From: an uncultured Gammaproteobacteria bacterium
GTDB taxonomy: Bacteria; Patescibacteriota; Microgenomatia; JAMCZE01
Direction of reading: 5' to 3'
DNA: 64,000 nucleotides
NCBI GenBank assembly: GCA_964609775.1
Contig: CAZSSJ010000002.1
Coordinates: forward strand, 19,260 to 83,259
Shown here: piece by piece, positions 1 to 64,000 of the stretch
Position numbering within the stretch: position 1 is the stretch's first letter
Layout of the letters: each line of letters begins with the position of its first letter
Program-made: the position numbers and the translations under genes
The notes under the pieces: generated by a model
Databases searched by the model: none
Told to the model about the DNA's origin: nothing
What the model saw: the letters and a program-made list of their open reading frames with translations, nothing else

Positions 1-2
1 GG

Positions 3-395
3 GACGTTATCGAACATTTTACCGACCCGGTTTCGGAAATTACAAAAGTTTATCGCACCCTAAAAAAGGGCGGAGTTTTCGCTTTTTCCACCGTCGACCC
101 TGAGAGTCTAACGGCTAAAATTAGGGGGAGTAAGTGGCCCTGGTATATGGAAATGCACCGAGTCTTATTAAGCCGGCCGGTCATTGAACGCTATCTTCGA
201 CAGTCGGGATTTAAAACAGTCTTTTTTAGGTCACATTGGCGTTTTTTTTCGTTAGGTTATGCTGCCACCAGGTGGGAAACTATCAGTCCCACACTTGCTC
301 GAATTTTGACCAGCGCAGTTAAGATTATGCACCTACAGAAAGTCTTAGTGCCGTTTTATGCTAACGATCTCTACGACTGCTATGCGTTTAAGTAG
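3..395 (+). CDS. Class I SAM-dependent methyltransferase, C-terminal fragment (5' end outside window)
   Basis: Frame 3 is open from the window edge to TAG 393-395. The translation DVIEHFTDPVSEITKVYRTLKKGGVFAFSTVDP... is the typical region after motif II/III of Methyltransf_11-type enzymes (xEH..DP, LKxGG). Confidence 0.7.
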   Translation, partial: DVIEHFTDPVSEITKVYRTLKKGGVFAFSTVDPESLTAKIRGSKWPWYMEMHRVLLSRPVIERYLRQSGFKTVFFRSHWRFFSLGYAATRWETISPTLARILTSAVKIMHLQKVLVPFYANDLYDCYAFK

Positions 396-1947
396 CCACC
401 AGCCAAAGCCACTGTCTCTAATTATCCTGGTAACCGTTCTCCTTGCGGCCTTCTTCCTTCGCACCTGGCCGACTCTGAGTGACACCACCCATTTTTCCTT
501 TGATCAGGGCCTGGACATGATCATGGCCAAACTGTTGATCGTCGATCACCAGATCAACTTAATCAGTCGCCACAGTGGACTTCAGGGCGTCTTGATGGGC
601 CCCCTCTGGACTTATTTTCTGGCCACCCCTTTTGCCCTTTCAGGTGGTCACCCCTCCGGCAACGTCATCTTCCTGTCTGTTTTTAATCTGGTCACCTCTG
701 TTCTGGCAACTGTGCTGGTCGGCCGGAAATTCGGCTTGACTGCCGGAGTTGTTACCGGACTTTTTTTTCTGTTCTCACCCTCCTTCATCACCGGTTCTCA
801 AGTAGTCCTTAGTCCTTATCCTCTAATACCCTTATTTATTTTTTTCCCCCTACTTGCCCACGAAACCCTAGTTAACAAAAGCAGTCGTTTCGCCTGGCTT
901 CTCATGCTGCTCTTGGGACTATACTTTCAATTCGAAGTCGGCTTTGCCATTTTTGCCCTTCTCGCTTTTGTTGTCCTTTTTGTTTTTTTCCACTCGTGGT
1001 GGCTTTTTAAAAAGCGGTCATTCTGGGCAGGCTGTGGGCTTTTTGTCTTGACATTTTTGCCCCAGATCCTTTTTGACCTTCGCCACCAATTTCTGATAAC
1101 CAGCGGTTTGTTAGCCTACTTTACTGGCAGTAATACTAGTCTTTACCAGAAGTCAGCTCCACTCATCATTCGCCTCGCTCAGCGATTATATTCATTCTAT
1201 GAAGACGCGACCGCAATGGCATTTTTTGGCCATTGGTCGGTGAATATTGCTCTTCTTCTTCTGGTGGTTTCCGGCTGGATAGTCGCTCTAAAGCATGACG
1301 CAAAAACCCATCGGAAATTTTTGCAAATGATCCTTTTGACATTGGCGTCTTTTTTTATCGGTTTTACCCTTTATCCTGGTCCGATTTGGGGTTGGTATCG
1401 AATTGGCCTACCGGCAATCTACATCTTTCTTGTTTCCATACCAACTGGCGTCCTTTGGCAGAGAATGTATCGTCTTCGGCCGTTAATTCTGATCGTTCTA
1501 ATCGCACTATTTTTGACTGGCGTCAAACCCTGGACTCTCTGGCACCTATATAAAAATCCAGGTGTTGGCGGAGTGGGGACACTCAATAATCAAAAAAAAG
1601 TCATCGACTACGTTTATTCTCAGGCAGAGGGAAAGCCGTTCAACTATCTCGTCTATACCCCGCCGGTCTATGACTACATCTGGCAATATGACTTTTGGTG
1701 GTACGGAAGACAAAAATATGGCTATCTTCCGACAAATTGGCAAATGAGTGTGCCCCTATTGGGAATCGGGGAACAATCCAAACCTCCTGCCACCAAAGAA
1801 CCTTTCTTTCTCATTATTGAGCCAAATACCGACCACCCCGACGAATCCGTCAATTGGAAGAAGACTTTAAAACTAGAGCCAGCAGATTCAAAAGCTACTC
1901 TTCCCGGAGGAATTATCGTCGAAAGTCGGCAAGGCGACAATTTATGA
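382..1947 (+). CDS. Polytopic membrane protein, divergent ArnT/PMT_2-like GT-C candidate
   Basis: ORF 358-1947. ATG 382 (MRLSSHQPKPLSLIILVTVLLAAFFLR) gives a 14-nt overlap with the upstream stop. It has many hydrophobic segments. Its C-terminal soluble tail (FNYLVYTPPVYDYIWQYDFWWYG) resembles the tails of the GT39-like paralogs downstream. Confidence 0.45.
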   Translation: MRLSSHQPKPLSLIILVTVLLAAFFLRTWPTLSDTTHFSFDQGLDMIMAKLLIVDHQINLISRHSGLQGVLMGPLWTYFLATPFALSGGHPSGNVIFLSVFNLVTSVLATVLVGRKFGLTAGVVTGLFFLFSPSFITGSQVVLSPYPLIPLFIFFPLLAHETLVNKSSRFAWLLMLLLGLYFQFEVGFAIFALLAFVVLFVFFHSWWLFKKRSFWAGCGLFVLTFLPQILFDLRHQFLITSGLLAYFTGSNTSLYQKSAPLIIRLAQRLYSFYEDATAMAFFGHWSVNIALLLLVVSGWIVALKHDAKTHRKFLQMILLTLASFFIGFTLYPGPIWGWYRIGLPAIYIFLVSIPTGVLWQRMYRLRPLILIVLIALFLTGVKPWTLWHLYKNPGVGGVGTLNNQKKVIDYVYSQAEGKPFNYLVYTPPVYDYIWQYDFWWYGRQKYGYLPTNWQMSVPLLGIGEQSKPPATKEPFFLIIEPNTDHPDESVNWKKTLKLEPADSKATLPGGIIVESRQGDNL

Positions 1948-4010
1948 TCGGTGACTTCCTGCCACTGCAAACAAATCTTTTACCCTATTGGTTTTTTCCC
2001 TGGAACACTAATTCCTGGTCAGGCTTTACTCCCTTTATTTTCCACAAGGAACTATTAGCTATCGACGCTCTGCGCCAGATTTTTGTCTGGAAAGAATTTG
2101 CTTTTTCCCAAATCAGACTAGGTGGGTGGCCGCTCTGGAATCCCTACAGTTTTTCCGGTCAGCCGCTTTTGGCCAATTTCCAATCCTCGGTTTTCTATCC
2201 GTTGTCTTGGTTTTTTATGTTTCTGCCGCCCATGATTGCCTGGGCGGCTTATGTTTTTAGTCAGCCGCTCCTTTTAGTCACTTTTATGTTCTTCTGGATG
2301 CGACCAAAAGTGGGTGCCGTTGCCGCCCTTTTTGCCGCCCTCGCCCTTGCAACGGCCAGTTTTTTTGCCACCCGCTATTTCTGGGGAGTCTACGTTCATT
2401 CGCTGTTATGGATTCCTCTGGGGTTAGGCCTGATTGACCGCTACAAAGAAGCCAAAATCAAAACATCATCTTTCGTCGCCTCTTTTTCCCTGGTTTGTGT
2501 CTTAACGGTTCTGGGTGGTTATCCTCAGTTTGGCTTGTACGCCATTGCCCTTTTGGGAGCGTACTATTTGTATATTTTTGGCAAAAAGCGCCTGCTCCTC
2601 TTTCTCCTTTCCCTGATTTTGGCCTTGTTAATTTCCGCCGTCCAGTTAATCCCAACAGCCGAACTATACCGCTATTCGCTTCGTGAGGGAACTGCCTCAG
2701 CCCGGACCTTTAGCGATTCCCTCTTGTCTCCGAAATACCTTGCTACCATAGTTTACCCCGACATGTTTGGCAGTCCGGCAGTTAATGACTACACTGGAGG
2801 CAAAGACTACTCTGGTGTCAACGGCTATTTTGGCGTCGTCCCCTTTCTTCTGGCTTCGGGTGCTGCTATTTTCTTACGAAGGGACAGACAAGTTAGGTTT
2901 TGGATCGCCGTTGGAGCATTGGGGCTACTTCTTGCCTACGACAATCCTTTTGCTCGGCTACCTCAGGTGTTGCCCTTGCCCATCATAAGCAGCGGGAATG
3001 CGTGGCACAACCTTTTCTTTTTTCAGTTTGCCGGTGTCGTATTAGCCACAATTCTACTTACCAGGTTACCAAAGAGAGCCATTCTCATCTGTCTCCTGTT
3101 GACAACCTTCTTAGGCTTCTATTATTCACTGAAAGTGTCACCCTTCGGACAGACCAAATATTTTTATCCTCCCCACCCTCTTCTTTCTTGGCTAAGGCAA
3201 AATGCTGGCCTAGATCGGTTTTATGGTTATCGCAGTTCCCACTTTCTTTCTAATCTTTCCACCTACTATCGCATCTATAGTCCCGAGGGCTATGACAGTC
3301 TTTGGCCGTCTTGGTACGGAGAGTTACTTTCCTCCGCTGACAGAGGTAAAGTTCCTCCGGAAGTAAATCGGGCGGATGTCTCCGTGACTGATTGGGACAC
3401 TTCCTACCGGCGTAAATTGCTAAATCTTCTGGGGGTCAAATATTTTTTAGACAAATCTGATAAACCCGGCGGCGACCAAGGTCCAAACCTGGCCAAGTAC
3501 CCGGCCGGGCAATTTGTCTTAAGGAAACAATGGGGAGAAGTGTCCATCTATGAAAACAAAGAGGCCTTGCCGAGAGCTTTTTTGGCAGACGGCGTCATCT
3601 CTGCCCCAAAATCGGAAGTCATCGAGAAAATCTATTCTTTGCCCTCGCTTCGGACCATCATCTTGGATTCACCACCCGGCCTGGGGTCAAAAAAACTGAC
3701 CACCGGATCAGCGAGTATTAAAAAATATCTTCCCAATGAGGTAATCGTGACCACCAATTCCCCTGGTAATTCCCTCCTCTTTTTATCCGATACCTACTTC
3801 CCCGGTTGGGATGCTTTCGTAGACGGCCACAAAGCAAAAATCCTTCGGGCTGACTATGCCTTTCGGGCAGTCCCTGTTCCTCCCGGAAAAAATGAAGTAA
3901 GATTCATATATCAACCAAAATCATTTTTTCTTGGGATTTCTATGAGTTTATTAGGGAGCGCGATCTGGCTATGGCTGTTGTTAAAAAATTTTTTCAAGAA
4001 AACTGGCTAG
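1944..4010 (+). CDS. YfhO-like GT-C membrane glycosyltransferase (paralog 1)
   Basis: ATGA overlap with the upstream stop. Motifs: FFPWN, WPLWNPYSFSGQPLLANFQSSVFYPL, and C-terminal LSDTYFPGWDAFVDGHKAKILRADYAFRAVPVPPG. About 690 aa and polytopic. Confidence 0.6.
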   Translation: MIGDFLPLQTNLLPYWFFPWNTNSWSGFTPFIFHKELLAIDALRQIFVWKEFAFSQIRLGGWPLWNPYSFSGQPLLANFQSSVFYPLSWFFMFLPPMIAWAAYVFSQPLLLVTFMFFWMRPKVGAVAALFAALALATASFFATRYFWGVYVHSLLWIPLGLGLIDRYKEAKIKTSSFVASFSLVCVLTVLGGYPQFGLYAIALLGAYYLYIFGKKRLLLFLLSLILALLISAVQLIPTAELYRYSLREGTASARTFSDSLLSPKYLATIVYPDMFGSPAVNDYTGGKDYSGVNGYFGVVPFLLASGAAIFLRRDRQVRFWIAVGALGLLLAYDNPFARLPQVLPLPIISSGNAWHNLFFFQFAGVVLATILLTRLPKRAILICLLLTTFLGFYYSLKVSPFGQTKYFYPPHPLLSWLRQNAGLDRFYGYRSSHFLSNLSTYYRIYSPEGYDSLWPSWYGELLSSADRGKVPPEVNRADVSVTDWDTSYRRKLLNLLGVKYFLDKSDKPGGDQGPNLAKYPAGQFVLRKQWGEVSIYENKEALPRAFLADGVISAPKSEVIEKIYSLPSLRTIILDSPPGLGSKKLTTGSASIKKYLPNEVIVTTNSPGNSLLFLSDTYFPGWDAFVDGHKAKILRADYAFRAVPVPPGKNEVRFIYQPKSFFLGISMSLLGSAIWLWLLLKNFFKKTG

Positions 4011-6325
4011 TCATCTTTGCTCTGGGTGTCTCCAATCTTGTTTCTTTTTGGCAATTCTACCTTAAGGGTTTGTTACCCTTTCCCGGGGACCTTCTAGTTT
4101 CCTTTTTCTTTCCTTGGAACTCTGGAGGGTTTGTGGGCTTTGATTCCTGGACCACCCACAAGGAATACATCGCCTCCGACGCTCTCCGTGCCCTTTTCCC
4201 CTGGAAGGTCGAAGTCATCCGTCAATTCTTAAGCGGCAATTTTCCTTTGTGGAACCCCTTCAACTTTGCTGGTACACCGCTTCTGGCTGATTTCCAGTCC
4301 GGAGCCTTTTTTCCCACTAATCTTCTTTACGCCTTTCTGCCTCCTCTCACCGTCTGGATTCTCCAAGTGCTAGTTCTCTTGAGTCTGTTTGCCTTTTTTT
4401 CCTATCTGTTCCTGCGTGCCCTCAAACTCTCACCACTTGCCAGTGCTTTTGGAGCTGTTGTTTTGTCGAATTTACCCTATTTGGTCAACTGGCACGAGAT
4501 CCTCGTCGTGACGCAAAGTGCCCTCTTCTTGCCTCTGGATTTGTACCTACTTGAGAAATTTGCTCAAACAAAAAAAACTATTTATCTTTTTTTTCTGCCC
4601 CTTTTTTTGGCCTTCGCAATTTTTGCTGGCCATCCCCAGACAATCATTATGGTCTTCTTTCTCATCGGAAGTTATGCTCTTTTCCGCCGCTTGTCTTTGG
4701 GCAGAATTTTCCTAATTTTCGTAATCTCACTTCTTTTGGGTGCTGTCCAGTTGTTGCCGTCCTGGCAGTTTTATGAATTCTCGGCCCGGGAAGCAGGAGA
4801 CACGGCTAAACTTTTCCTTGACCACCTCTTCCCGTGGCGAAACGTAATAACCGCCCTAGCTCCGGATTTCTTTGGCAATCCGGTGACCGGAAACTTTTGG
4901 GGGTGGGATTATCACAACTCTCTTGCTTATATTGGTGTGACCGCTTTGTTCCTGGCCCTGTTTTCGTTCTTTTGGCAGTCCAGGAGAAGAGAGGTTGGCT
5001 TTTTTGCCCTGCTGGCACTTATTGGCTTGTTGCTGGCCACCTCTCCACTGGCCAACATTTTTCTCTTCTTTAAAATCCCGATTCTCTCCACCGGCATTGC
5101 CGCCAGGAATATTTTTTTCTGGCAGTTTTCTTTGGGAGTTCTCTCCGCTTTTGGTTTGGACTATCTCCTAAATAAGGTCCGACAAAGCAGGTCTCGGTGG
5201 CATTTTGCCCCCCTAATATTTCTTCTAGTTTTATATCTACTGCTTTGGGTTGTTGTCCTCACAAGCTCTTCCCCGGAGTTTCTTATAAGTCGCCATAATC
5301 TGATTCTCCCCACGGCCATCTTTATCCTGACAGCCATCCTGATTCTCGGCGTCATTGTCCAGCCAAAAATAGGAAAATATCTTCTCTTTGTGCTTTTAGC
5401 ATTGGCAATCTTTGAACAGGGGCGCTATTTTAATAAAATCGAACCCTTCGCTAGCCCCGCCTTTGTCTTTCCCGACCACCCGGTCCTGACTTTTTTGCAG
5501 GAAAATGCCGGAACCAACCGCTTTATCGGAGCAGGGACAGCCAAAATTGATAGCAACTTTGCCACCTACTACCGCATTTTTGACCCCCAGGGCTATGACC
5601 CACTCTATCTTCTTCGCTATGGCCAGCTGCTCGCGGCCTCAAAAAATGGCGGTAAAAAAGCGCCTGTCATCTCCCGGGCTGATGCGATGATCGCCAATTT
5701 GGACCGAAATGATGGCTTTAAAGACCGCTTACTCGATATTTTGGGAGTCAAATACGTCCTCGATAATGAAAATATGTCTGTCGCCAGAGACTGGGAACCG
5801 GGGACTCTTGAGACTGCAAACAACCGCCATCTGCTTGTTTGGCAGCAAGAGAACAAGTGGAAAATTTACGAGCGACAAACCGCCCTCCCCCGAACCTTTT
5901 TGGCCGGAAGCTATGAAGTTGCCTCCTCTGATGAGGCAATTTTGGCACGTCTCTTTGATCCAGACTTTGCTGCTCAAGACAAAATTATCTTGGAAAAAGA
6001 TCCCGGTTTTCCAATCACCAATCAAGGCTCTGCCGAGGCAGTAATCACTCATTATTCTCCCAATACCGTCACGATTCAGACCCGTTCCGACCACCCTCGG
6101 CTGCTTTTTCTTTCGGATAATTACTATCACGGTTGGCTAGCAACCCTTGACGGCCAAAAGGCGGAGATTTTTCGGGCTAACTACACTTTTCGCGCCGTTG
6201 CCGCCCCTTCCGGATCGCACGTGGTGGAATTTAGATATAGTCCGGAGTCATTTCGCCTTGGACTAGTTGTCAGCGTTCTGGGTTTGCTGCTATGGCTAAA
6301 ATTTTTGCGACCAACAAGAAGCTAA
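3971..6325 (+). CDS. YfhO-like GT-C membrane glycosyltransferase (paralog 2)
   Basis: 784-aa ORF. Motifs: FPGDLLVSFFFPWNSGGF, FPLWNPFNFAGTPLLADFQSGAFFP, and C-terminal LSDNYYHGWLATLDGQKAEIFRANYTFRAV. Overlaps the upstream gene by 40 nt. Confidence 0.6.
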   Translation: MAVVKKFFQENWLVIFALGVSNLVSFWQFYLKGLLPFPGDLLVSFFFPWNSGGFVGFDSWTTHKEYIASDALRALFPWKVEVIRQFLSGNFPLWNPFNFAGTPLLADFQSGAFFPTNLLYAFLPPLTVWILQVLVLLSLFAFFSYLFLRALKLSPLASAFGAVVLSNLPYLVNWHEILVVTQSALFLPLDLYLLEKFAQTKKTIYLFFLPLFLAFAIFAGHPQTIIMVFFLIGSYALFRRLSLGRIFLIFVISLLLGAVQLLPSWQFYEFSAREAGDTAKLFLDHLFPWRNVITALAPDFFGNPVTGNFWGWDYHNSLAYIGVTALFLALFSFFWQSRRREVGFFALLALIGLLLATSPLANIFLFFKIPILSTGIAARNIFFWQFSLGVLSAFGLDYLLNKVRQSRSRWHFAPLIFLLVLYLLLWVVVLTSSSPEFLISRHNLILPTAIFILTAILILGVIVQPKIGKYLLFVLLALAIFEQGRYFNKIEPFASPAFVFPDHPVLTFLQENAGTNRFIGAGTAKIDSNFATYYRIFDPQGYDPLYLLRYGQLLAASKNGGKKAPVISRADAMIANLDRNDGFKDRLLDILGVKYVLDNENMSVARDWEPGTLETANNRHLLVWQQENKWKIYERQTALPRTFLAGSYEVASSDEAILARLFDPDFAAQDKIILEKDPGFPITNQGSAEAVITHYSPNTVTIQTRSDHPRLLFLSDNYYHGWLATLDGQKAEIFRANYTFRAVAAPSGSHVVEFRYSPESFRLGLVVSVLGLLLWLKFLRPTRS

Positions 6326-8616
6326 TTCTGGTTTTCCTGTGCCTGTTAGCGGCCAATGTTGCAATTTTCTGGCAGTTCTATTTTCGTGGACTTTTGCCCT
6401 TTCCCGGCGATCTACTGGTGTCATTTTTCTTTCCCTGGAACTCTGGCGGCTTTGCCAATTTTGATCAGTGGACCACTCACAAAGAAGTCATCGCCGCCGA
6501 TGTCATTCGGCAAATGTATCCTTGGAAAGCCCTCCTAGTCAACGCCGTAAAGAACGGCACCTGGCCTCTGTGGAACCCCTACAATTTTTCTGGAACTCCG
6601 CTTCTGGCTAATCTTCAGTCATCCGTTTTCTTTCCGGCCAATGTTGTTTTTCTCTTTTTGCCCCGGCTTGTTTCCTGGATCAGTCTCGTCATTTTTCTCC
6701 CCCTCATTTTTTCCATTTTTTGCTATCTCTTTTTACGCTCTTTAAACATTAGCCGGCTCGCCAGTCTCCTCGGAGCAATCATCCTGTCAAATATTTCTTA
6801 TTTGCTCGTCTGGTCAGAGCAATTGGTCTTTATTCAAAGTGTTCTTTTCCTGCCACTCTCCCTGTTGCTAATTAATTATTATTCAGTTTCAAAAAAACCA
6901 CTTCTTCTCCTCCTTTTGCCCCTAACCTTATCTTTTGCCGTTTTTGGCGGTCACATCCAAACAGTTGTCTATGTTTGTGTTGTGGTAACTTTATATGCCC
7001 TTTTCCGCCGCCTGCCAATCAAATACCTTTTTATCATCGCTCTTTCGACCATAGGCCTGTCATCACTACAACTTCTTCCTTCTCTCGAACTGTATCTCTA
7101 TTCAGCTCGCGAGGGAAATGCCTCTGCCCAGTTGTTTCTTGAATCTGTCCTTCCGATCCAAAATCTCGCCACCATTCTTGCTCCGGATTTCTTCGGCAAC
7201 CCCGCCACCGGCAATTTTTTCGGCTCTGACTATGGCAATAATCAGGTCTATTTCGGAGTATTGGCAGCATTTTTTTCCGTCGTTGGACTTTATTACGGAC
7301 TGAAGGGAAAAAAGAGTTTGACGCTTTTTTTTGCTCTCGTTGGCCTAGGAGGTCTGGTGTTTTCTCTAGATCCTTTTGCTCGCTTGTTTCTTGTTTTTAA
7401 AATCCCGGTTCTTTCTTCAGCGGTCGCTGCCCGAGGAATTTTCATTTTTCAATTTTGTTTTGCCGTCGTGGCCGCTTTGGGAATTGATCAATTTCTGGCA
7501 AACACAAGGAAACGAGCAATAATTACTATTTTTTTCCTCTTTCTCGGCTTCTACCTGCTCCTATATTTTTCCACCAAGTTAATTCCCAATCACGCCACTA
7601 TTGCTCAAAAGAACCTAGTTCTGCCCTTGCTGGTCCTACTTTCCACTGGTGTGACCGCCTTTCTCTCCCGTTTTCGAAGGCAAGCAGCCGTTGTTCTCAT
7701 TCTAATTGCCACTTTGGAATATGCTTATTTTTTCAACAAATTTGCCCCCTTCGCCAGGAGAGAGTTTGTCTTTCCTGGGCATCCGGTTTTCAATTTTTTG
7801 ACGACGCGGGCGGAAGTTGACCGGTTTTACGGCTTCGGGACAGCCTATGTTGACAATAATTTTGCCTCCTACTACCGCGTCTTTTCCGCCGAGGGCTATG
7901 ACTCGCTATATATCAAGCGCTATGGTGAACTTCTCGCCTCCACCAAAAACGGCCAACTTCCCCCAGATGTTCCCCGTTCTGACGCCCTCTTTACAAGTCA
8001 AGACAACGTCTTCCGTAACCGGCTCTTTGATCTTTTAGGCGTCAAGTATATCCTTGATAAAAATGATAATCCCCAGTCAAATTGGGAACCGGAGAATGAC
8101 AAATTCCCCGAGGAGCGCTATAAGCTTGTCTGGCAGAAACTGAAATGGAAAGCCTATGAGAGAAAAACCGCCTTGCCTCGGGTATTTCTCGCCGATTCAT
8201 TCCTCGTTACCAATTCCGACCAGCTGATATTGTCAAAAATGTTTGACCCCCGATTCGATCTGGCAGCCACCGTGATCCTTGAAAAGAACCCCCCTTGGGA
8301 ACTTGCTCCGGGAGGGAAAAGTGAGGCAAAAATGAGCAACTACCGGGAAAACATGGTTGTCATTGAGACACAAGCTGACAAACCCAAAGCACTTTTCTTA
8401 TCAGATACCTACTACCCCGGTTGGAAAGCTACTCTTGATGGAAAACCAATAGATATCTATCGAGCCGATTATATTTTTAGATCCGTCATGGTTCCGTCTG
8501 GAAAACATACTGTCATTTTTAACTACGATCCTGAAACTTTTAAATTTGGGCTTGCCCTTTCAGGATTATCAGCCGCTCTTCTCTTGATAACCATCTTGCG
8601 AAAATCGCATCCATGA
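6292..8616 (+). CDS. YfhO-like GT-C membrane glycosyltransferase (paralog 3)
   Basis: 774-aa ORF. Its N-terminus is nearly identical to paralog 2 (FPGDLLVSFFFPWNSGGF). Also has WPLWNPYNFSGTPLLANLQSSVFFP and C-terminal LSDTYYPGWKATLDGKPIDIYRADYIFRSV. Confidence 0.6.
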   Translation: MAKIFATNKKLILVFLCLLAANVAIFWQFYFRGLLPFPGDLLVSFFFPWNSGGFANFDQWTTHKEVIAADVIRQMYPWKALLVNAVKNGTWPLWNPYNFSGTPLLANLQSSVFFPANVVFLFLPRLVSWISLVIFLPLIFSIFCYLFLRSLNISRLASLLGAIILSNISYLLVWSEQLVFIQSVLFLPLSLLLINYYSVSKKPLLLLLLPLTLSFAVFGGHIQTVVYVCVVVTLYALFRRLPIKYLFIIALSTIGLSSLQLLPSLELYLYSAREGNASAQLFLESVLPIQNLATILAPDFFGNPATGNFFGSDYGNNQVYFGVLAAFFSVVGLYYGLKGKKSLTLFFALVGLGGLVFSLDPFARLFLVFKIPVLSSAVAARGIFIFQFCFAVVAALGIDQFLANTRKRAIITIFFLFLGFYLLLYFSTKLIPNHATIAQKNLVLPLLVLLSTGVTAFLSRFRRQAAVVLILIATLEYAYFFNKFAPFARREFVFPGHPVFNFLTTRAEVDRFYGFGTAYVDNNFASYYRVFSAEGYDSLYIKRYGELLASTKNGQLPPDVPRSDALFTSQDNVFRNRLFDLLGVKYILDKNDNPQSNWEPENDKFPEERYKLVWQKLKWKAYERKTALPRVFLADSFLVTNSDQLILSKMFDPRFDLAATVILEKNPPWELAPGGKSEAKMSNYRENMVVIETQADKPKALFLSDTYYPGWKATLDGKPIDIYRADYIFRSVMVPSGKHTVIFNYDPETFKFGLALSGLSAALLLITILRKSHP

Positions 8617-10103
8617 CCAAAAATACTTTCTTTTTTCTCATTATCCTCCTCCTCCTGCTCATCCCCATTGTCGTCCCTCTTGTCCAGCCCGGTTTCTTTG
8701 TCTCTGATGATGGCGACTGGATGGTTATCAGGCTATCCGCTTTCCACGAAACCCTCAAAACCGGCCAGTTCCCGGTTCGCTTTTTAGAAAGGCTCAATCA
8801 TGGCTACGGCTACCCGGTGACTGACTTTCTTTATCCTCTACCTTTCTATTTGGGAGAAATAATCCATCTCCTGGGCTTCAATTTTGTCGATTCAGTAAAA
8901 ATTCTTTTTGGCATGAGTTTTCTTCTCGGGGCTTTTTCCATGTTTTTCTACGCCAAAGATAAGTGGGGGAATCAGATAGGAATTATTGCTGCCGTTTTTT
9001 ACACTTATTTTCCCTACCGAATTTTTGACGTCTACAAACGTGGCTCGCTGGGAGAATCAGTCGCTTTTGTCTTTATCCCTCTGGTCTTTCTTTTTTATGA
9101 CCGCTTAGTCACCACCAAAAATCTAATATATCTTTCGTTTGGCGCTCTAGCCACAGCAGCCATGATAACCTCTCACAATACCGTTGCTTTTCTTACGTTA
9201 CTTGTCCTCATCGCATATATAACTACTAATCTTTTCTCAAAGACCGAAAAAAAATGGCTAATACTGTCCTCTATGTCTTATCTTGGTCTCTCTTTGACTC
9301 TTTCCGCCTTTTTTGTTATTCCGGCCCTTGTTGACCTCCAGTTCACTAAGACAAGGTTAATCACAATTTCTGATCCAACACGGTTCTTTCTTTCGTTAGA
9401 CAATCTTTTAAGTCTAGCCGGCATCCCAATAATGTTGATCACCGGTGCAGCCATACACCTAATTCGTAAGGGATCACGCGGGGTGGTATTTTGGACAGCT
9501 ATATCAATAGTCTCAATCCTGATGGCCATGTCCGTTTCTGATGTCCTTTGGGCAAATCTATCGTCACTTTCTAAACTAGTCCAATTTCCTTGGCGCTTTC
9601 TTTCGATTACGGCTCTAGCCGGAGCAATCTTAACCGGATTTTTGTTAAGCCACTACAGAATCAAGATATTATTCCCCCTCCTCATAATCTTGCCTGTCAT
9701 TTTCTCAGGAATATTGACACTAAAAATAGACAGAACTTTTCACCCAGAAAGCTATTACACTACCAACGACGACAGCACTACTGTCAAGAACGAATATATG
9801 CCCATTTGGGTAAAAAAAGACCCCACCAACCTTCCTAAGGAAAAAATTGCCTGGATAGACTCAAATCTTGTTCGAGTCAACACTGTATACTTCCCCGGTT
9901 GGGCAGCCTATGTCAATGGGCAAGAAAGGGAAATAATCTACCAGGACGATGGCCTAATCAAATTCGCTGCCCGACCAGACGACAAAATTGAACTTCGCTT
10001 TGAAGAAACTCCACTGCGGGCGGAAGCTAACCTTGTCACCATTTTGGGAATCTTCCTGGCCTTGGCTTTAATACTTTTGCCCCCCAAAAGTCAAATCACA
10101 TGA
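8613..10103 (+). CDS. PTPS-related-type polytopic membrane protein (GT-C candidate), paralog 1
   Basis: ATGA overlap. The N-terminal loop SDDGDWMVIRLSAFHETLKTGQFPVRFLERLNHGYGYPVTDFLYPLPFYLGE matches my recollection of the PF10131 family. C-terminal VYFPGWAAYVNGQE. Confidence 0.5.
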   Translation: MTKNTFFFLIILLLLLIPIVVPLVQPGFFVSDDGDWMVIRLSAFHETLKTGQFPVRFLERLNHGYGYPVTDFLYPLPFYLGEIIHLLGFNFVDSVKILFGMSFLLGAFSMFFYAKDKWGNQIGIIAAVFYTYFPYRIFDVYKRGSLGESVAFVFIPLVFLFYDRLVTTKNLIYLSFGALATAAMITSHNTVAFLTLLVLIAYITTNLFSKTEKKWLILSSMSYLGLSLTLSAFFVIPALVDLQFTKTRLITISDPTRFFLSLDNLLSLAGIPIMLITGAAIHLIRKGSRGVVFWTAISIVSILMAMSVSDVLWANLSSLSKLVQFPWRFLSITALAGAILTGFLLSHYRIKILFPLLIILPVIFSGILTLKIDRTFHPESYYTTNDDSTTVKNEYMPIWVKKDPTNLPKEKIAWIDSNLVRVNTVYFPGWAAYVNGQEREIIYQDDGLIKFAARPDDKIELRFEETPLRAEANLVTILGIFLALALILLPPKSQIT

Positions 10104-11749
10104 CAGGGAAAATTGTCATGCTAATTCTTGCCTCAATCATTCTGCTAGGATTTCTTGTCCGCCTATACAGACTTGGCAATATTCCTAACGGCTTTTTCTT
10201 TGACGAAGCCACCATTTCCTACCAGGCATATAGTTTACTCCAGACGGGTAAAGATACCTGGGGAACTGACTTTCCTTTATTGTCATTTAGAGATTATGGA
10301 GAGTACATTTTGCCAATCGGCGTTTATGGTCAAATTCCTAGTCTATTAATTGGAGGGCTAAATGTCTTATCTGCTCGGTTTCCCCATGCTATTTTGGGAA
10401 TACTTAGTGTCCCATTAGTATATTTTTTAGCCAAAGAACTGTTTAAGAACACTAAAATTTCTCTTTTATCTTCATTTTTACTAACAATATCACCTCTTTC
10501 AATTGGTTGGACACGTTTTGTGTTCGAAGGTAATTTCGGGACAGTCCTTTTCTTGAGTGGGACACTTCTTTTCGCCAGGTCTTTAAAAAAGCCCCGACTT
10601 CTACCCTGGTCAATCCTTTCTTTTGGTCTGTCAGCCCTTTCCTATCACATATTTTTAATCCTCACTCCACTTTACTTTTGCCTGCTCTCTCTCCTGAATC
10701 GAAAATCCCCAAGTCTGATTGGACACATAAGACCCATAACTCTCATCATCGTTGTTTTCTTCCTCGCCTGGATCCTGGCTGCTATCGCCTCAGGCGCTGG
10801 TCGGCAGCGCTTTTCCCAAGCCTCAACTCTTCTTACACCTCAAAAAATTGACAACCTCAACCATCAAATTGGCTACTGTTCAAACCAAATGTCTCTCACC
10901 CTGTGCAAAGTATTTCTAAATAAGCCAGTCTTAGCAGCGACCAGCTACCTGGAAAACTACCTCGCCCACTTTTCGCCGGTCTTTTTAGGATTTGACGGGA
11001 CATTCCTTCGCCAAAATGTCTTGCCCAAGTCGGGAATACTTTTACCTGTGGAAATGGTCGGCTTTTTCGTGGGATTATTTTTTCTTGTCAGATCACCTAC
11101 TTCTTTAGCGAGCCGGATTTTATTACCGATAATCCTGATCTATCCCGTGGCTAATAGCTTCACTGGTCTGGGAGAAATCAGCCGGATTGCCTTTGCCAGC
11201 CCCTTTCTCTCGCTTGTCGCCGCCTATGGTTTGGTGCGAATCACCCAAACTTTCCGGGTGTTTAAGCCCCCGCTTTTTCTGGCTATTCTTTACAGCGTTG
11301 TCAGTTTCCTCATCACTTATTTTCTAATCTTCCCCAAAACTAACGCCTACTACACCAATTTTGGCTACGACAAAGTATTTTCTTGGGTGCGGGCCAATCA
11401 GTCTAAATATGACCGGATTTTTATCTCCCGCAACTATGCCGGTTCCGTTCCCTACATTTCTGCCCAATTTTTCCTGCCCATTGATCCGCAGATGTTTCAA
11501 AGGGGTCAAGTGGAGAGAAAAAAATCGCCTGAGGGTTATTATCAGATTGAATCCGTTGACCAGAAATTTCGATTTTTTCAAAATTTACACTCTGAAGCTC
11601 TTAAGCCAAATGATTTTGTTGTCGCCACCCCTGAGGACATTCAATCTTATGCGCTAACGCCGAAATTTACTATAATTGATCCCACGGGGAGAAAACTGCT
11701 CCTTGGCGTTGAAGCAAATGAAATTTTGGCAAAAACTGCTGTCCCTTAG
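10100..11749 (+). CDS. PMT_2/GT39-like (ArnT-like) GT-C glycosyltransferase
   Basis: ATGA overlap. N-terminal helix, then LYRLGNIPNGFFFDEATISYQAYSLLQTGKDTWG (loop-1 Asp-Glu motif). Polytopic core with a soluble C-terminal domain. Confidence 0.6.
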   Translation: MTGKIVMLILASIILLGFLVRLYRLGNIPNGFFFDEATISYQAYSLLQTGKDTWGTDFPLLSFRDYGEYILPIGVYGQIPSLLIGGLNVLSARFPHAILGILSVPLVYFLAKELFKNTKISLLSSFLLTISPLSIGWTRFVFEGNFGTVLFLSGTLLFARSLKKPRLLPWSILSFGLSALSYHIFLILTPLYFCLLSLLNRKSPSLIGHIRPITLIIVVFFLAWILAAIASGAGRQRFSQASTLLTPQKIDNLNHQIGYCSNQMSLTLCKVFLNKPVLAATSYLENYLAHFSPVFLGFDGTFLRQNVLPKSGILLPVEMVGFFVGLFFLVRSPTSLASRILLPIILIYPVANSFTGLGEISRIAFASPFLSLVAAYGLVRITQTFRVFKPPLFLAILYSVVSFLITYFLIFPKTNAYYTNFGYDKVFSWVRANQSKYDRIFISRNYAGSVPYISAQFFLPIDPQMFQRGQVERKKSPEGYYQIESVDQKFRFFQNLHSEALKPNDFVVATPEDIQSYALTPKFTIIDPTGRKLLLGVEANEILAKTAVP

Positions 11750-13454
11750 CCCTCTTGTTGTTCTCTTTATCGCCTCATTTTGGTCCTGGAAGCCGCTTCT
11801 GGCCTCCGGCTTTTTTACAATTCATGACAACCAGCAGATCGCCCGGCTGTTTGAATTAAATAAAGCTCTTCTTGCTGGTCAGTTTCCCGTTCGCTGGGTG
11901 CCGGATCTGGGTTTTAGCTTTGGCTACCCGCTCTTTAATTTCTATCCGCCCCTGATTTATTATCTCGGCGAACTCTTTCATCTGTTGCTCGGGACAGGAT
12001 TCATTGACTCAATTAAGATAGTTTGGTTCGTCGCCCTGGTGGGATCGGGGATTGCCATGTACTTCTTGGCGAAAGAGTACTTTGGCAGAGCAGGAGGACT
12101 CGTTGCCGCGATGTTTTATGTTTACGCTCCCTACCACGCCGTCGACGCCTACGTCCGCGGGTCTTTGGCCGAACTTTTTTCTTTTGTTTGGCTCCCCCTC
12201 ATCCTGCTGGCATTGTATAAAATTGTGACTTTGCCAATAAGCTACGATCGTTGGATTTTGGCAAGCGGTATTCTCCTTGGCCTGCTGATGATCACCCACA
12301 ACCTCATTTTTCTCCCTTTTGTGGGAATATCAGCCCTTTGGTATTTTGCTCTAGTATTAATTTATCGCCGTAACGAACCGGTCCGTTATACTTTATACTT
12401 TATACTTTATACAGCCCTTTGTTTCGCTCTATCAGCCTTTTTCTGGCTGCCGGCGCTGGCTGAAAAACAATTCACCCTCGTTGACCAACTCCTGATTAAG
12501 AATCTGGCTTCCTACCAAATCCATTTTGTCTGCCCGCAGCAGTTATGGAACAGTCCCTGGGGTTTTGGCGGTTCGACTGCAGGTTGTCTTGATGGCCTGT
12601 CATTCAAACTCGGCAAGCTGCACATCTTGGCAGCCATAGCCTCTTTCGGGGCTGTCGCCTACCTCTGGCTTAAAGCTCACAAAAAGCTAGCGTTAGTAAT
12701 TCTTATATCTTATTTCTTATTTTTTATATCCCTGTTCATGACTACTGACTATTCAAAAATTTTGTGGGACAATTTTCCCCCTCTTTGGTACCTTCAGTTC
12801 CCCTGGCGTTTTCTGGAATTTGCCACCCTTTTTGCCGCGCTAATTGCGGGGAGTATCTTGGCGTTGGTCAAAAATATCCCCCTTAAAATATTGGTTACCA
12901 TAACGCTAATTTCGGCAATTCTCTACATCGAAGCTAAAAACTTCGTTCCCCAAACCCACCTCTTCACTGACACAGACGACCAAGAAACTTCTGATGAGCA
13001 AATTAAGTGGGTCATCAGTTCAACTTCGTTTGAGTATCTCCCAAAAGAAGTTGCCACTAGAGTCACAGACCTCGGGACCGTTTGGGTCGATATTGATCGA
13101 TCAAAAATTCCCCCCCGAAAGTATCAAGTTCTCTCCGGAAACTTGCAAAGCACCGAGGAAATATTTCTTCCCCATCGTTTCAAACTCACTGGCCAATTTA
13201 CAAACGAGACGACAATTCAAATTAATGTGGCAAACTTTCCCGGGTGGGAAGTGTGGCTCGATGGTTCCGAAGCACGCATCAGGGATAACAATGCCTATAA
13301 ATTGATCACTATCAATGTCCCCCCAGGAAACCATACACTAACTGGGCAATTTACCAATACCTGGCCGAGGTCCCTAGGTAACACCATTTCCATCATTGCA
13401 CTCATCGCGTTAGCCCTTTACTTTGGAAAATATGGAATTAGAAGAAGTTCTTAA
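11718..13454 (+). CDS. PTPS-related-type polytopic membrane protein (GT-C candidate), paralog 2
   Basis: Start chosen at ATG 11718 (MKFWQKLLSLS). Motifs: HDNQQIARLFELNKALLAGQFPVRWVPDLGFSFGYPLFNFYPPLIYYLGE and C-terminal ANFPGWEVWLDGSE. Confidence 0.5.
   Translation: MKFWQKLLSLSPLVVLFIASFWSWKPLLASGFFTIHDNQQIARLFELNKALLAGQFPVRWVPDLGFSFGYPLFNFYPPLIYYLGELFHLLLGTGFIDSIKIVWFVALVGSGIAMYFLAKEYFGRAGGLVAAMFYVYAPYHAVDAYVRGSLAELFSFVWLPLILLALYKIVTLPISYDRWILASGILLGLLMITHNLIFLPFVGISALWYFALVLIYRRNEPVRYTLYFILYTALCFALSAFFWLPALAEKQFTLVDQLLIKNLASYQIHFVCPQQLWNSPWGFGGSTAGCLDGLSFKLGKLHILAAIASFGAVAYLWLKAHKKLALVILISYFLFFISLFMTTDYSKILWDNFPPLWYLQFPWRFLEFATLFAALIAGSILALVKNIPLKILVTITLISAILYIEAKNFVPQTHLFTDTDDQETSDEQIKWVISSTSFEYLPKEVATRVTDLGTVWVDIDRSKIPPRKYQVLSGNLQSTEEIFLPHRFKLTGQFTNETTIQINVANFPGWEVWLDGSEARIRDNNAYKLITINVPPGNHTLTGQFTNTWPRSLGNTISIIALIALALYFGKYGIRRSS
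12386..12412 (+). repeat. Heptanucleotide tandem repeat (TTATACT) x3 plus a 6-nt partial copy, inside a CDS
   Basis: Read directly: ttatact ttatact ttatact ttatac. It encodes YTLYFILYT. The unit length is not a multiple of 3. Confidence 0.9.
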
Positions 13455-14877
13455 TCGGACCGTAAAAAGCGTCATCGCGCTGACGAGCCGCAGCGTTGTC
13501 TTGCTGCTGATTCAGGCCGTGGCTTATTCTCTTCTCATCGCTTTTCTGGGAGCCCAGGAGATCGGCATTTTTATTGTCGTCTCGGCAATTTTGCGCGTCT
13601 TCACTTTCTTTACCGATTTGGGATTGGGCGCCGCCCTCATCCAGAAAAAAGAAAATTTAGACCAGGATGACCTGCGCTCTGCCTTTACTATTCAAACCGC
13701 ACTGGTCCTCATAATTATCGCCGTTGCCTTTGCGCTCACCCCGCTTGTCAGATCCTATGCCAATTTGGACCCGGCCGGAGTTTTTCTTTACCAGGTTCTC
13801 GCCTTCACTTTGCTCATTTCTTCCTTAAAAATGATCCCCTCGATTCTTCTGGAGAGGCAGCTGCGCTTTGAAAAACAAATCATTCCCCAAATCGTCGAGG
13901 CATTGGTATTCAACAGCTTGGTGGTCATTCTGGCGGCCAAACATTTTGGTGTCGCCTCCTATTCATGGGCCATTCTAGTTTCCTCTCTCGCCGGATTGCC
14001 CGTCTACTACCTAATTTCGCCGTGGAGAATTTCCCTGGGATTGTCGAAAGATGTGGCCAAACACCTCATTCGCTATGGCCTCCCTTTCCAAGGCAAGAGT
14101 GTCCTGGCGATAATAAAAGATGATCTTCTGGTCTTCTTTCTTTCCGGAATTGTTGGCACCGCCGGAATTGGCTACTGGGGGACGGCGCAAAAATTTGCCT
14201 ATTATCCCTTCCGTCTGCTCGTCGACACTCTCACTAAAGTCACTTTTCCCGCTTATTCGCGAATTCAACTGGAAAAAGAAGCCTTAAGAATTGGTATAGA
14301 AAAATCGCTACTTGCCGTCAGCCTCCTGCTCTTTCCGGTGCTCACCTTAATCGCCGTGCTGGCCCACAATCTTGTTTATTTAATCCCCAAATATCAAAAG
14401 TGGGAGCCGTCACTGCCTTCTCTCTATTTCCTCTGTGCGGGGGCGGCCGTCTCTGCCTTGTCAAACATTTTGGTGAACGCCCTTGACGCTACCGGACACG
14501 TCAAAACAACTCTGGGGTTGATGGTAATGTGGATAGTATTAACCTGGGTTGGAACTTTGGTCCTCGTAGCCAAGTTTGGTTTTACCGGAATAGCTATGGC
14601 CTCGTTCGTGGTCGCTCTCACCATTATTCTTACCATCTACTTGGTTAAACGGGTTGTCAATTTTCGCTTTTTGGGAAGTATCTTCAAGCCATTTTTGGGT
14701 TCCCTACTTATGGGGCTTTCGGTGTTTGCCCTCATTCAAGTTCTGCCAATCTCCTTCCCGGCTCTTCTTCTTGAAGGTATTGCTGGTGCTATAATTTATT
14801 TGGGTGCGATGTATCTGCTCGCCCGCAAGGAACTATTAGCGGATCTGAGAATCGTCATCAAAACTTTCAGAAAATGA
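13432..14877 (+). CDS. wzx: MOP-superfamily oligosaccharide/lipid-linked sugar flippase (Wzx-like)
   Basis: About 480 aa with 12 or more hydrophobic segments. Motifs typical of polysaccharide biosynthesis proteins (GLGAALIQ, YGLPFQG, VTFPAYSRIQ). ATG 13432; an alternative TTG lies at 13423. Confidence 0.65.
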   Translation: MELEEVLNRTVKSVIALTSRSVVLLLIQAVAYSLLIAFLGAQEIGIFIVVSAILRVFTFFTDLGLGAALIQKKENLDQDDLRSAFTIQTALVLIIIAVAFALTPLVRSYANLDPAGVFLYQVLAFTLLISSLKMIPSILLERQLRFEKQIIPQIVEALVFNSLVVILAAKHFGVASYSWAILVSSLAGLPVYYLISPWRISLGLSKDVAKHLIRYGLPFQGKSVLAIIKDDLLVFFLSGIVGTAGIGYWGTAQKFAYYPFRLLVDTLTKVTFPAYSRIQLEKEALRIGIEKSLLAVSLLLFPVLTLIAVLAHNLVYLIPKYQKWEPSLPSLYFLCAGAAVSALSNILVNALDATGHVKTTLGLMVMWIVLTWVGTLVLVAKFGFTGIAMASFVVALTIILTIYLVKRVVNFRFLGSIFKPFLGSLLMGLSVFALIQVLPISFPALLLEGIAGAIIYLGAMYLLARKELLADLRIVIKTFRK

Positions 14878-15767
14878 CAACAATTTCCTTCGCAATTGCG
14901 ACTCGTAATGAGGCTGATGACATTAAAGATTGCCTCGAATCGATCAAATGGGCTGATGAAATCGTCATTTTTGACGAAAAATCAATCGACAAAACGGTTG
15001 AGGTCGCCAAAAAATATACTTCTAAAATTTTCCTCATTGACCACGATCCGATGTTTCACCGCACTAAGCAAAAGGCAATCGATAAATGTGCCAGTGATTG
15101 GATTTTTCAAATTGACGCTGACGAAAGAGTCAGCCCCGACCTAAAAGATGAAATTCTCCAGACAATTAGTGGCGTCTCGTCGCTTCCCGGTTACCAACTC
15201 CCCCGCAAAAGCAGGATTTTTGGCAAATGGATGGAACACACCGGTTGGTACCCCGACTATCAGGTCAAGCTTTTCCAAAAGGGCAAGGGTCACTATCCCT
15301 GTCAGTCAGTTCACGAAATGATAACTATCGACGGTCAAATGGGAACTTTAACAAACGATCTTCTGCACGAACACTATTCCACTCTTGACTGGTATTTGAA
15401 TCGCCGGTTCGAATACACCAAAAACGACGCCGAAAACATCATCGCCCGCGGGGAAAAAATTGTTTGGTCAGATGCGATTAAATTCCCCGCCGACGAGTTC
15501 TTTAAACGATTTTTCTTTTGGCAAGGCTACAAAGACGGTCTGCATGGCTTAGTCCTCTCACTTTTGATGGCCTTTGACCGCTTAATCGTTTTTGCCCGCC
15601 TCTGGGAGCACCAAAAATTTTGGCAACATGACAGTGCTGATTTTCGAGGGGAAGTCATACACAAGACAAAAAAGGTGGCGCATGACTGGCACCATTGGCT
15701 GTCGCAAACTGCCACCAAACCCCACGAGAAAATCTTGCATAAGCTGAAAGCAAAATTTAATTTCTAA
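14874..15767 (+). CDS. GT2 glycosyltransferase (WaaE/KdtX-like subfamily)
   Basis: ATGA overlap. Motifs: ISFAIATRNEADDIKDCLESIKWADEIVIFDEKSIDKT and QIDADERVS (DxD). Paralogous to the genes at 18375 and 39213. Confidence 0.75.
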   Translation: MTTISFAIATRNEADDIKDCLESIKWADEIVIFDEKSIDKTVEVAKKYTSKIFLIDHDPMFHRTKQKAIDKCASDWIFQIDADERVSPDLKDEILQTISGVSSLPGYQLPRKSRIFGKWMEHTGWYPDYQVKLFQKGKGHYPCQSVHEMITIDGQMGTLTNDLLHEHYSTLDWYLNRRFEYTKNDAENIIARGEKIVWSDAIKFPADEFFKRFFFWQGYKDGLHGLVLSLLMAFDRLIVFARLWEHQKFWQHDSADFRGEVIHKTKKVAHDWHHWLSQTATKPHEKILHKLKAKFNF

Positions 15768-15770
15768 TCT

Positions 15771-16700
15771 ATGGAAAAAACTGAACTCTCAATTGCCACC
15801 ATTCTCCATAACGAGGAGGCGAACGTTGTCGAACTCCACCGGAGATTAAGCACGGTCCTAAAAACCCTCAATAAAACCCATGAAATTATTTTGGTAGATG
15901 ATGGCAGCACTGACAGGACACTTGATAAACTCAAGACGCTTCGCCAAAAGGACAGATCCATCAAAATCATCTCTCTCTCGCGAAACTTCGGTATCGAGGC
16001 CGCCGCCACTGCCGCCCTAGATCACACCAGCGGAGAAATGGTTGTTCTCATGGACGGCGACCTTCAGGACGCCCCGGAATTCATTCCCTCACTCCTGAAT
16101 AAAATTGGACAGGGCTACGACGTCGTCTACGCCCAGCACCCAAAGAGAAAAGACACCCTCGTGAAGCAAGCACTTTTTGGTAGCTTTTATCGGCTGATGG
16201 ACAAACTGGCCGACTATAAATTTCCCGTTGACGTGGGTCATTTTTCCGTGATGAGACGGCCGGTTGTCGACGTGTTGACGCAAATGACGGAAAGAAATCG
16301 GTTTATTGCCGGACTTCGGGCTTGGGTGGGCTTCAAACAAACAGGAATCCTGTATGAAAAACAGGCCAGGTTTGCCGGCAAACCACCACAAACATTTAAA
16401 AAGTTGCTCAAAATGGGCTTTGATGCTTTGTTTTCTTTCTCGTACATCCCACTTCGAGTTGCAACATTAATGGGTCTATTGGTCGCTATTGGAACAATTA
16501 TTGTGATCATTAACGTTTTGTATCAAAAATTCGTCGTCAACACTGCTATTATCGGATGGGCTGGACCCATGCTCTCAATATTGATCATCGGAGGTGTGCA
16601 ACTTTTCATTCTCGGCATAATCGGGGAATATTTAGCCAGAATCTATGATGAAGTCAAAAGGCGTCCCTACTATATCGTCTCTGAGAAAATTGGTTTCTAA
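15771..16700 (+). CDS. GT2 polyprenyl-phosphate sugar synthase (GtrB/ArnC/DPM1-like)
   Basis: Motifs: ILVDDGSTDRT and LMDGDLQDAPEFIP. Two C-terminal TM helices (LRVATLMGLLVAIGTIIVIINVLY; LSILIIGGVQLFILGIIGEYL) are typical of GtrB/ArnC architecture. Confidence 0.75.
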   Translation: MEKTELSIATILHNEEANVVELHRRLSTVLKTLNKTHEIILVDDGSTDRTLDKLKTLRQKDRSIKIISLSRNFGIEAAATAALDHTSGEMVVLMDGDLQDAPEFIPSLLNKIGQGYDVVYAQHPKRKDTLVKQALFGSFYRLMDKLADYKFPVDVGHFSVMRRPVVDVLTQMTERNRFIAGLRAWVGFKQTGILYEKQARFAGKPPQTFKKLLKMGFDALFSFSYIPLRVATLMGLLVAIGTIIVIINVLYQKFVVNTAIIGWAGPMLSILIIGGVQLFILGIIGEYLARIYDEVKRRPYYIVSEKIGF

Positions 16701-18378
16701 CGGGAGAGAGTTTGTCCCGCCGCTTGCCCCGGCAATATTCTTCACCCTGGTAGTCATCTACCTTCAGGGGGCAACAATTTTCCCCAGTGGTTTGTTTGAC
16801 AAAAGTGGCAACCTCATTTTCTATAATGATGTCCTCTTCCATGACAGCAATGTCCATCTTTCTTTAACGGGTGAACTCCTTCACCGTTTCCCCCCCACCA
16901 ATTTTGCTGCTTCCGGCGTACCTCTCAAAAACTATCATTATCTCTTTGACGTCTTTCTCGCCGTCATGCATAAATTAACGGCAATATCGGTTCTCGATCT
17001 TTATTTTCGCCTTGTCCCCGTAATTTTATCTTCTCTTTTATGTTTAGTCATTTATCAGTCTCTGATGGTCTTAACGAAAAAGCGTTGGGCCTGCGCTTTA
17101 GGGATCTTCTTTACGATTCTGGCAACCAGTTGGGGACCGCAGACGCCCTTCGTTAAAGACATCCTTGGCGCTTCGCCAGTGACCCCGGCCAGCAATCTTT
17201 TTATGACCGACCAGCTGCTAAGTATGCTTGTCAATCCCCAGGGTCAATTGTCCTTGATCGTCTTCCTCACTCTTTTTCTCTTGCTCCATCACTACGAACA
17301 CACAAAAAGAACTATCACGCTAGTTCTTTTTGCTTTGCTCCTGGGACTGTCGTTTGGGATCAAAGCCTATGGGGGAATCGTCTTTGCCCCAGCGGCAATC
17401 TTTAGTGCCGTCTACTTTATCATCCGCACCAGAGATCCAAAACCACTCCTCGCTGTCCTTTTTGGCTTTGCGATTATGGCTTCGTGGGTTGCCCTTACGA
17501 TTGATAGAGGCGTCGCCGGTTTGCAATTCGCCCCCTTCTGGCTGCTGGATCACATGATGACTGACCTGGATAAGCTCAACGAACCCCGTTTCTTGCTCCT
17601 CAAAGAACACTACACCCAGATGAGTAATTGGGCTCGTTTGTTTGTTCTAAATCTCTTTTCTCTAGCAATCTATGTCTTCGGCAGTTTGGGTTTGCGTCTC
17701 TTCGGTCTACTGGGCGTCATTTGGCTCATCAAGCAAAAGATGTCATCTCCCTCGCTCTTCTTTTTAATCACTGCCGCGGCGATCTCTTTTACCGTCCCTG
17801 TCCTTTTCAACCAATCGAAAAAAGCCTACGACACCGTCCAGTTTACCCCATACTTCACCCTCTTCATGGGCTTGATGTTCTCCGTAACCGTGTTTATCTT
17901 CCTAAAACATCTCCGGAAGCGCCGCATATTCAAAGCGATTTTTGCCGTGTCTGTTGTCACCTTAGTCATCCTTTTAAATCTCAGCGAAATTTCCATCCGA
18001 TTTCGACCAAGAGAAGAGAAAATAGTCATCCCTAACACCACACTCGAGGCGACTGAGTATGTCAGAACCGAAACCCCACCAAACGCCATTTTTCTGCTCG
18101 CTCCGACGGAGTTTAATCGCAGCTACCTCATCTTTTCCTCCTTGACACAAAGGCGGACGGCTTTTTCCGGACTGGATTTTGCCTACCAAGTGGGGCAGGA
18201 CACCCAACGCCTACGCACCCAGTGGGAGAGCTATTTTGCCGACGGGAAAGTGCCAGCTGACGTTGACTATCTATTTATTCCCGCCCCGGAAGAGGACGAT
18301 TTTGTTAGAATTAAAGAAAACTCCCGCTTCGTCACCGTCTTTGACAACAGCGCGGTAAAAATTCTTAAAAAAAGTTGA
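16645..18378 (+). CDS. Polytopic membrane protein, unassigned (possible distant PTPS-related/GT-C)
   Basis: 577-aa ORF overlapping upstream by 56 nt. Loop 1, HDSNVHLSLTGELLHRFPPTNFAASGVPLKNYHYL, echoes the HD...H...FP(V/P)R pattern of the genes at 8613, 11718 and 37536. The core is highly hydrophobic. Confidence 0.35.
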   Translation: MMKSKGVPTISSLRKLVSNGREFVPPLAPAIFFTLVVIYLQGATIFPSGLFDKSGNLIFYNDVLFHDSNVHLSLTGELLHRFPPTNFAASGVPLKNYHYLFDVFLAVMHKLTAISVLDLYFRLVPVILSSLLCLVIYQSLMVLTKKRWACALGIFFTILATSWGPQTPFVKDILGASPVTPASNLFMTDQLLSMLVNPQGQLSLIVFLTLFLLLHHYEHTKRTITLVLFALLLGLSFGIKAYGGIVFAPAAIFSAVYFIIRTRDPKPLLAVLFGFAIMASWVALTIDRGVAGLQFAPFWLLDHMMTDLDKLNEPRFLLLKEHYTQMSNWARLFVLNLFSLAIYVFGSLGLRLFGLLGVIWLIKQKMSSPSLFFLITAAAISFTVPVLFNQSKKAYDTVQFTPYFTLFMGLMFSVTVFIFLKHLRKRRIFKAIFAVSVVTLVILLNLSEISIRFRPREEKIVIPNTTLEATEYVRTETPPNAIFLLAPTEFNRSYLIFSSLTQRRTAFSGLDFAYQVGQDTQRLRTQWESYFADGKVPADVDYLFIPAPEEDDFVRIKENSRFVTVFDNSAVKILKKS

Positions 18379-19187
18379 CTATGGTTTCAGCTATTGTTTT
18401 TATATTTTGGCCCGAAGAGGAAGATCATTTTGAAGTCTGCTTAAAAACTTTGTCATGGGTTGATGAAATTATCGTCATTGATAATGGGGCTTCAAAGAAA
18501 ACATCTAACCTTGCCAAAAAATATCATGGTCGAATTATTAAAACTGATTCAAAAAGTTTTGCCCAAAGACATAATCTTGGTGCAAATGAAGCAAAAGGGG
18601 ACTGGCTATTATTTATCGACGCCGATGAACGGATATCCAAGGATCTTCAGCAAGAGATTGCCCGAGAAATTGTTCACCCGACAGCTGACGCCTACGAGTT
18701 AAACAGAATCAATTTTTATCTTGGTAAGAAGGTTCGGTTTGGAGACCGATACCCAGACTACGTTGCTAGATTGTTTTATAAAACAAAACTTAAAGAATGG
18801 ACCGGTGATATCCATGAATCTTCGGTTGTGAGTGGCACAACGGGTCGACTGTCAGCTCCTCTATATCACCTAACTCACCGTGACATATTTTTGATGATAG
18901 ATAAAACAAAAAACTATGCTGAGATTGAAGCCAAACTCAGACTGGAATCTCACCATCCACCGGTTGTTGGTTGGCGTCTGGTGCGAGTTTTTCTGACCGA
19001 ACTCTATAATCGCATCATTAAACTTCAAGGTTTCAGGCAGGGGACAGAGGGTTGGATTGACGGCCTCTTTCAAGCCTTTTCCCTGTTTATCGTCTATGCC
19101 CGACTTTGGGAAAAGCAAAGAAAGCCTGATTTAGAAGAAACCTACCGGCAACTTGACCAAAAAATTTTGACGGGAGAAGAACTATAA
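18375..19187 (+). CDS. GT2 glycosyltransferase (WaaE/KdtX-like subfamily)
   Basis: TTGA overlap (alternative ATG at 18381). Motifs: LSWVDEIIVIDNGASKKT and FIDADERIS. C-terminal GFRQGTEGWIDGLFQAF parallels the paralogs. Confidence 0.75.
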   Translation: MTMVSAIVFIFWPEEEDHFEVCLKTLSWVDEIIVIDNGASKKTSNLAKKYHGRIIKTDSKSFAQRHNLGANEAKGDWLLFIDADERISKDLQQEIAREIVHPTADAYELNRINFYLGKKVRFGDRYPDYVARLFYKTKLKEWTGDIHESSVVSGTTGRLSAPLYHLTHRDIFLMIDKTKNYAEIEAKLRLESHHPPVVGWRLVRVFLTELYNRIIKLQGFRQGTEGWIDGLFQAFSLFIVYARLWEKQRKPDLEETYRQLDQKILTGEEL

Positions 19188-19273
19188 TCATCATCTTCGA
19201 ATTTGCAACAGTTTTGATGATTAATACACATCGAAATGCGGTGAACGCATAATATTTACCTTATGATGGGTAT

Positions 19274-20350
19274 ATGAAAGTTGGCATCTATAGCCCCTAT
19301 TTGGACACTTTGGGTGGGGGAGAGCGCTACATTTTGACCGCTGCAGAATTTTTCCTCCACAGAAAAGATAGTGTCGACATTTTCTGGGATAAGGACAGCG
19401 ACTTGCAAGATATGGCCGCCCGTTTCGGACTTGATCTGAAAGGTGCCAAGTTTGTCTCCAATCTTTTTTCCGGAAACTTCAGTTTTTGGCAAAGACTTAG
19501 AAAAAGTTACCGATACGACTTAATTCTGGTTCTCTCGGACGGTAGCATCCCTTTGACGCTGGCAAAGAAAAACTTCATCCATCTTCAAGTCCCATTTCAA
19601 AAATCCAACCGGCCAAAAATAGTCAACCGCCTTAAGCTACTGACATATAAAGCCGTCCTCTGCAATTCATATTTCACTAAAAAGATTATCGATCAGACCT
19701 ATGGCATAACCAGTAGTGTTCTCTATCCGCCTGTTGATGTTAACCGTTTCCAGCCGGGGAAAAAAGAAAAAGTGATTCTTTCGGTGGGTCGCTTCTTTGC
19801 AGCCAGGCACCTGCACAATTTTGCCCCAAAAAAGCACCAAGAAATGATTAGCGCCTTTGAGGAGCTAATTGATTCCGGTCTTAAAGACTGGAAACTTCGC
19901 TTGCTAGGAGCCAATTCTCCCGATCAGCAAAGTTCCCTTGAGCAGTTAAAAAAAATTGCCCAAAACTACCCGATTGAAATTTCGTCCAACGTTGACTATG
20001 AAGATTTAAAGACCAGCTTCGCCCAGGCCTCTATATATTGGCACGCCGCCGGTTTTGGTGAGGATCTGGATAAACACCCAGAAAGAGCCGAGCACTTCGG
20101 CATTACCACTGTTGAAGCGATGGCCTCGGGCGCTGTCCCGGTTGTCTTTGCCGGCGGCGGCCAAAAGGAGATCATTCAGGACTCGGTCAATGGTTTGTTT
20201 TGGCAAACCCCAGGCGAGCTTCAGACCAAAACTATTCAACTCATCAAAAATCAATCTCTAACACGGAAACTAGCTGAAAAAGCCCTCATCAGGTCACGCG
20301 ATTTTAGTAAGCAAAAATTTTTCCGTTCTTTGGAAGACCTCTTGAAATGA
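19274..20350 (+). CDS. GT4 (group 1, GT-B) glycosyltransferase
   Basis: N-terminal MKVGIYSPYLDTLGGGERY. C-terminal EHFGITTVEAMASGAVPVVFAGGGQKEII (E-x7-E type motif). It is the first gene after an 86-bp gap. Confidence 0.8.
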   Translation: MKVGIYSPYLDTLGGGERYILTAAEFFLHRKDSVDIFWDKDSDLQDMAARFGLDLKGAKFVSNLFSGNFSFWQRLRKSYRYDLILVLSDGSIPLTLAKKNFIHLQVPFQKSNRPKIVNRLKLLTYKAVLCNSYFTKKIIDQTYGITSSVLYPPVDVNRFQPGKKEKVILSVGRFFAARHLHNFAPKKHQEMISAFEELIDSGLKDWKLRLLGANSPDQQSSLEQLKKIAQNYPIEISSNVDYEDLKTSFAQASIYWHAAGFGEDLDKHPERAEHFGITTVEAMASGAVPVVFAGGGQKEIIQDSVNGLFWQTPGELQTKTIQLIKNQSLTRKLAEKALIRSRDFSKQKFFRSLEDLLK

Positions 20351-22557
20351 GAAAAAAAATATTTTTCCTTCCGTTGATATTTCTTATCGTTTTTGCGGCT
20401 CTTTTTTATTCTCCCCTAATTTTAGAAAAAAAACTTCCCATTCCGGCGGACACCATCGTCGGTCTGTATCACCCCTGGCGGGACTATTTTTCTAAAAATT
20501 ATCCAAACGGAATTCCCTTCAAAAACTTTCAAATCACCGACTCCGTCCGGCAACAATATCCTTGGCGAAGCCTGTCAATTGATCTGATCAAAAGGGGAGA
20601 GGTGCCAAGGTGGAACCCCTATTCGTTTTCGGGCACTCCCCTGCTGGGGAATTTTCAATCAGCTGTATTCTATCCCCTCAACATCCTCTACCTCTTGGTG
20701 AGCGATTTTGCTTCTGTTTGGGCCATCCAGGTGGTCTTGCAAACAGTTTTGGGTGGAATTTTTATGTGGGCCTATCTCCACAATCTGAAGCTAAAACCTC
20801 AAGCGCAAGTTCTGGGAACCTTGGCCTGGGTCGGCAGCGGATTTTTTATCGCCTGGCTGGAGTGGAACACGGTCGTTCATGTGGCCATCTATTTACCGCT
20901 GGTTCTACTCACTATCGATGAAATCATTCTGGAAAAACATTCCCCCCCAAAAAGCATTTTTTGGCCTTTTGTCTTTGTGGGCGCTTTAGTCAGTAGTTTC
21001 TTTGCTGGATATCTGCAGCCGTTCTTTTATGTCTTTATAACCAGCTTGGTTTATCTGTCAGCCAGAGTGTGGCAGACGAAGAAGTTTCAAAAGCTCCTGC
21101 TGTTTTCAATTCTGTACGTCCTTTTCTTTATCATTAGTCTTCCTCAACTGATCCCGACCTTAAGTTTCATAAATTTGTCCGCCCGCGACGTTGACCAGGC
21201 AAATTGGACTCGGCCCGACTGGTTCCTCCCTTGGCAAAACTTAATTCAGCTCGTTGCTCCCGATTTTTTTGGCAATCCGGCGACTCTCAATTATTTCGGC
21301 GTTTGGAACTATCAGGAGTTTGTCAGTTTCATTGGCACCGCACCACTTGTTTTCGCCCTGGCAGCCCTTTTTATGCGCCGCGATAAAAAGACGCTTTTTT
21401 GGGGAGCTCTTTTGACCTTGACCTTAGTCTTCGCCTTACCCACGCCAATTGCCAGGTTGCCGTACGTTTTAAAATTGCCCTTTCTCTCAACTGCCCAACC
21501 ATCAAGAATAATAATGCTGGTAGACTTTGCCCTGGCGATCCTGGCCGCACTTGGCCTGGATCACTATTTGCGAAAATCCCCGCGCGCTCCTTTGGGCAGT
21601 ACCTTAATTGTTGTTTCGGCCCTGGCTCTTCTACTTATCTTTACTTATAAGTCAGGCCTGCTGGTCAGTCAGAGAAATCTCATTTTACCCCTGGTAATAA
21701 CCGTCGTCGTTTTCTTCCTCCTTTCCGTCGTCCATTTGGTCAAAAAAACTAAATCCGTCATCGTCCTGGCAATTCTCATCCTTACCTTATTTGACTTGCT
21801 TCGTTTTGCGACAAAGTTTGAACCGTTTTCGCCCAGAGAATATCTTTACCCTTCAACAAAAATACTTTCTTTTCTTGAGGGCAAAGCAAAAGAAGAAGTC
21901 TTTCGAGTGGCTGCCCTGGACGATCGCATTTTGCCCTCAAATTTTAATGTTGCTTATAAAATTCAGATGGCCGCTGGCTACGATCCACTTTATTCAAAAC
22001 GCTACGGACAATTTATCGCCTCACTTGAGCGGGGAAAGCCCGACATCTCCCCGCCTTGGGGATTTAACAGAATTATTACCCCCAAACTTGTCGGCAGTCA
22101 CCTTTACGGCCTTTTAAACACCAAGTATGTCCTCTCTTTTGTTGATTTTCCTCAGTTCAAACTTCTTGCTAAAGAAGGGGACACCTATCTATTTGAATAC
22201 CCGGACGCTCTTCCCCGGGCCTTTTTTGTTTCCCGGACGATAAATGCCATCAGCGGTAATGAAGCCATAAGCAAAATATATTCTTCGGACTTTGATTCCC
22301 GAAACAGTGCCGTGGTAGAAAACTTCCGCACCGCTGCCTTTACGACCGGACAGGCAAAGATAACTTCCTATACGGAAAATACTGTCGTGCTTCAAACGCA
22401 AAATACCTCTGAGGGCTTCCTAGTGCTGCTGGACGCCTATTATCCTGATTGGCATGCCACTGTTGATAGTGTTCCTACTCAGATCTATATTACAAACTAT
22501 ATTTTCAGGGGCATAAAAGTGCCACGCGGGAATCATCTCGTGAAATTTCAAATATGA
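20347..22557 (+). CDS. YfhO-like GT-C membrane glycosyltransferase (paralog 4)
   Basis: ATGA overlap. Motifs: VPRWNPYSFSGTPLLGNFQSAVFYPLN and C-terminal LLDAYYPDWHATVDSVPTQIYITNYIFRGIKVPRG. Confidence 0.6.
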   Translation: MRKKIFFLPLIFLIVFAALFYSPLILEKKLPIPADTIVGLYHPWRDYFSKNYPNGIPFKNFQITDSVRQQYPWRSLSIDLIKRGEVPRWNPYSFSGTPLLGNFQSAVFYPLNILYLLVSDFASVWAIQVVLQTVLGGIFMWAYLHNLKLKPQAQVLGTLAWVGSGFFIAWLEWNTVVHVAIYLPLVLLTIDEIILEKHSPPKSIFWPFVFVGALVSSFFAGYLQPFFYVFITSLVYLSARVWQTKKFQKLLLFSILYVLFFIISLPQLIPTLSFINLSARDVDQANWTRPDWFLPWQNLIQLVAPDFFGNPATLNYFGVWNYQEFVSFIGTAPLVFALAALFMRRDKKTLFWGALLTLTLVFALPTPIARLPYVLKLPFLSTAQPSRIIMLVDFALAILAALGLDHYLRKSPRAPLGSTLIVVSALALLLIFTYKSGLLVSQRNLILPLVITVVVFFLLSVVHLVKKTKSVIVLAILILTLFDLLRFATKFEPFSPREYLYPSTKILSFLEGKAKEEVFRVAALDDRILPSNFNVAYKIQMAAGYDPLYSKRYGQFIASLERGKPDISPPWGFNRIITPKLVGSHLYGLLNTKYVLSFVDFPQFKLLAKEGDTYLFEYPDALPRAFFVSRTINAISGNEAISKIYSSDFDSRNSAVVENFRTAAFTTGQAKITSYTENTVVLQTQNTSEGFLVLLDAYYPDWHATVDSVPTQIYITNYIFRGIKVPRGNHLVKFQI

Positions 22558-23237
22558 AACTTTCCATCATCGTCCCAGCATATAACGAAGAAAAAACCAT
22601 TACTAAAGTCATCGATAAGTTATTGCGACTAAAAATCCGTGGTTGGCACAAAGACGTAATTGTCGTTGACGATGCTTCAACCGATCAAACACTCCAGCTT
22701 TTAAAAAACTACCGGGGAAAAATTACCCTCATCCATCACTTAGCCAACCGCGGAAAAACGGCGGCCATAAGGACTGCTGTTCGTCAGACAAGCGGTGATT
22801 ACATCATCATTCAGGATGCCGATCTCGAGTATGATCCCAAGGATATTCCCCTTCTGATTCGCGCTCTCGGTGATAGTAAAGACGCAGTTGTCTTTGGCTC
22901 CCGATTTGCAACGTCAAAGTATGTCGACACTGTCTTTGGTCACAAATTCGGCAACAAGTTGCTGACTCTTCTGGCAAATTTGCTCTACAGGTCAGACATT
23001 TCAGACATGGAAACTTGTTACAAACTCATTCCGGGTCCATTTCTTCGAAGCATCACCCTACAATCTGACCGTTTTGGTTTTGAACCGGAAATTACGGCCA
23101 AGGTGCTTCGAAGTGGGAGAAAAATCAAGGAAGTGCCTATTTCCTATGTCAAAAGATCAGTCACCGAAGGAAAGAGTATCCGTTGGTGGCGCGACGGCTG
23201 GGCCACGGTAGCCATACTGATTCGCTATCGTTTATGA
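22554..23237 (+). CDS. GT2, DPM1-like (soluble polyprenyl-phosphate sugar synthase candidate)
   Basis: ATGA overlap. Motifs: LSIIVPAYNEEKTI, VVDDASTDQT and IIQDADLEYDPKDIP. 227 aa with no TM segment. Confidence 0.7.
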   Translation: MKLSIIVPAYNEEKTITKVIDKLLRLKIRGWHKDVIVVDDASTDQTLQLLKNYRGKITLIHHLANRGKTAAIRTAVRQTSGDYIIIQDADLEYDPKDIPLLIRALGDSKDAVVFGSRFATSKYVDTVFGHKFGNKLLTLLANLLYRSDISDMETCYKLIPGPFLRSITLQSDRFGFEPEITAKVLRSGRKIKEVPISYVKRSVTEGKSIRWWRDGWATVAILIRYRL

Positions 23238-24859
23238 AATTTCTAATCCTCTTTCTTATTGTAATCCTGGCCTTTTTACTTCGCTTCTATCAGCTCTCAA
23301 CAAATCCCCCGGGCCTCAATCTCGACGAAGTGGCCATCGGTTACAATGCCTACTCTATTCTCCGTACTGGCAGAGACGAGTATGGCAAATTTCTCCCGAT
23401 TGTTTTTCGCTCCCACGACGACTACAAACCACCCCTATACATTTATTTAACCGCGCCTTCAATCGCCGTCTTTGGGGTCAATGAGTTCGCCGTTCGGTTT
23501 CCCGCCGCGCTTTTTGGGACCCTGTCAGTGCTGGCAGTATTTTTTCTCAGCCGGCAACTTTTTTCTTCCTCTAAATTAGCCTTGCTGTCTTCTTATTTTT
23601 TGGCGATTTCCCCCTGGCACTTGCAATTCACCCGAGCGGCATTTGAAACTGGCGTGACGGTTTTTGCCACCGCCGTTGGGGTTTTCTTGTTCCTTCGCGG
23701 GCTAACGAAAAAGAGTTCCGCCTCCCTCATCCTCGCCAGCCTCGCCTTTGGATTGGAACTCTATCTCTACCAGGCTGCCAAGGTTTTTATTCCTCTTCTT
23801 GTCATCGCTCTTCTGGCTCTCAACCTTCAGAAAATTATCAACCAGAAGAAAAGAGTCCTTGTTTTCGTCTTCATTTTTGCAACTTTCTTCCTTCCCGTTG
23901 CCTTCCTTTCCACAACCCGCGCGGGCCAACTTCGCTTCCAAGGAACGAGTATTTTCAAAGAGTATCTCCCATATGCCCATGCTCAGTCCTGGAGAGAAGC
24001 CGATCAACTCTCCGGGAGTACTTTTGCCGCCTCTCTTTTCCATCCACGCTTTTTAACTTACCTTCCCTCAGTCATTTCCGGATACCTGTCCCACTATGAC
24101 CTCACCTTTCTCTTTGTCGGTGATCACGGCCCGCCGAATAATTATGTCCCTGGAGCGGTTGGTCTTCTGTATCCCTGGGAGATCCTCGCGGTCATTCCTG
24201 GCTTGTATTTTCTTGCCCGACGTTTTCGCCCCGCCTCGCTAGTCGTCTTTGCTTGGTTTCTTCTGGCTCCCTTGCCGGCTTCCGTGACCTCCGGCGTCCC
24301 TAGTGCCACCCGCACCGCACTCAGTCTTCCTATCTATCAGATCATCACCGCGCTTGCCATTGTTGTGTTGTTAAATATCATCAGGAACCATTCACGCTTC
24401 TGGGCAAACGCTTCTTCCTTGGCCTTTTTGCTTCTGACTGTCCCCATCGTCACCTATTACCTGCATATGATGTTTTTCCATGCCCCTCGGGACTATTCAG
24501 ACATTTGGTTTTATGGCTATAAAAACGTCGTTGCCGAGACGGCTCGCCTTGCTCCAAACTATCGTCGGGTGGTTGTTTCCACGGCGCTAAAACAACCCCA
24601 GAATTTTTTCGCTTTCTTTTTACGCTATGATCCCTTGACCTACCTGCGTGTTGACGGGGGAACCGTTTCTGGCGGTTTTAAGGAAAACCGAAATCACTTC
24701 GCTAAGTTCAACTTCACTTCCTCTGATTGGGAGACGCTTCTCAAAGAGAAGTCACTCTTATTTGTGGGTTTGGTAGATGACTTTCCTGATAGCATTACCC
24801 CCATTAAGACGTTTCACTATCTTAATGGCAAGCCGTCAGTTATGATAGTGGGAACGTAA
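23234..24859 (+). CDS. PMT_2/GT39-like GT-C glycosyltransferase (array member 1)
   Basis: ATGA overlap at 23234 (MKFLILFLIVILAFLLRFYQL). Motifs: LNLDEVAIGYNAYSILRTGRDEYG and SHDDYKPPLYIY. Confidence 0.65.
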   Translation: MKFLILFLIVILAFLLRFYQLSTNPPGLNLDEVAIGYNAYSILRTGRDEYGKFLPIVFRSHDDYKPPLYIYLTAPSIAVFGVNEFAVRFPAALFGTLSVLAVFFLSRQLFSSSKLALLSSYFLAISPWHLQFTRAAFETGVTVFATAVGVFLFLRGLTKKSSASLILASLAFGLELYLYQAAKVFIPLLVIALLALNLQKIINQKKRVLVFVFIFATFFLPVAFLSTTRAGQLRFQGTSIFKEYLPYAHAQSWREADQLSGSTFAASLFHPRFLTYLPSVISGYLSHYDLTFLFVGDHGPPNNYVPGAVGLLYPWEILAVIPGLYFLARRFRPASLVVFAWFLLAPLPASVTSGVPSATRTALSLPIYQIITALAIVVLLNIIRNHSRFWANASSLAFLLLTVPIVTYYLHMMFFHAPRDYSDIWFYGYKNVVAETARLAPNYRRVVVSTALKQPQNFFAFFLRYDPLTYLRVDGGTVSGGFKENRNHFAKFNFTSSDWETLLKEKSLLFVGLVDDFPDSITPIKTFHYLNGKPSVMIVGT

Positions 24860-24866
24860 GACACCC

Positions 24867-26402
24867 ATGGCCCGAGCAAGCTCCATCGTTTTACTGTTAG
24901 TAGTTATTCTGGCGAGCCTCTTGCGGTTGTATCGGATACAGACCAACCCGCCCTCACTCTATCGGGACGAAGTTTCGATCGGCTACAATGCCTATTCGAT
25001 CATCAGCACCGGCAAAGACGAGTGGGCAGCGGCCTTCCCGCAAACCTTTAAATCGTTCGGTGATTATAAATTGCCTTTGTATATCTATCTCGTGGCCGGA
25101 CTGGAAAAATTTCTTGGGCCGACTGAACTGGCCGTCCGCCTGCCCTCAGCACTTGCCGGCATTCTTTCTGTGGTAGTGATGTTCTTTTTAATGACTGAGA
25201 TAAAACTGTTGGTGTTAAAGCACTACCCCGACTTTAAATTTCTCCGCGGCTACACTCTAGCGCTTCTTTCGGCCTTGCTGTTGTCAATTTCCCCCTGGCA
25301 CCTCCAGTTCTCCAGGGCCGGCTTCGAAGCCGGTCTTGGTCTTCTGTTTTTGACGGCTTCGCTGGTCTTTTTTTTACTCTCGCTGCGAAAAAGCAGTCAC
25401 TTTTTCCTTCCCGCCGTCATTTCTGCTGTCGGGTGCTTTTACAGCTATCACAGCGCCGCTTTTGTCCTTCCCTTTCTCGCTCTCGCCGCCATAGCGATCT
25501 TTTTTCGCCCAGTCTTTTCCCGGGGGAAAATTGTTCTTGTTGGGCTCATCCTCGGAGCCGTCCTTTTAATGCCTTACCTTCCCCAATATTTCTCTGCCGG
25601 AACAAATCGAGTCGCTTTCACCGGTATTTCCGTTGTTAACCAGAAAGGGGACGTGCTTTCTAACTTTGTCCAAAATTACGTGGCCAACTTTTCCTTTGAC
25701 TATCTCTTTTTCAAGGGCGACCAGGAAGGCCGGCACTCCGTCAAGAAGCTCGGGGAACTCTATCTTTGGCAATTCCCGGCCGTTTTGGCCGGAATTTATT
25801 TTCTCCTTCGCTTCCGTTCAAAGGCCAGTGTTCTTCTCTTTGTCTGGCTGCTTGTCAGCGCCCTCCCCGTCGCCCTCACCCGCGTCTCCCCCCACGCCCT
25901 AAGAAACCTCATGGCCGTTTTTCCCTGGCAAGCCGTCTCGGCCTTCGGCCTCCTCTATGTTTTGCGCAAAACAAGAGCCGCCGGGGGCTTTATCTTTGCC
26001 ATAATCTTTGTTTATGCCCTGGTAACCTATCTTCACCAATACTACGTCCACTATCCCGTCTCCTATGCCGCCGATTGGCAAGATGGTCAAAAACAAGCAG
26101 TCACCTTCCTAAAACAGGTGGAAAAGAACTACTCCGAAATCTTTCTGACCAAAGATCTCTACCCTATATATTTAAAGTTCTTTTTGCCCTACCCTCCGCA
26201 GAAACTTCAAGAAAGCAGCCACAACGAAAGCCAATTGGGCAAATATAAATACCTAACTCCCGCCCAAGCCCCAAAGAAAGAATTTCCCGACCGGACTTCT
26301 CTGATGATTGCTCCTTCCTGGATGGGCTCCGATGTCATGCGAGCTCTCCCGTCGATTAAAATGACTAACGGTGATGTTGCCTTTCGCGTCTATGAATTTT
26401 AA
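24867..26402 (+). CDS. PMT_2/GT39-like GT-C glycosyltransferase (array member 2)
   Basis: Motifs: LYRDEVSIGYNAYSIISTGKDEWA, FGDYKLPLYIY, SPWHLQFSRAGFEA and NYVANFSFDYLFFKGDQEGRH. Confidence 0.65.
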   Translation: MARASSIVLLLVVILASLLRLYRIQTNPPSLYRDEVSIGYNAYSIISTGKDEWAAAFPQTFKSFGDYKLPLYIYLVAGLEKFLGPTELAVRLPSALAGILSVVVMFFLMTEIKLLVLKHYPDFKFLRGYTLALLSALLLSISPWHLQFSRAGFEAGLGLLFLTASLVFFLLSLRKSSHFFLPAVISAVGCFYSYHSAAFVLPFLALAAIAIFFRPVFSRGKIVLVGLILGAVLLMPYLPQYFSAGTNRVAFTGISVVNQKGDVLSNFVQNYVANFSFDYLFFKGDQEGRHSVKKLGELYLWQFPAVLAGIYFLLRFRSKASVLLFVWLLVSALPVALTRVSPHALRNLMAVFPWQAVSAFGLLYVLRKTRAAGGFIFAIIFVYALVTYLHQYYVHYPVSYAADWQDGQKQAVTFLKQVEKNYSEIFLTKDLYPIYLKFFLPYPPQKLQESSHNESQLGKYKYLTPAQAPKKEFPDRTSLMIAPSWMGSDVMRALPSIKMTNGDVAFRVYEF

Positions 26403-26820
26403 CTTTCTCTGCACTAAGGACTGGATCCTCGGCGATGTTCCCCTTCAGCTCTGGGAAGCAACCACCGCCGATGGTCCCACCGCGAACGCTTTGCTGACTC
26501 GGTTTCTCCATAATAAGCCGATGTTTTATTTGGACAATTTTCTCCGCTGCTATCTGTCCTATCTTTCGGCAGACTTTTTGGTCAAAGCCTTCTCTCTCTT
26601 AGGATTAGGACTTTTCATTTTCGGAGTCTACCAAGCCATCCGACAGCGAAGAAAATGGCTGTTAAGCATTGTTCTAATGACCCCGTTGTTCCCCCTTTTT
26701 CAATTTCCCGCGGCTAACTTAGCCCAGGGAGTTCTTCTTTATGGTTCACAATTAGCCCTGATCTTGTTTGGTCTCCAACAACTCATTAAAATTCTAATAC
26801 AAAAATTCCGTGCGCCTTAA
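26374..26820 (+). CDS. Small membrane protein resembling the central segment of the flanking GT39-like paralogs (relic or mini-gene)
   Basis: 148-149 aa (GTG 26371 or ATG 26374). NFLRCYLSYLSADFL..LLGLGLFIFGVYQAIRQRRKWLLSIVLMTPLFP..PAANLAQ parallels NYLSHLDPAFLF..PFIILGLIYLIRHRPKYLALLLIWFVLSPVPA of the gene at 32907. It lacks the DE loop. Confidence 0.4.
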   Translation: MLPFASMNFNFLCTKDWILGDVPLQLWEATTADGPTANALLTRFLHNKPMFYLDNFLRCYLSYLSADFLVKAFSLLGLGLFIFGVYQAIRQRRKWLLSIVLMTPLFPLFQFPAANLAQGVLLYGSQLALILFGLQQLIKILIQKFRAP

Positions 26821-28399
26821 GCTACTTTTAATCAGCATAGTTCTCTTAGCCGCCATTCTCCGGCTCTATCGTTTGGCCAATGCCCCCCCCAGTCTCTACT
26901 GGGACGAAGCCTCAATTGGCTATAACGCCTACAGTATTGCCCAAACACTTCGCGACGAGCACGGCGAATTTTTGCCTCTGACGCGTTTCATCGCTTTTGG
27001 TGACTATAAACCACCGGGCTACATCTACGCTGCTGCTCTCTCCGTTAAGCTTTTTGGGCCAACGGAGTTTGTAGTCCGTCTACCCTCCGCTGCAGCAGGA
27101 ACTCTTTTGGTTCTCGTCAGTTTTTATCTCGCCCGAATGCTTACAGGAAACGCCAAACTAGGCCTGGTGACGGCCGCGCTTTTGGCTGTTTCTCCCTGGG
27201 CCCTCCAATTTTCCCGGGGCGCTTTCGAAGCCAATTTAGCCACTTTGTTTTCCTCTGCCGGACTCTACTTTTTTGTCCGAACCATTCGCACAAAAACACT
27301 TGCTTCGGGCATCTCTAGTGCCGTTTTTTTCGCGCTTTCCCTGTACACTTTTAATTCCCACCGCGTCTTTGTCCCAGCAGTCATTGGTGCTCTGGGTCTA
27401 ATTTACTTTCGGGAGATTTGGCGCAGCAGGGGACAATGGTTAGTTTTTTTGTTAGCTCTACTTCTTCTGCTTGCTCCCCTAATCCCTCATCTGCTTTCCC
27501 GCGAGGGACAGCTTCGCTTCTATGAAGTTACTTGGCTAAACGATCTCGCCCCCATTGAACTTTCTAATTCGCGGACGGCTGTCGACGGTAACACCTGGTG
27601 GTCAGGATTAATCCACAACCGGCGGATCATTTTTTCCCAAGAGTTTCTGAAGCACTACACCGACCATTTCCGGGCTGAATTTTTGTTCTTCTCCGGGGAC
27701 GTCAATCCCCGGCTGTCGATCCAAACTGTCGGCGAAATGTACTGGCTGGATCTACCACTCCTCTTGATTGGAGTCTTCATCTTGGTCAAAAAGCGCCGCC
27801 GGGCCGCTCTTGTTCTCCTCGCCTGGGTTGTCCTTTCTCCTGTCCCCGCCGCCACCGCCCGCGAAACCCCCCACGCCCTACGCATCCTCCACATCCTGCC
27901 CTCATTGCAAATCGTCGCTGCCTTTGGCCTTTTGACCTTTTGGAAACTAGATTCCTTTAAAAAAATCCGTCTGCTTCTCGTCCCCATTTATGGTCTTTTT
28001 ATCATCATGTATCTTCATGACTATTACGTTCACTACCCGAAATTCTATTCCTCCGACTGGCAGTACGGCTATAAAGAAATGGTAGGTTTTGTTTCTTCAC
28101 TCCAGGACAAGTACGACCACATCAGTGTTACTGACACTTTGGGCAGACCCTACATCTATCTACTGTTCTATCAAAAATACCCCCCCGAAAAATACTGGGC
28201 AAACCGTCAGGTACGCCGCGATTGGTATGGCTTTTGGTACGTCGACGGCTTTGACAAATATACATTTGGAGGTCCGTTGCCTCCTGGCCGTTCGCTCATC
28301 GTTTCCGGTCCGCAGCCAATTCCCGGCAATTGGCAGCTCCTGAAGTCCGTCACTGACCCGCAAGGAAACACCGTCTTTCAAATAAGCGAAAAGGACTAA
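26810..28399 (+). CDS. PMT_2/GT39-like GT-C glycosyltransferase (array member 3)
   Basis: GTG start at 26810. Motifs: LYWDEASIGYNAYSIAQTLRDEHG, FGDYKPPGYIY and SPWALQFSRGAFEA. Confidence 0.65.
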   Translation: MRLKLLLISIVLLAAILRLYRLANAPPSLYWDEASIGYNAYSIAQTLRDEHGEFLPLTRFIAFGDYKPPGYIYAAALSVKLFGPTEFVVRLPSAAAGTLLVLVSFYLARMLTGNAKLGLVTAALLAVSPWALQFSRGAFEANLATLFSSAGLYFFVRTIRTKTLASGISSAVFFALSLYTFNSHRVFVPAVIGALGLIYFREIWRSRGQWLVFLLALLLLLAPLIPHLLSREGQLRFYEVTWLNDLAPIELSNSRTAVDGNTWWSGLIHNRRIIFSQEFLKHYTDHFRAEFLFFSGDVNPRLSIQTVGEMYWLDLPLLLIGVFILVKKRRRAALVLLAWVVLSPVPAATARETPHALRILHILPSLQIVAAFGLLTFWKLDSFKKIRLLLVPIYGLFIIMYLHDYYVHYPKFYSSDWQYGYKEMVGFVSSLQDKYDHISVTDTLGRPYIYLLFYQKYPPEKYWANRQVRRDWYGFWYVDGFDKYTFGGPLPPGRSLIVSGPQPIPGNWQLLKSVTDPQGNTVFQISEKD

Positions 28400-29778
28400 T
28401 GACCAGATTTCTTTTGACTGTCAGTTTTGTCATTTTGACTCTCCTCTCTTGGGTCCTTCTGTTGCGTGACGAGCAAGCAATCACCGCCTTGGGTGACTTC
28501 TCTTTGCATTTGGGAACAACCCTAACCTCCTTTCGTCAAACCCTGCTTCATTATGGCCTCAACAGCCTCGTCAGCCTCCTTTTTGCCATGTGTGTCATCA
28601 TTGCTTTTGGGGCATACTTTCAAGCCTTGCGTCAAAAAATTTCTTTAAACCAAGCGTTGCTTTTCTCCGCCATCTTTCCGGCCATTGTCTTTTTCTCCTA
28701 CCCCGCTTTGTCTACGGACATCTTTGACTATATCCTTTCTGACCGTCTCGCCGTAATTTTTGGCGCCAATGTCTGGACAACGCCCCCCTCGGCTTTGATT
28801 CCTCCCGCCGATCCCTACTTTCAACTCACCAGTTGGGGATCCCAAGTAAATCCCTATGGTCCACTCAATCAGTTTTTCTATTTGCTTGCCGGGCTGGCCT
28901 CGATGAATAATTTCTGGCTAAGCTTAGCTGCCCATAAACTCTTGCCTTTAACTTTTCTTTTGGCTTCTTTAGTTGTCGTCTCTAAAACGTTACAAAAATA
29001 TTATCCTCAGTCACAAAGTCAAGGCATCATCCTTCTCTTTTGGAATCCTCTGTTCATTCTAGAAACAGCCGGTTCCGGCCATAATGATATCTTGTGGATC
29101 TTTTTTGCCCTAGCCGCTATCTATTTTTGGCTGGGAAAAAAATTTTTTATTTCCGGCTTGCTTTTAGCTCTAGCCGTCCAGGTCAAATTCATTCCCGTCA
29201 TCCTCTTTATATTCTTGCTGGCCTCGTTAACAAGCAAGGAACGGCAAGGTGCTTTGCAATTTGCCGGTGCCTTTATAACAGTAAACATCCTGGCCTTTTT
29301 ATACTTAGGCTCAGCGGTGTTTCCCTTTCTAACTAGGCTGGTTCTGGGAGCAAGCATCTATTGGCAATCGCTGCCACAACTTGTCCATCCTCTCTACGGC
29401 CAGGAGAAAATCTTCTTCACCACCTCCTTCTTACTATTATTAACGTCCGCTCTTATCCTTGTTCTCAAACAACGAATTACTCCGCTGCTGGGATACGTAG
29501 TGGTCATGTTCTTCTACCTACTCCTCCTGACCTCCGTCTATTGGAACTGGTACATCCTCTGGATCCTCTTCCTAATCCCTTTTCTGGGCAAAACCCGTTT
29601 GACTCGTCCGATCCTCATCTTTTCTGCCACCTCCCTTCTTGCCTACCCGCTCTATTGGCTGTCGCTCCGCTTTGGTTTCGGCAGTCTCTCCTGGCAGGTT
29701 ATAATATATCTGTTTATTGCTTTGCCCCCACTGGCAAGCTTTTTCCATGAGAAAATTATTCGACGACCACAAGACTGA
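28399..29778 (+). CDS. Polytopic membrane protein, GT87/DUF2029-like GT-C candidate
   Basis: TAATG 1-nt overlap. Motifs: YPALSTDIFDYILSDR and ETAGSGHNDILWIFFALAAIYFWLGKKFFISGLLLALAVQVKFIP. These resemble my recollection of PimE-type DUF2029 proteins. Confidence 0.35.
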   Translation: MTRFLLTVSFVILTLLSWVLLLRDEQAITALGDFSLHLGTTLTSFRQTLLHYGLNSLVSLLFAMCVIIAFGAYFQALRQKISLNQALLFSAIFPAIVFFSYPALSTDIFDYILSDRLAVIFGANVWTTPPSALIPPADPYFQLTSWGSQVNPYGPLNQFFYLLAGLASMNNFWLSLAAHKLLPLTFLLASLVVVSKTLQKYYPQSQSQGIILLFWNPLFILETAGSGHNDILWIFFALAAIYFWLGKKFFISGLLLALAVQVKFIPVILFIFLLASLTSKERQGALQFAGAFITVNILAFLYLGSAVFPFLTRLVLGASIYWQSLPQLVHPLYGQEKIFFTTSFLLLLTSALILVLKQRITPLLGYVVVMFFYLLLLTSVYWNWYILWILFLIPFLGKTRLTRPILIFSATSLLAYPLYWLSLRFGFGSLSWQVIIYLFIALPPLASFFHEKIIRRPQD

Positions 29779-31252
29779 CCTTCTTGTTTTTGGGGGATTA
29801 ATTCTTGCCTACTTTCTCACCCGGCTTCCCCGCTTGGATCTCATCCCAATCTTCACTGACGAGGCCATCTATCTTCGCTGGAGTCAGATCATGGCCTATG
29901 ATGCCTCGCTGCGCTATCTGCCTCTGGTCGACGGTAAACCACCACTTTTTATGTGGGCTACCTCTATTGTTCTTAAACTGTTTCCGAGTCTTGACCCACT
30001 GCTTTCTCTCAGATTAACTTCGGTCGGGGGTGGCCTCTTTTCCATGGCCGGGATAATTTTTACCTCGTATGTGTTTTTTCGCAATAAACGCATTTCTTTG
30101 CTGGCGGCCTTGCTCTATCTTGTCGTCCCCTTCACATTTTTTTATGACCGCTTTGGTTTGGCCGATAGCCTTTTGGCCGCCTTTGGAGTCTGGAGTCTTG
30201 GGTTGGGGGCTTTGCTTGTCCAGTCGATCCGCCTTGACGTGGCACTGATACTTGGGACGGCGATTGGCTTAGGACTTTTGACGAAAACCCCGGCGCTATT
30301 TTTCCTCGTCACTTTGCCGTTGCAACTCCTCCTCTTTAATTTCAAAACCAGTGGATGGAAGATTCGACTTGTGAAGTTATTTCTCCTGTTTTTATTGGTC
30401 GTAATAATTTCCCAAGCCATCTTTTCGATCCTTCGGCTTTTCCCCTTGTTTCATATGATTTCTCAAAAAAACTTGGAATTTATCGTTACTCCGGCAGAAT
30501 TTCTCGCCCGGCCCTTCGAATTCTTTTTTAACAATCTCAAAACATTGCTCACCTGGGAAGTTGGCTACCTCACTGCCCCTGTCGCTTTGACCATCGCTTT
30601 TGCCTTTCTTAGAGGCCAGGCCGTTAAGCAAAATCTCATTCTGGCAGCCATCTTTCTCATCCATCTGCTTTATATGTCCACCTTTAACAAATCAATTTTT
30701 CCCCGTTTCTTGCTCACTTTCACTCCGGGCTTGTTGGTTTTGGCGGCCGTCGGGCTTGACCAAATGTCAACTCGTCTTCGTCCGTCATTACTCGTCTTGG
30801 TCTTTGTCCTCGTCCTGGCGCTCCCAGTTTATACCGATTTCAAACTTCTAACCGATCCTCCGACTGCTCCAATTCCCGATGGCGATTCCAAGCAGTACAT
30901 CAACGCCTGGCCGGCCGGCTATGGAGTCAAGGAAATTCGCCAGTTTTTGGCCCGGGAAAGTAGCCAATATCCAAAAGTGACTATCGGCACCGAAGGCACC
31001 TTCGGGCTTATGCCCTATGCCCTGCAGCTCTATCAAAAAGACTACCCTAATGTCGAAATCAAAGACTATTGGCCCTTGGGAGAGACAGTGCCGGCAGCAT
31101 TATTGGAAGCCTCGGCCAACCACCCCACCTACTTCATTATCTACCAGCGGCCAGATGTGCCCCCGAACTGGAAGCTGCGTTTGGTCGCCTCCTTCCAGCA
31201 AGGACGAAGTAATGACTATCTCCGACTCTATCAGATTTTACCCGAAGATTGA
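29747..31252 (+). CDS. ArnT/PMT_2-like GT-C glycosyltransferase (divergent)
   Basis: Start chosen at ATG 29747 (MRKLFDDHKTD). Motif: LTRLPRLDLIPIFTDEAIYLRWSQIM...DGKPPLFMW. Polytopic, with a soluble C-terminus. Confidence 0.55.
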   Translation: MRKLFDDHKTDLLVFGGLILAYFLTRLPRLDLIPIFTDEAIYLRWSQIMAYDASLRYLPLVDGKPPLFMWATSIVLKLFPSLDPLLSLRLTSVGGGLFSMAGIIFTSYVFFRNKRISLLAALLYLVVPFTFFYDRFGLADSLLAAFGVWSLGLGALLVQSIRLDVALILGTAIGLGLLTKTPALFFLVTLPLQLLLFNFKTSGWKIRLVKLFLLFLLVVIISQAIFSILRLFPLFHMISQKNLEFIVTPAEFLARPFEFFFNNLKTLLTWEVGYLTAPVALTIAFAFLRGQAVKQNLILAAIFLIHLLYMSTFNKSIFPRFLLTFTPGLLVLAAVGLDQMSTRLRPSLLVLVFVLVLALPVYTDFKLLTDPPTAPIPDGDSKQYINAWPAGYGVKEIRQFLARESSQYPKVTIGTEGTFGLMPYALQLYQKDYPNVEIKDYWPLGETVPAALLEASANHPTYFIIYQRPDVPPNWKLRLVASFQQGRSNDYLRLYQILPED

Positions 31253-32910
31253 AAGTTATGACCCGCAAGATCTGGATCATCCTCCTGAGCATTGTCCTTC
31301 TGGGTGCTTTCCTTCGTTTTTACCTGCTTGGCAAAATCCCTGCCAGTCTTGACTGGGATGAAGCCTCCATCGGCGACAATGCCTATTCACTTTTAAAAAC
31401 CAGCAGCGATGAATACGGTAACCGCTTCCCGCTCTCCATTCGCTCTTTCAACGACTACAAGCCCCCCCTCTATGTCTATGCCACTATTCCCAGCATTGCC
31501 CTTTTTGGCAAGAATGAATTTGCCATCCGTTTCCCTTCCGCTTTCGTCGGTACCCTTTCAATTTTAGCAACTTTTCTGCTGATTCAACAACTTCTCAACT
31601 TCCGAAGGGAGAAAAATTCATTGCATTATTGCATTATTGCATTATTGATTTCTTTCCTCTTGGCCGTCTCTCCCTGGCACATCCAGTTTAGCCGGCTCGC
31701 CTTTGAAGCCAATCTCGCCCTCTTTTTTAGTCTCTGCGGGTGGCTGTTCCTCACTAAATTCATCTCCCAGGGGAGATGGTGGCCCATTATTCCATCGACA
31801 CTAAGCTACGTGCTTGCCCTCTATAGTTATCACAGCGCCCGCCTGGTAGTTCCTCTTTTTCTTTTAGGAATCGGATTCTACTATCACCGAATATTATTTG
31901 CCCGGATTAAAACGGTCCTTGTTGGCCTGGGTCTTGCTATAGTCCTCCTCCTGCCTTTAGCCCTGTCCACACTTCAGACGACAAGCCTGCAAGCCCGCTG
32001 GGGCGAGGTGAGCATTTTTTCTTCAGCGGGACTGCGCGATACCGTCAAAGTCACCCTCGACGCCCAGCAAGAATATTGGCGGCAAGACAAGCTCCAGGGC
32101 GATCGCCTGGCCCGGCTGATCCACACTAAATTTATCTCCTACAGCCGACTGCTGGCCAAAAACTACCTCGACCACTTCAATTTCAGTTTTCTTTTCCTTG
32201 AAGCCGATGGCAACGGTCGGCACCACGCTCCGGGGATGGGCCTTCTCTATCTTGTTGAGGCGCCGTTCCTCCTCTATGGAGGCTATCTGCTTCTTAGGAG
32301 GCGCCCGACCTACTCATTTTTTCTTGTGTGGGCTTTTCTCGTCGCCCCCTCGGCTGCCAGCCTGACTGCTGATACCCCCCACGCCGTCCGCTCCCTATCC
32401 TTCCTCCCCAGCTTTCAAATCATCACCGCCTTCGGCCTTTACAGTCTGTTGTCAAAAGTCAAAACTCTTTTCCGAGGGCCACTGCTACTTTTGATCAGTC
32501 TTCTTTTCCTGGCTAATTTTTACTACTTTTTCCACCAATATTTTGTCCATTTCGGAATCGAGCACGCTTCTTCTTTTCAATACGGCTACAAGGAGATGGT
32601 CGCCAAAGTCCGCGCCCTAAGTGGAGAATTTGACCAGATCTATGTCACTGTGAAATATGACCAACCCTACATCTATTTTCTTTTCTATGGCCACTCCGAT
32701 CCCAGAATAAAAAATGACGGGACCTTCCAACTAAGCTTTGATAAATACCGTTTTGTCAATTGGGGAGAACTGACAAACGAGCAAAAATCTAATTTGAGCC
32801 CGAAAATCTTGGCCGTCCACGCCCCCGATGACTTTTTTAGCCCCCATGTCATTCTTGACAAGATCTATTACCCGGACGGGAAAGTTGTTTTCGTCCTCAG
32901 CCACATGTGA
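31249..32910 (+). CDS. PMT_2/GT39-like GT-C glycosyltransferase (array member 4)
   Basis: TTGA overlap (alternative ATG at 31258). Motifs: LDWDEASIGDNAYSLLKTSSDEYG, FNDYKPPLYVY and C-terminal YDQPYIYFLFYGHSDPRIKNDG. Confidence 0.65.
   Translation: MKVMTRKIWIILLSIVLLGAFLRFYLLGKIPASLDWDEASIGDNAYSLLKTSSDEYGNRFPLSIRSFNDYKPPLYVYATIPSIALFGKNEFAIRFPSAFVGTLSILATFLLIQQLLNFRREKNSLHYCIIALLISFLLAVSPWHIQFSRLAFEANLALFFSLCGWLFLTKFISQGRWWPIIPSTLSYVLALYSYHSARLVVPLFLLGIGFYYHRILFARIKTVLVGLGLAIVLLLPLALSTLQTTSLQARWGEVSIFSSAGLRDTVKVTLDAQQEYWRQDKLQGDRLARLIHTKFISYSRLLAKNYLDHFNFSFLFLEADGNGRHHAPGMGLLYLVEAPFLLYGGYLLLRRRPTYSFFLVWAFLVAPSAASLTADTPHAVRSLSFLPSFQIITAFGLYSLLSKVKTLFRGPLLLLISLLFLANFYYFFHQYFVHFGIEHASSFQYGYKEMVAKVRALSGEFDQIYVTVKYDQPYIYFLFYGHSDPRIKNDGTFQLSFDKYRFVNWGELTNEQKSNLSPKILAVHAPDDFFSPHVILDKIYYPDGKVVFVLSHM
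31620..31647 (+). repeat. Octanucleotide tandem repeat (TTGCATTA) x3 plus flanking partial copies, inside a CDS
   Basis: Read directly: a ttgcatta ttgcatta ttgcatta ttg. It encodes LHYCIIALLI. The unit length is not a multiple of 3. Confidence 0.9.
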
Positions 32911-34478
32911 CTAGGAAAGTAGTTTTTTTCTTAATCATCGTTCTTGCCGCCCTGCTGCGCCTGGCCTATCTGGCAGGAGCCCCCCCGAGTCTCAATTGGG
33001 ACGAGGTCTCGGTCGGTTGGAACGCCTATTCTCTTTTAACAACCAGCCGTGACGAATATGGCCAGTCCTTTCCTCTCTCCATTCGCTCCTTCAACGACTA
33101 TAAACCTCCCCTCTACACCTACGCGACCGCTGCCGCCATGGCTCTTCTTGGCAAAACTGAGATTGCCGTCCGGTTGCCTTCCGCTCTGGCCGGCCTTTTA
33201 ACGGTGGTTTTAATTTTTTTCCTTGGTCGAGTGAGCGGGCTGGGTGGCAAAGCGAACTTCCGTTTTGCCTATCTCTCCGCTTTCCTTCTGTCCGTCTCCC
33301 CCTGGCACATCCAGCTTAGCCGTATTGCCTTTGAAGCCAGTCTGGCCCTCTTTTTTTTCCTCTTTGGACTGGCCTTGATACTTTTCTATTTCCGTCACCC
33401 CACCACAAAGCTGCTGGCCATCCTCAGCGCTACCGGTTTTGTTCTGTCAACTTACGCTCACCATAGTGTCAAGATATTTCTACCGTTGTTTACCCTCCTC
33501 TTTGCTGCGGCTTACCGTCAACAAATTACTAAAAACTGGCCCAAACTACTTCCTGCCCTTGTCATTGGCGCGATCCTTCTTCTACCTCTAGGAAGAAACA
33601 TGCTCTACACCTCTGGTCAAGCCACCCGGGCACTTACGGTGAGCATTTTCGCCCCGGAAAACCAATTTCATTTCCAGGGAAAATCAACGCTGCAAGTTTT
33701 GACGGAAAACTATCTGTCTCATCTTGATCCCGCCTTCTTGTTCTTTGGCCGGGGTGACAATCCCCGGCATCACGCCCCAGATACAGGTGTTGTCCTCCTC
33801 TGGACTGCCCCCTTTATCATTCTTGGTCTAATTTACCTCATCAGACACCGACCAAAATATCTCGCGCTGCTCCTAATTTGGTTTGTCCTATCGCCCGTCC
33901 CGGCGATTCTCTCCATCGACAATCCCCACGCCAGCCGCTCCTTTCTCAGCCTCCCCATCTACGTTTTTCTCACTGCGCTGGGAATACTGTTTCTTGCCAA
34001 GCGAAGAGCGCTTGCCGCTTTGGGCATAGGGTTGCTGTTGGTGTTTAATCTGCTCTATTTCTTCCATCAATACTTTAGCGATCTGTCGATAAGAGATGCC
34101 CCGGCTTGGCAGTATGGTTATAAACAGCTTGTCGAACGCCTCGACTCTGTCTCTTCTAGTCGCTACCGGAAAATTTATGTCTCCACTGCCTATGACCAAC
34201 CCTACATTTATTTTCTTTTCTATGGCCACTCCGACCCATGGATAAAAAATGACGGCAGTTTTTCCCAAGCGTTGGGAAAAATCTCTTTTGTCAACTTTAA
34301 AAATTGGAGGCAATCCGATTGGGACGCCCTTGACGCTGACGATCTATTAGTTCTAACTTCAACTGATCCCCAAGATGGCTTAACAATCATTGAGGAGATA
34401 AACTATCCCGATAGTCAGGTTGCTTTTCGAATTACTCAACCAATCTCACGCCATGGCGTAATTTTGATTACACCCTAG
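32907..34478 (+). CDS. PMT_2/GT39-like GT-C glycosyltransferase (array member 5, recent duplicate of 31249)
   Basis: GTGA overlap. Motifs: LNWDEVSVGWNAYSLLTTSRDEYG, FNDYKPPLYTY and YDQPYIYFLFYGHSDPWIKNDG. A 47-nt stretch differs from the copy in gene 31249 at only 2 positions. Confidence 0.65.
   Translation: MTRKVVFFLIIVLAALLRLAYLAGAPPSLNWDEVSVGWNAYSLLTTSRDEYGQSFPLSIRSFNDYKPPLYTYATAAAMALLGKTEIAVRLPSALAGLLTVVLIFFLGRVSGLGGKANFRFAYLSAFLLSVSPWHIQLSRIAFEASLALFFFLFGLALILFYFRHPTTKLLAILSATGFVLSTYAHHSVKIFLPLFTLLFAAAYRQQITKNWPKLLPALVIGAILLLPLGRNMLYTSGQATRALTVSIFAPENQFHFQGKSTLQVLTENYLSHLDPAFLFFGRGDNPRHHAPDTGVVLLWTAPFIILGLIYLIRHRPKYLALLLIWFVLSPVPAILSIDNPHASRSFLSLPIYVFLTALGILFLAKRRALAALGIGLLLVFNLLYFFHQYFSDLSIRDAPAWQYGYKQLVERLDSVSSSRYRKIYVSTAYDQPYIYFLFYGHSDPWIKNDGSFSQALGKISFVNFKNWRQSDWDALDADDLLVLTSTDPQDGLTIIEEINYPDSQVAFRITQPISRHGVILITP
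34448..34459. promoter_or_regulatory. Perfect 12-bp palindrome ACGCCATGGCGT, copy 1 (candidate operator or insertion scar)
   Basis: Read directly. It lies in the last 31 nt of the GT39-like CDS and 16 nt beyond the stop of the minus-strand gene. An identical copy sits at 35146-35157. Confidence 0.4.
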
Positions 34479-35122
34479 ACACCGAAGTATTTTCGAAACT
34501 GTTCATCATTTTCAATCCTTTCAGCCAGAATTAATCGGACCTCGCCATTAATTCCCAGGAAACTTCGGAGAAACTCGACTTGAGTCTCGCAAGGATAGGC
34601 ATGAATATAGACACTTTCCTGAAGTGGATAAAAGCCTGCGCTCCGAAGAATCCGTTGAAATCTGTCTCTGATTGACTTTTTGCTACTTTTTATATCGTAG
34701 AAAACGAGCCACCATTTATGATCCCATTTTGACGGTGGATCAATTTTCACCGATTCGATCGCAAACTGAAGAACTTTTGTTTTCCCCTTTTCCGTGATTT
34801 TGACAGTTTGGTAGTCTCCCATACCCTCGGTCTCAATTATTTTTTCCCTTTGTAAACGTCTAATTGTGTTTTGTAAATAGCGGCGGTTAAACAATTTCCA
34901 GTCATCCCAATCAGACCTATCTGGTTGAAAGAAAGTGAGCAGGCGAGTGCTTCGGGGTGAGGCGATGGCTAAAGCCAGACTAGAACCCGCTGCTAGAAGC
35001 AAGAGCACTTTTTTAATTTTTTCGTTACGCTCTCGGGCTTTGCTAGTGACCAGTTGTTTTAAGAGAAAATCACTCAGCTCTTTAGGTAGATCATGGGGAA
35101 GTGTCTCAGAACGGTTATCCAT
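34475..35122 (-). CDS. Membrane-anchored wHTH plus Cas2-fold (PaaX-like) putative transcriptional regulator
   Basis: Only minus-strand gene inside the locus. One TM segment (VLLLLAAGSSLALAIA). wHTH-like YLQNTIRRLQREKIIETEG..VKITEKGK. C-terminal WWLVFYDIKSSKKSIRDRFQRILRSAGFYPLQESVYIH fits the Cas2/PaaX_C ferredoxin-like pattern. Confidence 0.5.
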   Translation of the reverse strand: MDNRSETLPHDLPKELSDFLLKQLVTSKARERNEKIKKVLLLLAAGSSLALAIASPRSTRLLTFFQPDRSDWDDWKLFNRRYLQNTIRRLQREKIIETEGMGDYQTVKITEKGKTKVLQFAIESVKIDPPSKWDHKWWLVFYDIKSSKKSIRDRFQRILRSAGFYPLQESVYIHAYPCETQVEFLRSFLGINGEVRLILAERIENDEQFRKYFGV

Positions 35123-35128
35123 AAGATG

Positions 35129-35137
35129 AATATAGCA
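35129..35137 (-). promoter_or_regulatory. Extended -10 element TGcTATATT for the minus-strand regulator (leaderless geometry)
   Basis: The reverse complement of 35129-35137 is TGCTATATT. The 3' end of the hexamer is 6 nt from ATG (35122). No Shine-Dalgarno sequence lies between them. Confidence 0.35.
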
Positions 35138-35145
35138 CCAAACCT

Positions 35146-35157
35146 ACGCCATGGCGT
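35146..35157. promoter_or_regulatory. Perfect 12-bp palindrome ACGCCATGGCGT, copy 2, at the -35 position of the regulator promoter
   Basis: Read directly. It starts 9 nt upstream of the extended -10 on the minus strand. The flanking bases partly repeat the copy 1 context (..TGAT.A.A.CC). Confidence 0.45.
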
Positions 35158-35308
35158 TTTAATGATGATAACCGATTTTGTTAAACAATTAAAAGTTTTT
35201 AATCAAATCGGGGGAATTGAATTATTAAACTTCATGAATGCCTTTATGAATGTCATTTCCAAGCAGGTGAAATTCCAGAGCGTTCTGGAGAATTTTGACC
35301 AGATACTG

Positions 35309-35317
35309 TGTTAGAAT
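35309..35317 (+). promoter_or_regulatory. Extended -10 element TGtTAGAAT upstream of the GT2 gene at 35326 (near-leaderless geometry)
   Basis: tgtTAGAAT ends 8 nt before ATG 35326. TTGACC at 35295-35300 is only 11 nt upstream, so it is not a normally spaced -35. No SD sequence is visible. Confidence 0.3.
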
Positions 35318-35325
35318 CTTAATAT

Positions 35326-36075
35326 ATGTCTAGCAAAAAGCCTAAAGTAATTGTCGTCATGCCGGCATACCACGCCGAAAAAACAATTGAAAAAACCTTT
35401 GCCGAAGTGCCGAAAGGTTTGGTCAATGAGATCATCCTTGTTGACGATGCCGGCGGCGACAAAACCATCGCTATTGCCAAAAAACTGGGAATCACTGTCT
35501 ATCAGCACTCTCACAATTTAGGTTATGGCGGCAACCAGAAAACTTGCTATTGGGAAGCCCTCAAAAGAAATCCCGACGTGGTCGTCATGCTCCATCCCGA
35601 CTATCAATATAATGGCAGCAAGATTAAAGGTCTGGTCGATCCAATTTTAAACGGTGACTATGACATGATGTTCGGCAGCCGAATCAAAAGTCGGGGCATG
35701 GCCCTGACCGGGGGAATGCCCAAGTCAAAATATTTTTCCAACCGCCTCTTCACCCTGTTTGCTAATATTCTCCTTGGCGAGAATCTCTCCGAGTACCTAA
35801 GCGGGCTTCGAGCCTACAGTCGGAAGTGCTTGGAAAGTGTGCCCTACCAAAGATTTTCTGACGACTTTGCTTTTGATCAACAGTTCACCGTTTCCGCCAT
35901 TGCCAAAAATCTTCGTATTGGCGAAATTCCCATCCCGACACGCTATCATGTCGAGCAACACACCCTTCCTTTAATTAGTTTTCGAGGAGTCAAATTTGTT
36001 GTCGAAAGTTACTGGATCATCTTTCTCTATCTTCTCCGAAAAGCAAATGTGTATAAAAGCAAAATTTTCGACTGA
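35326..36075 (+). CDS. GT2, DPM1-like polyprenyl-phosphate sugar synthase candidate
   Basis: Motifs: VIVVMPAYHAEKTIEKT, ILVDDAGGDKT and VVMLHPDYQYNGSKI. One C-terminal hydrophobic segment (FVVESYWIIFLYLL). Confidence 0.65.
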   Translation: MSSKKPKVIVVMPAYHAEKTIEKTFAEVPKGLVNEIILVDDAGGDKTIAIAKKLGITVYQHSHNLGYGGNQKTCYWEALKRNPDVVVMLHPDYQYNGSKIKGLVDPILNGDYDMMFGSRIKSRGMALTGGMPKSKYFSNRLFTLFANILLGENLSEYLSGLRAYSRKCLESVPYQRFSDDFAFDQQFTVSAIAKNLRIGEIPIPTRYHVEQHTLPLISFRGVKFVVESYWIIFLYLLRKANVYKSKIFD

Positions 36076-36081
36076 TCGTTT

Positions 36082-37539
36082 ATGTGGACGAAATTTTCCT
36101 CAGCAGCCTTGTTAATTTTGCTCATCTCCACCTCTCTTCATTTTTACGGCCGATCCTTCACCAACTTTTTCTTCCAGGACGATTTTTTCAATATCACCCT
36201 GTCTCAAAGTCAAAGCATTATTCAATCTTTTAACATTTTTTCTAAGCCGATACTTGACTTCTATTTCTTCCGACCGCTGACGACCCAGCTTTTTTGGGGC
36301 GTGACTTTTCCCGTCTTCGGGTGGAATGTCGCTCCATATCACCTAATCGTATCAATATTTTTTGCCATAAACATATTTTTCATCTATTGGCTATCAACGC
36401 TCCTGACAGACAAAAAGCCCATCGCTCTCTTAACCACATTCCTGTACGCCTTCTCCGCCACGCATTTCCATCGTCTGTTTTTTCTGTCACAGTTCCAAGA
36501 GATCGGCCTGACTACTTTTGTTCTACTGACAATAATATCCTATATTAAAAACAGCAAGCTTTCTTTAGTCTTTTTCATTCTCGCTTTGACAAGCAAGGAA
36601 ACTGCCGTTGTCACTCCAATCTTCCTCCTCGTCTTCAGTGTCCTATCAAGTCGCAAACAATACCGGCTTCTAGCACTGCATTTTCTAATCCTGGGAGTCT
36701 ACTTATTTCTTCGTTTCACCTTTTTTGGTTTTGCCTCTGGGGGCCCGTACACCTACGATTTTAATCCACTCCACGTCATCAATAACTATGTTTGGTACGG
36801 CCTTTGGGCCTTGGGCATCCCGGAGTCTTTCGTCAATTTGAAACTGTTTTTTGTCAACAGATATGATGATCTGGGACAGTGGCAATCGTTCTCGTTTATT
36901 AATCCCGATATATTCACTGCTTTTGGAATCTGGGGCGGGCCAATTATTCTTGTCTTCGCACTTTTGTTGTTAACTCTAATTCTAGCCCTAAACAAAAAAA
37001 ACTGGACCCATTTCTTCCGTCGAGAAAGCATTTTCGCCTCCATGATATTTATCATCTTCCTTTTGCCAGTTGCCTTCTTTCCTTTCCATAAATTTGCCTA
37101 CAGCTTAACACTTCCGGCCATAGGCCTGTCTCTGTTTCTGGCCAACCTACTTATCAATTTTTCTCTGCGTTTCCAAATCTTGTCCCTTGTCTTCTTCATT
37201 GCCCTCTCCTTTTTTACGACTCAATACAATGTTTCCGAGCACTGGGCAGTCAAGAAGGCGATAGTAGCCAAATTGGCTTGGGAATATTTCCGTCAAAACC
37301 ACCCGGAAAACATCACTGCGGACAACATTTATTTTCGAAATACTGACGCGCCCTATTGCTCGATTCTGAAAAATAAATTTAAACCCTCGCAGGAAGTGGC
37401 CTATGGTCTCGGCGGAGCCGATAGCCTCAGGCTTCTCTACAACAACCCAGAGTTGAAAGTTTATTTTGAAGACTTTGACGACAATCATCATTTGATGGCC
37501 GATTCTTTGATGATCGATTCTCGGCAGTTTTTGCCATGA
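36082..37539 (+). CDS. Polytopic membrane protein, GT-C candidate with a loop-1 DD motif
   Basis: 485 aa. TM1 is followed by FTNFFFQDDFFNITLSQ (acidic pair as in PMT/TMTC-type GT-C). Ten or more hydrophobic segments and a short soluble C-terminus. Confidence 0.4.
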   Translation: MWTKFSSAALLILLISTSLHFYGRSFTNFFFQDDFFNITLSQSQSIIQSFNIFSKPILDFYFFRPLTTQLFWGVTFPVFGWNVAPYHLIVSIFFAINIFFIYWLSTLLTDKKPIALLTTFLYAFSATHFHRLFFLSQFQEIGLTTFVLLTIISYIKNSKLSLVFFILALTSKETAVVTPIFLLVFSVLSSRKQYRLLALHFLILGVYLFLRFTFFGFASGGPYTYDFNPLHVINNYVWYGLWALGIPESFVNLKLFFVNRYDDLGQWQSFSFINPDIFTAFGIWGGPIILVFALLLLTLILALNKKNWTHFFRRESIFASMIFIIFLLPVAFFPFHKFAYSLTLPAIGLSLFLANLLINFSLRFQILSLVFFIALSFFTTQYNVSEHWAVKKAIVAKLAWEYFRQNHPENITADNIYFRNTDAPYCSILKNKFKPSQEVAYGLGGADSLRLLYNNPELKVYFEDFDDNHHLMADSLMIDSRQFLP

Positions 37540-39206
37540 AAGCCAACACCTTAGCGATCGTTATCATTATTTTCTTAGGGCTTTTTGCCATTCAGGCGCT
37601 CTTCACCCCCGGCTTCTACACGAGCCACGACGGCGCCACCCACGCTGCCCGGATTGCCAACTACTTCCTTGCCCTTGCAGACCACCAGTTTCCCCCCAGG
37701 TGGGCTCCGCTTCTTAATGGCGGGATGGGCTCGCCGATTTTTGTTTACATCTATCCCTTGCCCTATTTTCTCGGCGCGTTAGTTCACGCCATTGGGCTAT
37801 CTTTTACCGACAGTTTTAAAGCCATCCTTGGTCTGGCCTACATTGCTTCCGGAATAACTTTTTATATTTGGATGCGCAAACACTTTGCGGTCTGGTCTTC
37901 TCTTGCAGCGGCAGCAGTTTATCTGTTTGCTCCCTATCGCTTTTCCCTGTTGTTTGTTCGGGCTGCTTTTGCCGAAAGTATTGCCTACACTTTTGTTCCC
38001 CTGGTTTTTTTATCTATCGACCAAATGTTTTCCTCTAAAAATACGCGAAGATCAATTGCCTTCGGAGCAATGTCCACCAACCTTTTGCTACTGTCTCATA
38101 ATCTGGTAGCCTTCATCTTCTTGCCATTAGCCTTTTTGTATTCATTAGTCCTTTTCTGTCAAAGCAAAAAACTGTCAGCACTAATCAACTATTTTCTTTG
38201 CACCATCTTTGGATTTTTAATCTCTGCCTTTATCTACGTCCCGGACTTTCTAGAAAAAAAATACATCCGCTTTGACGAATTGATTAGTTATTATCAGAAT
38301 CACTTCGTCTATTTTTGGCAGTTCCTCCGCTCACCCTGGGACTATGGCTTTTCTTTCCTTGGTCCAGCTGACGCCATGAGTTTTCAAATCGGACTCGGCC
38401 AGCTTCTTGTACTGATTTTCTCACTGGTAATCTTGATCAGAATAATTATCTTCAAGAAGAAAGATAAACACTTCGCCAAGCTGATTTTCTTTTTAACCCT
38501 TTTTGCCGCTGCGGTGCTCTTAATGCTCGAAAGTCCCTTGAGTCGAATCCTCTGGAAAAACATTCCGGGACTCTCAACGATTGACTACCCCTGGCGGCTT
38601 TTGGGCATCACCACCTTTTCTCTGGCTGCTGTTTCAGGCGTTGTCGTCGACCAAAGTGGAAAAAGACTGAAAACGCTCCTGGCGACTGTCATTATTCTCG
38701 GAGTGCTCATTGCCAATCGCCACCATTTGCGCATTAATCAGCAAGTTTTCCTTCCTGATTCCCAATTTCTTTCCTACAGTGGTTCCGCGACCCATCTTGG
38801 CGAGTTTACCCCTGTCACTCGCGCCAGCTCAAAATTCATTCCTTTCCCCGACACCATCCAGGTCGTTTCCGGAAAAGCCACCATCGTCAAGCAAACAGAA
38901 AAGTCTGCAGGTAAAAAGTACCTCATCAATGCCTCGGAAAAGACCAAAATTCGCCTCAACACCCTCTATTTTCCCGGATGGCAAATTGCTCTTGATGGTA
39001 AAGTTCTGCGTTTGGAGACCGATTTCCAAATCACCGGGGACACCAATTTGAAAACTGACGTTGACCAGAGCGGACTTATATACGTCGACGTCTCTAAAGG
39101 TAAGCACGTGTTGACGGCTAAGTTCGCGGAAACTCCGGTGCGCCAGATAGCCGATTTCATGTCTCTCGGGTCGTTTGTTGTAGTATTAATCTTGCTTGTT
39201 ATCTAA
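37536..39206 (+). CDS. PTPS-related-type polytopic membrane protein (GT-C candidate), paralog 3
   Basis: ATGA overlap. Motifs: SHDGATHAARIANYFLALADHQFPPRWAPLLNGGMGSPIFVYIYPLPYFLG and C-terminal LYFPGWQIALDGK. Confidence 0.5.
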   Translation: MKANTLAIVIIIFLGLFAIQALFTPGFYTSHDGATHAARIANYFLALADHQFPPRWAPLLNGGMGSPIFVYIYPLPYFLGALVHAIGLSFTDSFKAILGLAYIASGITFYIWMRKHFAVWSSLAAAAVYLFAPYRFSLLFVRAAFAESIAYTFVPLVFLSIDQMFSSKNTRRSIAFGAMSTNLLLLSHNLVAFIFLPLAFLYSLVLFCQSKKLSALINYFLCTIFGFLISAFIYVPDFLEKKYIRFDELISYYQNHFVYFWQFLRSPWDYGFSFLGPADAMSFQIGLGQLLVLIFSLVILIRIIIFKKKDKHFAKLIFFLTLFAAAVLLMLESPLSRILWKNIPGLSTIDYPWRLLGITTFSLAAVSGVVVDQSGKRLKTLLATVIILGVLIANRHHLRINQQVFLPDSQFLSYSGSATHLGEFTPVTRASSKFIPFPDTIQVVSGKATIVKQTEKSAGKKYLINASEKTKIRLNTLYFPGWQIALDGKVLRLETDFQITGDTNLKTDVDQSGLIYVDVSKGKHVLTAKFAETPVRQIADFMSLGSFVVVLILLVI

Positions 39207-39212
39207 CAACCA

Positions 39213-39971
39213 ATGAAACTTTCCGTTGTCCTGGCCACTTTCAACGAGGAACAAAATATTGATCGCTGCCTCAAAGCCGTTTTCAAATGGGCTGACGAAA
39301 TTGTCGTTGTTGACGGTCGTTCCACTGACAAAACCATCGCTATTGCCCGAAAGTTCAAAGCCAGGATCATCGTCACAGATAATCCTCCGATGTTCCACAT
39401 CAATAAACAAAAAGCCATCGACGCGGCGAAAGGTGATTGGGTTTTGCAACTGGACGCTGATGAAGTTGTCACTCCCGAGCTTAAGAAAGAAATTGATTTC
39501 ACAATGAATAGTGATCCCGATGAAAATGGTTTTTGGATTCCCAGAAAAAATTACTTCCTTGGTAAGTTTCTGACTAAAGGGGGGGCCTATCCCGACTACA
39601 CTCTGCGCCTCTATCGCCGGACTAAAGGCCGCCTTCCTTGTAGGAGCGTTCATGAGCAAGCAGTCGTTGAAGGTAAGATCGGCTATCTAAAAAATCCCAT
39701 TTTGCACTATGCCGACCCCACTTTTGGCCGCTACATTGAAAGATTCAACCGCTACACTGATCTAGCCGCTCACAATGTTACCGGAGGCCTGCTGACAAAT
39801 CTTTTGTGGAAACCGCTTTTTGACCCTCTGCAAGGTTTTTTGCTCATCTACTTTCGTCACTTGGGCTTTCTCGACGGCTTTCCAGGATTTATCTGGGCCC
39901 TCTTTTCCGCCCTCAATTTTCCGATTGCATACTTTAAATCAATTGACATCAAAGAGGGGAGAGTGACCTAA
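39213..39971 (+). CDS. GT2 glycosyltransferase (WaaE/KdtX-like subfamily)
   Basis: Motifs: LSVVLATFNEEQNIDRCLKAVFKWADEIVVVDGRSTDKT and QLDADEVVT. Paralog of the genes at 14874 and 18375. Confidence 0.75.
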   Translation: MKLSVVLATFNEEQNIDRCLKAVFKWADEIVVVDGRSTDKTIAIARKFKARIIVTDNPPMFHINKQKAIDAAKGDWVLQLDADEVVTPELKKEIDFTMNSDPDENGFWIPRKNYFLGKFLTKGGAYPDYTLRLYRRTKGRLPCRSVHEQAVVEGKIGYLKNPILHYADPTFGRYIERFNRYTDLAAHNVTGGLLTNLLWKPLFDPLQGFLLIYFRHLGFLDGFPGFIWALFSALNFPIAYFKSIDIKEGRVT

Positions 39972-39972
39972 C

Positions 39973-41022
39973 TTGCGCCTTGGTTTTGTCCGGCCACCGA
40001 ATGCGGGGAATTTGATAAGAGGTGTCGGTACTTACGCTGATCACTTATATATTGCCTTGCAGAATGCTGGGGTGGGGGTGCATTGGCTTTCCCCGACATA
40101 CCCGGTGCTAAACGCCAGTAATTTCGACCTGATCCATTATCCCTATTTTGACCTCTTCTTTCTGACACAACCAATAACACTAGGTAAGTCAGTTATCACT
40201 GTTCATGATTTGACACCCTTAGTTCTTCCGAAATATTTCCCTGCAGGACCAAGAGGCCATCTTAAGTGGCAAGTCCAGAAAAATATCCTCCGAACTTCTT
40301 CGGCCGTCATCACCGTTTCCCAGGCTTCTAAAAAAGACATTGTCAACATAACTGGTTTGAAACCAGAAAAAATAATAGTTACTTACGAAGCAGCAGGCGA
40401 AAGTTTCCGGAAGCTAACCAGCTTGGCCCAGCTAAAGACCGTTAAAAATAAATTGGCCTTACCTGAAAAGTTTCTGCTTTATGTTGGTGACGTCAACGCC
40501 AATAAAAATATTCCCATGTTGCTTGAGGCCTTTGCGCAGTTTAAAAAAACTTCTCTCGGGGGAACCTTTTCCCTCGTGCTTGCCGGTGGAGCTTTCTTTA
40601 AAAAAGATCTTTTAGAGACAGAAAATATCCGGAGGTTGATCGAAGAGCTCAAGATTAAAAACGCCGTCATCCTTCCCGGTTTCGTGGAAACAAGCGACCT
40701 CGTCGGCCTCTATAATCTCGCCTCCGCCTACATTCAACCATCGCTCTATGAAGGTTTTGGTCTGCCGGTCTTGGAAGCCATGGCTTGCGGCACTCCGGTG
40801 ATCTGCGGACGAAACAGCAGCCTTCCTGAAGTGGCCGGGGACGCTGCTATCTATACAGACGTGACTAACGTAGCTGAATTTGCCCACACTATTACCTCGG
40901 TGGTCAGCTCTCCCAGGGATAAGTACACGCCAAAATGTCTTGCTCAGGCGGCCAAATTCAGCTGGGATAAAACCGCCAAGGAAACAATCGCTGTCTATGA
41001 GAAAGTTCTTAAAAACAAATAG
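39973..41022 (+). CDS. GT4 (group 1, GT-B) glycosyltransferase
   Basis: TTG start. Motifs: FLLYVGDVNANKNI and PSLYEGFGLPVLEAMACGTPVICGRNSSLPEV. Confidence 0.8.
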   Translation: MRLGFVRPPNAGNLIRGVGTYADHLYIALQNAGVGVHWLSPTYPVLNASNFDLIHYPYFDLFFLTQPITLGKSVITVHDLTPLVLPKYFPAGPRGHLKWQVQKNILRTSSAVITVSQASKKDIVNITGLKPEKIIVTYEAAGESFRKLTSLAQLKTVKNKLALPEKFLLYVGDVNANKNIPMLLEAFAQFKKTSLGGTFSLVLAGGAFFKKDLLETENIRRLIEELKIKNAVILPGFVETSDLVGLYNLASAYIQPSLYEGFGLPVLEAMACGTPVICGRNSSLPEVAGDAAIYTDVTNVAEFAHTITSVVSSPRDKYTPKCLAQAAKFSWDKTAKETIAVYEKVLKNK

Positions 41023-42100
41023 CTTTGTCATCACCGTCTTTGTCATTTGGCGCCTGGCGATGTTTCTCCTTGGCCTGCCGGGGTTTTCCATCCTGACCTT
41101 CAAAGCCAGCTTCCCCAAAATTGACGAGATGCTCATCGCCTCTGGCTTTCCTCAGTGGCTGTGGCAGTGGGGAAACTTCGACGGCGTGCACTATCTGGAC
41201 ATTGCCCAAAACGGCTATCACGGCTCTGGGCTCCAGGTCTTTTTCCCCGTCTTTCCGCTCCTGATAAAACTGGGCAGTTTCCTTACCGGCAACTACTTTC
41301 TCTCCGGTCTGGTGATCTCCAATTTGGCCATTTTGCTTGCGGGCATAACTTTATTTCAGCTTGTCAGCCGTGACTTCGACAACAAAACAGCCCGTTGGGC
41401 GGTCATCTTTTTGTTCGCCTTTCCCACTTCATTTTTCTTCGGCAGCGTCTATACCGAGTCGCTCTTTCTTCTTTTTCTCTTGCTCACTTTTCTCAAAACC
41501 GGCTGGCTTTCCGGGCTTTTCTCTTTTCTTGCCGGTGGAACCAGGTTAGTCGGAGCTTTTCTTACTCCGGTGCTGGTCGCTTTTCGACCAAGAAACTGGT
41601 GGGGGATTCTTGCTGGAGGCGGCATCGGACTTTATATCTCCTACTTAACACTAACTTTCGGCAATCCGTTCTATTTTCTAACCGGCCAAGGAGCCTTCAA
41701 AAACGCCAGGGCCAATTCTCTTGAGTCCTTAGTCCTTCCTCCGCAAGTGCTTTACCGTTACATCAAAATCTTAACCACCGCGAGTCCTGCCCACTATGAC
41801 TATTGGATTGCCGCACTCGAGTTGGCTGCTTTCATCTTTGGCCTCATCATAGTGCTTTACTTAACACTCAGGAAAAAAATGCCCGCTCCCTACCTCATTT
41901 TTTCCTTCCTGGCGCTTCTCCTCCCTAGCTTTTCCGGCACTCTGTCATCCATGCCCCGCTATCTATTGTCAATTTTCCCGATCTTTATCGGTTTAGCTAT
42001 AATCAAAAATAACTCTGTTAAAGTTGGCATCGTGACGCTTTTTACACTATTATTAGCCGCATTGACAATCCTTTTTACCCGAGGCTACTGGGTCAGTTGA
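40997..42100 (+). CDS. PIG-V-like (GT76-type) GT-C mannosyltransferase candidate
   Basis: Start chosen at ATG 40997 (MRKFLKTNSFVITVFVIW). The motif WGNFDGVHYLDIAQNGYHG..VFFPVFPLLIK resembles the WD..YL.IA..GY signature of Mannosyl_trans2. Polytopic. Confidence 0.5.
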   Translation: MRKFLKTNSFVITVFVIWRLAMFLLGLPGFSILTFKASFPKIDEMLIASGFPQWLWQWGNFDGVHYLDIAQNGYHGSGLQVFFPVFPLLIKLGSFLTGNYFLSGLVISNLAILLAGITLFQLVSRDFDNKTARWAVIFLFAFPTSFFFGSVYTESLFLLFLLLTFLKTGWLSGLFSFLAGGTRLVGAFLTPVLVAFRPRNWWGILAGGGIGLYISYLTLTFGNPFYFLTGQGAFKNARANSLESLVLPPQVLYRYIKILTTASPAHYDYWIAALELAAFIFGLIIVLYLTLRKKMPAPYLIFSFLALLLPSFSGTLSSMPRYLLSIFPIFIGLAIIKNNSVKVGIVTLFTLLLAALTILFTRGYWVS

Positions 42101-42103
42101 CAC

Positions 42104-42784
42104 GTGCCAAAAATCCTAGTTGTCATCCCTGCTTTTAATGAACAAGCTACCTTGCTCTCCGTCCTATCCGACGTGTTAAAGAACATCCCGGCTGATGTAC
42201 TTGTCGTCAACGACGGGTCTTCTGATTCGACTAAAGATATAGCGCTTAAAAACAATGTCTTTGTGGTCTCCCACGTCGCCAACCGCGGTCTTGGCGCGGC
42301 CTTGGGAACCGGTTTTGAGTTTGCCAGGAAAAGAGATTATGACATTTTGGTCACTTTCGACGCGGATGGTCAACACACTTCGAAAGACGCCTTAAAACTC
42401 ATCCGGACAATCGACAAGGGGAGAGCAGATGTGGCTATCGGCAGCCGGCTTTTGACCAAAACTGCGATGCCTTTGGATCGAAAAGTGCTCAACTATCTGA
42501 GCGACCTGTTAACCTATATTTTCTATGGTGTCTGGACAACAGACTCCCAGTCCGGTCTGCGGGCTTTTAATAAGGAGGCAATTTCAGAAATTAAAATTAT
42601 GACTGACCGCATGGAGGTCAGCAGTGAATTTTTTAGAGAGATAAAACGCAATCATTTAACTTTTAAAGAAGTCGCCATTCAGGCAATCTACACTGATTAT
42701 AGTTTGTCAAAAGGCCAGGACAAAAAGGGTAATTGGAATGCTTTGTCGATTGGAGTTAAAATGCTCTTAAGGCTTTTTTCCTAA
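42104..42784 (+). CDS. GT2, DPM/DPG-synthase-like
   Basis: GTG start. Motifs: ILVVIPAFNEQATL, LVVNDGSSDST, NRGLGAALGTGF and TFDADGQHTSKD. Confidence 0.7.
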   Translation: MPKILVVIPAFNEQATLLSVLSDVLKNIPADVLVVNDGSSDSTKDIALKNNVFVVSHVANRGLGAALGTGFEFARKRDYDILVTFDADGQHTSKDALKLIRTIDKGRADVAIGSRLLTKTAMPLDRKVLNYLSDLLTYIFYGVWTTDSQSGLRAFNKEAISEIKIMTDRMEVSSEFFREIKRNHLTFKEVAIQAIYTDYSLSKGQDKKGNWNALSIGVKMLLRLFS

Positions 42785-43129
42785 GTGACACTAATTCAAT
42801 TGCTACTATCGATCTTTCTGCTCTTTGCTCTCAGCCGGGTGATATTGCGCTTCCGTGGCGGCCAACTCTCACCCTTAGAATTCGCCTTTTGGTCGATCCT
42901 CTTCGTGGCAGCAATTTTTGGAATTTTTCTCCCCGAGCAAACGTCGCAACTGGCTAAAATATTAGGAATTGGTCGAGGAGCAGACCTGGTCGTTTATGTC
43001 TCAATTGTAATCATTTTCTACCTTGTTTTTAGACTCTATATTATGATCGAGAATCTCCGTCACGAAATAACCGAGATTGTCAGAAAAATAGCTCTGGAAA
43101 ATGTCATCAAATCGAAAACAAAAAAGTAA
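42785..43129 (+). CDS. DUF2304-type small membrane protein (GT2 partner)
   Basis: GTG start directly after the GT2 stop. 114 aa. The pattern LSRVILRFRGGQL..FAFWSILF..LAKILGIGRGADLVVYVSIVIIFYLVFRLY..ENLRHEITEIVRKIAL is typical of DUF2304. Confidence 0.65.
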   Translation: MTLIQLLLSIFLLFALSRVILRFRGGQLSPLEFAFWSILFVAAIFGIFLPEQTSQLAKILGIGRGADLVVYVSIVIIFYLVFRLYIMIENLRHEITEIVRKIALENVIKSKTKK

Positions 43130-44235
43130 TGAAAATTTTGTGGATCACTGAGTTTTTCCCCGCAACTTCGGCCGGAGAAATAACGGGGGGAGTTGAAGCG
43201 CGCTGTTTTTATGTCAGCCGATACCTTAAAAAGAGGGGAGTAGAACTAGAAGTCATTACCCGTCCCACCGGAGGAGAAACATGGTATCATGCTTCCCTCT
43301 CTTCAATCCCCAATAGGATCCTTTTTACCCTCAAAGCGATCATTAAAGGACTTGGAACTGACTTTGATCTGGTCGAGGGCTCGAACTCCGCCACCTATCC
43401 AGTTGCTGCCCTTTTGGGACTCCTTAAAAGAAAGCCAATCGTTTTTTGGTACCCCGACGTCTTCCAAGGAAGTTGGGTCGCCAAAGTGGGTTTAGTGGGC
43501 ATTCTTGGTAATATCTCAGACTGGATACTTTTCAAGATGCCAAACGTTCACTACATTGCCATCAGCCAGACAACGAAGCGTAAGCTCATGTCTAAGGGCG
43601 TAAGCGAGCTTAAAATTACCGTTATCTATTGTGGCATTGAACCAAAGGAGATATCCGCAATTAAAACTAATGGTCAGAAGACCACCCTCTCAGCCGTCAG
43701 CCGCTTAGTTGCCTATAAACACCTCGACGAGTTGATTAAAGCCGGGCAAATTCTCGTCCAAAAGCATCCCGACCTCAGCGTTAGCATTATTGGCCAAGGG
43801 CCGGAGGAACAAAAGTTAAAAAACCTGGCCAAAAGAATCGGGGTGGCAAAAAATATCAATTTTTTGGGATTTGTTAAAGACCACAAAGACGTTCTCGGAG
43901 TGGTCAATAAGTCCCAAGTTTTTGTGCACCCCTCGACTGTAGAAGGCTTTGGCATTGCTTTAATGGAGGCGGCAGCGCTGGGCGTTCCCTATGTTGCCGC
44001 TCGTCTTCCTATAGTCACGGAAGTGACTCGGACTGGCCAAGGAGGACTGCTGTTTGCAGCCGGAAATCACCACGATTTAGCTTCGAAAATTGACCAGCTC
44101 TTAACCTCTCGAAAGTTATATTTAACCAAGGCCAAACAAGCTGCTGCCCTCGCCGCCCACTACTCTTGGCATGAAGCCGCAAAGCAAACAGAGCGTCTTT
44201 ACAGGAAACGTGTCCAGAACAAAGCGATAGCATGA
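43129..44235 (+). CDS. GT4 (group 1, GT-B) glycosyltransferase
   Basis: TAATG overlap. Motifs: MKILWITEFFP and HPSTVEGFGIALMEAAALGVPYVAARLPIVTEV. Confidence 0.8.
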   Translation: MKILWITEFFPATSAGEITGGVEARCFYVSRYLKKRGVELEVITRPTGGETWYHASLSSIPNRILFTLKAIIKGLGTDFDLVEGSNSATYPVAALLGLLKRKPIVFWYPDVFQGSWVAKVGLVGILGNISDWILFKMPNVHYIAISQTTKRKLMSKGVSELKITVIYCGIEPKEISAIKTNGQKTTLSAVSRLVAYKHLDELIKAGQILVQKHPDLSVSIIGQGPEEQKLKNLAKRIGVAKNINFLGFVKDHKDVLGVVNKSQVFVHPSTVEGFGIALMEAAALGVPYVAARLPIVTEVTRTGQGGLLFAAGNHHDLASKIDQLLTSRKLYLTKAKQAAALAAHYSWHEAAKQTERLYRKRVQNKAIA

Positions 44236-45302
44236 AAGTGGATACGGATATGAAAATAGTAATTCTCACTGATGCTTGGACACCAATTTGGGGCGGTGGC
44301 CAAAAACATATTTGGGAGGTTTCTAAACGTTTAACTACTAATTACGATTGTCAAATAGATATTCTAGTCCCCAATCTTGTCAACGACGGTAAAACTCACC
44401 CGGATGAGGAAAAGTATTTTTCTGACAAATTGGTTATTCGCCGGTTGGGCAAGCCATTCGTTTTTCCTGATATCTTTGGCCGGAGTTTGTTTCTCCTCTT
44501 CTGCTTATCTTGGCCACTGACCCACGATTATGACATCATCCACGCCCACGCCTATCAATTTGTCCTCTTCCCGTTGTTAAGACTACTTCGTCCTCGCACT
44601 AAGCTTGTCTACACTCTCCACGGCGCCGGGGTCAACTTGCTCGGTGGCGCAGTCCTAAACACCTTCAAAATTCCCAAGTTAATCTGGGAGTTTTTTGTTC
44701 ATCACTTCCCTTATGATCTGTTGACGACAGTTGCCAAAAGCACCATCATCGCTCCTGTAGCTGCCAAAAAACTGGCCGTTGTCCCTAACGGTGTCGATAC
44801 CACATTGTTCGATAAGTTTAAGGAGCATAAGGATCCCCACAAGTTTAAGATTCTTTGGGTGGGGAGAATTGCCGATCCCGTCAAGGGCGTCAAGTATCTT
44901 GAGGAAGCAGTGGAGGAAATACAGCGCACTGATCCTAGAGTCAAGCTATCTTTAGTCACAAACAAATTTGGGGACGATTTGATAAAAGAATATAAATCAA
45001 GTGACTTGTTCGTTTTGCCATCCCTATCAGAAGGGCTACCATTAACTCTTCTTGAGGCGATGGCCGCCAAATTGCCCGTTGTGGTCACCGATGTTGGTGA
45101 TTGTAAAATGATTGTCAACTCAGCCCATTGCGGTGAAGTCGTCCCGCCAGCAAGCTCTTCTTCACTCGCGGCCGCAATCTTCAGAATGATTGACAGCAAG
45201 GATCGTCAAAAACTCGGTCTAAACGGTTACAATTTTGTCAAGGGGCACTACCTTTGGGACGAAATCGCCTCGAAGATCTACAGGGCATATCAAAATGTTT
45301 AA
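44232..45302 (+). CDS. GT4 (group 1, GT-B) glycosyltransferase
   Basis: ATGA overlap (alternative ATG at 44250, MKIVILTDAW). Motifs: ILWVGRIADPVKGVKYL and LPSLSEGLPLTLLEAMAAKLPVVVTDVG. Confidence 0.8.
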   Translation: MKVDTDMKIVILTDAWTPIWGGGQKHIWEVSKRLTTNYDCQIDILVPNLVNDGKTHPDEEKYFSDKLVIRRLGKPFVFPDIFGRSLFLLFCLSWPLTHDYDIIHAHAYQFVLFPLLRLLRPRTKLVYTLHGAGVNLLGGAVLNTFKIPKLIWEFFVHHFPYDLLTTVAKSTIIAPVAAKKLAVVPNGVDTTLFDKFKEHKDPHKFKILWVGRIADPVKGVKYLEEAVEEIQRTDPRVKLSLVTNKFGDDLIKEYKSSDLFVLPSLSEGLPLTLLEAMAAKLPVVVTDVGDCKMIVNSAHCGEVVPPASSSSLAAAIFRMIDSKDRQKLGLNGYNFVKGHYLWDEIASKIYRAYQNV

Positions 45303-46365
45303 AATTTTCTCGGCCGGCCTTGCCATTATTTTGATTCTTTTTGGTCTTCCCAACCTGGAATCCAAAAACATTACCAAAGCCAAACTGCTCATTGCCGACG
45401 TTTCTAAGGAGCCAGAACTCGAAACCTACACAACGGATATGAAAGCCTATCTACGAACTTATTACCAACTTAGGGCGGGCAAACCATATTATGAATCTCT
45501 TGGCAAGTCAGTCGTTGGTGATGCCACCAGAGACAATCTTCCCGGTGAAATCTGGGGTTGGAAACTACCGTTTATTTTTTATTTTTGGTCACTTTTACCA
45601 GGACCATCGGGAGTAGGTGTCTATGTCATTTTTATTTTTCTTCTCAGCGCCACCCTTTTTGCAAGTTTTAAGCTTTCCCAAAGAATAATTGGCAAATATG
45701 CACTTTTCTCTCCCTATCTTTTGGTTGGTTATTTTATTTTGCCATTGACAGAAATAACCATATTTCAGGTAGAATGGTGGGCCGTCTGCTTTTTCATCAT
45801 CGCCCTTGCGTTTTTGGTTTATGACAGAAAACTTTTTGCTGGAATGTTCTTTATGACTTCAATTTTCACTCGTGAACTTTTTGTCTTCCACCTAGCGATG
45901 CTCGCCCTTGTGTGTTTCCTTCTTCGAAGACGCCGCTATTTGTTGCCTCTTGTCATTCCACCCATACTCCTTATTCTCTTCTATTCATTCTATCACTTAG
46001 GCCAGGTCTATAGGTTCGAAAATTTCGGCCCGCTGACCACCTGGTGGCGCCAAGGCATCGATCGGGGCTGGCACCTTGTTAGACCAACGTTGAGTTTTTC
46101 CTCGCAGAACTATTTTTTCTTTTTTCTTCATCCTTTCAGGTTCTTTCTGCTCTTTGCTACAATTGGCCTACTAAGTCTTCTTATCAAAAATAAAGACAAG
46201 CTGTTGCCACTTTTGGCCCTTTTCTCCTTCCTGCCTTTTTTCTTGTTTATTTTTTTCTTCGGCATCCAAACAAAATGGCAGGATTACTGGGGAATATATT
46301 ATTTGCCGCTAGCCATTATTTTCGCACCAACCATTTTAACTTTGTTTCCCTATGCCAAAAAATGA
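45295..46365 (+). CDS. Polytopic membrane protein, function unknown
   Basis: Start chosen at ATG 45295 (MFKIFSAGLAIILILFGL). About 9 hydrophobic segments. I recognise no motif. Confidence 0.4.
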   Translation: MFKIFSAGLAIILILFGLPNLESKNITKAKLLIADVSKEPELETYTTDMKAYLRTYYQLRAGKPYYESLGKSVVGDATRDNLPGEIWGWKLPFIFYFWSLLPGPSGVGVYVIFIFLLSATLFASFKLSQRIIGKYALFSPYLLVGYFILPLTEITIFQVEWWAVCFFIIALAFLVYDRKLFAGMFFMTSIFTRELFVFHLAMLALVCFLLRRRRYLLPLVIPPILLILFYSFYHLGQVYRFENFGPLTTWWRQGIDRGWHLVRPTLSFSSQNYFFFFLHPFRFFLLFATIGLLSLLIKNKDKLLPLLALFSFLPFFLFIFFFGIQTKWQDYWGIYYLPLAIIFAPTILTLFPYAKK

Positions 46366-47593
46366 CTTTGCCCCACTTTTTTTAATACTTCTTTCATCAA
46401 TAATGCTTCTATATCAAGTGGCTAAGCCGTTTTGGGGCCATCATGATTTTAATAATGCTTTCTACGGCAACATGGCTCGAAATCTTGTCAGATTTTCAAT
46501 TCTTGATACCAAGCTGGCACAGGTGACCAGTTCTGGAAGACCTTCGGTGTCTGATTTTTCCTTCCATACCCATCACCCCCCATTGCTCATCTGGGCCCTG
46601 GGGGTGTCATATCTACTATTCGGGGTCACGGAATTGTCTACTCGTCTAGTTCCGATTGCCTTTTCCGTCGGCACACTTTTTACTTTTTATATGTTGATAA
46701 AAAAAACCGTCAACTCAAAAACCGCCGTCATTGCCTCCTTCTTTTGGATCGTTACCCCGCTCTATATCTATTTTGGCAAGATGGCCGTTCAGGAAATTCC
46801 GGTGCTGTTTTTCGTCTTGCTCGGACTGTATTCATATGCCGCAGGAAAGGTCAAACTCCTCTATTTTTCCACCTTCTTGGCCGCTCTTTCCGGCTGGCCG
46901 GGCTACTATTTAATCCCCACAATTTGGCTCTGGTCACTACTTCGGACTGGCAAAATCGCTAAAAACATAACTGCTTTGCCAATTGTCGCCATCGGTGTTT
47001 TTGCTTTCCATCTTTTCCAAAACCATGTCGTGACCGGCAGCACCATCGGCGGGGGATTCCTCAACTCTTTCGTCCTGCGAAGCTCTGACATTCCCCTTTT
47101 CGAATACGCAAGAAAGGAACTCAGTTGGATCTTGGCCTATTTTACAAAACCGTTCGTCACACTCGCCGCCGGAGGTTTAATCATCAGCCTTATCCATAGA
47201 AAAGCGTTAATTTTGGTTCTTTTTTTCTTCGGAATCCTTCATCTGATTTTTTTTCGCCAGGCAGCTTTTCGCCACGACTATCTGATTTATTATCTTCTCC
47301 CTGCCGTCTCACTGGGGGCAGCGCTCTTTTTAACCCACATGATAAGAAATAAATTCTTCCTTACTTCCACCACTCTTTTGATCATCGCCTTTTCACTGTC
47401 CCTGAGCTTTCGGTTCACCGGTGCCCTTCAGGGAAGCAATTATGGTCGAATCGCCGTGCAGGCCGGCAAAAACATCGCCACCAAAACCTCTCCGAACGAA
47501 AGGGTAACGCTAATAAATAAAGAAATATATAATAATTTCGACTGGCAGGTCAGATTCTACGCTGATCGCAACGTCACCATTATCCCTGAATGA
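46352..47593 (+). CDS. ArnT/PMT_2-like GT-C glycosyltransferase (short form)
   Basis: Motifs: FWGHHDFNNAFYGNMARN and THHPPLLIWALGVSYLLFGVTELSTRLVPIAFSVGTLFTFYML, typical of the PMT_2 core. There is no large C-terminal domain. Confidence 0.5.
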   Translation: MPKNDFAPLFLILLSSIMLLYQVAKPFWGHHDFNNAFYGNMARNLVRFSILDTKLAQVTSSGRPSVSDFSFHTHHPPLLIWALGVSYLLFGVTELSTRLVPIAFSVGTLFTFYMLIKKTVNSKTAVIASFFWIVTPLYIYFGKMAVQEIPVLFFVLLGLYSYAAGKVKLLYFSTFLAALSGWPGYYLIPTIWLWSLLRTGKIAKNITALPIVAIGVFAFHLFQNHVVTGSTIGGGFLNSFVLRSSDIPLFEYARKELSWILAYFTKPFVTLAAGGLIISLIHRKALILVLFFFGILHLIFFRQAAFRHDYLIYYLLPAVSLGAALFLTHMIRNKFFLTSTTLLIIAFSLSLSFRFTGALQGSNYGRIAVQAGKNIATKTSPNERVTLINKEIYNNFDWQVRFYADRNVTIIPE

Positions 47594-48354
47594 AAGCTGA
47601 TATCACCGTTTTGATGAGCGTGTACAACAACGAACGAACCGTTGGCAAGAGCATAGAAAGTATCCTGTGGCAAACCTATCCGCACTTTGTTTTTGTCATT
47701 ATTAATGACGGTTCGACTGACAATTCATCAAGCCAGATAAGGAAATTCAGTGACAAAAGAATAGTATATATAGACAAAAATAAAAATCTGGGCCTCACCA
47801 GAAGGCTTAACGAGCAACTGGATAATGTAAGTACTCATTATGTCGCTCGAATGGATGCCGATGACATTAGCCGTCCAGACCGCCTGGAGAAACAGCACAA
47901 CTTTATGACCACTCACCAAAGCTACGGGGCCGTCGGCAGCAATTTTAAAAGAGTCAATGCCCAAGGAAGTCTTCTGTGGGAAAGTGATTTCCCTCTTTCC
48001 TCAAAAGACATCAGGCAAAGAATTCTTTTGAAAAATCCCTTCAAGCACTCGATTCTCTTTTTTCGAACGGAAATTCTTAAAACATTGGGGGGATACAACG
48101 AAAAGTTTAAATATAGCCAGGACTACGACCTAATGCTCCGTCTGACTGCCAAATATCCTGTCGCCAATCTAAAGGAATGCTTACTCGTTGACAATCACCT
48201 TGACTCTGCCCTTTCCCAAACCCACCGTTTTGACCAAGCCAAATTTGCCACCTTGGCCCAAATAAATGCTCTCAGGCGGGGAGACTATCCGCTCTTTCAA
48301 AGCGTTTTCTTGTTTCGTTCTTTGGGGTATCTTTTTAAATCATGGTTAAGTTAG
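47590..48354 (+). CDS. GT2 glycosyltransferase (SpsA/WcaA-like)
   Basis: ATGA overlap. Motifs: ITVLMSVYNNERTVGKSIESILWQTY, VIINDGSTDNS and ARMDADDIS. Confidence 0.8.
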   Translation: MKADITVLMSVYNNERTVGKSIESILWQTYPHFVFVIINDGSTDNSSSQIRKFSDKRIVYIDKNKNLGLTRRLNEQLDNVSTHYVARMDADDISRPDRLEKQHNFMTTHQSYGAVGSNFKRVNAQGSLLWESDFPLSSKDIRQRILLKNPFKHSILFFRTEILKTLGGYNEKFKYSQDYDLMLRLTAKYPVANLKECLLVDNHLDSALSQTHRFDQAKFATLAQINALRRGDYPLFQSVFLFRSLGYLFKSWLS

Positions 48355-49349
48355 TCAATTACGAACTTGAGTCCATTCCCGTCCCCTTTCGCCTCTCCTG
48401 GGGCAAACTGGGCTATTCCCGGCATGTCTATGTGACTGTCGAAAACGAAAAGGGGGCAAAGGGTCGGGGCGAAGGGGTGCTGTACAAAACCACGCATCTA
48501 GAACTACTGCCATATCTTGAGAATAGATTTACTCTCGATTTGGAGAGACTAGCCGCCTTCGAACCAGCGCTTGCCTTTGCCGTAGACACCGCTCATCTTG
48601 ACCTAAAAGGGAAAATTTTAGTCGTGCCGCCTAACCCCTCTGTCGTTCGCGAAATCTTTATGGAAGACCAGGATCTGGAACAATCTGTCAAAGAGATAGC
48701 AACTCAACACACAAGCGCGATTAAACTAAAAGTCGGGGCGGGAGTAGAGAATGACAAAAAGACCCTTGTTCAGGTTCACCACCTCACCAAGGGCAAGATC
48801 AAAATTCACCTCGACGCCAATCGGGCATATAATTTAAAAGACGCCTTAGAGTTGGCCAGTTTTGCCAGCGCTAGGGGAGTGACTCTTTTTGAGGAACCGG
48901 TCTCTGGAGGCTTTCCTATCGTCGGAGAATTTAAACGGGCATCCAATCTGCCGGTGATGCTTGATGAAAGCATCCAGTCTGCGGCCGATCTGGAAAGTGC
49001 CATTAGAGAAAAATGCTTCGACATCCTAAATATTAAACTCAGCCGGCTGGGCGGTATAACCTTAGCCCAAAGGTACGTTCAGCGCTGCACTCAAGCCGGG
49101 CTAAGAATCTATCTTGGCTGTAGTGAAGAGCTAGAAACGGGCACCCGAGCAATTTTCACTTTGGCAAAATCAACAAAAAATCTTTATGCGGTTGAGGGGC
49201 TGGGCTTCGAAAGATTAGCCGGTCGGGAGGGCTTCCACTACAGTCTTGGAGAAGGTAGTCGGCGACTCTTTTTACTCAAAGAGTTTTCTGGTCTTTGGGC
49301 CACCAGAATTGAAAATTGCCTTAATTACACACTAGCGAAGATAAGGTAA
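48342..49349 (+). CDS. Enolase-superfamily enzyme, MLE subgroup (OSBS / N-acylamino-acid racemase / dipeptide epimerase-like)
   Basis: Motifs: AIKLKVG (KxK), HLDANRAY (Asp ligand), LFEEPV (Glu ligand), VMLDESI (Asp ligand) and ILNIKLSRLGGI (second catalytic Lys). Confidence 0.7.
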   Translation: MVKLVNYELESIPVPFRLSWGKLGYSRHVYVTVENEKGAKGRGEGVLYKTTHLELLPYLENRFTLDLERLAAFEPALAFAVDTAHLDLKGKILVVPPNPSVVREIFMEDQDLEQSVKEIATQHTSAIKLKVGAGVENDKKTLVQVHHLTKGKIKIHLDANRAYNLKDALELASFASARGVTLFEEPVSGGFPIVGEFKRASNLPVMLDESIQSAADLESAIREKCFDILNIKLSRLGGITLAQRYVQRCTQAGLRIYLGCSEELETGTRAIFTLAKSTKNLYAVEGLGFERLAGREGFHYSLGEGSRRLFLLKEFSGLWATRIENCLNYTLAKIR

Positions 49350-49355
49350 AAACCT

Positions 49356-50591
49356 ATGCGCATCTGTTCGCCACAACTAGGGATTTCTCCGGACTCAAAT
49401 CTTGGCGGCGAGGTCCACGATCGCGAAATGCTCAAATCCCTAGCAGACTTGGGGGTGGAGATCGACATCATTCTTCCTTTTGGAAAGAAGCACGAAGCTC
49501 ACAAAAATTGGCACTTTTATTATTTACTAACCCCAATAGTCTTTCCGCCAATAGTTTTCAACGCTCTAGTCTTACCCCATCTCTTTTGGATTTACTTTCG
49601 GCATAAATTCAATATTCTCCGCGTCCATTCTCCCTACTTCGTCGGGCTAGGAGCTTTGATTTTCAAATTGGTTTTTCCACGGATTTTAGTCATTGCCCAC
49701 TATCACCATTTTGAAGGCAATAAGGTTTATAATTTGATAGATAGCATTATCGCCAACAAGTTCGATTTAATCGTCACTGCTAGCAATGTGACTAAAAGCA
49801 AGTTAATAAACAAATTTGGCGTTTTGGAATCTAAAATTGCAATCATTCCCTACGGAGTATCTGCTAGCTTTGCTCCGCAAATTGTCGACCAACAAATTAT
49901 TCTTGAACCTGCGAATACCTCGTTGCTCTGCAGCGAGGATGAGCAGGCTCCAAGAAGAAACTCCGAGCCCAAGATACCTCGTCAGCCCTTCAGGTCTGAG
50001 CCTCAGGGTCGAAGACTTGCTGCGATGAGTTTCATTTCCAAGTATAAACTTCATGGAAAGAAACCGCTTCTTTATATTGGTCAGTTAATCAGTCGCAAAA
50101 ACATCCCCTTTCTACTTCAAGTAGTAAAGGCGCTACCTGAAGAATATATACTTTTGATCGCCGGTGATGGGCCATTAAAAAATCAACTACAAGACATGGT
50201 AAGGTCCTTACAACTAGATAACCGGGTGACATTTTGCGGTCATATTTCAGAAGAAGAAAAGCCGAAAATGATTTCCCTTGCCGATTTTTTTCTTTTTTCT
50301 TCAAGCAATGAAGGATTCGGACTATCAGTGTTAGAAGCAATGGCCTGCGGCAAAATTGTTATTGCCGCAAAACTTCCCGTCTTTCAACAGTTTATTGACA
50401 CCGGCAGAAACGGATTTCTTTTGGATCTTGATTCCCAGCGATGGGTGAAGACTATTTTATCTTTGGACCATAAACCACAGACCAAACGGTCTTTAGAAAA
50501 AAACGCCAGACAAAGTGCAAAAAAATTTAGCTGGAACAACTTTGCCAAAACCTATCTTCGTCGAGTAAATCATTCATTTCCTAGCCTATGA
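49356..50591 (+). CDS. GT4 (group 1, GT-B) glycosyltransferase with an extended charged interdomain linker
   Basis: Motifs: LGGEVHDREMLKSLADLG and SSSNEGFGLSVLEAMACGKIVIAAKLPVF. About 30 extra residues (SEDEQAPRRNSEPKIPRQPFRSEPQGRR) lie between the two Rossmann halves. Confidence 0.75.
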   Translation: MRICSPQLGISPDSNLGGEVHDREMLKSLADLGVEIDIILPFGKKHEAHKNWHFYYLLTPIVFPPIVFNALVLPHLFWIYFRHKFNILRVHSPYFVGLGALIFKLVFPRILVIAHYHHFEGNKVYNLIDSIIANKFDLIVTASNVTKSKLINKFGVLESKIAIIPYGVSASFAPQIVDQQIILEPANTSLLCSEDEQAPRRNSEPKIPRQPFRSEPQGRRLAAMSFISKYKLHGKKPLLYIGQLISRKNIPFLLQVVKALPEEYILLIAGDGPLKNQLQDMVRSLQLDNRVTFCGHISEEEKPKMISLADFFLFSSSNEGFGLSVLEAMACGKIVIAAKLPVFQQFIDTGRNGFLLDLDSQRWVKTILSLDHKPQTKRSLEKNARQSAKKFSWNNFAKTYLRRVNHSFPSL

Positions 50592-51367
50592 CAGTCACCA
50601 AGCTTTCTATAGTGCTACTTAAAAAATTGCGGCAAGCAACTCCACTTGCAGCAAAGCTCGTTTTTCTAACAGGGAAATCAACGCAAGCCCTTCACCCGAA
50701 GCACCTCGTCGAAATCGAAAAGCCTTGGTATCTTGATTATCTTTCAAAGAACGATATTGTTCTCGACCTCGGCTGTGGCAACGGTCAAAATTCCCTCAAG
50801 GCAGCCAAGAAGGCCAAACATGTATACGGACTCGACACAAACCAGGCCAGTCTTAATCAAGGAAGATCCTTCGCTAGTCGACACAAGATCACTAATATTA
50901 CCTTCTCATTTCATGATTTGAACAACAAGCTGCTCTACCCCGACCAACGTTTCGACCGAGTACTATTCCTGGATGTCCTAGAACACCTAGGGACCGCCAG
51001 TCGCCAGCAGATAATGGGCGAAATTCACCGGATTCTGAGAACCGATGGCCTGCTGCTCCTAGCCGTCCCTAATAGTCAAACATCTTGGAAAAAGACGCAA
51101 AGGTCTGTAAGCGTGGACTCATTTACCGATCCAGACCATAAAATTGAATATTCGCTTGACGGGATCAAAAAATTTTGTAGTAAATGTAAGTTTAAACAAT
51201 TAAATATTAGTGGTATTACTTATGACAGCCCTTATGCTCCCTTAATTGACATTGCTGGAGGATTTTCACTGCAGCTGTATAAAAAGCTATCACTTTGGAA
51301 AAAAAATAAGATGAAAGGTGGCTTAACTGAAAGTATCGGTTTCAGATTAGTTTGTCAAAAAATGTAG
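50588..51367 (+). CDS. Class I SAM-dependent methyltransferase
   Basis: ATGA overlap. Motifs: VLDLGCGNGQNS (motif I), VYGLD, FDRVLFLDVLEHL and LRTDGLLLLAVPN. Confidence 0.8.
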   Translation: MTVTKLSIVLLKKLRQATPLAAKLVFLTGKSTQALHPKHLVEIEKPWYLDYLSKNDIVLDLGCGNGQNSLKAAKKAKHVYGLDTNQASLNQGRSFASRHKITNITFSFHDLNNKLLYPDQRFDRVLFLDVLEHLGTASRQQIMGEIHRILRTDGLLLLAVPNSQTSWKKTQRSVSVDSFTDPDHKIEYSLDGIKKFCSKCKFKQLNISGITYDSPYAPLIDIAGGFSLQLYKKLSLWKKNKMKGGLTESIGFRLVCQKM

Positions 51368-51379
51368 CGCCATCTGATA

Positions 51380-52555
51380 ATGAAAATCGCATATATCGTA
51401 GACTATCTACCAAACTTAGATTCCAGGACAGATTTCAGTGGAGCAGAGGTCAGTGTCCAGCTGTTAGCGGCGGGTTTAAAAAAACACGGGGTCGAGATCA
51501 AGTTAGTTTCACCTGCCCAAGGTTTATATTCTTCACGAGGAAAAGTCTTTCCCTCTTTGCTGACAACAAATATTTTCTGGTTTTTTCTTTCCACTTTAAT
51601 AATTATCAGAAGCCTTCAGAGGGAAGAGATTGACTTGATTCACGCTCAGGGAAAGAACTCCCTAGTAGGAGCTTACTTGAGTAGTCTTTTTTTTAAAAAG
51701 CAACTTTTAGTTACCGTTAGGGACTATCGAGCCCTTTGTGACTTGGGTATGTGTTTTCTTCGGGGCAAGAAACACTGTACTTTCAAAAACTACTTTCAGC
51801 AGGACATTCCGTTTTTCGTCAGAAAATACAAGAAACAGACAGTTTTAAGATATCTCTATGCCTATCTTGTCGGGCTATACCAATATCCTCTTCGCCTTCT
51901 TTATCGTCATATTCTAAAAAAAGCTAATAAAGTCGTTTGTATCAGCATTGCCCAACAGAAGTTATACAATACATTTGGCATTGATAACACAATAGTAATT
52001 TATAACCCAGTGACTTTTGAAAAAGTCCACTATCAAAAGAAAAAACAATTATTTTTCGGCGGCAGATACACACTTGGCAAAGGAAAGGAAATTTTAAAAA
52101 TCATCCTTCCAAAATTCTTTCAACTTTATCCAGATTGGGAACTTATCTTTGCTGGTCGTGACAAGCTGGATATCGAACATCGAAACATCAGAACCCTTGG
52201 CCAATTGCCTTACAAGAGCTATCTAAGGTCAGTCGGGGAGTCATCCCTAGCGCTTGTTCCCTCTGTCTGGCCGGAGCCCTTCGGAAGGGCAGCGCTGGAC
52301 GCAATCTCTGTTGGGACACCGGTAGTTGCGACAAATGCTGGCGCCCTATCTGAAATAGTAGTTAGTGGCCGCTACGGAACCGTAAGTCAACCAAATACGC
52401 AAAGTTATTGGCAAGCCCTCCAAGAGGGAATGGCAAAAAGGAGCGGTCTTTCTGAACAGATCAAAAAAGACACCGAAAAATTGATCAAAAAATTTCAGGT
52501 CGATCCAGTTCAAGATCACCTCAGACTATATGAATCGTCACTACACAAATCTTGA
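51380..52555 (+). CDS. GT4 (group 1, GT-B) glycosyltransferase
   Basis: Motifs: MKIAYIVDYLPN..FSGAEV and VPSVWPEPFGRAALDAISVGTPVVATNAGALSEIV. Confidence 0.75.
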   Translation: MKIAYIVDYLPNLDSRTDFSGAEVSVQLLAAGLKKHGVEIKLVSPAQGLYSSRGKVFPSLLTTNIFWFFLSTLIIIRSLQREEIDLIHAQGKNSLVGAYLSSLFFKKQLLVTVRDYRALCDLGMCFLRGKKHCTFKNYFQQDIPFFVRKYKKQTVLRYLYAYLVGLYQYPLRLLYRHILKKANKVVCISIAQQKLYNTFGIDNTIVIYNPVTFEKVHYQKKKQLFFGGRYTLGKGKEILKIILPKFFQLYPDWELIFAGRDKLDIEHRNIRTLGQLPYKSYLRSVGESSLALVPSVWPEPFGRAALDAISVGTPVVATNAGALSEIVVSGRYGTVSQPNTQSYWQALQEGMAKRSGLSEQIKKDTEKLIKKFQVDPVQDHLRLYESSLHKS

Positions 52556-53150
52556 CTATCTATCGCGCTCGCGATGGGCTAGCTTTTACGTCCAAATTAA
52601 AGAAACCGTCAATCCCAAACCTGCCAACGTACTTGAAATCTGTAAGGGTTTCGGGCTCTTGTCTTTTGTCGTCAGAGGCATAGGAACAGACATTAAAACT
52701 TTAGATGTTGACCCTAAATTAAAGCCCGATTTTATTGGAGACGTACGTAGAATTCCCCTCAAAGCCAATTCTTTCGACGTTGTCACTTGTTTTCAAGTTC
52801 TTGAGCATCTTCCTTTTTCCGATTTCAAAATTGCCCTTTTGCAAATGAAACGAGTAAGTAAAAAATATATTCTTCTCTTTCTACCTGAACCCTATAGCAC
52901 CTTTGTCTATTTTGGCGCCAAGTTGATCCCGTTCATTCCTAAGCTTGAATTATTCCGAAAATTTGCTATGTCTGACCGATTTTTTCCGAAATTCGGGCTG
53001 AACAGTCCTCATTATTGGGAAATTGGAAGAAAAGGTGTTTCCTACCAAAAAGTTGAAAAATGTATCACAGCGTGCCAATTAAAAATTATTAAATCCTTTT
53101 ATCCGAAAGAAAACTTATATCACCACGTTTTCGTTTTGTCTAAATTATGA
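52530..53150 (+). CDS. Class I SAM-dependent methyltransferase (divergent motif I)
   Basis: Motifs: VLEICKGFGLLS, TLDVDP and FDVVTCFQVLEHLPFSDF. 26-nt overlap with the upstream gene. Confidence 0.6.
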   Translation: MNRHYTNLDYLSRSRWASFYVQIKETVNPKPANVLEICKGFGLLSFVVRGIGTDIKTLDVDPKLKPDFIGDVRRIPLKANSFDVVTCFQVLEHLPFSDFKIALLQMKRVSKKYILLFLPEPYSTFVYFGAKLIPFIPKLELFRKFAMSDRFFPKFGLNSPHYWEIGRKGVSYQKVEKCITACQLKIIKSFYPKENLYHHVFVLSKL

Positions 53151-54190
53151 CACTTGGAATTCTTTTGCCGATGGGGAGCAGCCTTGAAGACATGGAGCTT
53201 CATGGCCAAAAGGAACGTTTCCAAAAATACTACCTCAATGTCTATAGACAGAGCTTTGAAAAAGTTATTGTCTTTAGCTATAAGGACTCTCCCCTTCATC
53301 GCTACTTCTATTCCCTAGCTCTCCCGTTAGTCAAGCGCAAAGATTTCACCACATGCGACGTCTTCCGATGCTTTCATTTAAGTTCCACGCCCCCGGCCAT
53401 TGTCGGGAAAATTCTATTTAACAAAAAGTTCGTCTTCAATTACAACTATGATTATAAAAAATGGGCGGTTATCGAAAAAAAACCCTTCCTGGTTCCATTG
53501 ATTCAACTTTTAGAGCAGGTAAGTTTTAGGTTGGCAAACCATATTTTTGTCGCCGACGAAAGAATGGCCGAATTTGCCAGAACGCTCAGAAGTGCAACAA
53601 AAATTACGAACATCCCCAACGGCGTGGACGTCACCATCTTTAGGCCAGCATTGCATAACAAAAAAAACAGCCAAAAAGTTATCCTTTCTGTAGGTCGGCT
53701 AGAAGAGCAAAAAAACTATGGGCAGCTTATCGCTGCCGTTGCCAACATTAGCCCAAAACCACATTTAATCATCATTGGTCGGGGAGCTTTAAAGGAGACT
53801 TTAGTTAGGCAAGCAGGTCGATTGGCAGTGGATATGACAATTATTGATGTGGTCCCCCACCTAGAGTTGCCAAAATATTATCAATCTGCTGATGTTTATG
53901 TTCAACCCTCCTTAGCGGAGGCTCCGGTAAAAACTCTTCTCGAAGCAATGAGCTGCCAATGTGCTTGTGTAGGGACCAGGGTTCCTGGCATTTCGGGAGT
54001 CTTAGAAGATGGAAAAAATGGATTGCTAGCCTCCTTAGAAACGAAAGATCTTCAGAAAAAGATTCAACAGGTTTTAAATAATCCAAAAACGGCAAAAAAA
54101 CTAGGGGAGCAAGCCAGAGTGACAATCATCAACCGCTTCAATATCAAAAAAATGATTAACAAAGAAATCTCCATTCTGAAAAGCATATGA
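53147..54190 (+). CDS. GT4 (group 1, GT-B) glycosyltransferase
   Basis: ATGA overlap. Motifs: ILSVGRLEEQKNYGQLI and QPSLAEAPVKTLLEAMSCQCACVGTRVPGISGVL. Confidence 0.7.
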   Translation: MTLGILLPMGSSLEDMELHGQKERFQKYYLNVYRQSFEKVIVFSYKDSPLHRYFYSLALPLVKRKDFTTCDVFRCFHLSSTPPAIVGKILFNKKFVFNYNYDYKKWAVIEKKPFLVPLIQLLEQVSFRLANHIFVADERMAEFARTLRSATKITNIPNGVDVTIFRPALHNKKNSQKVILSVGRLEEQKNYGQLIAAVANISPKPHLIIIGRGALKETLVRQAGRLAVDMTIIDVVPHLELPKYYQSADVYVQPSLAEAPVKTLLEAMSCQCACVGTRVPGISGVLEDGKNGLLASLETKDLQKKIQQVLNNPKTAKKLGEQARVTIINRFNIKKMINKEISILKSI

Positions 54191-55242
54191 CAGTCTGCTA
54201 TTTTGGCTACTACCGACCCTTTCATTCTAGAAATCGCAACCTCATACTTGGTTTACGGAGAAATGGTGTTAACGTAATTGAATGCAATGCTGTAGTGCCG
54301 TTTATTCAAGGAAGATACTTTTGTCTTCTTGCAAAATACTTCCGCTATGGCACAGGGGCGGATGTGATTATTGTTGGTTTTCCTGGGCACACAGATGTGC
54401 CCCTTGCCTGGGCTTTAGCGAAAATTTTTCACCGAAAGTTAGTTTTTGACGCTTTTACTTCTATGTATTTAAACCTTGTGTATGACCGCCAGGATGTTGC
54501 TCAACATTCTTTGAAGGCTTTAGTCTACTGGCTAGTCGACTGGTTAAGTTGCCTGCTATCAGATAAAGTTCTGGTCGATACTTCCGATAACCAACAATAT
54601 TTTGCTAAAGAGTTTTCTGTTAAGGTGGATAAAATTGCCTGTATTCCTGTATGTTTTGACGAAAGTATTTTTAAACCGCAAAAAGCGATTAATGGTGATA
54701 GTTGTATCGTCGGTTGGCACGGCACTTTCCTCCCGCTTCAGGGGGTGGAGACTATTATCGCAGCAGCGCAAAAACTTAAGAACGTGAATATAAATTTTCG
54801 CCTTTTAGGCTACGGGCGAGAGAAAGACATGAGTGTTAAATTAGTAAAAAAGAAGGGCTTGAAAAATATTTATTTTTTTGATCGAGTAAATTACCAACGC
54901 CTGCCAGATTTTATCAGTGGCTGTGATATTTATCTTGGAGGACCGTTTGGCCAGAATTTAAAGGCCAACATGGTTATACCAAATAAGGTAGTAGAGGCAA
55001 TGGCCATGGGCAAGCCGGTAATTTGTGCTGACACACCTGCCATGCGGCGAGCTTTTGTTTCGGGAAAAGAAGTTTTGTTAACAACACAAAGTAATCAGCT
55101 TGCTTTAGCTAGGGCGATAATAAGTCTGAAGGAAAGCCCCAAGCTACGCGAAACCCTGGGTCATAACGCACTAAGGGCTGCTTCTTTCTATACTAGCAAG
55201 AATATTGGTCGCTTATTACTTCAAAAAATCGCCCAGCTATAA
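54187..55242 (+). CDS. GT-B glycosyltransferase (GT4-like)
   Basis: ATGA overlap. Motifs: VGWHGTFLPLQGVETII and IPNKVVEAMAMGKPVICADTPAMRRAF. Confidence 0.6.
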   Translation: MTVCYFGYYRPFHSRNRNLILGLRRNGVNVIECNAVVPFIQGRYFCLLAKYFRYGTGADVIIVGFPGHTDVPLAWALAKIFHRKLVFDAFTSMYLNLVYDRQDVAQHSLKALVYWLVDWLSCLLSDKVLVDTSDNQQYFAKEFSVKVDKIACIPVCFDESIFKPQKAINGDSCIVGWHGTFLPLQGVETIIAAAQKLKNVNINFRLLGYGREKDMSVKLVKKKGLKNIYFFDRVNYQRLPDFISGCDIYLGGPFGQNLKANMVIPNKVVEAMAMGKPVICADTPAMRRAFVSGKEVLLTTQSNQLALARAIISLKESPKLRETLGHNALRAASFYTSKNIGRLLLQKIAQL

Positions 55243-55256
55243 TATACTTTCTAAAG

Positions 55257-56462
55257 ATGCGTAAGATAGGTTATCTAGAGGGGTTAAGAGGCATCGCTGC
55301 GTTCATTGTCGTCCTTAATCATTTTGCCGTATCCTTTTTCCCGGCATTGTATAACGGAAAGATAACCCAGGCTCATACCTTATCCTGGCTAGAATCGGCT
55401 ATCGCTAGTAGCCCTATTAATTTTTTTTATAATGGCAACTTTGCCGTCGCTGTTTTCTTTGTTCTTAGCGGCTTTGTCCTCTCATACAACTATTTCAAAA
55501 CTCTACGTGTAGAGGTAATTGTGTCCGGAGCAATTAAACGATATTTCCGGCTAGTGATTCCGGTTGCCTTTACTGTCCTGTTGGCCTACTTATTCATGAA
55601 ATTTTCATTTTTCTTTAACAAACAGGCCGGAGAGATAAGTTATTCGACTTGGTGGCTATCAAGATATTGGGAATTTGATACCAATCTAATAGATGTTTTA
55701 AATACCGCATTTATTAGAGTGCTCTTTTTTGGTGATGTTAGATTTAATCACATATTGTGGACGATGCGTTATGAGTTTTTTGGATCCATAATTGTATTCA
55801 CGACGTTATTTATCTTTCGACAAAGAAGGTATCGATATGCGGCTTATATCATTCTTAGTTTATGGTTTTTAAGGTCATACTATCTTCCATTTATCCTTGG
55901 TTTGGTTCTCTCCGACCTATATAGTCTTAAAAGATACACAGTTAAACTAAATAAAGATTTAAAAAGAATTTGTCTTCTATTGCTGGGATTTGTTGGTTTA
56001 TATTTAAGTTCCTGTCCCAGTGGAGCCCCAATAAGAAATACAATCTATGCCCCCTTGTTTATCTTGGATCGTTATCCCTACACCTTTTATCACATCTTAG
56101 GGGCTTTAATGCTCATGATTACTCTTTTAAATTGGACAGCGCTGCAAAACTTATTTTCAAACAGACTATTTATCTTTTTGGGCAGAATATCGTTTTCTAT
56201 GTATTTGCTTCATTTGATAGTGATTGGTTCCTTATCCAGTCTACTGTTAATTATTTTGACTCACTATTTTACCTATCCTGTTGCAGCTATGCTCGTCTTT
56301 GTGATATCGATGCCGGTCTTAGTATTTACCTCCTATTTAATGTACGTGCTGGTGGATAGTAAGGGTACCATCCTATCTAAAATTATTTGTCGTTGGCTCA
56401 CTGGGTCAATCAGGCGGCAACAATTCGCCAACCAGTTTGTCCTTGGTGGCAAAAAATCATAA
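55257..56462 (+). CDS. Acyltransferase family 3 membrane O-acyltransferase (OafA/WecH-like)
   Basis: The motif IGYLEGLRGIAAFIVVLNHF is typical of the Acyl_transf_3 N-terminus. About 10 TM segments. Confidence 0.8.
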   Translation: MRKIGYLEGLRGIAAFIVVLNHFAVSFFPALYNGKITQAHTLSWLESAIASSPINFFYNGNFAVAVFFVLSGFVLSYNYFKTLRVEVIVSGAIKRYFRLVIPVAFTVLLAYLFMKFSFFFNKQAGEISYSTWWLSRYWEFDTNLIDVLNTAFIRVLFFGDVRFNHILWTMRYEFFGSIIVFTTLFIFRQRRYRYAAYIILSLWFLRSYYLPFILGLVLSDLYSLKRYTVKLNKDLKRICLLLLGFVGLYLSSCPSGAPIRNTIYAPLFILDRYPYTFYHILGALMLMITLLNWTALQNLFSNRLFIFLGRISFSMYLLHLIVIGSLSSLLLIILTHYFTYPVAAMLVFVISMPVLVFTSYLMYVLVDSKGTILSKIICRWLTGSIRRQQFANQFVLGGKKS

Positions 56463-56471
56463 AATAGATTT

Positions 56472-57284
56472 ATGGAAATAATCATTCGACCAAAAAGTGT
56501 CTTCAATCTAGATTTTAAAGAAATCTGGCATTATCGCGAACTTTTTTACGTCTTTGCCTGGCGAGATATTAAAGTCCGTTATAAACAAACAGTTTTAGGC
56601 ATCTCGTGGGCTCTTTTTCAACCTCTAGTTACGACTGGAATATTTAGCATTTTTTTTGGAAAAATTGCCAAAATCCCTTCTGACCATATCCCATACCCGT
56701 TATTTGTTCTTACTGGATTGGTTTTTTGGAGCTTTTTTTCAAATAGTGTTACGGCGGCAAGTCAAAGCATGGTCGCCAGTGAAAACATCATCAAAAAAGT
56801 CTACTTTCCACGCCTGATTATTCCACTTTCCTCAATTGTGACAGCCGGGCTTGACTTTCTAATTTCCTTTTTGATGCTATTACTAGTAATGGTTTACTAC
56901 CGGTATTTTCCTCAATTTACCAGCCTGCTAGTTCTCCCAGTGTTGTTGCTTACTTTAATTCTCACTGCTGGGGGAATCGGTTTATTTACATCAGCGATTA
57001 ATGTCAAATATCGCGATGTCAGATATATCCTGCCGTTTTTCATCCAAATTGGGCTCTTCGTTACTCCCATTATCTATCCAATAAGTGTTATCTTGGACTA
57101 CCGTAAATGGCTTCTGATTCTCAATCCTCTGACCTCAGTAATCGAAACAGCGCGTGCCCTCTATTCGGGCAAACCAATAAATTATTTTCTCATCTCTTTA
57201 GGCTTTGCGATTTCGGTCGTCATATTTTCTCTCGGCCTTTACTATTTTCGCAAGACCGAAGCTTTCTTTGCTGACGTCGCTTAG
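56472..57284 (+). CDS. wzm: ABC-2 type polysaccharide/teichoic-acid exporter permease
   Basis: Motif: FKEIWHYRELFYVFAWRDIKVRYKQTVLGISWALFQPLVTT. Six hydrophobic segments. It sits immediately upstream of the ATPase gene. Confidence 0.85.
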   Translation: MEIIIRPKSVFNLDFKEIWHYRELFYVFAWRDIKVRYKQTVLGISWALFQPLVTTGIFSIFFGKIAKIPSDHIPYPLFVLTGLVFWSFFSNSVTAASQSMVASENIIKKVYFPRLIIPLSSIVTAGLDFLISFLMLLLVMVYYRYFPQFTSLLVLPVLLLTLILTAGGIGLFTSAINVKYRDVRYILPFFIQIGLFVTPIIYPISVILDYRKWLLILNPLTSVIETARALYSGKPINYFLISLGFAISVVIFSLGLYYFRKTEAFFADVA

Positions 57285-57293
57285 ACTTTTGCT

Positions 57294-58574
57294 ATGGACA
57301 ATATTATTGAAGTCAGTGATCTATCTAAAAAGTACCGTCTCGGCCAAGAACAGCGCTATTACACGCTACGGGACAGCATTGCGTCTTTGTCTTCGCTTCC
57401 CAAACAGCTTTGGGGGGTGTGGGGAAATTTTAGCGAAATTCTTGAAAAAAATGAATTTTGGGCTCTTAAAGACGTTTCTTTTTCGGTCAAACGAGGCGAA
57501 GTTGTTGGAGTCATCGGGAAAAACGGTGCTGGTAAAAGCACTCTGCTTAAAATTCTGTCTCGCATCACTCCTCCAACCTATGGTCAAGCTCGACTGCGTG
57601 GTCGTGTAGCTAGCCTTCTGGAGGTTGGAACTGGTTTTAACCAGGAATTAACAGGCCGCGAAAATATCTTTCTCAACGGTGCTATCTTAGGCATGAGCCG
57701 CCAAGAGGTAAGAAGAAAATTCGACGAGATAGTCGCTTTTGCCGAAGTCGAAAGGTTCATCGACACGCCAGTGAAACGTTATTCTTCAGGGATGTATTTG
57801 CGCCTTGCCTTTGCCGTCGCCGCCCATTTGGAACCAGAAATACTTCTGGTTGACGAAGTCCTTTCCGTTGGTGATGCCCAATTTCAAGAAAAGAGTTTGG
57901 GAAAAATGCGCGAAATTACCCAGCAGGAAGGCAGGACAATAATATTTGTCAGTCACAACATGGGTGCAATTAACGCTCTTTGCAACCGGTGTTTATTGCT
58001 TGAACAAGGGCAGACTGTCGCTTTCGGCGAAACCGCCGAGGTCGTCACCAAATACTTATCGTCGAAAAGAAAATCAGTCAACAATATTTGGAAGATTCCG
58101 AAAAAACCGTCCGTCCCATTTTATGTTTCTAAAATGTGGTTAACTGACGAAAACGGGAAAGCTATTTCTCAAATAGAGATGGGAGAAAATGTTAACCTCA
58201 ATCTAGAAGCTAAAATTACTCAGGAAATCAGGGATGGAGTCCTTGCCGCTCTCGTCGCTACGGAAGGATCACCGCTTCTTTATATCTATGATACTGACAA
58301 CTCCCCAGAACTGCGTCGGAAGCGTCGGGTAGGTAAATATTTTGAACAGGTTCTCCTGCCCACATCCATATTTAAAGAAGGCGACTACACGATCAGTATA
58401 ATGATCGGCCACGGACAAGATAATCTCACCGACCAAAACTGTGAAATTTCCTTCAAGATCGTTAACACCAAAAGGGATTTGACACACCTCAGTTTCCGTA
58501 AAAACAGACTAGGATTTCTTTATCAGGAAACCCACTGGGAGGTGCGCCAACTTGGACGTCAAAAAGAGTACTAA
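57294..58574 (+). CDS. wzt: ABC exporter ATP-binding protein with a C-terminal extension (Wzt/TagH-like)
   Basis: Walker A GKNGAGKST, signature YSSGMYLRLAFA, Walker B ILLVDEVLSVGD. An extra ~170-aa C-terminal region (FYVSKMWLTDENGKAISQIEMGENVNLNLEA...) resembles a Wzt_C beta-sandwich. Confidence 0.85.
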   Translation: MDNIIEVSDLSKKYRLGQEQRYYTLRDSIASLSSLPKQLWGVWGNFSEILEKNEFWALKDVSFSVKRGEVVGVIGKNGAGKSTLLKILSRITPPTYGQARLRGRVASLLEVGTGFNQELTGRENIFLNGAILGMSRQEVRRKFDEIVAFAEVERFIDTPVKRYSSGMYLRLAFAVAAHLEPEILLVDEVLSVGDAQFQEKSLGKMREITQQEGRTIIFVSHNMGAINALCNRCLLLEQGQTVAFGETAEVVTKYLSSKRKSVNNIWKIPKKPSVPFYVSKMWLTDENGKAISQIEMGENVNLNLEAKITQEIRDGVLAALVATEGSPLLYIYDTDNSPELRRKRRVGKYFEQVLLPTSIFKEGDYTISIMIGHGQDNLTDQNCEISFKIVNTKRDLTHLSFRKNRLGFLYQETHWEVRQLGRQKEY

Positions 58575-59520
58575 CCACCTTGTCCGGTACTTAGACAGGG
58601 CCTTTGGAGTCAGATCAGTTTTTCCTCTAAACCCGGTCAGAAAAAGGGCCAGAAAGGAACTTCTTAGACGGCTATCATCCGGAATTTATAAATTCCAGGA
58701 GATAAATTGTCCCTCCTGTGCCAGTCATAGATTTACAATCTTGGCTAAACAGGACATGTACGCCCTGCCGCATCTTGTGGTCATTTGCCTCTGTTGCTCG
58801 CTGGTTTATACGCGACAAAGATTGACGGAAAAATCTTTGTCAAACTTTTATCAAAATCTCTACCAGCAGTTAGACCGGGGTAGGGATTTGCCAAAAGAAG
58901 AATATTTCCGTTTAGAATCTAAAAAAGGACAAGACATTTTCCACTATATGTTCAATAACTCTTTGCTACCTCCTAAAAACACACTCATTGTTGAAATTGG
59001 TTGTGGTGTTGGAGGCGTACTTTATCCATTCCGAAAGTACGGTTATGAGATAATAGGTTGCGATTTCAATCAAGACTATATCAATTTTGGCATCACCACC
59101 CGCGGTCTTAATCTAAAAGCTGGAGGATTGAAAGAGATATCAAAAGTCCTCTTTAAAAGCAAAAAGAAAGTAGGTCTAGTCATTTATGAACAAGTATTTG
59201 AACATCTACCTGACCCCAAAAAAGAATTAACACAACTTAAAAAAATTATGACATCAAACACTTTACTCTATCTTGGCGTTCCAGGAATTAAAAATATTCG
59301 TCATCACTACCAGGAAAATTTTCGTGCATTCCTTCAATTTCCCCATTTGACCTATTTTGAACTGTCAACTCTTAAATCTCTGCTTGCTAGTCAGGGATTT
59401 CAATTATTAAAGGGGACTGAGAGAATTAGAGGAGTTTTTAAACTGGGTCAGAAAAGAAATATCCTCCTCACCAACCCGGATGGGATTATAACCTATATTC
59501 AAAATTTGAAATTTATCTAA
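58552..59520 (+). CDS. Class I SAM-dependent methyltransferase with an N-terminal CxxC...CxxC zinc ribbon
   Basis: TTG start overlapping wzt by 23 nt. Motifs: CPSC..(x30)..CLCC, VEIGCGVGGVL (motif I), GCDFN and VIYEQVFEHLPDP. Confidence 0.7.
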   Translation: MDVKKSTNHLVRYLDRAFGVRSVFPLNPVRKRARKELLRRLSSGIYKFQEINCPSCASHRFTILAKQDMYALPHLVVICLCCSLVYTRQRLTEKSLSNFYQNLYQQLDRGRDLPKEEYFRLESKKGQDIFHYMFNNSLLPPKNTLIVEIGCGVGGVLYPFRKYGYEIIGCDFNQDYINFGITTRGLNLKAGGLKEISKVLFKSKKKVGLVIYEQVFEHLPDPKKELTQLKKIMTSNTLLYLGVPGIKNIRHHYQENFRAFLQFPHLTYFELSTLKSLLASQGFQLLKGTERIRGVFKLGQKRNILLTNPDGIITYIQNLKFI

Positions 59521-59532
59521 TTTGCCATCCCT

Positions 59533-60258
59533 ATGGCTTTGGAAAAGCAAGACCTAACGCTGCTCCTTAGATTAAGAAAACAATATCCCGAAGGAAAAAA
59601 TCTGTGTATTTTAGGCGATTGCACTTTTCATTTTACCGATGAAACACTCAATCGAAAGTGTGGAATTAAATTTAAAGGGCAAGCAAAACAGACGACTTTA
59701 AAGTCTTTTAGCCAAGCCTATGGCTTCGAAACAGCGGTGACTATAGATATTGACGGCAATCCAACCCTTAAATTCGATTTACAAAAGAAGCTCCCTCGGA
59801 ATTTGATCGGAAAATTTGATTGGGTTATTGATGCTGGCACGTTATTCTGGTGTTTTGATATTGCCGGGATTTGGGAAAATATCCTCCTGCTTCTTAAGCC
59901 TCACGGTTGTGTGTTTCACATTGATGCCTTAACCGGCTATTTTGGCCGGGGTTATTATTCTTTGCATCCACGGTTGTTTAGCGATTTCTATAGCCAGAAT
60001 GGCCTAAAAATTATTACGTTCGCTTACCGTCTCAGGCCACCATCCCTTAATATTATCGAAAAAAGGTTCCGGAGACTTGAGTGGCAACCTTTTCCGCCAA
60101 GCCACATGTTTTTAAAAAATGCGGATAAATTTAATATGGAATTTTCTGATAAAAACACCACGGACCCGTCAATTGTGCCAAATGATGCCGTTTTGGCCTG
60201 TTTCGCGGTAAGGGCGAAAAAAGTGCCTTTCCAAACCGTTTTACCGTCAAATATTTAA
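59533..60258 (+). CDS. Hypothetical protein, divergent methyltransferase-fold candidate
   Basis: The order of NLCILGDCT, TIDIDG, FDWVIDAGTLFW and LLKPHGCVFH mimics class I MTase motifs I, II, IV and post-IV, but the glycine-rich loop is degenerate. Confidence 0.35.
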   Translation: MALEKQDLTLLLRLRKQYPEGKNLCILGDCTFHFTDETLNRKCGIKFKGQAKQTTLKSFSQAYGFETAVTIDIDGNPTLKFDLQKKLPRNLIGKFDWVIDAGTLFWCFDIAGIWENILLLLKPHGCVFHIDALTGYFGRGYYSLHPRLFSDFYSQNGLKIITFAYRLRPPSLNIIEKRFRRLEWQPFPPSHMFLKNADKFNMEFSDKNTTDPSIVPNDAVLACFAVRAKKVPFQTVLPSNI

Positions 60259-60276
60259 TTACTTGAGTTAATACCT

Positions 60277-60915
60277 GTGCCAAATAACGCCGATATTCTT
60301 ATTGTTGTAGCTCACCCGGACGACGAGTCCTTATGGTTTGGCGAAGGAATTCACCAGCTGGTAGCTAGGGGCAAAAATATAATTGTCCTTTGCCTCTCAG
60401 GTGGATCAAATCCAATCCGAAGCGCCGAATTTAAAAAAGCCTGCTTAAGACTCAAAGTTAAAGGCAAGATGCTGAACAATCCTGATCGAGGGATGCCGCG
60501 TTTGCAGACTAGCCCAAGTGACCTAGATTTGGTCGATTGGCATCCCGAATATGTGATAACTCATGCACCGTGGGGAAATGAACGACATCATCCCCACCAC
60601 CAACAGTGCTTTCAAATCTCCCGGTCATGGGCTTTAAAAGGGGGAATTCCGTTTGGTTATTTCTCGGAAAAAAAACCTCTCATTCTGAATCCTTTAATAG
60701 AAACGATCGAGTTTTCAGTCAACCGTCCGAGGAAAAACGCCCTTTTGTCCATCTATGATTCAGAAATTTCCGGACTTCGCGACTACGAAGCCTACCACCA
60801 CGACAAGGAATATCTAATTATCGAGCGAAAATATTTTTCCCGCATTTCCAAGATATTCACTAGGCTTTGCCAAACCTTAAGTTCTATTTTCGAATCGCGA
60901 GGACCACGAACGTGA
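60277..60915 (+). CDS. PIG-L/LmbE-family N-acetylglucosaminyl deacetylase
   Basis: GTG start. The signature ILIVVAHPDDESLWFG (AHPDDE) is followed by HHPHH. Confidence 0.8.
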   Translation: MPNNADILIVVAHPDDESLWFGEGIHQLVARGKNIIVLCLSGGSNPIRSAEFKKACLRLKVKGKMLNNPDRGMPRLQTSPSDLDLVDWHPEYVITHAPWGNERHHPHHQQCFQISRSWALKGGIPFGYFSEKKPLILNPLIETIEFSVNRPRKNALLSIYDSEISGLRDYEAYHHDKEYLIIERKYFSRISKIFTRLCQTLSSIFESRGPRT

Positions 60916-60966
60916 GTTCGAGGCGTTGCGAGAGAAAAGAAACTGGCGAAGCCAAAACGAAAGAGA

Positions 60967-60986
60967 CCTCGGGCGTAAGCCCGAGG
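60967..60986 (+). terminator. Perfect 8-bp GC-rich stem with a GTAA (GNRA) loop in a 96-bp spacer
   Basis: CCTCGGGC-GTAA-GCCCGAGG, read directly. The following sequence (AGTTTCATAC) has only a weak U tract, so terminator function is uncertain. Confidence 0.3.
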
Positions 60987-61011
60987 AGTTTCATACAATT
61001 AAAATAATCAG

Positions 61012-62154
61012 ATGCCGTGCATATTAAAAAAACTGGCAAGGAAAAGTCCGGGTATAGTCACTTTTACTCATAACGAAGCCCTATATGGTTTACCGGCGAG
61101 ATCGCGTAAGGTTAAAAACTACATTACCCAAACCTCTGGGAAAAGATGGATTTATGGCGTTCATCTTCAGGGCAGCTTGAAACATCTGAAGGAGTGGCCA
61201 CTTGAGCCCTGGCAAGCATTCATTTCTTGGTCGAACCCAAAGTCCCCATTTCTGTCAAATGTCCCCACCGAAAAACTAATTGATATTAATCACATTAATC
61301 TTCTACCCGAATTTGGGTTTACCCCACGCCCTAAGATTTGGGACATCATCATTATTTCTCGGCCATCAAAAATTAAAAGAATTCAGGAATCAGTTTTCAT
61401 CATTAAAAAATTAATGTTGAAAAGACCTGAGTTAAAAACAATTTTTATCGTTCCAACTCCCAGTCGGCAAGCCAAAGACATTGACCGGAGTTTTTTTGAA
61501 TTGCCCAAAAGGTTATTTTCTACTAAAGAGATGAAAAATACATCATTTATTGTTTCACCGACTGAAAGTTTCGGAAATTTTCCCGTTTCCTCAGAACTAA
61601 TATCAAAATTGATTTCACAGTCAAAATTTTTACTGTTAACTTCTCACCGTGAAGGTGGGCCACGGGCGATTGGCGAAGCGCTTCTGGCGGGAACACCCTG
61701 CATTATATCTAAAAATTTAGACACGGGAATCGTGGGCGTTTTTGACAATAAAAATACTCTCACAATCGACGACAATATCGATCTAGCCACGCAGCAAATT
61801 AATCAAGGCTTGCAAAATTACTCTTCATTTAAAATTGATGATAAAAAAATCTGCCGCTTTTTCAGTGAGCGGCATAATAAGCCAATATTTAAAGCCAAAT
61901 TATCAAAACTACTAACACAAATGAGTTACCAGGTGGCGGGAGAATGGTATCTTGAAGATTTGTCTTTTCGGCTCTGCGGTCACGGTCGAAAATTCAGTTT
62001 TCAATCCCTGGACGACGACCGACAATTCTTTTTTTGGTTTGATAAGATTACTTCAGTAAATCCATATGATGAAGATGGTCTGATTTATCACCCCGAATCA
62101 TTATCAGACTATGCTCTTCGGAAACTAAAAAGGTTATGGCAGACAAGACGCTGA
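61012..62154 (+). CDS. Hypothetical protein, GT-B (GT4-like) C-terminal Rossmann domain candidate
   Basis: Motifs: WDIIIISRPSKIKR and LLLTSHREGGPRAIGEALLAGTPCIISKN (E-x7-E-like). The N-terminal half is not recognisable. Confidence 0.4.
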   Translation: MPCILKKLARKSPGIVTFTHNEALYGLPARSRKVKNYITQTSGKRWIYGVHLQGSLKHLKEWPLEPWQAFISWSNPKSPFLSNVPTEKLIDINHINLLPEFGFTPRPKIWDIIIISRPSKIKRIQESVFIIKKLMLKRPELKTIFIVPTPSRQAKDIDRSFFELPKRLFSTKEMKNTSFIVSPTESFGNFPVSSELISKLISQSKFLLLTSHREGGPRAIGEALLAGTPCIISKNLDTGIVGVFDNKNTLTIDDNIDLATQQINQGLQNYSSFKIDDKKICRFFSERHNKPIFKAKLSKLLTQMSYQVAGEWYLEDLSFRLCGHGRKFSFQSLDDDRQFFFWFDKITSVNPYDEDGLIYHPESLSDYALRKLKRLWQTRR

Positions 62155-63015
62155 TATTTTTTCTCCTCATGATTCCTGGCACCCTGCTCCTCGGAATCAA
62201 TGACGTTCTTGCTCGAAAGATTCTTCGTTCCGGGGTGGCCGACAGTCTTCTTGTGGGGCTAATGTTCTTGGCCTCGGGAGTTCTTGGCCTTGCCCTTTTA
62301 TCTCTTTTTGGTCTTCCGGAAATAAAAAATGGCTTTTGGCTGGTTTTTTCGGGAACTGTAATTCTCAATGTTTTTGGTCAGGTGGCTTGGTACCGAGCCT
62401 TCAAACTCGAGAGGTATCTTTACTTTCTCCACTGTGCCTCTTGACCCCGCCCCTCGTCATTTTCACCGGCTCCTCCTTCTTCACGAACAGCCAACACTTG
62501 CCGGTGTCAGCGGGATCCTGATTACCACACTGGGTTTGTTAGTCCTCCTCCAGCCGGATCTTTTATCAACAGAGCTAAAAATAAAAGCTGTTGTCTTGAG
62601 AAAAGGCGTGGTCTACGGCATTATCGGCGCCATCCTATTTTCCTTTTCTTTTCCCTTGGACAAAATCACCATATCAAAACCTTCAGGTCTCGTTTTGGCA
62701 GCTGGAATGAGTACGGCCGTCGGTCTAACGACCCTTCTCTACAGCCTTGTGACGAGCAGTGGACAGCGTGCTAATCCTCATCTTCTCATCAAAGAAAAAA
62801 CCCTCATATTTCTAATCATCACTATCTTTGCTGGCACCGTGCTCGTTTCCCAAGCCCTCCTCTACGCTCCCGTGGCCAACGCCGCCAGTGTTAAAAGGCT
62901 CTGGTCCCTCTGGGCTGTGATCTTGGGCGGGAAGTTTCTCCACGAGAGTCACATCAAAGAAAAAATTATTGCCACAGTCATTATGGCCTTGGGGATTTTT
63001 CTGCTCTCAGTTTAG
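62136..63015 (+). pseudogene. DMT/EamA-family transporter disrupted by two frameshifts
   Basis: Three overlapping ORFs (62136-62444, 62336-62521, 62368-63015) tile one EamA-like sequence. It reads ..QVAWYRAFKLE | EVSLLSPLCLLTPPLVIFTGSSFF | (L)HEQPTLAGVSGILITTLGLLVLL.., with frame changes near 62409-62413 (GAGAG) and about 62465-62480 (TCCTCCTTCTTC). Confidence 0.55.
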
Positions 63016-63588
63016 GGGTAGGGAAGTTGGGTCAACTCTTTTAGCCTGAAGTAATAAATTACAAAAATCTCGTACCGCGCCGCTACCAGCCTCCCGTGAT
63101 GCTGTGAAATGGGCGATGTCCTTGATAATCTTCTCCGCTCCGGCAGGGCAAGCCGCCAGACCGACCTTTTTCATCACTGGGTAATCGCCCAAATCATCGC
63201 CCATAAACGCACATTCATCCCAAGCAAGACCCAGTTTTTTCAGCCAATTTCCAACGACCTTGACTTTCCCTTCTCCCGCCGCCTGGACAAAAACGTCTAC
63301 TTTAGGCCACTTGCCGGATTTAGCCGAAGGCAAACTGTTTAATTTTTCAGCGAATTTTGGCAAGAAATTGTCGCCCGTTGCAGTGACAAAGCAGATTCTC
63401 AGGCCTATCCCGCGCAGAAGCGAAATCCCCTGGCCATCAACATGGCTTCTAACGCGTTGGACTTCACCCTTTTCGGAGTCAAACCAGACGGTCGCCGAAA
63501 AAAGGACCCCGAGCGACCCAAAGCCGGCCGCTTTAATTTTTTTAGCTTGAGCTAGAACCTTACTCTTTTGTGTCTTTCTTTTTACCAT
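63007..63588 (-). CDS. KdsC-like HAD-IIIA family protein lacking the DxD nucleophile motif
   Basis: Motifs HVDGQGISLL, CFVTATG, GEGKVKVV, FMGDDLGDYPVMKKVGLAACP and GSGAVRDFCNLLL align to KdsC. The position of DVDGVL reads LFSATVW, and there is no Asp in the first 37 residues. Confidence 0.6.
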   Translation of the reverse strand: MVKRKTQKSKVLAQAKKIKAAGFGSLGVLFSATVWFDSEKGEVQRVRSHVDGQGISLLRGIGLRICFVTATGDNFLPKFAEKLNSLPSAKSGKWPKVDVFVQAAGEGKVKVVGNWLKKLGLAWDECAFMGDDLGDYPVMKKVGLAACPAGAEKIIKDIAHFTASREAGSGAVRDFCNLLLQAKRVDPTSLPLN

Positions 63589-64000
63589 TGTTAAGTTGTT
63601 TTTTTAAAAAGCTTTCGGCTAAAGACCAGTCGGCCGGTTCGTCAATGTCAATCGCCTTTTCTTCCGGCATGACATAGACACCAATTTTACCACCCAAGCG
63701 ATTTTTATAAGTCTCTAAGACTTCTTTCTTCGTCAGGTAAAACGCCCCATTTTCATTGACCACGCCTTCAAATTCCTGTCGTCTGGGACGATGCAAGTAG
63801 TCATAGTTTAGCGGCTTGCCGTCTAGTGTCCAGTAGAACTTTTTGTACAGTATTCCAGTTAGCATTGAATCCCAGCCATTTTCAAAGAACAATTCAATCG
63901 CCTGGTCCAAATCCTCGCTGGTCGTAAATGGCGATGTGGCCTGAATCAGATTTAAAACGTTAAAATCCTTTATGAGTGTCGCAAAATGGAGCATTACCGA
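63560..64000 (-). CDS. neuA: Acylneuraminate/nonulosonate cytidylyltransferase (NeuA-like), C-terminal part (5' end outside window)
   Basis: The frame is open to the window edge. Motifs: LIQATSPFTTSEDLDQAIELF, NENGAFYLTKKEVL and KAIDIDEPADW, typical of CTP_transf_3. It overlaps the HAD gene by 29 nt. Confidence 0.7.
   Translation of the reverse strand, partial: SVMLHFATLIKDFNVLNLIQATSPFTTSEDLDQAIELFFENGWDSMLTGILYKKFYWTLDGKPLNYDYLHRPRRQEFEGVVNENGAFYLTKKEVLETYKNRLGGKIGVYVMPEEKAIDIDEPADWSLAESFLKKQLNNGKKKDTKE

Follow-up and report, generated by a model that had tools for sequence, protein, structure and literature searches.

The genes described here form a conserved glycosylation array in a member of the Microgenomates (CPR), an ultra-small groundwater bacterium. 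The array exceeds 70 kb, about 75–80 kb in all, and contains at least 27 membrane transferases of the GT-C fold, 21 of them in the window (the whole stretch of 64,000 nt that was analysed) and six just upstream. From the gene content, it probably serves envelope-glycan biosynthesis in a monoderm CPR bacterium, and would combine polymer synthesis in the cytoplasm with extracytoplasmic glycosylation by GT-C enzymes on an unprecedented scale. The number of GT-C enzymes at this one site is far above that of any characterised bacterial glycan locus.

Extent, arrangement and conservation of the array

Plus-strand ORFs tile positions 3 to 62154 of the window. Fifty-two genes lie there, counting a methyltransferase gene truncated at its 5′ end, and 51 are on the plus strand, the sole exception being at 34475–35122. 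The single-strand layout described in an earlier, sequence-only reading is thus borne out. Since only about 73% of the ORFs in the flanks of related loci are on the strand of the array, this co-orientation is well beyond the background (roughly 1e-6 if the genes were independent, which in fact they are not). The bounds of 1–62154 proposed in that reading enclose a real array, but fall short on either side: the array passes the 5′ edge of the window and reaches at least 10 kb further upstream, where the six additional GT-C genes are found, and related sugar-activation (nonulosonic-acid) genes follow downstream of 62154.

With gene-caller starts used where these existed, 30 of the 49 junctions overlap: 14 by four nt (sixteen had been claimed), two by one nt, and 14 by longer stretches of 11–143 nt. 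Gaps of 0–20 nt account for another 16. The overlaps suggest long translationally coupled runs. Three gaps exceed 80 nt, at 19188–19273, 60916–61011, and 35123–35325 (203 nt). All three had been reported, as the only ones; a possible fourth, at 58575–58755 (181 nt), appears if the following methyltransferase gene starts at 58756, the gene callers' choice.

Is the array, then, a single “super-operon”, as had been suggested? Nothing found here supports a single transcript, and the array has the three or four gaps of 86–203 nt, the divergent gene at 34475–35122, a drop in G+C from 0.44–0.51 to 0.39–0.42 after about 50 kb (spanning 50–62 kb), and a G+C-rich hairpin at 60967–60986. The product of the divergent gene has a PaaX_M (Cas2-like) domain (Pfam, 62.8 bits) and is probably a transcription regulator; the gene is missing from the syntenic relative L145. 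The gaps, the regulator, and the G+C fall also speak for a glycosylation island, that is, at least three independent pathways that lie side by side on the leading strand, each with its own transcription. Possible units are a Wzx-type module at about 13–20 kb, a Wzm/Wzt polymer module at 43–62 kb, maybe laterally acquired, and several decoration modules of three components each. An island would also fit the co-occurrence of a MOP flippase with an ABC exporter, the local gain and loss of genes inside the array among relatives, and the already high background of co-orientation. On the other hand, most junctions overlap, gene order is conserved between species across tens of kb, the modules need the same polyprenyl-phosphate-sugar donors, and scans of the array for consensus promoters and terminators gave nothing above background, although these scans are uninformative. 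We regard the island as a real possibility, but one with less than an even chance.

In related genomes, gene order is kept over tens of kb, with orthologues 43–63% identical and one pair, the GT2 at 35326, reaching 75%; more distant Microgenomates have only four to seven GT-C genes. Within the genome, the paralogues are 27–47% identical at the protein level. These paralogues are old, and every one of them is matched by a separate orthologue in related species, so that they look like non-redundant, assembly-line steps and not like recent copies. In principle, paralogues in such number might confuse an assembler, and several short contigs from other samples stop at two shared points, near 11917 and 31394–31429. 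It is nevertheless extremely improbable that the array is an assembly chimera that joins paralogous loci of several strains or species: the paralogues are too divergent for collapse or mis-joining, and the gene order recurs in other species with their diverged orthologues. Wherever they overlap the window, JGI, ENA, and Logan assemblies of several samples match it at 100% identity, as do contigs of 112–140 kb from different assemblers and samples in all compared blocks. The contig is therefore not chimeric, and the refutation by chimerism that the sequence-only reading had proposed fails.

GT-C transferases and candidate sugar donors

Unless stated otherwise, all genes named below are on the plus strand. 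The 21 GT-C genes agree with the earlier estimate of about 20, and the family assignments made then were almost all correct: four YfhO, two PTPS_related by Pfam and a third by BLAST, six mutually related PMT_2 paralogues, one GT87/MptA_B, and one PIG-V-like, together with further divergent PMT_2-like genes. Three polytopic genes that had been left unassigned, at 16645, 36082, and 45235, are also GT-C. In the HMM and structure test for a non-glycosyltransferase identity, set beforehand, the polytopic proteins came out as glycosyltransferase-type.

Three YfhO genes are in tandem at 1944–4010, 3971–6325, and 6292–8616 (Pfam YfhO 67–95 bits; 37–47% identical), and the fourth is at 20347–22557 (79 bits), with exact copies in JGI contigs. 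The PTPS_related genes are at 8613–10103 (PF10131, 43.6 bits; hhalign 98.6% to the YfhO family) and 37536–39206 (52.9 bits), and both are matched at 1e-51 by the 578-aa PTPS_related-like product of 11718–13454. The PMT_2 enzymes include an ArnT/Pmt-like protein at 10100–11749, with a DE motif after TM1; a pair at 23234–24859 and 24867–26402, also with the motif (BLAST 1e-62 to 1e-86 among paralogues); the gene at 26810–28399, a 100% match to NCBI UY21_C0001G0054, whose paralogue profile matches ArnT (5EZM) at 1.9e-5; three more at 29747–31252, 31258–32910, and 32907–34478 (Pfam, BLAST); and a short member at 46352–47593 (33.4 bits). Five of the six related paralogues are 30–41% identical to each other, and the sixth (10100–11749) is 27–30% identical to them. 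The divergent 521-aa product of 382–1947, whose start was confirmed by exact look-up, falls below the Pfam PMT_2 cut-off and aligns to the PMT_2 paralogue family at 98% by hhalign. The GT87/MptA_B enzyme, mycobacterial mannosyltransferase-like, is at 28399–29778 (GT87 30.4 bits; precomputed PF26314 MptA_B_family), and the PIG-V-like enzyme (Mannosyl_trans2) is at 40880–42100 (PF04188, 32.6 bits against a cut-off of 22.4); the start codon of the latter is uncertain, the longest ORF giving a 143-nt overlap with the preceding gene.

The remaining GT-C proteins are without Pfam matches. That of 16645–18378 (577 aa) belongs to a large family for which Pfam has no model, as none of 944 representative homologues was matched in a Pfam search; by hhalign it reaches 94.7% over 373 columns to the family of 382–1947 and 89.9% to PTPS_related, with controls below 1%. 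The 485-aa protein of 36082–37539 has invariant D33-D34 and K172-E173-T174 in alignment A1, hhalign scores of 96% to PMT_2 and PTPS_related, and a predicted structure (AF2 pLDDT 90.8) whose best Foldseek matches are PglB, STT3, AglB, Pmt4, and ArnT, at probability 1.0. The third, at 45235–46365, has 376 aa. A small membrane protein at 26374–26820 (148 aa, three TM) overlaps the GT-C gene that follows it at 26810; Pfam and NCBIfam searches gave no match, and orthologues 46–48% identical keep its position in L144 and L145.

Pfam confirms the eight GT2 enzymes and one MOP flippase counted earlier. Four of the GT2 are homologues of polyprenyl-phosphate-sugar synthases along all or the greater part of the protein. 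That of 15771–16700, a candidate polyprenyl-phosphate glycosyltransferase with two or three TM helices at its C-terminus, is of the GtrB/ArnC/PgfS type (PDB 5EKP GtrB 8e-78 and ArnC 1e-43, both full length; NCBIfam PgfS 249 bits). The other three are of the DPM1/AglJ/PpgS type: candidate synthases of polyprenyl-phosphate-hexose at 22554–23237 (NCBIfam AglJ 113 bits; Dol-P-hexose transferase and PpgS at full length) and of a polyprenyl-phosphate-sugar at 35326–36075 (Pfam/NCBIfam; the L145 orthologue is the 75% pair mentioned above), and a PpgS/GacI-like protein at 42104–42784 (PpgS 147 bits, full length; PDB DPMS 5MLZ and ArnC). The last is followed with zero gap by a small GacJ/Rv3632-like membrane protein of family DUF2304 (42785–43129; 75.7 bits), its predicted activator. 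For such a GT2 and DUF2304 pair there is an experimentally characterised precedent in the GacI–GacJ complex and the PpgS–Rv3632 pairing (10.1101/180810). Three further GT2, at 14874–15767, 18381–19187, and 39213–39971, are a paralogue trio by Pfam, BLAST, and NCBIfam, the NCBIfam matches of the first being N-terminal only; the eighth, at 47590–48354, is a conventional cytoplasmic, EpsE-like enzyme (119 bits, full length).

Candidate flippases are the MOP/Wzx-type protein at 13432–14877 (Polysacc_synt_3, 160 bits), perhaps GacK-like and acting on polyprenyl-P-sugar or lipid-linked oligosaccharide, and an EamA/DMT protein just past the array genes at 62434–63015 (Pfam; gene call), possibly a flippase or sugar transporter. 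A GtrA-family flippase was not found within the window; in relatives, a GT2 plus GtrA opens the array, and in the closest one this first GT2 carries a fused GtrA domain.

The profile match to ArnT, the match of the 15771 product to ArnC, and the JGI label of homologues, “Ara4N transferase-like”, might suggest that these enzymes modify lipid A/LPS against cationic peptides, as ArnC/ArnT do in Gram-negatives. This is very improbable: groundwater CPR cells are without an outer membrane (PMC7906910), the Ara4N biosynthesis genes (ArnA/B/D) are absent from the window, and the 15771 product fits GtrB far better than ArnC (265 vs. 152 bits).

A probable cytoplasmic polymer and possible acceptors

Nine GT4 genes, one O-acyltransferase, one de-N-acetylase, and one ABC exporter are found in the window, in line with the earlier counts; four methyltransferase genes were verified where five had been claimed. 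The first methyltransferase (3–395; Methyltransf_23) is the 3′ part of a 297-aa SAM-dependent protein that starts upstream of the window, is whole in L003, and has orthologues in L086 and L087 that share about 60% identity with it. GT4 genes are at 19274–20350 (GT-B, cytoplasmic; Glycos_transf_1), 39973–41022 (115 bits), and, as a pair, 43129–45302, and an enolase-superfamily (MR_MLE) gene is at 48342–49349 (Pfam, NCBIfam). A cytoplasmic module at 49356–55242, with G+C down to 0.39–0.42, comprises by Pfam GT4 genes at 49356, 51380, 53147, and 54187 and methyltransferase genes at 50588 and 52530. It is followed by a membrane O-acyltransferase (55257–56462; Acyl_transf_3, 77.5 bits) and by Wzm (ABC-2 permease) and a Wzt/TagH-like ATPase (56472–58574; NCBIfam teichoic-acid/galactan exporter ATPases, 175–202 bits), the Wzt_C-like C-terminal domain of which is weak (24 bits against a Pfam cut-off of 30.4). 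Then come a methyltransferase (58756–59520, with a longest-ORF start at 58552), a soluble 241-aa protein without a Pfam or NCBIfam family match (59533–60258), a PIG-L/LmbE-type de-N-acetylase (60277–60915; 60.2 bits), and a divergent GT4-like protein (61012–62154; Glycos_transf_1, 27.6 bits). On the minus strand, an HAD phosphatase (63007–63588) and a CTP_transf_3 cytidylyltransferase (63560 to past the window end) form, with a NeuB gene further on, a nonulosonic-acid activation set. In the stretch from some 10 kb before the window to 10 kb past 62154, no initiating phosphoglycosyltransferase (WecA/WbaP type), LCP ligase, or Wzy/WaaL-type enzyme was found.

It had been stated that the acceptor of the GT-C enzymes is not encoded in the window. 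Most simply, however, the 43–62 kb genes (GT4s, EpsE-like GT2, methyltransferases, O-acyltransferase, deacetylase, and Wzm/Wzt) encode a lipid-linked polymer, itself a potential acceptor. Alternatively, the locus may be mainly a protein-glycosylation machine, with GT-C enzymes that O- (or N-) glycosylate surface proteins, for example adhesins, type IV pilins, or that of the S-layer; separate paralogues would then serve separate protein targets, as in eukaryotic PMT/TMTC/TMEM260 and actinobacterial Pmt. Six or more PMT/PMT_2 paralogues have the DE motif in common, AglJ of archaeal S-layer N-glycosylation is the best NCBIfam match for two GT2, CPR cells have a surface layer and pili, and the closest relative encodes a SpaA/SdrD-like surface protein of 1372 aa a few genes before the array. 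We consider this rather unlikely, since ArnT-like lipid and polysaccharide transferases also fall under PMT_2, glycopolymer and glycolipid synthesis is the known context of YfhO, MptA_B/GT87, and PIG-V-like enzymes, the polymer-export module is complete, and neither an STT3/PglB/AglB family member (by sequence, in the locus) nor a candidate target protein gene (in the window) is present.

Proposed pathway and known systems

The envelope-glycan reading that we prefer is in keeping with the envelope of groundwater CPR cells, which have pili and a periodic surface layer but no outer membrane (PMC7906910). In this reading, the cytoplasmic steps would fall to GT4 and GT2 enzymes, which would assemble a lipid-linked polymer; after its methylation and acylation, Wzm/Wzt would export it. 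In parallel, GT2 synthases would charge polyprenyl phosphate with several different sugars, to be flipped outward by the MOP or EamA protein. Outside the membrane, each GT-C would add one sugar in one linkage, and together the many GT-C enzymes would lengthen and branch the polymer after its export, and perhaps surface proteins too.

Two GT-C genes contain short non-triplet tandem repeats, with units of 7 and 8 nt: TTATACT (3.9 copies, 12386–12412) in 11718–13454 and ATTGCATT (3.5 copies, 31620–31647) in 31258–32910. A natural variant, one assembly of about 24, lacks one 7-nt unit, which splits the 11718 gene into 256 and 238 aa and truncates the enzyme; the second repeat is the same in four of four assemblies. 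This suggests that surface glycans are phase-variable through repeat changes in GT-C genes, by which single steps could be switched off and the glycan varied. The description of the system as “highly combinatorial”, pure inference when it was made, gains some support from this frameshift variant.

We found no characterised envelope-glycan locus with as many GT-C genes in a row, and in this respect the array is as exceptional as the sequence-only reading held. Its architecture, said there to be undescribed, has known counterparts in ABC-exported wall polysaccharides with multi-component GT2/flippase/GT-C decoration. In particular, the parts list matches that of streptococcal GacI/GacJ/GacK/GacL with GacD/E, down to the GT2 with its DUF2304 partner. 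The array is best understood as a known pathway, an ABC-exported polymer with GtrB/flippase/GT-C decoration, in extremely expanded form, and not as a new mechanism; its novelty is one of scale and host, not of kind.

Membrane glycosyltransferases of the array

The plus-strand array had been read from the sequence as encoding about 20 GT-C-like transferases, that is, membrane glycosyltransferases, and the estimate was close: Pfam, BLAST, hhalign and structure matches recognise 21 in the window (genes are named here by their start coordinate in it). Fourteen of the 21 polytopic genes, all on the plus strand, match curated GT-C family models above Pfam cut-offs. They comprise four YfhO genes (1944, 3971, 6292 and 20347), two PTPS_related genes (8613 and 37536), six PMT_2/PMT genes (10100, 23234, 26810, 29747, 32907 and 46352), one GT87 gene (28399, which is also MptA_B_family in precomputed hits) and one PIG-V-like gene (40880). 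Four more (11718, 24867, 31258 and 382) lie below the Pfam cut-off yet are clear GT-C members. BLAST links 11718 to the PTPS_related paralogues (1e-51), and 24867 and 31258 to the PMT_2 paralogues (8e-80 and 2e-98, respectively), while hhalign places 382 with the PMT_2 family at a probability of 98%. The negative controls for hhalign, the MOP flippase and the acyltransferase, gave less than 3% against everything.

Three genes, 16645, 36082 and 45235, have no family hit, and for the unassigned proteins NCBIfam gave sub-threshold hints only. A first-pass profile comparison with thin alignments gave no assignment for 36082 and 45235; the comparison succeeded only after homologue searches had enlarged the alignments. 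The GT-C fold was then found in these members as well. The family of 36082 has an invariant D33-D34 right behind TM1 in 38 homologues, plus K172-E173-T174, and hhalign relates it at 96% to both PMT_2 and PTPS_related. Its AlphaFold model (pLDDT 90.8) finds solely PglB, STT3, AglB, Pmt4 and ArnT as its best matches among solved structures. By structure comparison, the models of 36082 and 45235 match STT3, Pmt4, GPI mannosyltransferase I and ALG3, and that of 45235 additionally matches ALG6, ALG9 and ALG12. The 16645 family is large, with 944 representative clusters, and ten of its representatives gave no Pfam match; hhalign aligns it with the 382 family at 94.7% across 373 columns.

Single-sequence searches with 26810 (PMT_2) and 6292 (YfhO) against PDB sequences gave no match, while a joint profile of the PMT_2 paralogues reaches ArnT (1.9e-5) and Pmt4 in the PDB. 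Throughout the eight PMT_2-like paralogues, D32, within a DE motif, and D49 are invariant. The DE motif lies directly after the first TM helix, an arrangement known as the catalytic signature of PMT/ArnT-type enzymes.

Since the Pfam, BLAST and profile assignments are complemented by the resolution of the three family-less genes, all 21 polytopic candidates are assigned, by homology and predicted fold, to the GT-C type. The possibility that these proteins belong to non-glycosyltransferase families, which the sequence-only reading had left room for, does not hold. Together, the 21 genes take up 56% of the 62 kb (34.7 kb). Their homology, and the donor synthases encoded in the same locus, lead us to infer that their acidic loop would face outside and that their donors would be polyprenyl-phosphate sugars.

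A 148-aa protein with three TM segments and no family match is encoded at 26374-26820, overlapping the start of the 26810 GT-C gene. It is kept at the matching position, with 46-48% identity, in L144 and L145, two syntenic relatives, and it could be a subunit or a flippase partner.

Layout, extent and conservation of the locus

Plus-strand open reading frames tile positions 3 to 62154, the sole exception being a minus-strand gene at 34475-35122, just as the sequence-only reading had described. With gene-caller starts used where exact look-ups supply them, 30 of the 49 same-strand junctions overlap (14 by 4 nt, two by 1 nt and 14 by 11-143 nt), and gaps of 0-20 nt occur at 16. Gaps of more than 80 nt are found only at 19188-19273, 60916-61011 and possibly 58575-58755, plus a 203-nt region beside the minus-strand gene; the internal breaks are three or four gaps of 86-203 nt and a hairpin at 60967-60986. 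The term "super-operon" is supported in so far as the genes are co-directional and tightly joined; that they form a single transcript is a hypothesis, as is the reading of the array as one combinatorial machine. Scans of the whole window for sigma-70 promoter and terminator consensus sequences stayed at or near the shuffle level, and they do not define transcription units; CPR promoters are uncharacterised. The hairpin is perfect, 8 bp long and G+C-rich (CCTCGGGC gtaa GCCCGAGG), and lies in the 96-nt gap before the last gene, which is GT4-like (one of the cytoplasmic glycosyltransferase families, as is GT2). It is the array's clearest candidate for a transcript end or processing site.

Because gene co-orientation in the flanks of related loci is only about 73%, the strand run of the array exceeds the genome-wide strand bias, though it is aided by that bias. 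Shine-Dalgarno-like 4-mers precede 6 of 47 gene starts, against 3.9 expected at random positions; as this is barely above random, initiation apparently proceeds via coupling or other signals. Of the 32 2-kb blocks of window 1-64000, 31 show a negative GC skew, with a minimum of -0.23, meaning that the coding strand has more C than G; the cumulative skew declines near-linearly across the window. For complete genomes of Microgenomates (UBA1400), a persistent strand imbalance of G and C like this one has been reported (PMC7143001). Neither tRNAs nor Rfam families were found in the window. The product of the minus-strand gene is a PaaX_M protein (Cas2-like fold) that gives weak winged-helix hits and has a single predicted TM segment; the gene is absent from the otherwise syntenic L145.

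The array genes are deposited as hypothetical proteins. The 26810-28399 protein is 100% identical to UY21_C0001G0054 of Microgenomates group bacterium GW2011_GWA1_48_10 (Rifle groundwater, Patescibacteria), and that of 36082-37539 is identical to G0046 of the same record. The window thus belongs to a CPR genome, on a contig of about 140 kb, and corresponds, in reverse orientation, to JGI contig C687J35174_10000097 (139,863 bp). A chimeric assembly of separate loci, against which the sequence-only reading had cautioned, is ruled out, because JGI, ENA (MEGAHIT) and Logan assemblies from several samples are 100% identical to the window in all 500-nt blocks compared, and because paralogues within the genome are only 27-47% identical.

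The array continues upstream of the window. On L003, the contig that carries this extension, 10 kb hold six further GT-C-like genes (one of the MptA_B family), one GT2 gene and a complete methyltransferase gene, all on the same strand. This brings the GT-C total of the locus to at least 27 (21 in the window and six upstream), in at least six families, with the MptA_B/GT87 family occurring twice. The upstream block is syntenic in the closest relatives, L086 and L087 (55-60% identity), where two GT2 genes precede it, and the second either includes a fused GtrA/DPMS TM domain or has a separate GtrA gene after it; housekeeping genes, TrmD among them, lie before this pair. Since both relatives show this arrangement, we infer that the left boundary of the source array is formed by two GT2 genes (one with GtrA) next to TrmD, and that the array would begin some 2 kb past the end of L003. 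L086 (46-7114) also encodes, just before the left edge of its array, an RmlC-like epimerase and a 1372-aa protein with SpaA/SdrD-B prealbumin-like domains, of the Gram-positive pilin/adhesin type; this large protein is a possible glycosylation target.

On the other side, the genes downstream of 62154, read from window 62155-64000 and from L147 (11125-18167), encode, in order, a small membrane protein, an EamA transporter (62434), an HAD phosphatase and a CTP_transf_3 cytidylyltransferase (both on the minus strand, the second running off the window), a PhyH protein, a NeuB-type synthase fused to AP_endonuc_2, a 457-aa protein with no family match and a Crp-type regulator. By their predicted products, these look like an activation set for a nonulosonic (sialic-like) acid, and, since such a set flanks the array, the glycan may carry such a sugar. 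The whole glycan region is about 75-80 kb long, with its GT-C genes numbering at least 27.

Conservation in relatives bears on how so many GT-C genes came together. The Patescibacteria MAGs L144 (GCA_023378825.1) and L145 (GCA_027371575.1) have one-to-one orthologues of the genes from 16645 through 39973 in the same order, with few genes gained, lost or inverted. Identity between orthologues is 43-63%, with the exception of the 35326 GT2, at 75% in L145. Recent tandem amplification is ruled out by the divergence of the paralogues (27-47% identical), each of which has its own orthologue. The paralogues have diverged further than the orthologues of different genomes; hence the duplications are old, and the retention of the copies speaks for distinct functions. 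Turnover inside the array also occurs: the L144 counterpart of the 36082 GT-C gene (18128-19494, minus strand) is seemingly inverted and split into 281 + 175 aa, and a GHMP kinase gene and a SIS-domain gene are inserted beside it.

More distant Microgenomates (Woesebacteria, Shapirobacteria, Blackburnbacteria and Microgenomatus) share a common core of a GT2 gene, a minus-strand GT-C-like gene, a GT2 gene and GT-C pairs interleaved with GT2 genes. Many of their arrays are closed inside 21-kb loci and hold only 4-7 GT-C genes; therefore, the array in the window is an extreme expansion of a lineage-wide cassette. Among the GTDB representative MAGs that bear the cassette (L088-L143), many have the record name "uncultured Gammaproteobacteria bacterium" and a few isolated ones are filed under Clostridia, Nevskiaceae or Methanoperedens, names that seem to be placeholders or taxonomic errors.

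Tandem repeats in two GT-C genes

Tandem Repeats Finder detects just two arrays in the 64 kb. Both are perfect, both lie in GT-C genes and neither has a unit length divisible by three; no comparable repeats arose in 50 shuffles. The first is TTATACT, present in 3.9 copies at 12386-12412 (codon 223 of the 11718 gene), and the second is ATTGCATT, present in 3.5 copies at 31620-31647 (codon 121 of the 31258 gene).

One variant contig carries a 256-aa gene in place of the 578-aa 11718 gene, and in silico removal of one 7-nt unit yields exactly 256 aa. Over 9.65 kb, this contig, ERZ27254754 k141_1535747, differs from the other assemblies solely by one missing TTATACT unit, the loss of which splits the 578-aa enzyme into 256 + 238 aa (the variant site is also indexed as L150 6281-6330). 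Outside this stretch, at window position 3648, the contig carries one SNP, and it therefore stands for a distinct genotype rather than a local assembly error. The 8-nt repeat of the 31258 gene is invariant in four assemblies, and natural copy-number variation that shifts the reading frame was seen for 11718 only, in this single variant. Loss of a TTATACT unit would be the classical signature of slipped-strand on/off switching of a glycosyltransferase, and the single variant makes the 11718 gene a candidate for phase variation.

Short contigs from JGI 3300025015, SRR1658343 and ERZ27254728 stop at common points, at about 11917 and about 31394-31429. Both points are just inside the repeat-bearing genes 11718 and 31258, upstream of the repeats, and they may reflect strain-level rearrangement or alternative gene content.

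A proposed pathway and its relation to known systems

Alongside the GT-C genes, Pfam finds eight GT2, nine GT4 and four methyltransferase genes in the window, and single copies of a MOP (Wzx-type) flippase, DUF2304, an enolase-superfamily enzyme, Acyl_transf_3, Wzm, Wzt and PIG-L. The 15771 GT2, with two or three C-terminal TM helices, is a full-length homologue of the polyisoprenyl-phosphate glycosyltransferase GtrB (5EKP, 8e-78) and of ArnC (1e-43). The GT2s at 22554, 35326 and 42104 give full-length matches to models of AglJ, Dol-P-hexose transferase and PpgS, and the 42104 protein also matches DPMS and ArnC structures. Directly downstream of 42104, with zero intergenic bases, lies the DUF2304 gene (42785-43129, 75.7 bits). 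GacI-GacJ of Streptococcus pyogenes and PpgS-Rv3632 of M. tuberculosis are arranged in just this way, and in both the small protein binds and stimulates the polyprenyl-P-sugar synthase (10.1101/180810). The other GT2s include an EpsE-like one (47590) and a trio of paralogues (14874, 18381 and 39213). Candidate flippases are the MOP protein (13432), the EamA protein (62434) and the GtrA domain at the array start in L086, L087 and L098; the window has no member of the GtrA/GtcA family.

Most of the GT4 genes (seven of nine) lie in the region from 43 to 62 kb, together with the genes for the EpsE-like GT2, the Wzm/Wzt pair, an O-acyltransferase, a de-N-acetylase and three methyltransferases; judged by its gene families, the region has the usual composition of an ABC-transporter-dependent polymer pathway. 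The pair is recognised by Pfam as ABC2_membrane and ABC_tran, and the ATPase scores 175-202 bits against the NCBIfam TagH and galactan Wzt models. A Wzt_C domain match (24.1 bits) falls under the 30.4 cut-off; the three methyltransferases are nearby, and there is no WbdD-like kinase. Glycos_transf_4, Bac_transf, LytR_cpsA_psr and Wzy_C gave no hits in the window or its 10-kb flanks, and the genes for the initiating phosphoglycosyltransferase and the ligase (LCP or WaaL) may be located elsewhere in the genome. The G+C content is 0.39-0.42 at 50000-62000, the GT4/methyltransferase/Wzm-Wzt module, versus 0.44-0.51 in the remainder of the array; this module was possibly laterally exchanged or is variable, as in O-antigen clusters.

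Since these parts map onto the logic of the characterised group A carbohydrate pathway, we propose a mechanism along those lines. Cytoplasmic glycosyltransferases would make a lipid-linked polymer, which Wzm/Wzt would export. The GT2 synthases, one with its DUF2304 helper, would produce several polyprenyl-P-sugars; a flippase would move these outside, where the GT-C enzymes would transfer the sugars to the exported polymer. Because there are 27 GT-C enzymes from at least six families, including mannosyltransferase types like MptA_B and PIG-V, the chemistry outside likely includes chain extension and branching, by analogy with LM/LAM or ALG/PIG, and not mere side-chain decoration.

What would be the acceptor? 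Groundwater CPR cells have a periodic surface layer and pili and lack an outer membrane (PMC7906910), and a role in lipid A modification is therefore ruled out. The candidates are a wall-linked or membrane-linked polysaccharide, the S-layer and pilins. Protein glycosylation is thus a live rival to the polymer model, and the two are not mutually exclusive. We also entertain a bolder idea, one that we consider rather unlikely: that a CPR clade of ultra-small cells with minimal metabolism builds its main surface glycoconjugate almost wholly outside the cell, on a line like that of the ER lumen. A single array of about 75-80 kb would encode the GT-C enzymes of this line, 27 or more and none of them redundant, which would draw on a handful of polyprenyl-phosphate sugars, with steps toggled by slippage of 7-8-nt repeats. 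If this were true, one genome would give many glycan variants, for host recognition in episymbiosis or for phage escape.

CPR/Patescibacteria account for much of bacterial diversity and live attached to other microbes; their genomes are tiny and devoid of most biosynthetic pathways. To keep 27 or more membrane glycosyltransferases in one conserved array, which in a genome of about 1 Mb would take up several percent, is a heavy investment in surface sugars, and the locus touches on the open questions of CPR host recognition and envelope composition. It supplies candidates for testing: donor synthases suited to assays in E. coli membranes, GT-C families that have no Pfam model and a natural on/off repeat polymorphism that can be tracked in the existing Rifle time-series metagenomes. 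With at least six families side by side, it also offers structural and glyco-engineering studies a compact natural catalogue of GT-C diversity.

None of the enzyme classes is new, nor is the overall logic. The new aspects are how many GT-C genes there are and how contiguously they lie, their occurrence in an episymbiont lineage with minimal genomes, the repeat polymorphism, and at least one GT-C family of considerable size that lacks a curated model. We found no description of GT-C arrays or glycosylation loci in CPR/Microgenomates in the literature, of which our search coverage was incomplete; for a complete Microgenomates genome, 29 glycosyltransferase genes were remarked upon without further analysis (PMC7143001).

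Of known systems, the streptococcal group A carbohydrate locus (GacO, GacB-G, GacD/E, GacI+GacJ, GacK, GacL) offers the model followed here. Its lipid-linked polymer is exported by an ABC-2 transporter, and side chains are then added outside by GT-C enzymes (10.1101/180810). The window likewise has putative polymer-building glycosyltransferases and an ABC-2 exporter, a polyprenyl-P-sugar GT2 with its DUF2304 partner encoded directly 3', a candidate counterpart of the Wzx/MOP-type flippase and counterparts of the GT-C enzymes that add side chains. However, the Gac locus and its relatives, the Epa, Rgp and lactococcal CWPS loci, have one to a few GT-C genes in 15-30 kb, against 21 in the window and at least 27 in this locus, from at least six families; the array has at least four donor synthases, and its host is a CPR bacterium with strongly reduced metabolism. 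No GacO-like initiator, rhamnose polymerising enzymes or LCP ligase were found in the stretch examined.

The three-component systems (GtrA/GtrB/GtrC; CsbB/GtcA/YfhO; ArnC/ArnEF/ArnT; PpgS/Rv3632/Rv3779) share with the window a GtrB-type GT2, YfhO- and ArnT/PMT_2-type GT-C enzymes and a pair like PpgS+Rv3632, and the array of the relatives opens with a GT2 fused to, or followed by, a GtrA domain. These systems have one synthase, one flippase and one GT-C, whereas here a few synthases must serve many GT-C enzymes. A large GT-C set that polymerises and branches outside is also found in the LM/LAM/arabinogalactan pathways of Corynebacterineae (PimE, MptA-C, EmbA-C and AftA-D, with Ppm1 and DPA donors); MptA_B/GT87 occurs in the locus, and the PpgS-like and DUF2304 pair is also mycobacterial. 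A mycobacterial genome of 4.4 Mb has about 15-20 GT-C genes, but these are dispersed, and no more than about three of them are neighbours (embCAB), in contrast to at least 27 in one array here. Emb/Aft families and DPA pathway genes were not detected at the locus.

Pathways of the ER lumen (ALG3/9/12/6/8/10, PIG-M/V/B/Z, PMTs and STT3) use a dozen or more GT-C enzymes, which act in a set order and add a single sugar each; the donors, Dol-P-Man or Dol-P-Glc, come from DPM1/ALG5-type GT2s. The 36082 and 45235 models match ER enzymes, and the window has PIG-V-like and PIG-L-like genes. Nevertheless, the likeness is at the level of fold only, with no orthology, and the genes of the array are bacterial, lie in a cluster and are probably polycistronic; sequence searches found no homologue of an oligosaccharyltransferase. 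Finally, phase-variable LOS and capsule loci of Haemophilus, Neisseria and Campylobacter share with the array a perfect non-triplet repeat inside the coding region of a glycosyltransferase, with natural gain or loss of units shifting the frame. Here, though, the units are of 7 and 8 nt in three to four copies, rather than long homopolymers or tetranucleotide tracts, and the genes that contain them are GT-C genes of a CPR bacterium.

Follow-up and report, generated by a model that had tools for sequence, protein, structure and literature searches.

Four anciently diverged YfhO-family GT-C genes in a glycosyltransferase-rich gene cluster of a Microgenomates bacterium

To our knowledge, enzymes of the YfhO family have been studied in Firmicutes only, and gene by gene. 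In the CsbB-GtcA-YfhO system of B. subtilis, S. aureus and L. monocytogenes (Lmo1079), teichoic acids are glycosylated with GlcNAc. In the mycobacterial arabinogalactan and lipoarabinomannan pathways (AftA-D, EmbA-C, MptA/B, PimE) many GT-C enzymes act outside the membrane on polyprenyl-phosphate sugars, each making one linkage. The GacI-J-K-L system, attributed to Rush et al. 2017, reportedly adds the side chains of a streptococcal rhamnopolysaccharide, an ABC-exported polymer; as in the cluster described here, a Wzx-family flippase is combined with a GT2 lipid-sugar synthase and GT-C activity. Its single GT-C, GacL, is of the PMT_2 type and not YfhO, whereas dozens are present in the cluster described here. 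The streptococcal Pgf/PgtC2 systems (PgfS, PgfE, PgfM1, PgfM2; GtrB-PgtC2) carry two YfhO-domain paralogs per operon together with a PgfS/GtrB-type GT2. Three-component systems of GT-A, flippase and GT-C are an established precedent (PMC8035078), and the YfhO family is also known to O-glycosylate proteins (PMC12041528).

The locus lies in a window (the whole stretch of DNA that was analysed, 64,000 nucleotides) whose source, according to the NCBI protein name, is a member of the Microgenomates (CPR/Patescibacteria), an ultra-small groundwater bacterium. CPR bacteria have small genomes and an essentially uncharacterised envelope, and are believed to rely on contact with other cells for their way of life. 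Searches of the literature yielded no relevant work on YfhO or GT-C in CPR/Patescibacteria. Four open reading frames were observed on the plus strand at the positions given in the first-pass annotation. Y1 (1944-4010, 688 aa), Y2 (3971-6325, 784 aa) and Y3 (6292-8616, 774 aa) lie back to back with overlapping ends (40 nt for Y1/Y2, 34 nt for Y2/Y3), and Y4 is found at 20347-22557 (736 aa). The Y1 start is an ATG at 1944, which has a 4-nt overlap with the stop of the preceding gene and is also the start used in public gene calls.

Membership of the YfhO/GT-C family, as proposed earlier, was confirmed for all four proteins. PF09586, the family in common with the CsbB-GtcA-YfhO system, was matched in a Pfam profile search with 67.3 (Y1), 71.0 (Y2, E 9e-20), 95.0 (Y3) and 79.0 bits (Y4, E 3.6e-22), above the gathering cut-off of 28.5 bits; the similarity to this Firmicute-based profile is modest (67-95 bits), and four copies are present instead of one. 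The same domain is pre-annotated on nearly all homologs among the matches listed, and close relatives are labelled 'YfhO family protein' by NCBI. The proteins were found to have the GT-C transmembrane fold. No sequence match to any solved structure was found, and the best structural neighbours by fold comparison were AftD and AftA at 9-13% identity, so that the likeness to the mycobacterial systems is one of logic and not of sequence-level orthology. Homology among the four paralogs is far above chance. In BLASTP comparisons Y2 and Y3 were 47% identical over 753 aa (E = 0), Y1 was 34-39% identical to Y2 and Y3 (E 1e-48 to 1e-66), and Y4 was 30-33% identical to the other three (E 1e-30 to 1e-99). 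The motif WNPY.F.G.PLLA, said to occur in all of them, is shared in outline, but Y2 has WNPF and Y4 has PLLG.

In the model of Y3, 13 TM helices are followed by a beta-rich ectodomain (485-747) and then by TM14 at the C-terminus. This is the architecture described for B. subtilis YfhO, namely 13 TM helices, a large ectodomain and a final TM helix (PMC5836110). Y2 aligns with Y3 end to end, and both are canonical members of the family. Y1 and Y4 deviate from the family plan, in which a large extracytoplasmic domain is placed between the last two of about 13 TM helices. Y4 belongs to a subfamily in which TM14 is missing in all members, and Y1 lacks TM1 and also two helices equivalent to TM11-12 of Y3. 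In GT-C structures TM1 is located ahead of EL1 as part of a conserved N-terminal module, an arrangement present in Y2, Y3 and Y4 and missing only in Y1. The absence of TM1 extends throughout the Y1 clade, whose proteins begin directly in EL1. A TM1 hidden upstream or behind an alternative start was ruled out: in-frame stops were found 0-7 codons 5' of the Y1-type start in six of seven loci, and the 41 codons upstream of Y1 in the window are hydrophilic.

The missing helices of Y1 and Y4 could mean that one or more copies, chiefly these two, are decaying duplication pseudogenes. Such decay is highly improbable and effectively ruled out by conservation, as both truncations are clade-wide and kept in many genomes, the open reading frames are intact, orthologs are 50-72% identical and the predicted structure of Y1 is highly confident. 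Conservation was also assessed with a set of 39 residues showing at least 95% conservation over 241 homologs. The four paralogs retain 37-39 of these residues (37 in Y1, 38 in Y4), including D70, D299, D537, D705, K483, R511 and R630, and D70 in EL1, present in all four, is invariant in 240 of the 241 homologs. The catalytic residues of the YfhO family have not been established (PMC5836110). The GT-C superfamily is marked by a conserved acidic residue in the first outer loop past TM1, for which D70 and D40 are candidates. D40 of the PGD motif, just past TM1, is replaced by Asn throughout the Y1 clade and also in 32 of 226 non-Y1 homologs; if D40 is catalytic, Y1 could be inactive.

The switches specific to the Y1 clade (G39T, D40N, W174R/H, E176F and H221Y) are clustered in EL1 and TM2-7. 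This clustering and the universal loss of TM1 would be consistent with Y1-type proteins being obligate partners, catalytic or scaffolding, of the downstream canonical YfhO in a hetero-oligomeric GT-C, with the partner compensating for the missing TM1. A canonical YfhO gene was found directly downstream on the same strand in all seven Y1-type loci, usually with an overlap, and the structural neighbours include the hetero-dimeric GT-Cs Pmt1-Pmt2 (6p2r) and EmbA-EmbB (7bvf). However, tandem duplication alone predicts such adjacency, and Y1 keeps nearly the full set of conserved residues and is predicted with confidence to fold by itself. We consider it rather unlikely that the Y1 clade represents a natural GT-C without TM1 which is active solely in such a complex. 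Were it so, the catalytic loop EL1 of about 95 residues would have to get to the outer face with no signal or anchor ahead of it, and the 'tandem paralogs' would be subunits within one enzyme complex and not independent enzymes.

The tandem had been explained by amplification and subsequent divergence, with donor or acceptor specificity diversifying, possibly under phage or host pressure, in a family that normally has one or two copies per genome. In its full form this model makes the amplification recent and lineage-specific, the diversification rapid and teichoic-acid decoration the function. Firmicutes YfhO proteins do decorate teichoic acids (PMC5836110), and the proposed check across related genomes showed that copy number at the slot differs: one gene in L008, two in L010, L013 and L017, and three in the window, L007 and L018. 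A neighbouring GT-C gene, moreover, has a slipped-strand frameshift polymorphism. The paralogs are nevertheless old. pS was 0.75-0.8 for each paralog pair and 0.68-0.83 across regions and pairs, values that everywhere reach or approach the Jukes-Cantor limit of 0.75 at which sites are saturated. Because synonymous sites are saturated, dN/dS by domain could not be estimated, and dN and identity were used per region. The Y1-Y2-Y3 order was seen again in two species besides that of the window; L007 contains one-to-one orthologs in this order at about 52% identity, and L018 has three YfhO genes in tandem. Y2 orthologs were found in L007 and L012. In a distance-based NJ tree (200 bootstraps), in which branching inside the Y2/Y3 group is poorly resolved, the Y1 clade and the Y2 clade, the latter nested within the Y2/Y3 group, each had 100% support. 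The limit of one or two copies does not hold for this lineage, as a 14-kb stretch with three YfhO genes occurs in each of two Levybacteria loci; S. mutans, too, has three YfhO-domain proteins (PMC12041528).

The near-identity of the Y2 and Y3 N-termini was confirmed, with the 18 residues FPGDLLVSFFFPWNSGGF being the same in both proteins. Several of their codons differ in the third position, and the whole clade has this motif as its consensus; the identity is therefore attributed to purifying selection, and gene conversion or recent duplication was ruled out as its origin. A concentration of divergence in the extracytoplasmic regions, also expected earlier, was not observed. Between paralogs these parts are the most conserved in absolute terms: identity between Y2 and Y3 was 67% in EL1, where dN was at its minimum, 58% in the second loop and 50% in the C-terminal ectodomain, compared to 28-47% in the transmembrane segments. 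It is only in comparison with orthologs of like overall divergence that the paralogs are modestly more divergent in the outer parts, with 67% identity against 76-77% in EL1 and 58% against 69-81% in the second loop, which gives the amplification model some support. Against it, the Y2 clade differs from its Y3-like relatives by fixed substitutions at only three sites, an identical Y3 protein is present on at least 24 contigs across many samples, and the YfhO genes contain no repeat or phase-variable tract other than an A8 run that follows the start of Y4. Teichoic acid is unsupported as the acceptor, and a scan of the window proteins revealed no family for its synthesis. Recent amplification and rapid diversification is accordingly regarded as quite improbable. 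As judged from their sequences, the four genes are anciently diverged and intact and belong to three structurally distinct subfamilies. The series was probably gained stepwise, a Y1-type gene with one canonical copy coming first and the canonical copy later being duplicated into Y2 and Y3.

The surroundings of the four genes are rich in genes for glycan synthesis. Directly 5' of Y1, with its stop overlapping the Y1 start, lies a gene for a GT-C-like polytopic membrane protein (382-1947, plus strand, 521 aa) with about ten hydrophobic segments and a weak PMT_2 match under the cut-off; in L007, L010, L012 and L018, but not in L013, a gene of comparable length (519-602 aa) likewise reaches up to the Y1-type start or stops just short of it. 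Y3 is followed on the plus strand by a PTPS_related GT-C-like membrane protein (8613-10103, PF10131 E 2e-11), a type of gene that comes next in all related loci whose sequence continues beyond the YfhO genes, by a PMT_2/PMT (ArnT-like) GT-C (10100-11749), one of six paralogs within the window, and by a PTPS_related-like GT-C-type membrane protein of 578 aa (11718-13454), a paralog of those at 8613 and 37536. At 12386-12412 the last gene contains a tandem repeat with a 7-nt unit, which is polymorphic: L002 has one unit fewer, leaving its gene frameshifted. This was the only population-level polymorphism found, and it indicates that the locus varies within populations; the PMT_2 gene at 31249-32910 has an octanucleotide repeat, which was invariant across three assemblies. 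An operon structure is suggested by the gene overlaps, and a promoter and terminator scan gave no usable operon boundaries.

Next on the plus strand are a Wzx/MOP-family flippase (13432-14877, Polysacc_synt_3 E 6e-47), a candidate for moving lipid-linked sugars that relatives also keep downstream of their YfhO genes, a GT2 glycosyltransferase (14874-15767, PF00535), and a PgfS/ArnC/GtrB-like GT2 with C-terminal TM helices (15771-16700, TM segments at 220-264), a candidate polyprenyl-phosphate-sugar synthase in one co-directional string with Y1-Y3. Y4 is part of a plus-strand module, conserved in L019 and L020, which consists of a GT4 (19274-20350), Y4 itself and a soluble AglJ/dolichyl-P-hexose/PpgS-like GT2 (22554-23237), whose start overlaps the Y4 stop and which is a candidate donor maker paired with Y4. 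A third candidate lipid-sugar loader is the AglJ/PpgS-like GT2 at 35326-36075. The linkage to a GT2 polyprenyl-phosphate-sugar synthase typical of the YfhO family is found here through the candidates 22554-23237, adjacent to Y4, and 15771-16700, within the gene string, as it is in the CsbB-GtcA-YfhO system. Differences to that system are the CPR host, the subfamilies without TM1 or TM14 and the flippase: no GtrA/GtcA type (PF04138) was found among the scanned window proteins, with the Wzx type present instead; this absence is weak evidence because the Firmicutes partner gene is often unlinked. The window encodes about 21 GT-C-like proteins, about nine GT4s and an ABC-2/Wzt exporter. Five PMT_2/MptA_B-type proteins, among them an MptA_B-family protein encoded just upstream, and one unannotated protein of 468 aa precede the window, so that the cluster holds at least 26 GT-C-like membrane proteins over more than 75 kb. 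The MptA_B-family gene and one GT87-like gene inside the window recall the mycobacterial pathways, although no decaprenyl-phospho-arabinose pathway genes were identified.

The gene at 15771-16700 also raises the possibility that the paralogs are protein O-glycosyltransferases which, as in the Pgf/PgtC2 systems, modify Ser/Thr-rich surface or membrane proteins and do not build polysaccharides or lipoglycans. PgfS was its best NCBIfam match (E 5.6e-74, full length; ArnC E 3e-44), and PgfM1 and PgfM2 (NF047589, NF047590) were the only NCBIfam matches of Y1-Y3. The YfhO-family proteins PgtC2, PgfM1 and PgfM2 glycosylate proteins, and the PgfM1/M2 paralogs share an operon (PMC12041528). The matches are all well under equivalog cut-offs, however. 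The PgfS match is below its cut-off of 500, and the PgfM matches cover about 70 C-terminal residues with 19.5-41.6 bits, far under the required 1400-1500 bits. In the window no Ser/Thr-rich candidate substrate gene, adhesin substrate gene or PgfE-type epimerase was seen. The locus is also much larger than the streptococcal ones, its Wzx flippase, ABC-2/Wzt exporter and GT4s are typical polysaccharide-pathway genes, and the nearest structural neighbours AftD and AftA build arabinan. Protein O-glycosylation is possible but doubtful on this evidence.

The reading we prefer, with a probability of roughly 0.7, is that all four YfhO proteins are functional GT-Cs that diverged anciently and would carry out non-redundant steps of extracytoplasmic glycan assembly or decoration. 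The GT2s at 15771-16700, 22554-23237 and 35326-36075 would load sugars onto polyprenyl phosphate at the cytoplasmic face, and the lipid-linked sugars would be moved outward by a flippase, probably the Wzx-type protein. Each YfhO paralog would then pass the sugar from its lipid carrier to a position or acceptor of its own, the target being an extracytoplasmic glycan, a lipoglycan or a glycoprotein of the surface, which would make the paralogs non-redundant steps of one assembly or decoration line. For all four, the type of donor, the flippase, the outward-facing catalysis and the distinct specificities are inferred. Distinct steps in glycan or glycoprotein assembly are the most likely roles, and the cluster as a whole probably builds the sugar coat of the cell.

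These results do not overturn current understanding, because the YfhO family and the three-component logic are already known. A CPR bacterium with four intact YfhO proteins, each of its own, structurally distinct subfamily, and with so many GT-C-like proteins besides, appears to invest heavily in glycan chemistry outside the membrane. The clade without TM1 amounts to a natural experiment that asks what a GT-C fold can do without, and the Y1-(Y2)-Y3 series, with one, two or three copies depending on the species, offers a clean system for studying the evolution of GT-C specificity.

Four homologous genes were found on the plus strand of the window, which carries nearly all of its coding sequence: Y1 (1944-4010, 688 aa), Y2 (3971-6325, 784 aa) and Y3 (6292-8616, 774 aa) in tandem, and Y4 (20347-22557, 736 aa) about 12 kb further along. 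The start of Y1 at ATG 1944, also the start in the public gene calls for the same contig, shares 4 nt with the stop of the preceding gene. Y1 and Y2 overlap by 40 nt, Y2 and Y3 by 34 nt. In pairwise BLASTP, Y2 and Y3 were 47% identical over their full length, Y1 was 34-39% identical to Y2 or Y3, and Y4 was 30-33% identical to the other three. The E-values across the paralog pairs, 1e-30 or lower and reaching 0, show that the four homologous genes described in the first-pass annotation are real. The common motif WNPY...PLLA was present, except that Y2 has WNPF and Y4 has PLLG. Y3 was 100% identical to UY21_C0001G0069 of "Microgenomates group bacterium GW2011_GWA1_48_10", in which Y2 corresponds to UY21_C0001G0070 and Y1 to UY21_C0001G0071, and at least 24 contigs, drawn from many samples, encode the identical Y3 protein. 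The organism is thus a member of the Patescibacteria/CPR group. An A8 homopolymer (20352-20359) begins 3 nt past the Y4 start codon (ATGAGAAAAAAAAT); although its length falls short of a phase-variable call, slippage at this position would turn the gene off.

Against the Pfam YfhO profile all four proteins scored 67-95 bits, well above the gathering score of 28.5, which supports their assignment to the YfhO family. Near relatives are named "YfhO family protein" at NCBI. No sequence match to the paralogs was found among solved structures. Among 241 homologs, 39 residues are conserved to at least 95%, D70, D299, D537, D705, K483, R511 and R630 included; each of the four proteins retains 37-39 of them, and none looks like a pseudogene.

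A recent tandem amplification of the trio is contradicted by the age of the copies. pS (Nei-Gojobori) was 0.75-0.79 in every paralog pair; synonymous sites are thus saturated and dN/dS is not estimable. Orthologs of Y1, Y2 and Y3 occur in the same order in a relative that is about 52% identical (L007), each nearer to its counterpart in the window than to its own neighbours. The slot lies in a conserved order of genes: methyltransferase, a GT-C-like protein of about 520 aa (GT-C being a membrane glycosyltransferase fold class), YfhO genes, PTPS_related, two membrane proteins, Wzx, GT2 and GT2. It holds three copies in the window and in L007, three in tandem in locus L018, at least two in L012, where the contig ends, a Y1-type and one canonical copy in L010/L011, L013/L014 and L017, and a single canonical copy in L008. 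In a neighbour-joining tree with 200 bootstraps, the Y1 clade, the Y2 clade and the Y2/Y3 group were each recovered at 100%, and Y4 fell in a separate deep clade. The single canonical copies of two-copy genomes were placed among Y3-like sequences inside the Y2/Y3 group. The pattern is most economically explained by an old pair, one Y1-type and one canonical gene, and a later duplication of the canonical copy that is itself still old.

Y2 and Y3 share the identical string FPGDLLVSFFFPWNSGGF. The DNA encoding it differs at third-codon positions, and the wider clade has this string as its consensus, which rules out recent duplication or gene conversion as its source; FPGDLLVSFFFPWNSGGF is therefore a conserved functional motif.

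Divergence between Y2 and Y3 was not concentrated extracytoplasmically, the second of the outcomes that the first-pass annotation had named as refuting its reading. Identity was 67% in the first extracytoplasmic loop (EL1), 58% in the second large outer loop, 50% in the C-terminal ectodomain and 28-47% in the transmembrane segments, and dN had its minimum in EL1 (0.26) and its maximum in the helices (0.5-0.75). When orthologs of similar overall distance were used for comparison, the membrane core was equally diverged (47% between the paralogs, 46-47% between orthologs), whereas orthologs were 76-77% identical in EL1 and 69-81% in the second outer loop. This somewhat greater divergence of the outer parts between the paralogs is compatible with a limited change in specificity. 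Only three positions carry fixed differences that separate the Y2 clade from its Y3-like relatives.

Y2 and Y3 have the canonical architecture. All intact Y1-clade proteins listed (14 public and the window copy) lack the first transmembrane helix (TM1) and begin directly in the first outer loop with M..LPLxTNLxPYWFFPWN; in six of seven loci the Y1-type start is preceded, at a distance of 0-7 codons, by an in-frame stop. Two helices equivalent to TM11-12 of Y3 are also absent from Y1 of the window and its closest relative, a loss of an even number that keeps the topology. The PGD-motif Asp just past TM1 is Asn in all Y1 members. Since Asn also occurs in 32 of 226 other homologs, the substitution is no proof of an inactive Y1. 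Fixed switches specific to Y1 (G39T, W174R/H, E176F, H221Y) cluster in EL1 and TM2-7. A GT-C enzyme without TM1 must place about 95 EL1 residues outside the membrane with no preceding anchor. A canonical YfhO gene directly follows the Y1-type gene in all seven loci, an arrangement that allows, rather than shows, a hetero-oligomer of the two proteins like Pmt1-Pmt2 or EmbA-EmbB. In the Y4 clade the C-terminal anchor helix is absent from every member, and the Y4-type gene lies inside a GT4-YfhO-GT2 triad (GT2 and GT4 being glycosyltransferase families) kept in two Levybacteria loci. These two loci, on the Levybacteria-type contigs L019 and L020, each carry three YfhO genes within 14 kb, and both share with the window the module GT4-YfhO(no TM14)-GT2-GT2. 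More than one YfhO gene per genome is thus a recurring feature of the small number of Microgenomates-group loci examined.

About 21 GT-C-like polytopic proteins, the four YfhO proteins included, are encoded in the window. Six are mutually related PMT_2 proteins (starts at 10100, 23183, 24867, 26810, 31249 and 32907), three are PTPS_related, one is GT87-like, one PIG-V-like and several are without a Pfam match. The 10 kb upstream of the window (L015 1-10000) add five PMT_2/MptA_B-type proteins and one unannotated 468-aa protein. The YfhO trio is a small part of this much larger GT-C feature. Seven mutually related GT2s and an eighth at 47590-48354, about nine GT4s, a Wzx flippase (13432-14877), an ABC-2/Wzt exporter, methyltransferases, an acyltransferase and a PIG-L deacetylase were also present; a GtrA-type flippase was not found within the window. 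The GT2 at 15771-16700 has C-terminal membrane helices and gave end-to-end matches to PgfS (E 5.6e-74) and ArnC; those at 22554 and 35326 are similar to dolichyl-phosphate-hexose and PpgS synthases. From these similarities, all three would be expected to make polyprenyl-phosphate-sugar donors.

The density of GT-C-type genes is exceptional across 358-47593 and the 10 kb upstream, where almost all lie on one strand with overlapping ends. Within the first 62 kb, just one gene of appreciable size lies on the minus strand (34475-35122, 215 aa). It encodes a PaaX central/Cas2-like domain, is also conserved in the other assemblies, and its product may regulate the glycan locus in which it is embedded. 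At 56472-59520 there are an ABC-2 permease, an ATPase whose match to the Wzt C-terminal domain is weak and below cut-off, and an adjoining methyltransferase. With its many GT4s, the 43-62 kb region resembles a polysaccharide pathway that depends on an ABC transporter, in which a methyl group may mark the chain end. An enolase-superfamily (MR_MLE) gene amid the glycosyltransferase genes (48342-49349) may encode a sugar-acid modifying enzyme.

Tandem repeats were observed in two other GT-C-type genes of the window. The heptanucleotide TTATACT (3.9 copies, 12386-12412) lies inside a GT-C-like gene (11718-13454) 3 kb downstream of the trio. The assembly of the same organism from another sample (L002, 16095-16108) has exactly one 7-nt unit fewer, and the resulting frameshift splits the gene into ORFs of 256 and 238 aa. 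The pattern resembles on/off switching of a surface-glycan enzyme by strand slippage. The octanucleotide ATTGCATT (3.5 copies, 31620-31647) lies in the coding region of a PMT_2 gene (31249-32910) and could therefore act as a frameshift switch; the three other assemblies checked carried it unchanged.

A three-component scheme of lipid-sugar synthase, flippase and GT-C enzyme is established (PMC8035078). Here, GT2s would load sugars onto polyprenyl phosphate on the cytoplasmic side, a flippase, most plausibly the Wzx-type protein, would carry the lipid-linked sugars outward, and the GT-Cs, the four YfhO paralogs among them, would each put a sugar on a defined position of an extracytoplasmic acceptor. 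Teichoic acid, the acceptor first suggested, is the least supported option, as no teichoic-acid synthesis family was found within the window. A wall polysaccharide or lipoglycan would be consistent with the AftD/AftA-like fold and with the exporters. Protein O-glycosylation is a serious alternative, since the streptococcal YfhO-family enzymes PgtC2, PgfM1 and PgfM2 glycosylate Ser/Thr-rich protein regions (PMC12041528). A literature search found nothing linking YfhO or GT-C enzymes with CPR bacteria. The first observation is confirmed and the family assignment supported; the evolutionary and functional interpretation is supported in part only. The paralogs more likely carry out non-redundant steps in an assembly or decoration line than reflect an arms-race expansion, because separate orthogroups are retained in conserved order, the conserved residues are intact in all paralogs and many other GT-Cs lie alongside. 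With Y2 and Y3 a known family gains new members; what differs from known YfhO proteins is the conserved subfamilies without TM1 or TM14 and the multi-GT-C setting.

Follow-up and report, generated by a model that had tools for sequence, protein, structure and literature searches.

Organization of the array and its central block

How the sugar donors of a large set of membrane glycosyltransferases cross the membrane, and whether the one MOP flippase encoded among them could supply them all, are the questions raised by a 64-kb stretch of DNA (the window) from an uncultured ultrasmall CPR/Patescibacteria bacterium, Gottesmanbacteria-like (Microgenomates). The window contains 20 GT-C genes, covering 52% of its length, and GT87 and MptA_B-family matches lie in or adjoining it. 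The ~20 GT-Cs all require flipped lipid-phosphate-sugar donors, and are set against at least four ArnC/DPMS/PpgS-like GT2s. The array is co-directional (+ strand), as seen over ~80 kb of the 112-kb contig, and is a very large cell-surface sugar-polymer assembly locus with a five-gene block at its conserved centre.

The initial annotation had read this block as a three-component glycosylation module, a reading that is partly supported. All five ORFs were confirmed at the given positions on the + strand. They are not chance ORFs: dozens of metagenome and MAG contigs encode identical proteins or homologues, arranged in a conserved order. Gene overlaps of −23, −4, −56 and −4 nt, in the stretch from the PTPS-type GT-C upstream of the flippase through the last GT2 of the block, indicate co-translation.

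Classification of the MOP flippase

The flippase gene (13432–14877, +) encodes 481 aa; the ORF spans 13423–14877 from a TTG at 13423, and gene callers start at the ATG at 13432. HMM classification bore out the proposed MOP/Wzx-like identity, the protein being of the Wzx/PST type (Pfam Polysacc_synt_3, 6.3e-47; Polysacc_synt, 2.1e-21) and not MurJ, for which there was no Pfam match at E ≤ 0.01. It is predicted to have 12-plus TM helices. The top NCBIfam matches, all under the equivalog cut-offs, were a WzxC-like MOP model (2e-35), O-glycosylation Wzx (1.7e-22) and TuaB (7.6e-22). At least 518 homologues were found, labelled ‘oligosaccharide flippase family protein’ by the source databases, and the best 120 are all from Patescibacteria. 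The array encodes no other flippase-type protein, except for Wzm/Wzt and, at its far end, a split EamA.

The statement that the window holds no GtrA proved correct: PF04138 went unmatched in Pfam scans of all 51 window ORFs that reach 150 aa, and none of the only three small hydrophobic ORFs is a GtrA. The ~8 kb upstream and ~8 kb downstream on the same contig likewise yielded no GtrA-family protein, nor did the small membrane ORFs encoded in 80 related loci. GtrA/gtcA-type genes frequently lie apart from the GT2/GT-C pairs they serve, and a genome with no such gene at this locus may still encode one elsewhere. The classified window ORFs include no recognized Wzy, Wzz or initiating phosphoglycosyltransferase, a 485-aa polytopic protein (36082–37539) being left unclassified, and Wzy, Wzz, WaaL-type proteins and phosphoglycosyltransferases gave no Pfam match in the 64 kb or its flanks. 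Neither observation that the initial annotation had set against its own proposal was made, there being no MurJ identity, no Wzy among the classified ORFs of the window and no GtrA in the ~16 kb of flanking DNA.

A GtrB-type GT2 and a predicted GT-C

The 309-aa GT2 encoded at 15771–16700 (+) is a bona fide GtrB/ArnC-type polyprenyl-phosphate glycosyltransferase, as had been claimed. It comprises a GT-A domain with the motif DGDLQDAPE and two C-terminal TM helices (hydrophobic stretches at residues ~226–251 and ~262–287), and matches Synechocystis GtrB sll0501 (PDB 5EKP) over its full length (residues 4–307, 8.3e-78). A match to ArnC in the PDB (1.7e-43) likewise spans the whole protein, and the NCBIfam models PgfS (5.6e-74) and ArnC (3e-44) were matched as well.

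The adjoining gene (16645–18378, +) encodes a 577-aa polytopic protein with no Pfam or NCBIfam match. Its predicted structure upholds the proposed membrane transferase: this protein and the Pfam-less polytopic protein encoded at 45235 model as GT-C folds of the ArnT/OST/ALG type and not as Wzy-like, and the nearest structural relative of the 577-aa model is AglB. The family has an invariant loop Asp; the WWDYG motif is missing, and Pfam gave no match to STT3. Judged by predicted fold, the protein is a GT-C of a new Pfam-less, Patescibacteria-restricted family.

The 56-nt overlap reported between these two genes stands if translation begins at ATG 16645, which metagenome gene callers also choose, and shrinks to 11 nt if it begins at TTG 16690. 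The latter may be the true start, because residues 1–23 are disordered in the predicted model, the N-terminal extension is confined to genes preceded by one of the GtrB type, and the conservation of ‘MMK’ echoes the conserved GT2 C-terminus (IYDEVKxRP) in another frame.

A conserved core and an accessory cassette

Comparison of 48 species-representative related loci resolved the block into two layers, a clade-wide core centred on the MOP gene and an accessory cassette inserted in few lineages. The core begins with a PTPS_related-family GT-C (11676–13454, +; a 592-aa ORF, 578 aa as called), which has a weak PF10131 match in the contig annotation, overlaps the start of the MOP gene by 23 nt and is paralogous to the PTPS_related genes at 8613 and 37536 (E ~1e-49 to 1e-54). 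Its homologue lies directly 5′ of MOP or one gene away in 45/48 loci. Immediately 3′ of MOP in 46/48 is a 297-aa GT2 (GT2-297; 14874–15767, +; Pfam Glycos_transf_2, 1.4e-13) with a single predicted hydrophobic helix around residue 223. A soluble 270-aa GT2 (GT2-270; 18375–19187, +; 268 aa when called from 18381; Glycos_transf_2, 5.4e-12) has a homologue no more than five genes from MOP in all 48 loci. The core is completed by a GT4 (19274–20350, +; Glycos_transf_1, 1.9e-19; 48/48) and a YfhO-family GT-C (20347–22557, +; YfhO, 3.6e-22; 41/48).

The cassette comprises the GtrB-type GT2 and the 577-aa GT-C. The co-occurrence check suggested by the initial annotation found the MOP core kept throughout, with strong homologues of the GtrB-type GT2 in only 2/48 loci and of the 577-aa GT-C in 3/48; each occurs without the other (loci L015 and L021 as against L020). 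A self-contained three-component module is not borne out, as the MOP gene keeps other partners with or without this pair.

Directly 5′ of MOP in 42/48 loci is a GT2 of 225–262 aa, preceded in 40 of the 42 by the PTPS-type GT-C, giving a contiguous GT-C/GT2/MOP triplet in 40/48. The one example scanned, from locus L045, best matched the ArnC catalytic domain (4.4e-24) and also PgfS, AglJ, PpgS and Dol-P hexose transferase. A small ArnC-like or GtrB-type GT2 lies within three genes of MOP in 44/48 loci; neither is near MOP in the other four (L019, L021, L073 and L082). Three to five cytoplasmic glycosyltransferases flank MOP in 46–48 of the 48 loci, a linkage tighter than that of any lipid-phosphate-sugar synthase, and most relatives carry an additional MOP-linked, rhamnosyltransferase-like GT2 of ~303 aa. 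The order GT-C/small GT2/MOP fits the signature expected of a polyprenyl-phosphate-sugar flippase, and the cytoplasmic GT2s and GT4 found beside MOP throughout are just as compatible with a conventional Wzx acting on an oligosaccharide.

Further genes of the array

A second GT2/GT-C pair (22554–24859, +) consists of a soluble AglJ/DPMS-like GT2 (22554–23237) overlapping by 55 nt a PMT_2 GT-C (23183–24859; Pfam PMT_2, 1.1e-15). The GT2 matched NCBIfam AglJ (1.9e-32), PpgS (7e-15) and Dol-P hexose transferase (1.8e-14); no window GT2 reaches the AglJ equivalog cut-off. A GacI/GacJ-type (PpgS/Rv3632-type) pair is located at 42104–43126 (+), where the gene for a soluble, polyprenyl-phosphate-HexNAc-synthase-like GT2 (42104–42784; NCBIfam PpgS, 4.9e-43) precedes that for a DUF2304 membrane protein of 114 aa (42785–43126; Pfam DUF2304, 3.9e-21). 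A Wzm/Wzt ABC exporter (56472–58574, +; ABC2_membrane, 3.1e-19; ABC_tran, 1.4e-21), whose Wzt_C match (4e-05, 24.1 bits) is under the 30.4-bit curated cut-off, constitutes a second export route, for a cytoplasmically built glycan. The DUF2304 gene and the exporter had escaped the initial annotation, as had a conserved 149-aa membrane ORF (26371–26820) and the split EamA transporter (62136–63015).

Possible role of the MOP flippase

A single MOP flippase feeding many membrane GT-Cs is the best explanation of these data and has comparative support; it is not proven, and we place it slightly below an even chance. The GtrB-type enzyme would, from its family membership, charge polyprenyl phosphate with sugar from a nucleotide sugar on the cytoplasmic side of the membrane. 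The MOP protein is the most likely candidate for then flipping the product, and the 577-aa GT-C, to judge from its fold and invariant loop Asp, would move the sugar onto a surface glycan outside. The same flippase may also serve the AglJ-like GT2 22554 with PMT_2 23183, the PpgS-like GT2 42104 with its DUF2304 partner, and the GT2 at 35326, while a backbone polymer from the GT4 block would leave via Wzm/Wzt. The triplet in 40/48 loci makes the suggestion that the MOP protein serves many GT-Cs plausible, and the separate ABC exporter for cytoplasmically made polymer counts in its favour. One flippase, CflA, is known to serve several GT2/GT-C pairs. Against a lipid-phosphate-sugar role count the four loci with no ArnC-like or GtrB-type GT2 near MOP, and the cytoplasmic GT2-297, GT2-270 and GT4, whose lipid-linked product needs an exporter, the classical job of a Wzx.

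That job is the substance of the strongest alternative, possible though distinctly short of even likelihood. MOP would flip a polyprenyl-diphosphate oligosaccharide started by a phosphoglycosyltransferase encoded elsewhere and built by GT2-297, GT2-270, GT4 and the further GT2s of relatives; the flanking GT-Cs or an unlinked polymerase/ligase would use it, and the GT-C donors would cross by other means, for example the EamA protein, a GtrA encoded elsewhere or an unrecognized scramblase. The constant cytoplasmic neighbours of MOP argue for such a role, as do its best family matches and the naming of its homologues, all to oligosaccharide flippases, and its retention where no ArnC/GtrB-like GT2 is nearby (L019/L014). 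Initiating transferases are, moreover, often encoded outside such clusters, as in O-antigen loci with wecA. However, no partner of the Wzy, Wzz, WaaL or phosphoglycosyltransferase type was matched in the window or flanks, the polytopic proteins at 16645 and 45235 are modelled as GT-Cs, an exporter for cytoplasmic polymer is already present, and the triplet is left unaccounted for.

An archaeal-style pathway is unlikely, and we know of no bacterial precedent. Here an ArnC/AglJ-like or GtrB-type GT2 would add the first sugar to polyprenyl monophosphate, the GT2s and GT4 would extend it on the cytoplasmic face, and after flipping by MOP the oligosaccharide would be transferred en bloc to protein or polymer by an OST-like GT-C (the 577-aa, PTPS-type or YfhO-type). 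The array's want of a phosphoglycosyltransferase and the ArnC/AglJ-like GT2 adjoining MOP in most loci are consistent with this, as is the Haloferax route from AglJ through AglG/I/E and a flipping step to AglB, with Agl15 as proposed Dol-P-tetrasaccharide flippase (PMC3871713). However, the 577-aa family lacks the OST motif and STT3 match, and most loci keeping the MOP core have no 577-aa GT-C.

That MOP is the cell's MurJ-like lipid II flippase, placed in a glycan array by chance, is very improbable: a few homologues have a weak precomputed PF03023 (MurJ) match beside Polysacc_synt, and MurJ is reportedly replaceable by Wzx-type flippases in other bacteria, but the window protein has no MurJ match (E ≤ 0.01) against 6e-47 for Polysacc_synt_3, and in each of the loci inspected its gene is overlapped by glycan-assembly genes at either end.

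Comparison with known systems

Flippase sharing by lipid-phosphate-sugar donors can be set beside several known systems. The GtrA/GtrB/Gtr-type GT-C systems of Shigella and Salmonella phages share the GtrB-type GT2, matched at full length to the GtrB structure. As in these and in Firmicutes CsbB/GtcA/YfhO, GT2 and GT-C genes here are adjacent and overlapping, with YfhO- and PMT_2-type GT-Cs; in contrast, neither this locus nor the 80 related loci have a GtrA/GtcA flippase, and a 12-plus-TM MOP protein is found instead. Mycobacterial arabinogalactan/LAM assembly (PpgS/Rv3632/Rv3779, Ppm1, Emb/Aft/Mpt/PimE) likewise has many GT-Cs using polyprenyl-phosphate-sugar donors outside the membrane, and the PpgS-like GT2 with its DUF2304 partner and the GT87/MptA_B-family matches recur here. 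The mycobacterial genes are dispersed and their proposed flippase, Rv3789, is GtrA-like, whereas the genes here form a single co-directional array whose conserved core includes a Wzx-type flippase.

Haloferax volcanii also combines DPMS/AglJ-like GT2s, a Wzx-like protein and GT-C transferases, AglB being the nearest modelled relative of the 577-aa GT-C; here the host is bacterial, OST motifs are absent and no GT2 reaches the AglJ equivalog cut-off. In that archaeon the Wzx-like AglR is the proposed Dol-P-mannose flippase acting with AglD/AglS, and Agl15 a proposed Dol-P-oligosaccharide flippase (PMC3871713). For the Streptococcus pyogenes group A carbohydrate, multi-component transmembrane glycosylation by GacI/GacJ/GacL with the Wzx-type GacK has been proposed (PMC8035078). 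The roles of GacK and AglR are proposals, not demonstrated activities (PMC8035078, PMC3871713), yet the pairing of a Wzx with GT2s and GT-Cs, which the initial annotation considered unusual, is not new as an idea.

Compared by gene category, the array and the Gac locus share a polyprenyl-phosphate-sugar GT2, a small three-TM helper (here the DUF2304 protein beside the PpgS-like GT2), a Wzx-type flippase and a GT-C, and both have cytoplasmic glycosyltransferases and a backbone ABC exporter in the same locus. The two differ in that the GT2/DUF2304 pair here lies 27 kb from MOP, the GT2 of the block is of the GtrB type with its own TM helices, and one MOP gene stands among ~20 GT-Cs and at least four lipid-phosphate-sugar-synthase-like GT2s. 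By analogy, the logic of the array would be that of the streptococcal GacI/J/K/L side-chain scheme, enlarged to ~20 GT-Cs in a CPR bacterium.

Gene content of the array

The inventory was based on a Pfam scan covering all ORFs of 150 aa or more, two structure models and within-window paralogy. The window consists almost entirely of a single co-directional gene array on the plus strand, in which 20 GT-C genes located within 358-47593 account for 52% of the 64 kb. These encode four YfhO, three PTPS_related and eight PMT_2 proteins (seven of the eight detectably paralogous), one GT87, one PIG-V-like protein, one protein with a weak PMT_2 match and two proteins with no Pfam match that were assigned by fold (16645 and 45235). 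A further polytopic protein (36082-37539) lies outside the 20 and was given no class. The window also encodes nine GT2 enzymes, ten that are GT4 or GT4-like, four clear methyltransferase-domain proteins, one acyltransferase and one PIG-L deacetylase. In the 8 kb upstream, further GT-Cs were accompanied by a GT2 and a methyltransferase, while the 8 kb downstream contained sugar-nucleotide genes, including nonulosonic-acid genes (NeuB and a CMP-sugar synthetase), which point to nonulosonic acid in the glycan.

A Wzm/Wzt ABC exporter is encoded at 56472-58574 (+), the Wzt of which matched the carbohydrate-binding domain Wzt_C weakly (24.1 bits against a cut-off of 30.4 bits). Several methyltransferases flank this exporter (50588-60258, +), an arrangement also seen in a related locus from another genome (L010:12549-16100), and the combination suggests a chain-terminating methyl cap like that of ABC-dependent O-antigens. 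An enolase-superfamily protein (48342-49349, +; MR_MLE_C, 2.1e-27) is set among GT2 and GT4 genes and could act as a modifying enzyme of the sugar-acid or epimerase type. The sole sizeable minus-strand gene within 0-63 kb (34475-35122) encodes a 215 aa protein whose central domain is PaaX_M/Cas2-like (3.4e-17) and which has a single TM-like segment; this may be a regulator splitting the array into two transcription units.

An EamA/DMT-type transporter (62136-63015, +) appears to be split into ORFs of 102 aa and 193 aa by a frame change near 62430-62444, and the identical split was called on an independent metagenome contig of 112 kb. The gene may be either a pseudogene or a true transporter made in two pieces. 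It was counted as another candidate flippase because half-size DMT proteins of the ArnE/ArnF type flip Und-P-Ara4N.

Classification of the MOP protein

All five ORFs that the initial annotation had described were present at 13423-19187 on the plus strand. The first encodes the MOP protein, a 481 aa flippase (ATG 13432-14877, +) that matched the Pfam families Polysacc_synt_3 (6.3e-47; 160.7 bits against a cut-off of 23, residues 41-329) and Polysacc_synt (2.1e-21; 77 bits against a cut-off of 28.2). Hydrophobic segments were found along all 481 aa by a crude hydropathy scan. The top NCBIfam matches were a WzxC-like MOP model (PRK10459, 122.7 against 273 bits), the O-glycosylation Wzx (80.1 against 720 bits) and TuaB (78 against 580 bits), each falling below the equivalog cut-off. 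As the Pfam matches were strong and the equivalog scores far too low, MOP was classified from its sequence as a Wzx/PST-type protein outside any named subfamily. PDB sequence searches with the protein and with its family profile returned no match. Metagenome contigs with the exact MOP protein numbered at least 24 and reached 112 kb in length.

The GtrB-type GT2 and other GT2 enzymes

Pfam identified GT2 enzymes at 14874-15767 (+) and 18375-19187 (+). Between them, the GT2 at 15771-16700 (+) proved to be of the textbook GtrB type, as had been proposed, and aligned over its full length to Synechocystis GtrB (5EKP, 8.3e-78, query residues 4-307) and also matched ArnC (1.7e-43). Its GT-A domain carries the DxD motif as the DGD of DGDLQDAPE, and the GtrB alignment extends through both C-terminal hydrophobic helices, at ~226-251 and 262-287. 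By homology, this enzyme is predicted to transfer a sugar from a nucleotide sugar to polyprenyl phosphate.

Several further GT2s fall into the clade of lipid-phosphate-sugar synthases. These include two AglJ-like enzymes, at 22554-23237 (+; 1.9e-32) and 35326-36075 (1.8e-19), and a PpgS-like enzyme at 42104-42784 (+; 4.9e-43). The last is followed directly by a gene for a 114 aa DUF2304 membrane protein (42785-43126, +; Pfam, 3.9e-21), an order that corresponds to GacI/GacJ or PpgS/Rv3632 and that the initial annotation had not noticed.

The 577-aa GT-C and its overlap with the GtrB-type gene

The 577-aa protein (16645-18378, +) had no Pfam or NCBIfam match, and just 39 homologues were found, all from Patescibacteria/Gottesmanbacteria sources. 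The structure model displayed the conserved N-terminal TM module and long outer loops of a GT-C fold. The first extracytoplasmic loop contains an acidic residue, Asp67, which follows TM1, is conserved without exception among 31 family members and is presumably catalytic. Fold comparison returned solely GT-C matches of the ArnT/OST/ALG type, as it did for the protein at 45235-46365, where the matches were weak (E 0.025-0.3). Neither protein matched Wzy, WaaL or SEDS, and a Wzy assignment was rejected for both. Membership of the OST group (STT3/AglB/PglB) was also rejected for the 577-aa protein: it has no WWDYG motif, WWD is absent from the family consensus and invariant columns, and the STT3 profile gave no significant match even at E <= 1.

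The genes for the GtrB-type GT2 and the 577-aa protein overlap whichever start is taken. The overlap of 56 nt reported initially holds only with the ATG at 16645, the start also chosen by metagenome gene callers; with a TTG at 16690 it is reduced to 11 nt. The later codon may be the true start, since residues 1-23 are disordered in the structure model, family members without an upstream GtrB-type gene begin a few residues ahead of TM1, and the 'MMK...P' N-termini of several homologues mirror the conserved C-terminus of the GT2 (IYDEVKxRP) in a different reading frame. The same pattern was observed between the AglJ/DPMS-like GT2 at 22554 and the PMT_2 GT-C at 23183, which overlap by 55 nt (22554-24859, +). 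The near-equal overlaps could reflect a coupling of GT2 to GT-C that recurs in the array, or start calls that are repeatedly over-long.

Conservation of a MOP-centred core in related loci

The comparison began with the gene contexts of homologues of the 577-aa protein and of MOP, followed by a scan of GTDB species representatives. The scan yielded 80 loci, all from Patescibacteria, which were annotated with phmmer against the window proteins; the 48 with enough flanking sequence were scored. Homologues of the GT2 at 18375-19187 and of the GT4 at 19274-20350 were near MOP in all 48 loci. A homologue of the GT2 at 14874-15767 was directly downstream of MOP in 46, and the YfhO GT-C at 20347-22557 had a nearby homologue in 41. 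Immediately upstream of MOP, 42 loci carried a GT2 of 225-262 aa, preceded in 40 of the 42 by a homologue of the PTPS-type GT-C at 11676-13454; in five of the 48 the PTPS-type GT-C was directly upstream of MOP, as in the window. The single small upstream GT2 that was scanned (L045:9289-10005) best matched the ArnC catalytic domain (4.4e-24), with further matches to PgfS, AglJ, PpgS and a Dol-P hexose transferase.

A strong GtrB-type GT2 was near MOP in only two of the 48 loci and the 577-aa GT-C in three. The two are not an obligate cis pair: of the two, only the GT-C is present in L015 and L021 and only the GT2 in L020, and one locus (L014, GCA_964641255.1) is a bare core with neither. The block is not a self-contained three-component module; its MOP-centred core is conserved, and in the lineage of the window a cassette of GtrB-type GT2 and GT-C has been inserted into that core.

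A small DUF5652 gene recurs in the related loci, a short way upstream of the core GT4 and on the other strand, and encodes a protein of ~75-90 aa with two TM segments. It was found at L012:16233-16514 (-), at L045:16283-16516 (-; 2.2e-21) and in ~35 other Levybacteria-type loci, and was absent from the corresponding 86-nt gap of the window (19188-19273). Many MAG records titled 'uncultured Gammaproteobacteria bacterium' (L015, L017, L019, L021 and many more) and one titled 'Bathyarchaeia archaeon' (L088) carry the Patescibacteria-type locus; such titles are probably mislabelled.

Searches for GtrA

The statement that no GtrA is present in the window was upheld: PF04138 matched none of the 51 ORFs of at least 150 aa and none of the three small hydrophobic ORFs, the only small membrane ORFs revealed by a six-frame hydropathy screen (DUF2304, a conserved 149-aa ORF and the EamA fragment). 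No GtrA-like ORF was detected among the small membrane ORFs of the 80 related loci. As GtrA, PGT and Wzy were also absent from the 8 kb on either side, neither of the findings named initially as contradicting the proposal (MOP being MurJ or having a cognate Wzy, or a GtrA adjoining the window) was made in the window and its ~8-kb flanks.

The conserved small ORF (26371-26820, +), considered as a possible substitute for GtrA, is not itself GtrA. It and its relatives (L008:20617-21048, L009:19717-20133, also L013 and L020) are 138-150 aa long and have 2-3 C-terminal TM helices, the motifs 'QLWEA.TA' and 'FLRCYLSY' and no Pfam match. The ORF fills an apparent gap after a PMT_2 gene and, in the window, lies between two PMT_2 genes.

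Possible substrates of the MOP protein

We tentatively favour MOP as a flippase of polyprenyl-phosphate monosaccharides for the GT-C array. Lipid-phosphate monosaccharides would be moved across by MOP and then used by the ~20 GT-Cs. The triplet of GT-C, ArnC-like GT2 and MOP in 40 of 48 loci points in this direction, as do the lack of GtrA in a locus where ~20 GT-Cs depend on flipped donors and the availability of a separate ABC exporter for a cytoplasmically built polymer.

It is somewhat doubtful, while deserving serious weight, that MOP is a conventional Wzx. MOP is linked even more tightly to three to five cytoplasmic GTs, the lipid-linked product of which also needs export; the best profile matches of the family are oligosaccharide flippases, and MOP is kept in four loci with no ArnC/GtrB-like GT2 nearby. 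The other components of a Wzx/Wzy pathway were not detected, as profiles for Wzy, Wzz and the initiating phosphoglycosyltransferase matched nowhere in the window (PF04932, PF14296, PF02706, PF00953 and PF02397 all absent, 36082-37539 being unclassified).

An archaeal-style variant appears unlikely; here the ArnC/AglJ/GtrB-like GT2 would start a glycan on polyprenyl monophosphate, neighbouring cytoplasmic GTs would extend it, and after flipping by MOP the whole glycan would be transferred en bloc by an AglB-like GT-C. On this unlikely reading the core (GT-C, ArnC/AglJ-like GT2, MOP, GT2s, GT4 and YfhO) would represent a bacterial counterpart of archaeal Dol-P-based glycosylation. Such a scheme is hinted at by the lack of a PGT and by the resemblance of the 577-aa fold to AglB; the absence of OST motifs and the rarity of the 577-aa GT-C among loci that keep the core speak against it. 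Were it true, CPR bacteria would be the first bacteria known with monophosphate-linked oligosaccharide donors, and the MOP family would be a tractable model for the polyprenyl/dolichyl-P-glycan flippases. Identity with MurJ is highly improbable and was rejected on profile evidence, PF03023 giving no match in MOP at E <= 0.01 and weak precomputed matches in some homologues.

Comparison with known systems

A literature search yielded nothing specific to CPR/Patescibacteria on GT-C arrays or flippases. Both the logic of the block and its component families are already known; what is new is a Pfam-less GT-C family limited to Patescibacteria, the fixed association of a Wzx-type MOP family with a GT-C and an ArnC-like GT2 as a triplet throughout Microgenomates, and the scale of the GT-C array. 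What the locus offers is therefore a well-defined candidate and a new family of GT-Cs, not a new principle. Few steps of glycan assembly, in any domain of life, are as poorly defined as the flipping of polyprenyl- and dolichyl-phosphate sugars. Because the triplet is fixed in dozens of Microgenomates species and GtrA is not nearby, the MOP family offers a clean candidate set for testing Wzx-type flipping of monosaccharide-charged lipids. A very large co-directional locus for an envelope glycan in the ~1-Mb genome of an uncultured CPR organism also bears on how epibiotic bacteria build their surface.

The pairing of a MOP flippase with GT-Cs, initially considered unusual, has published precedents. 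A Wzx-type flippase logic has been proposed for the GacI/J/K/L system of Streptococcus pyogenes, where the role of GacK is a proposal (PMC8035078), and for AglD/AglR/AglS of Haloferax, where that of AglR is likewise a proposal (PMC3871713). In Lactococcus, a single flippase (CflA) is shared by three GT2/GT-C pairs. Like the GacI/J/K/L system, the window holds a soluble GT2 with a DUF2304-type partner, a Wzx-type flippase (13432) and GT-Cs in one locus, a likeness at the level of gene content.
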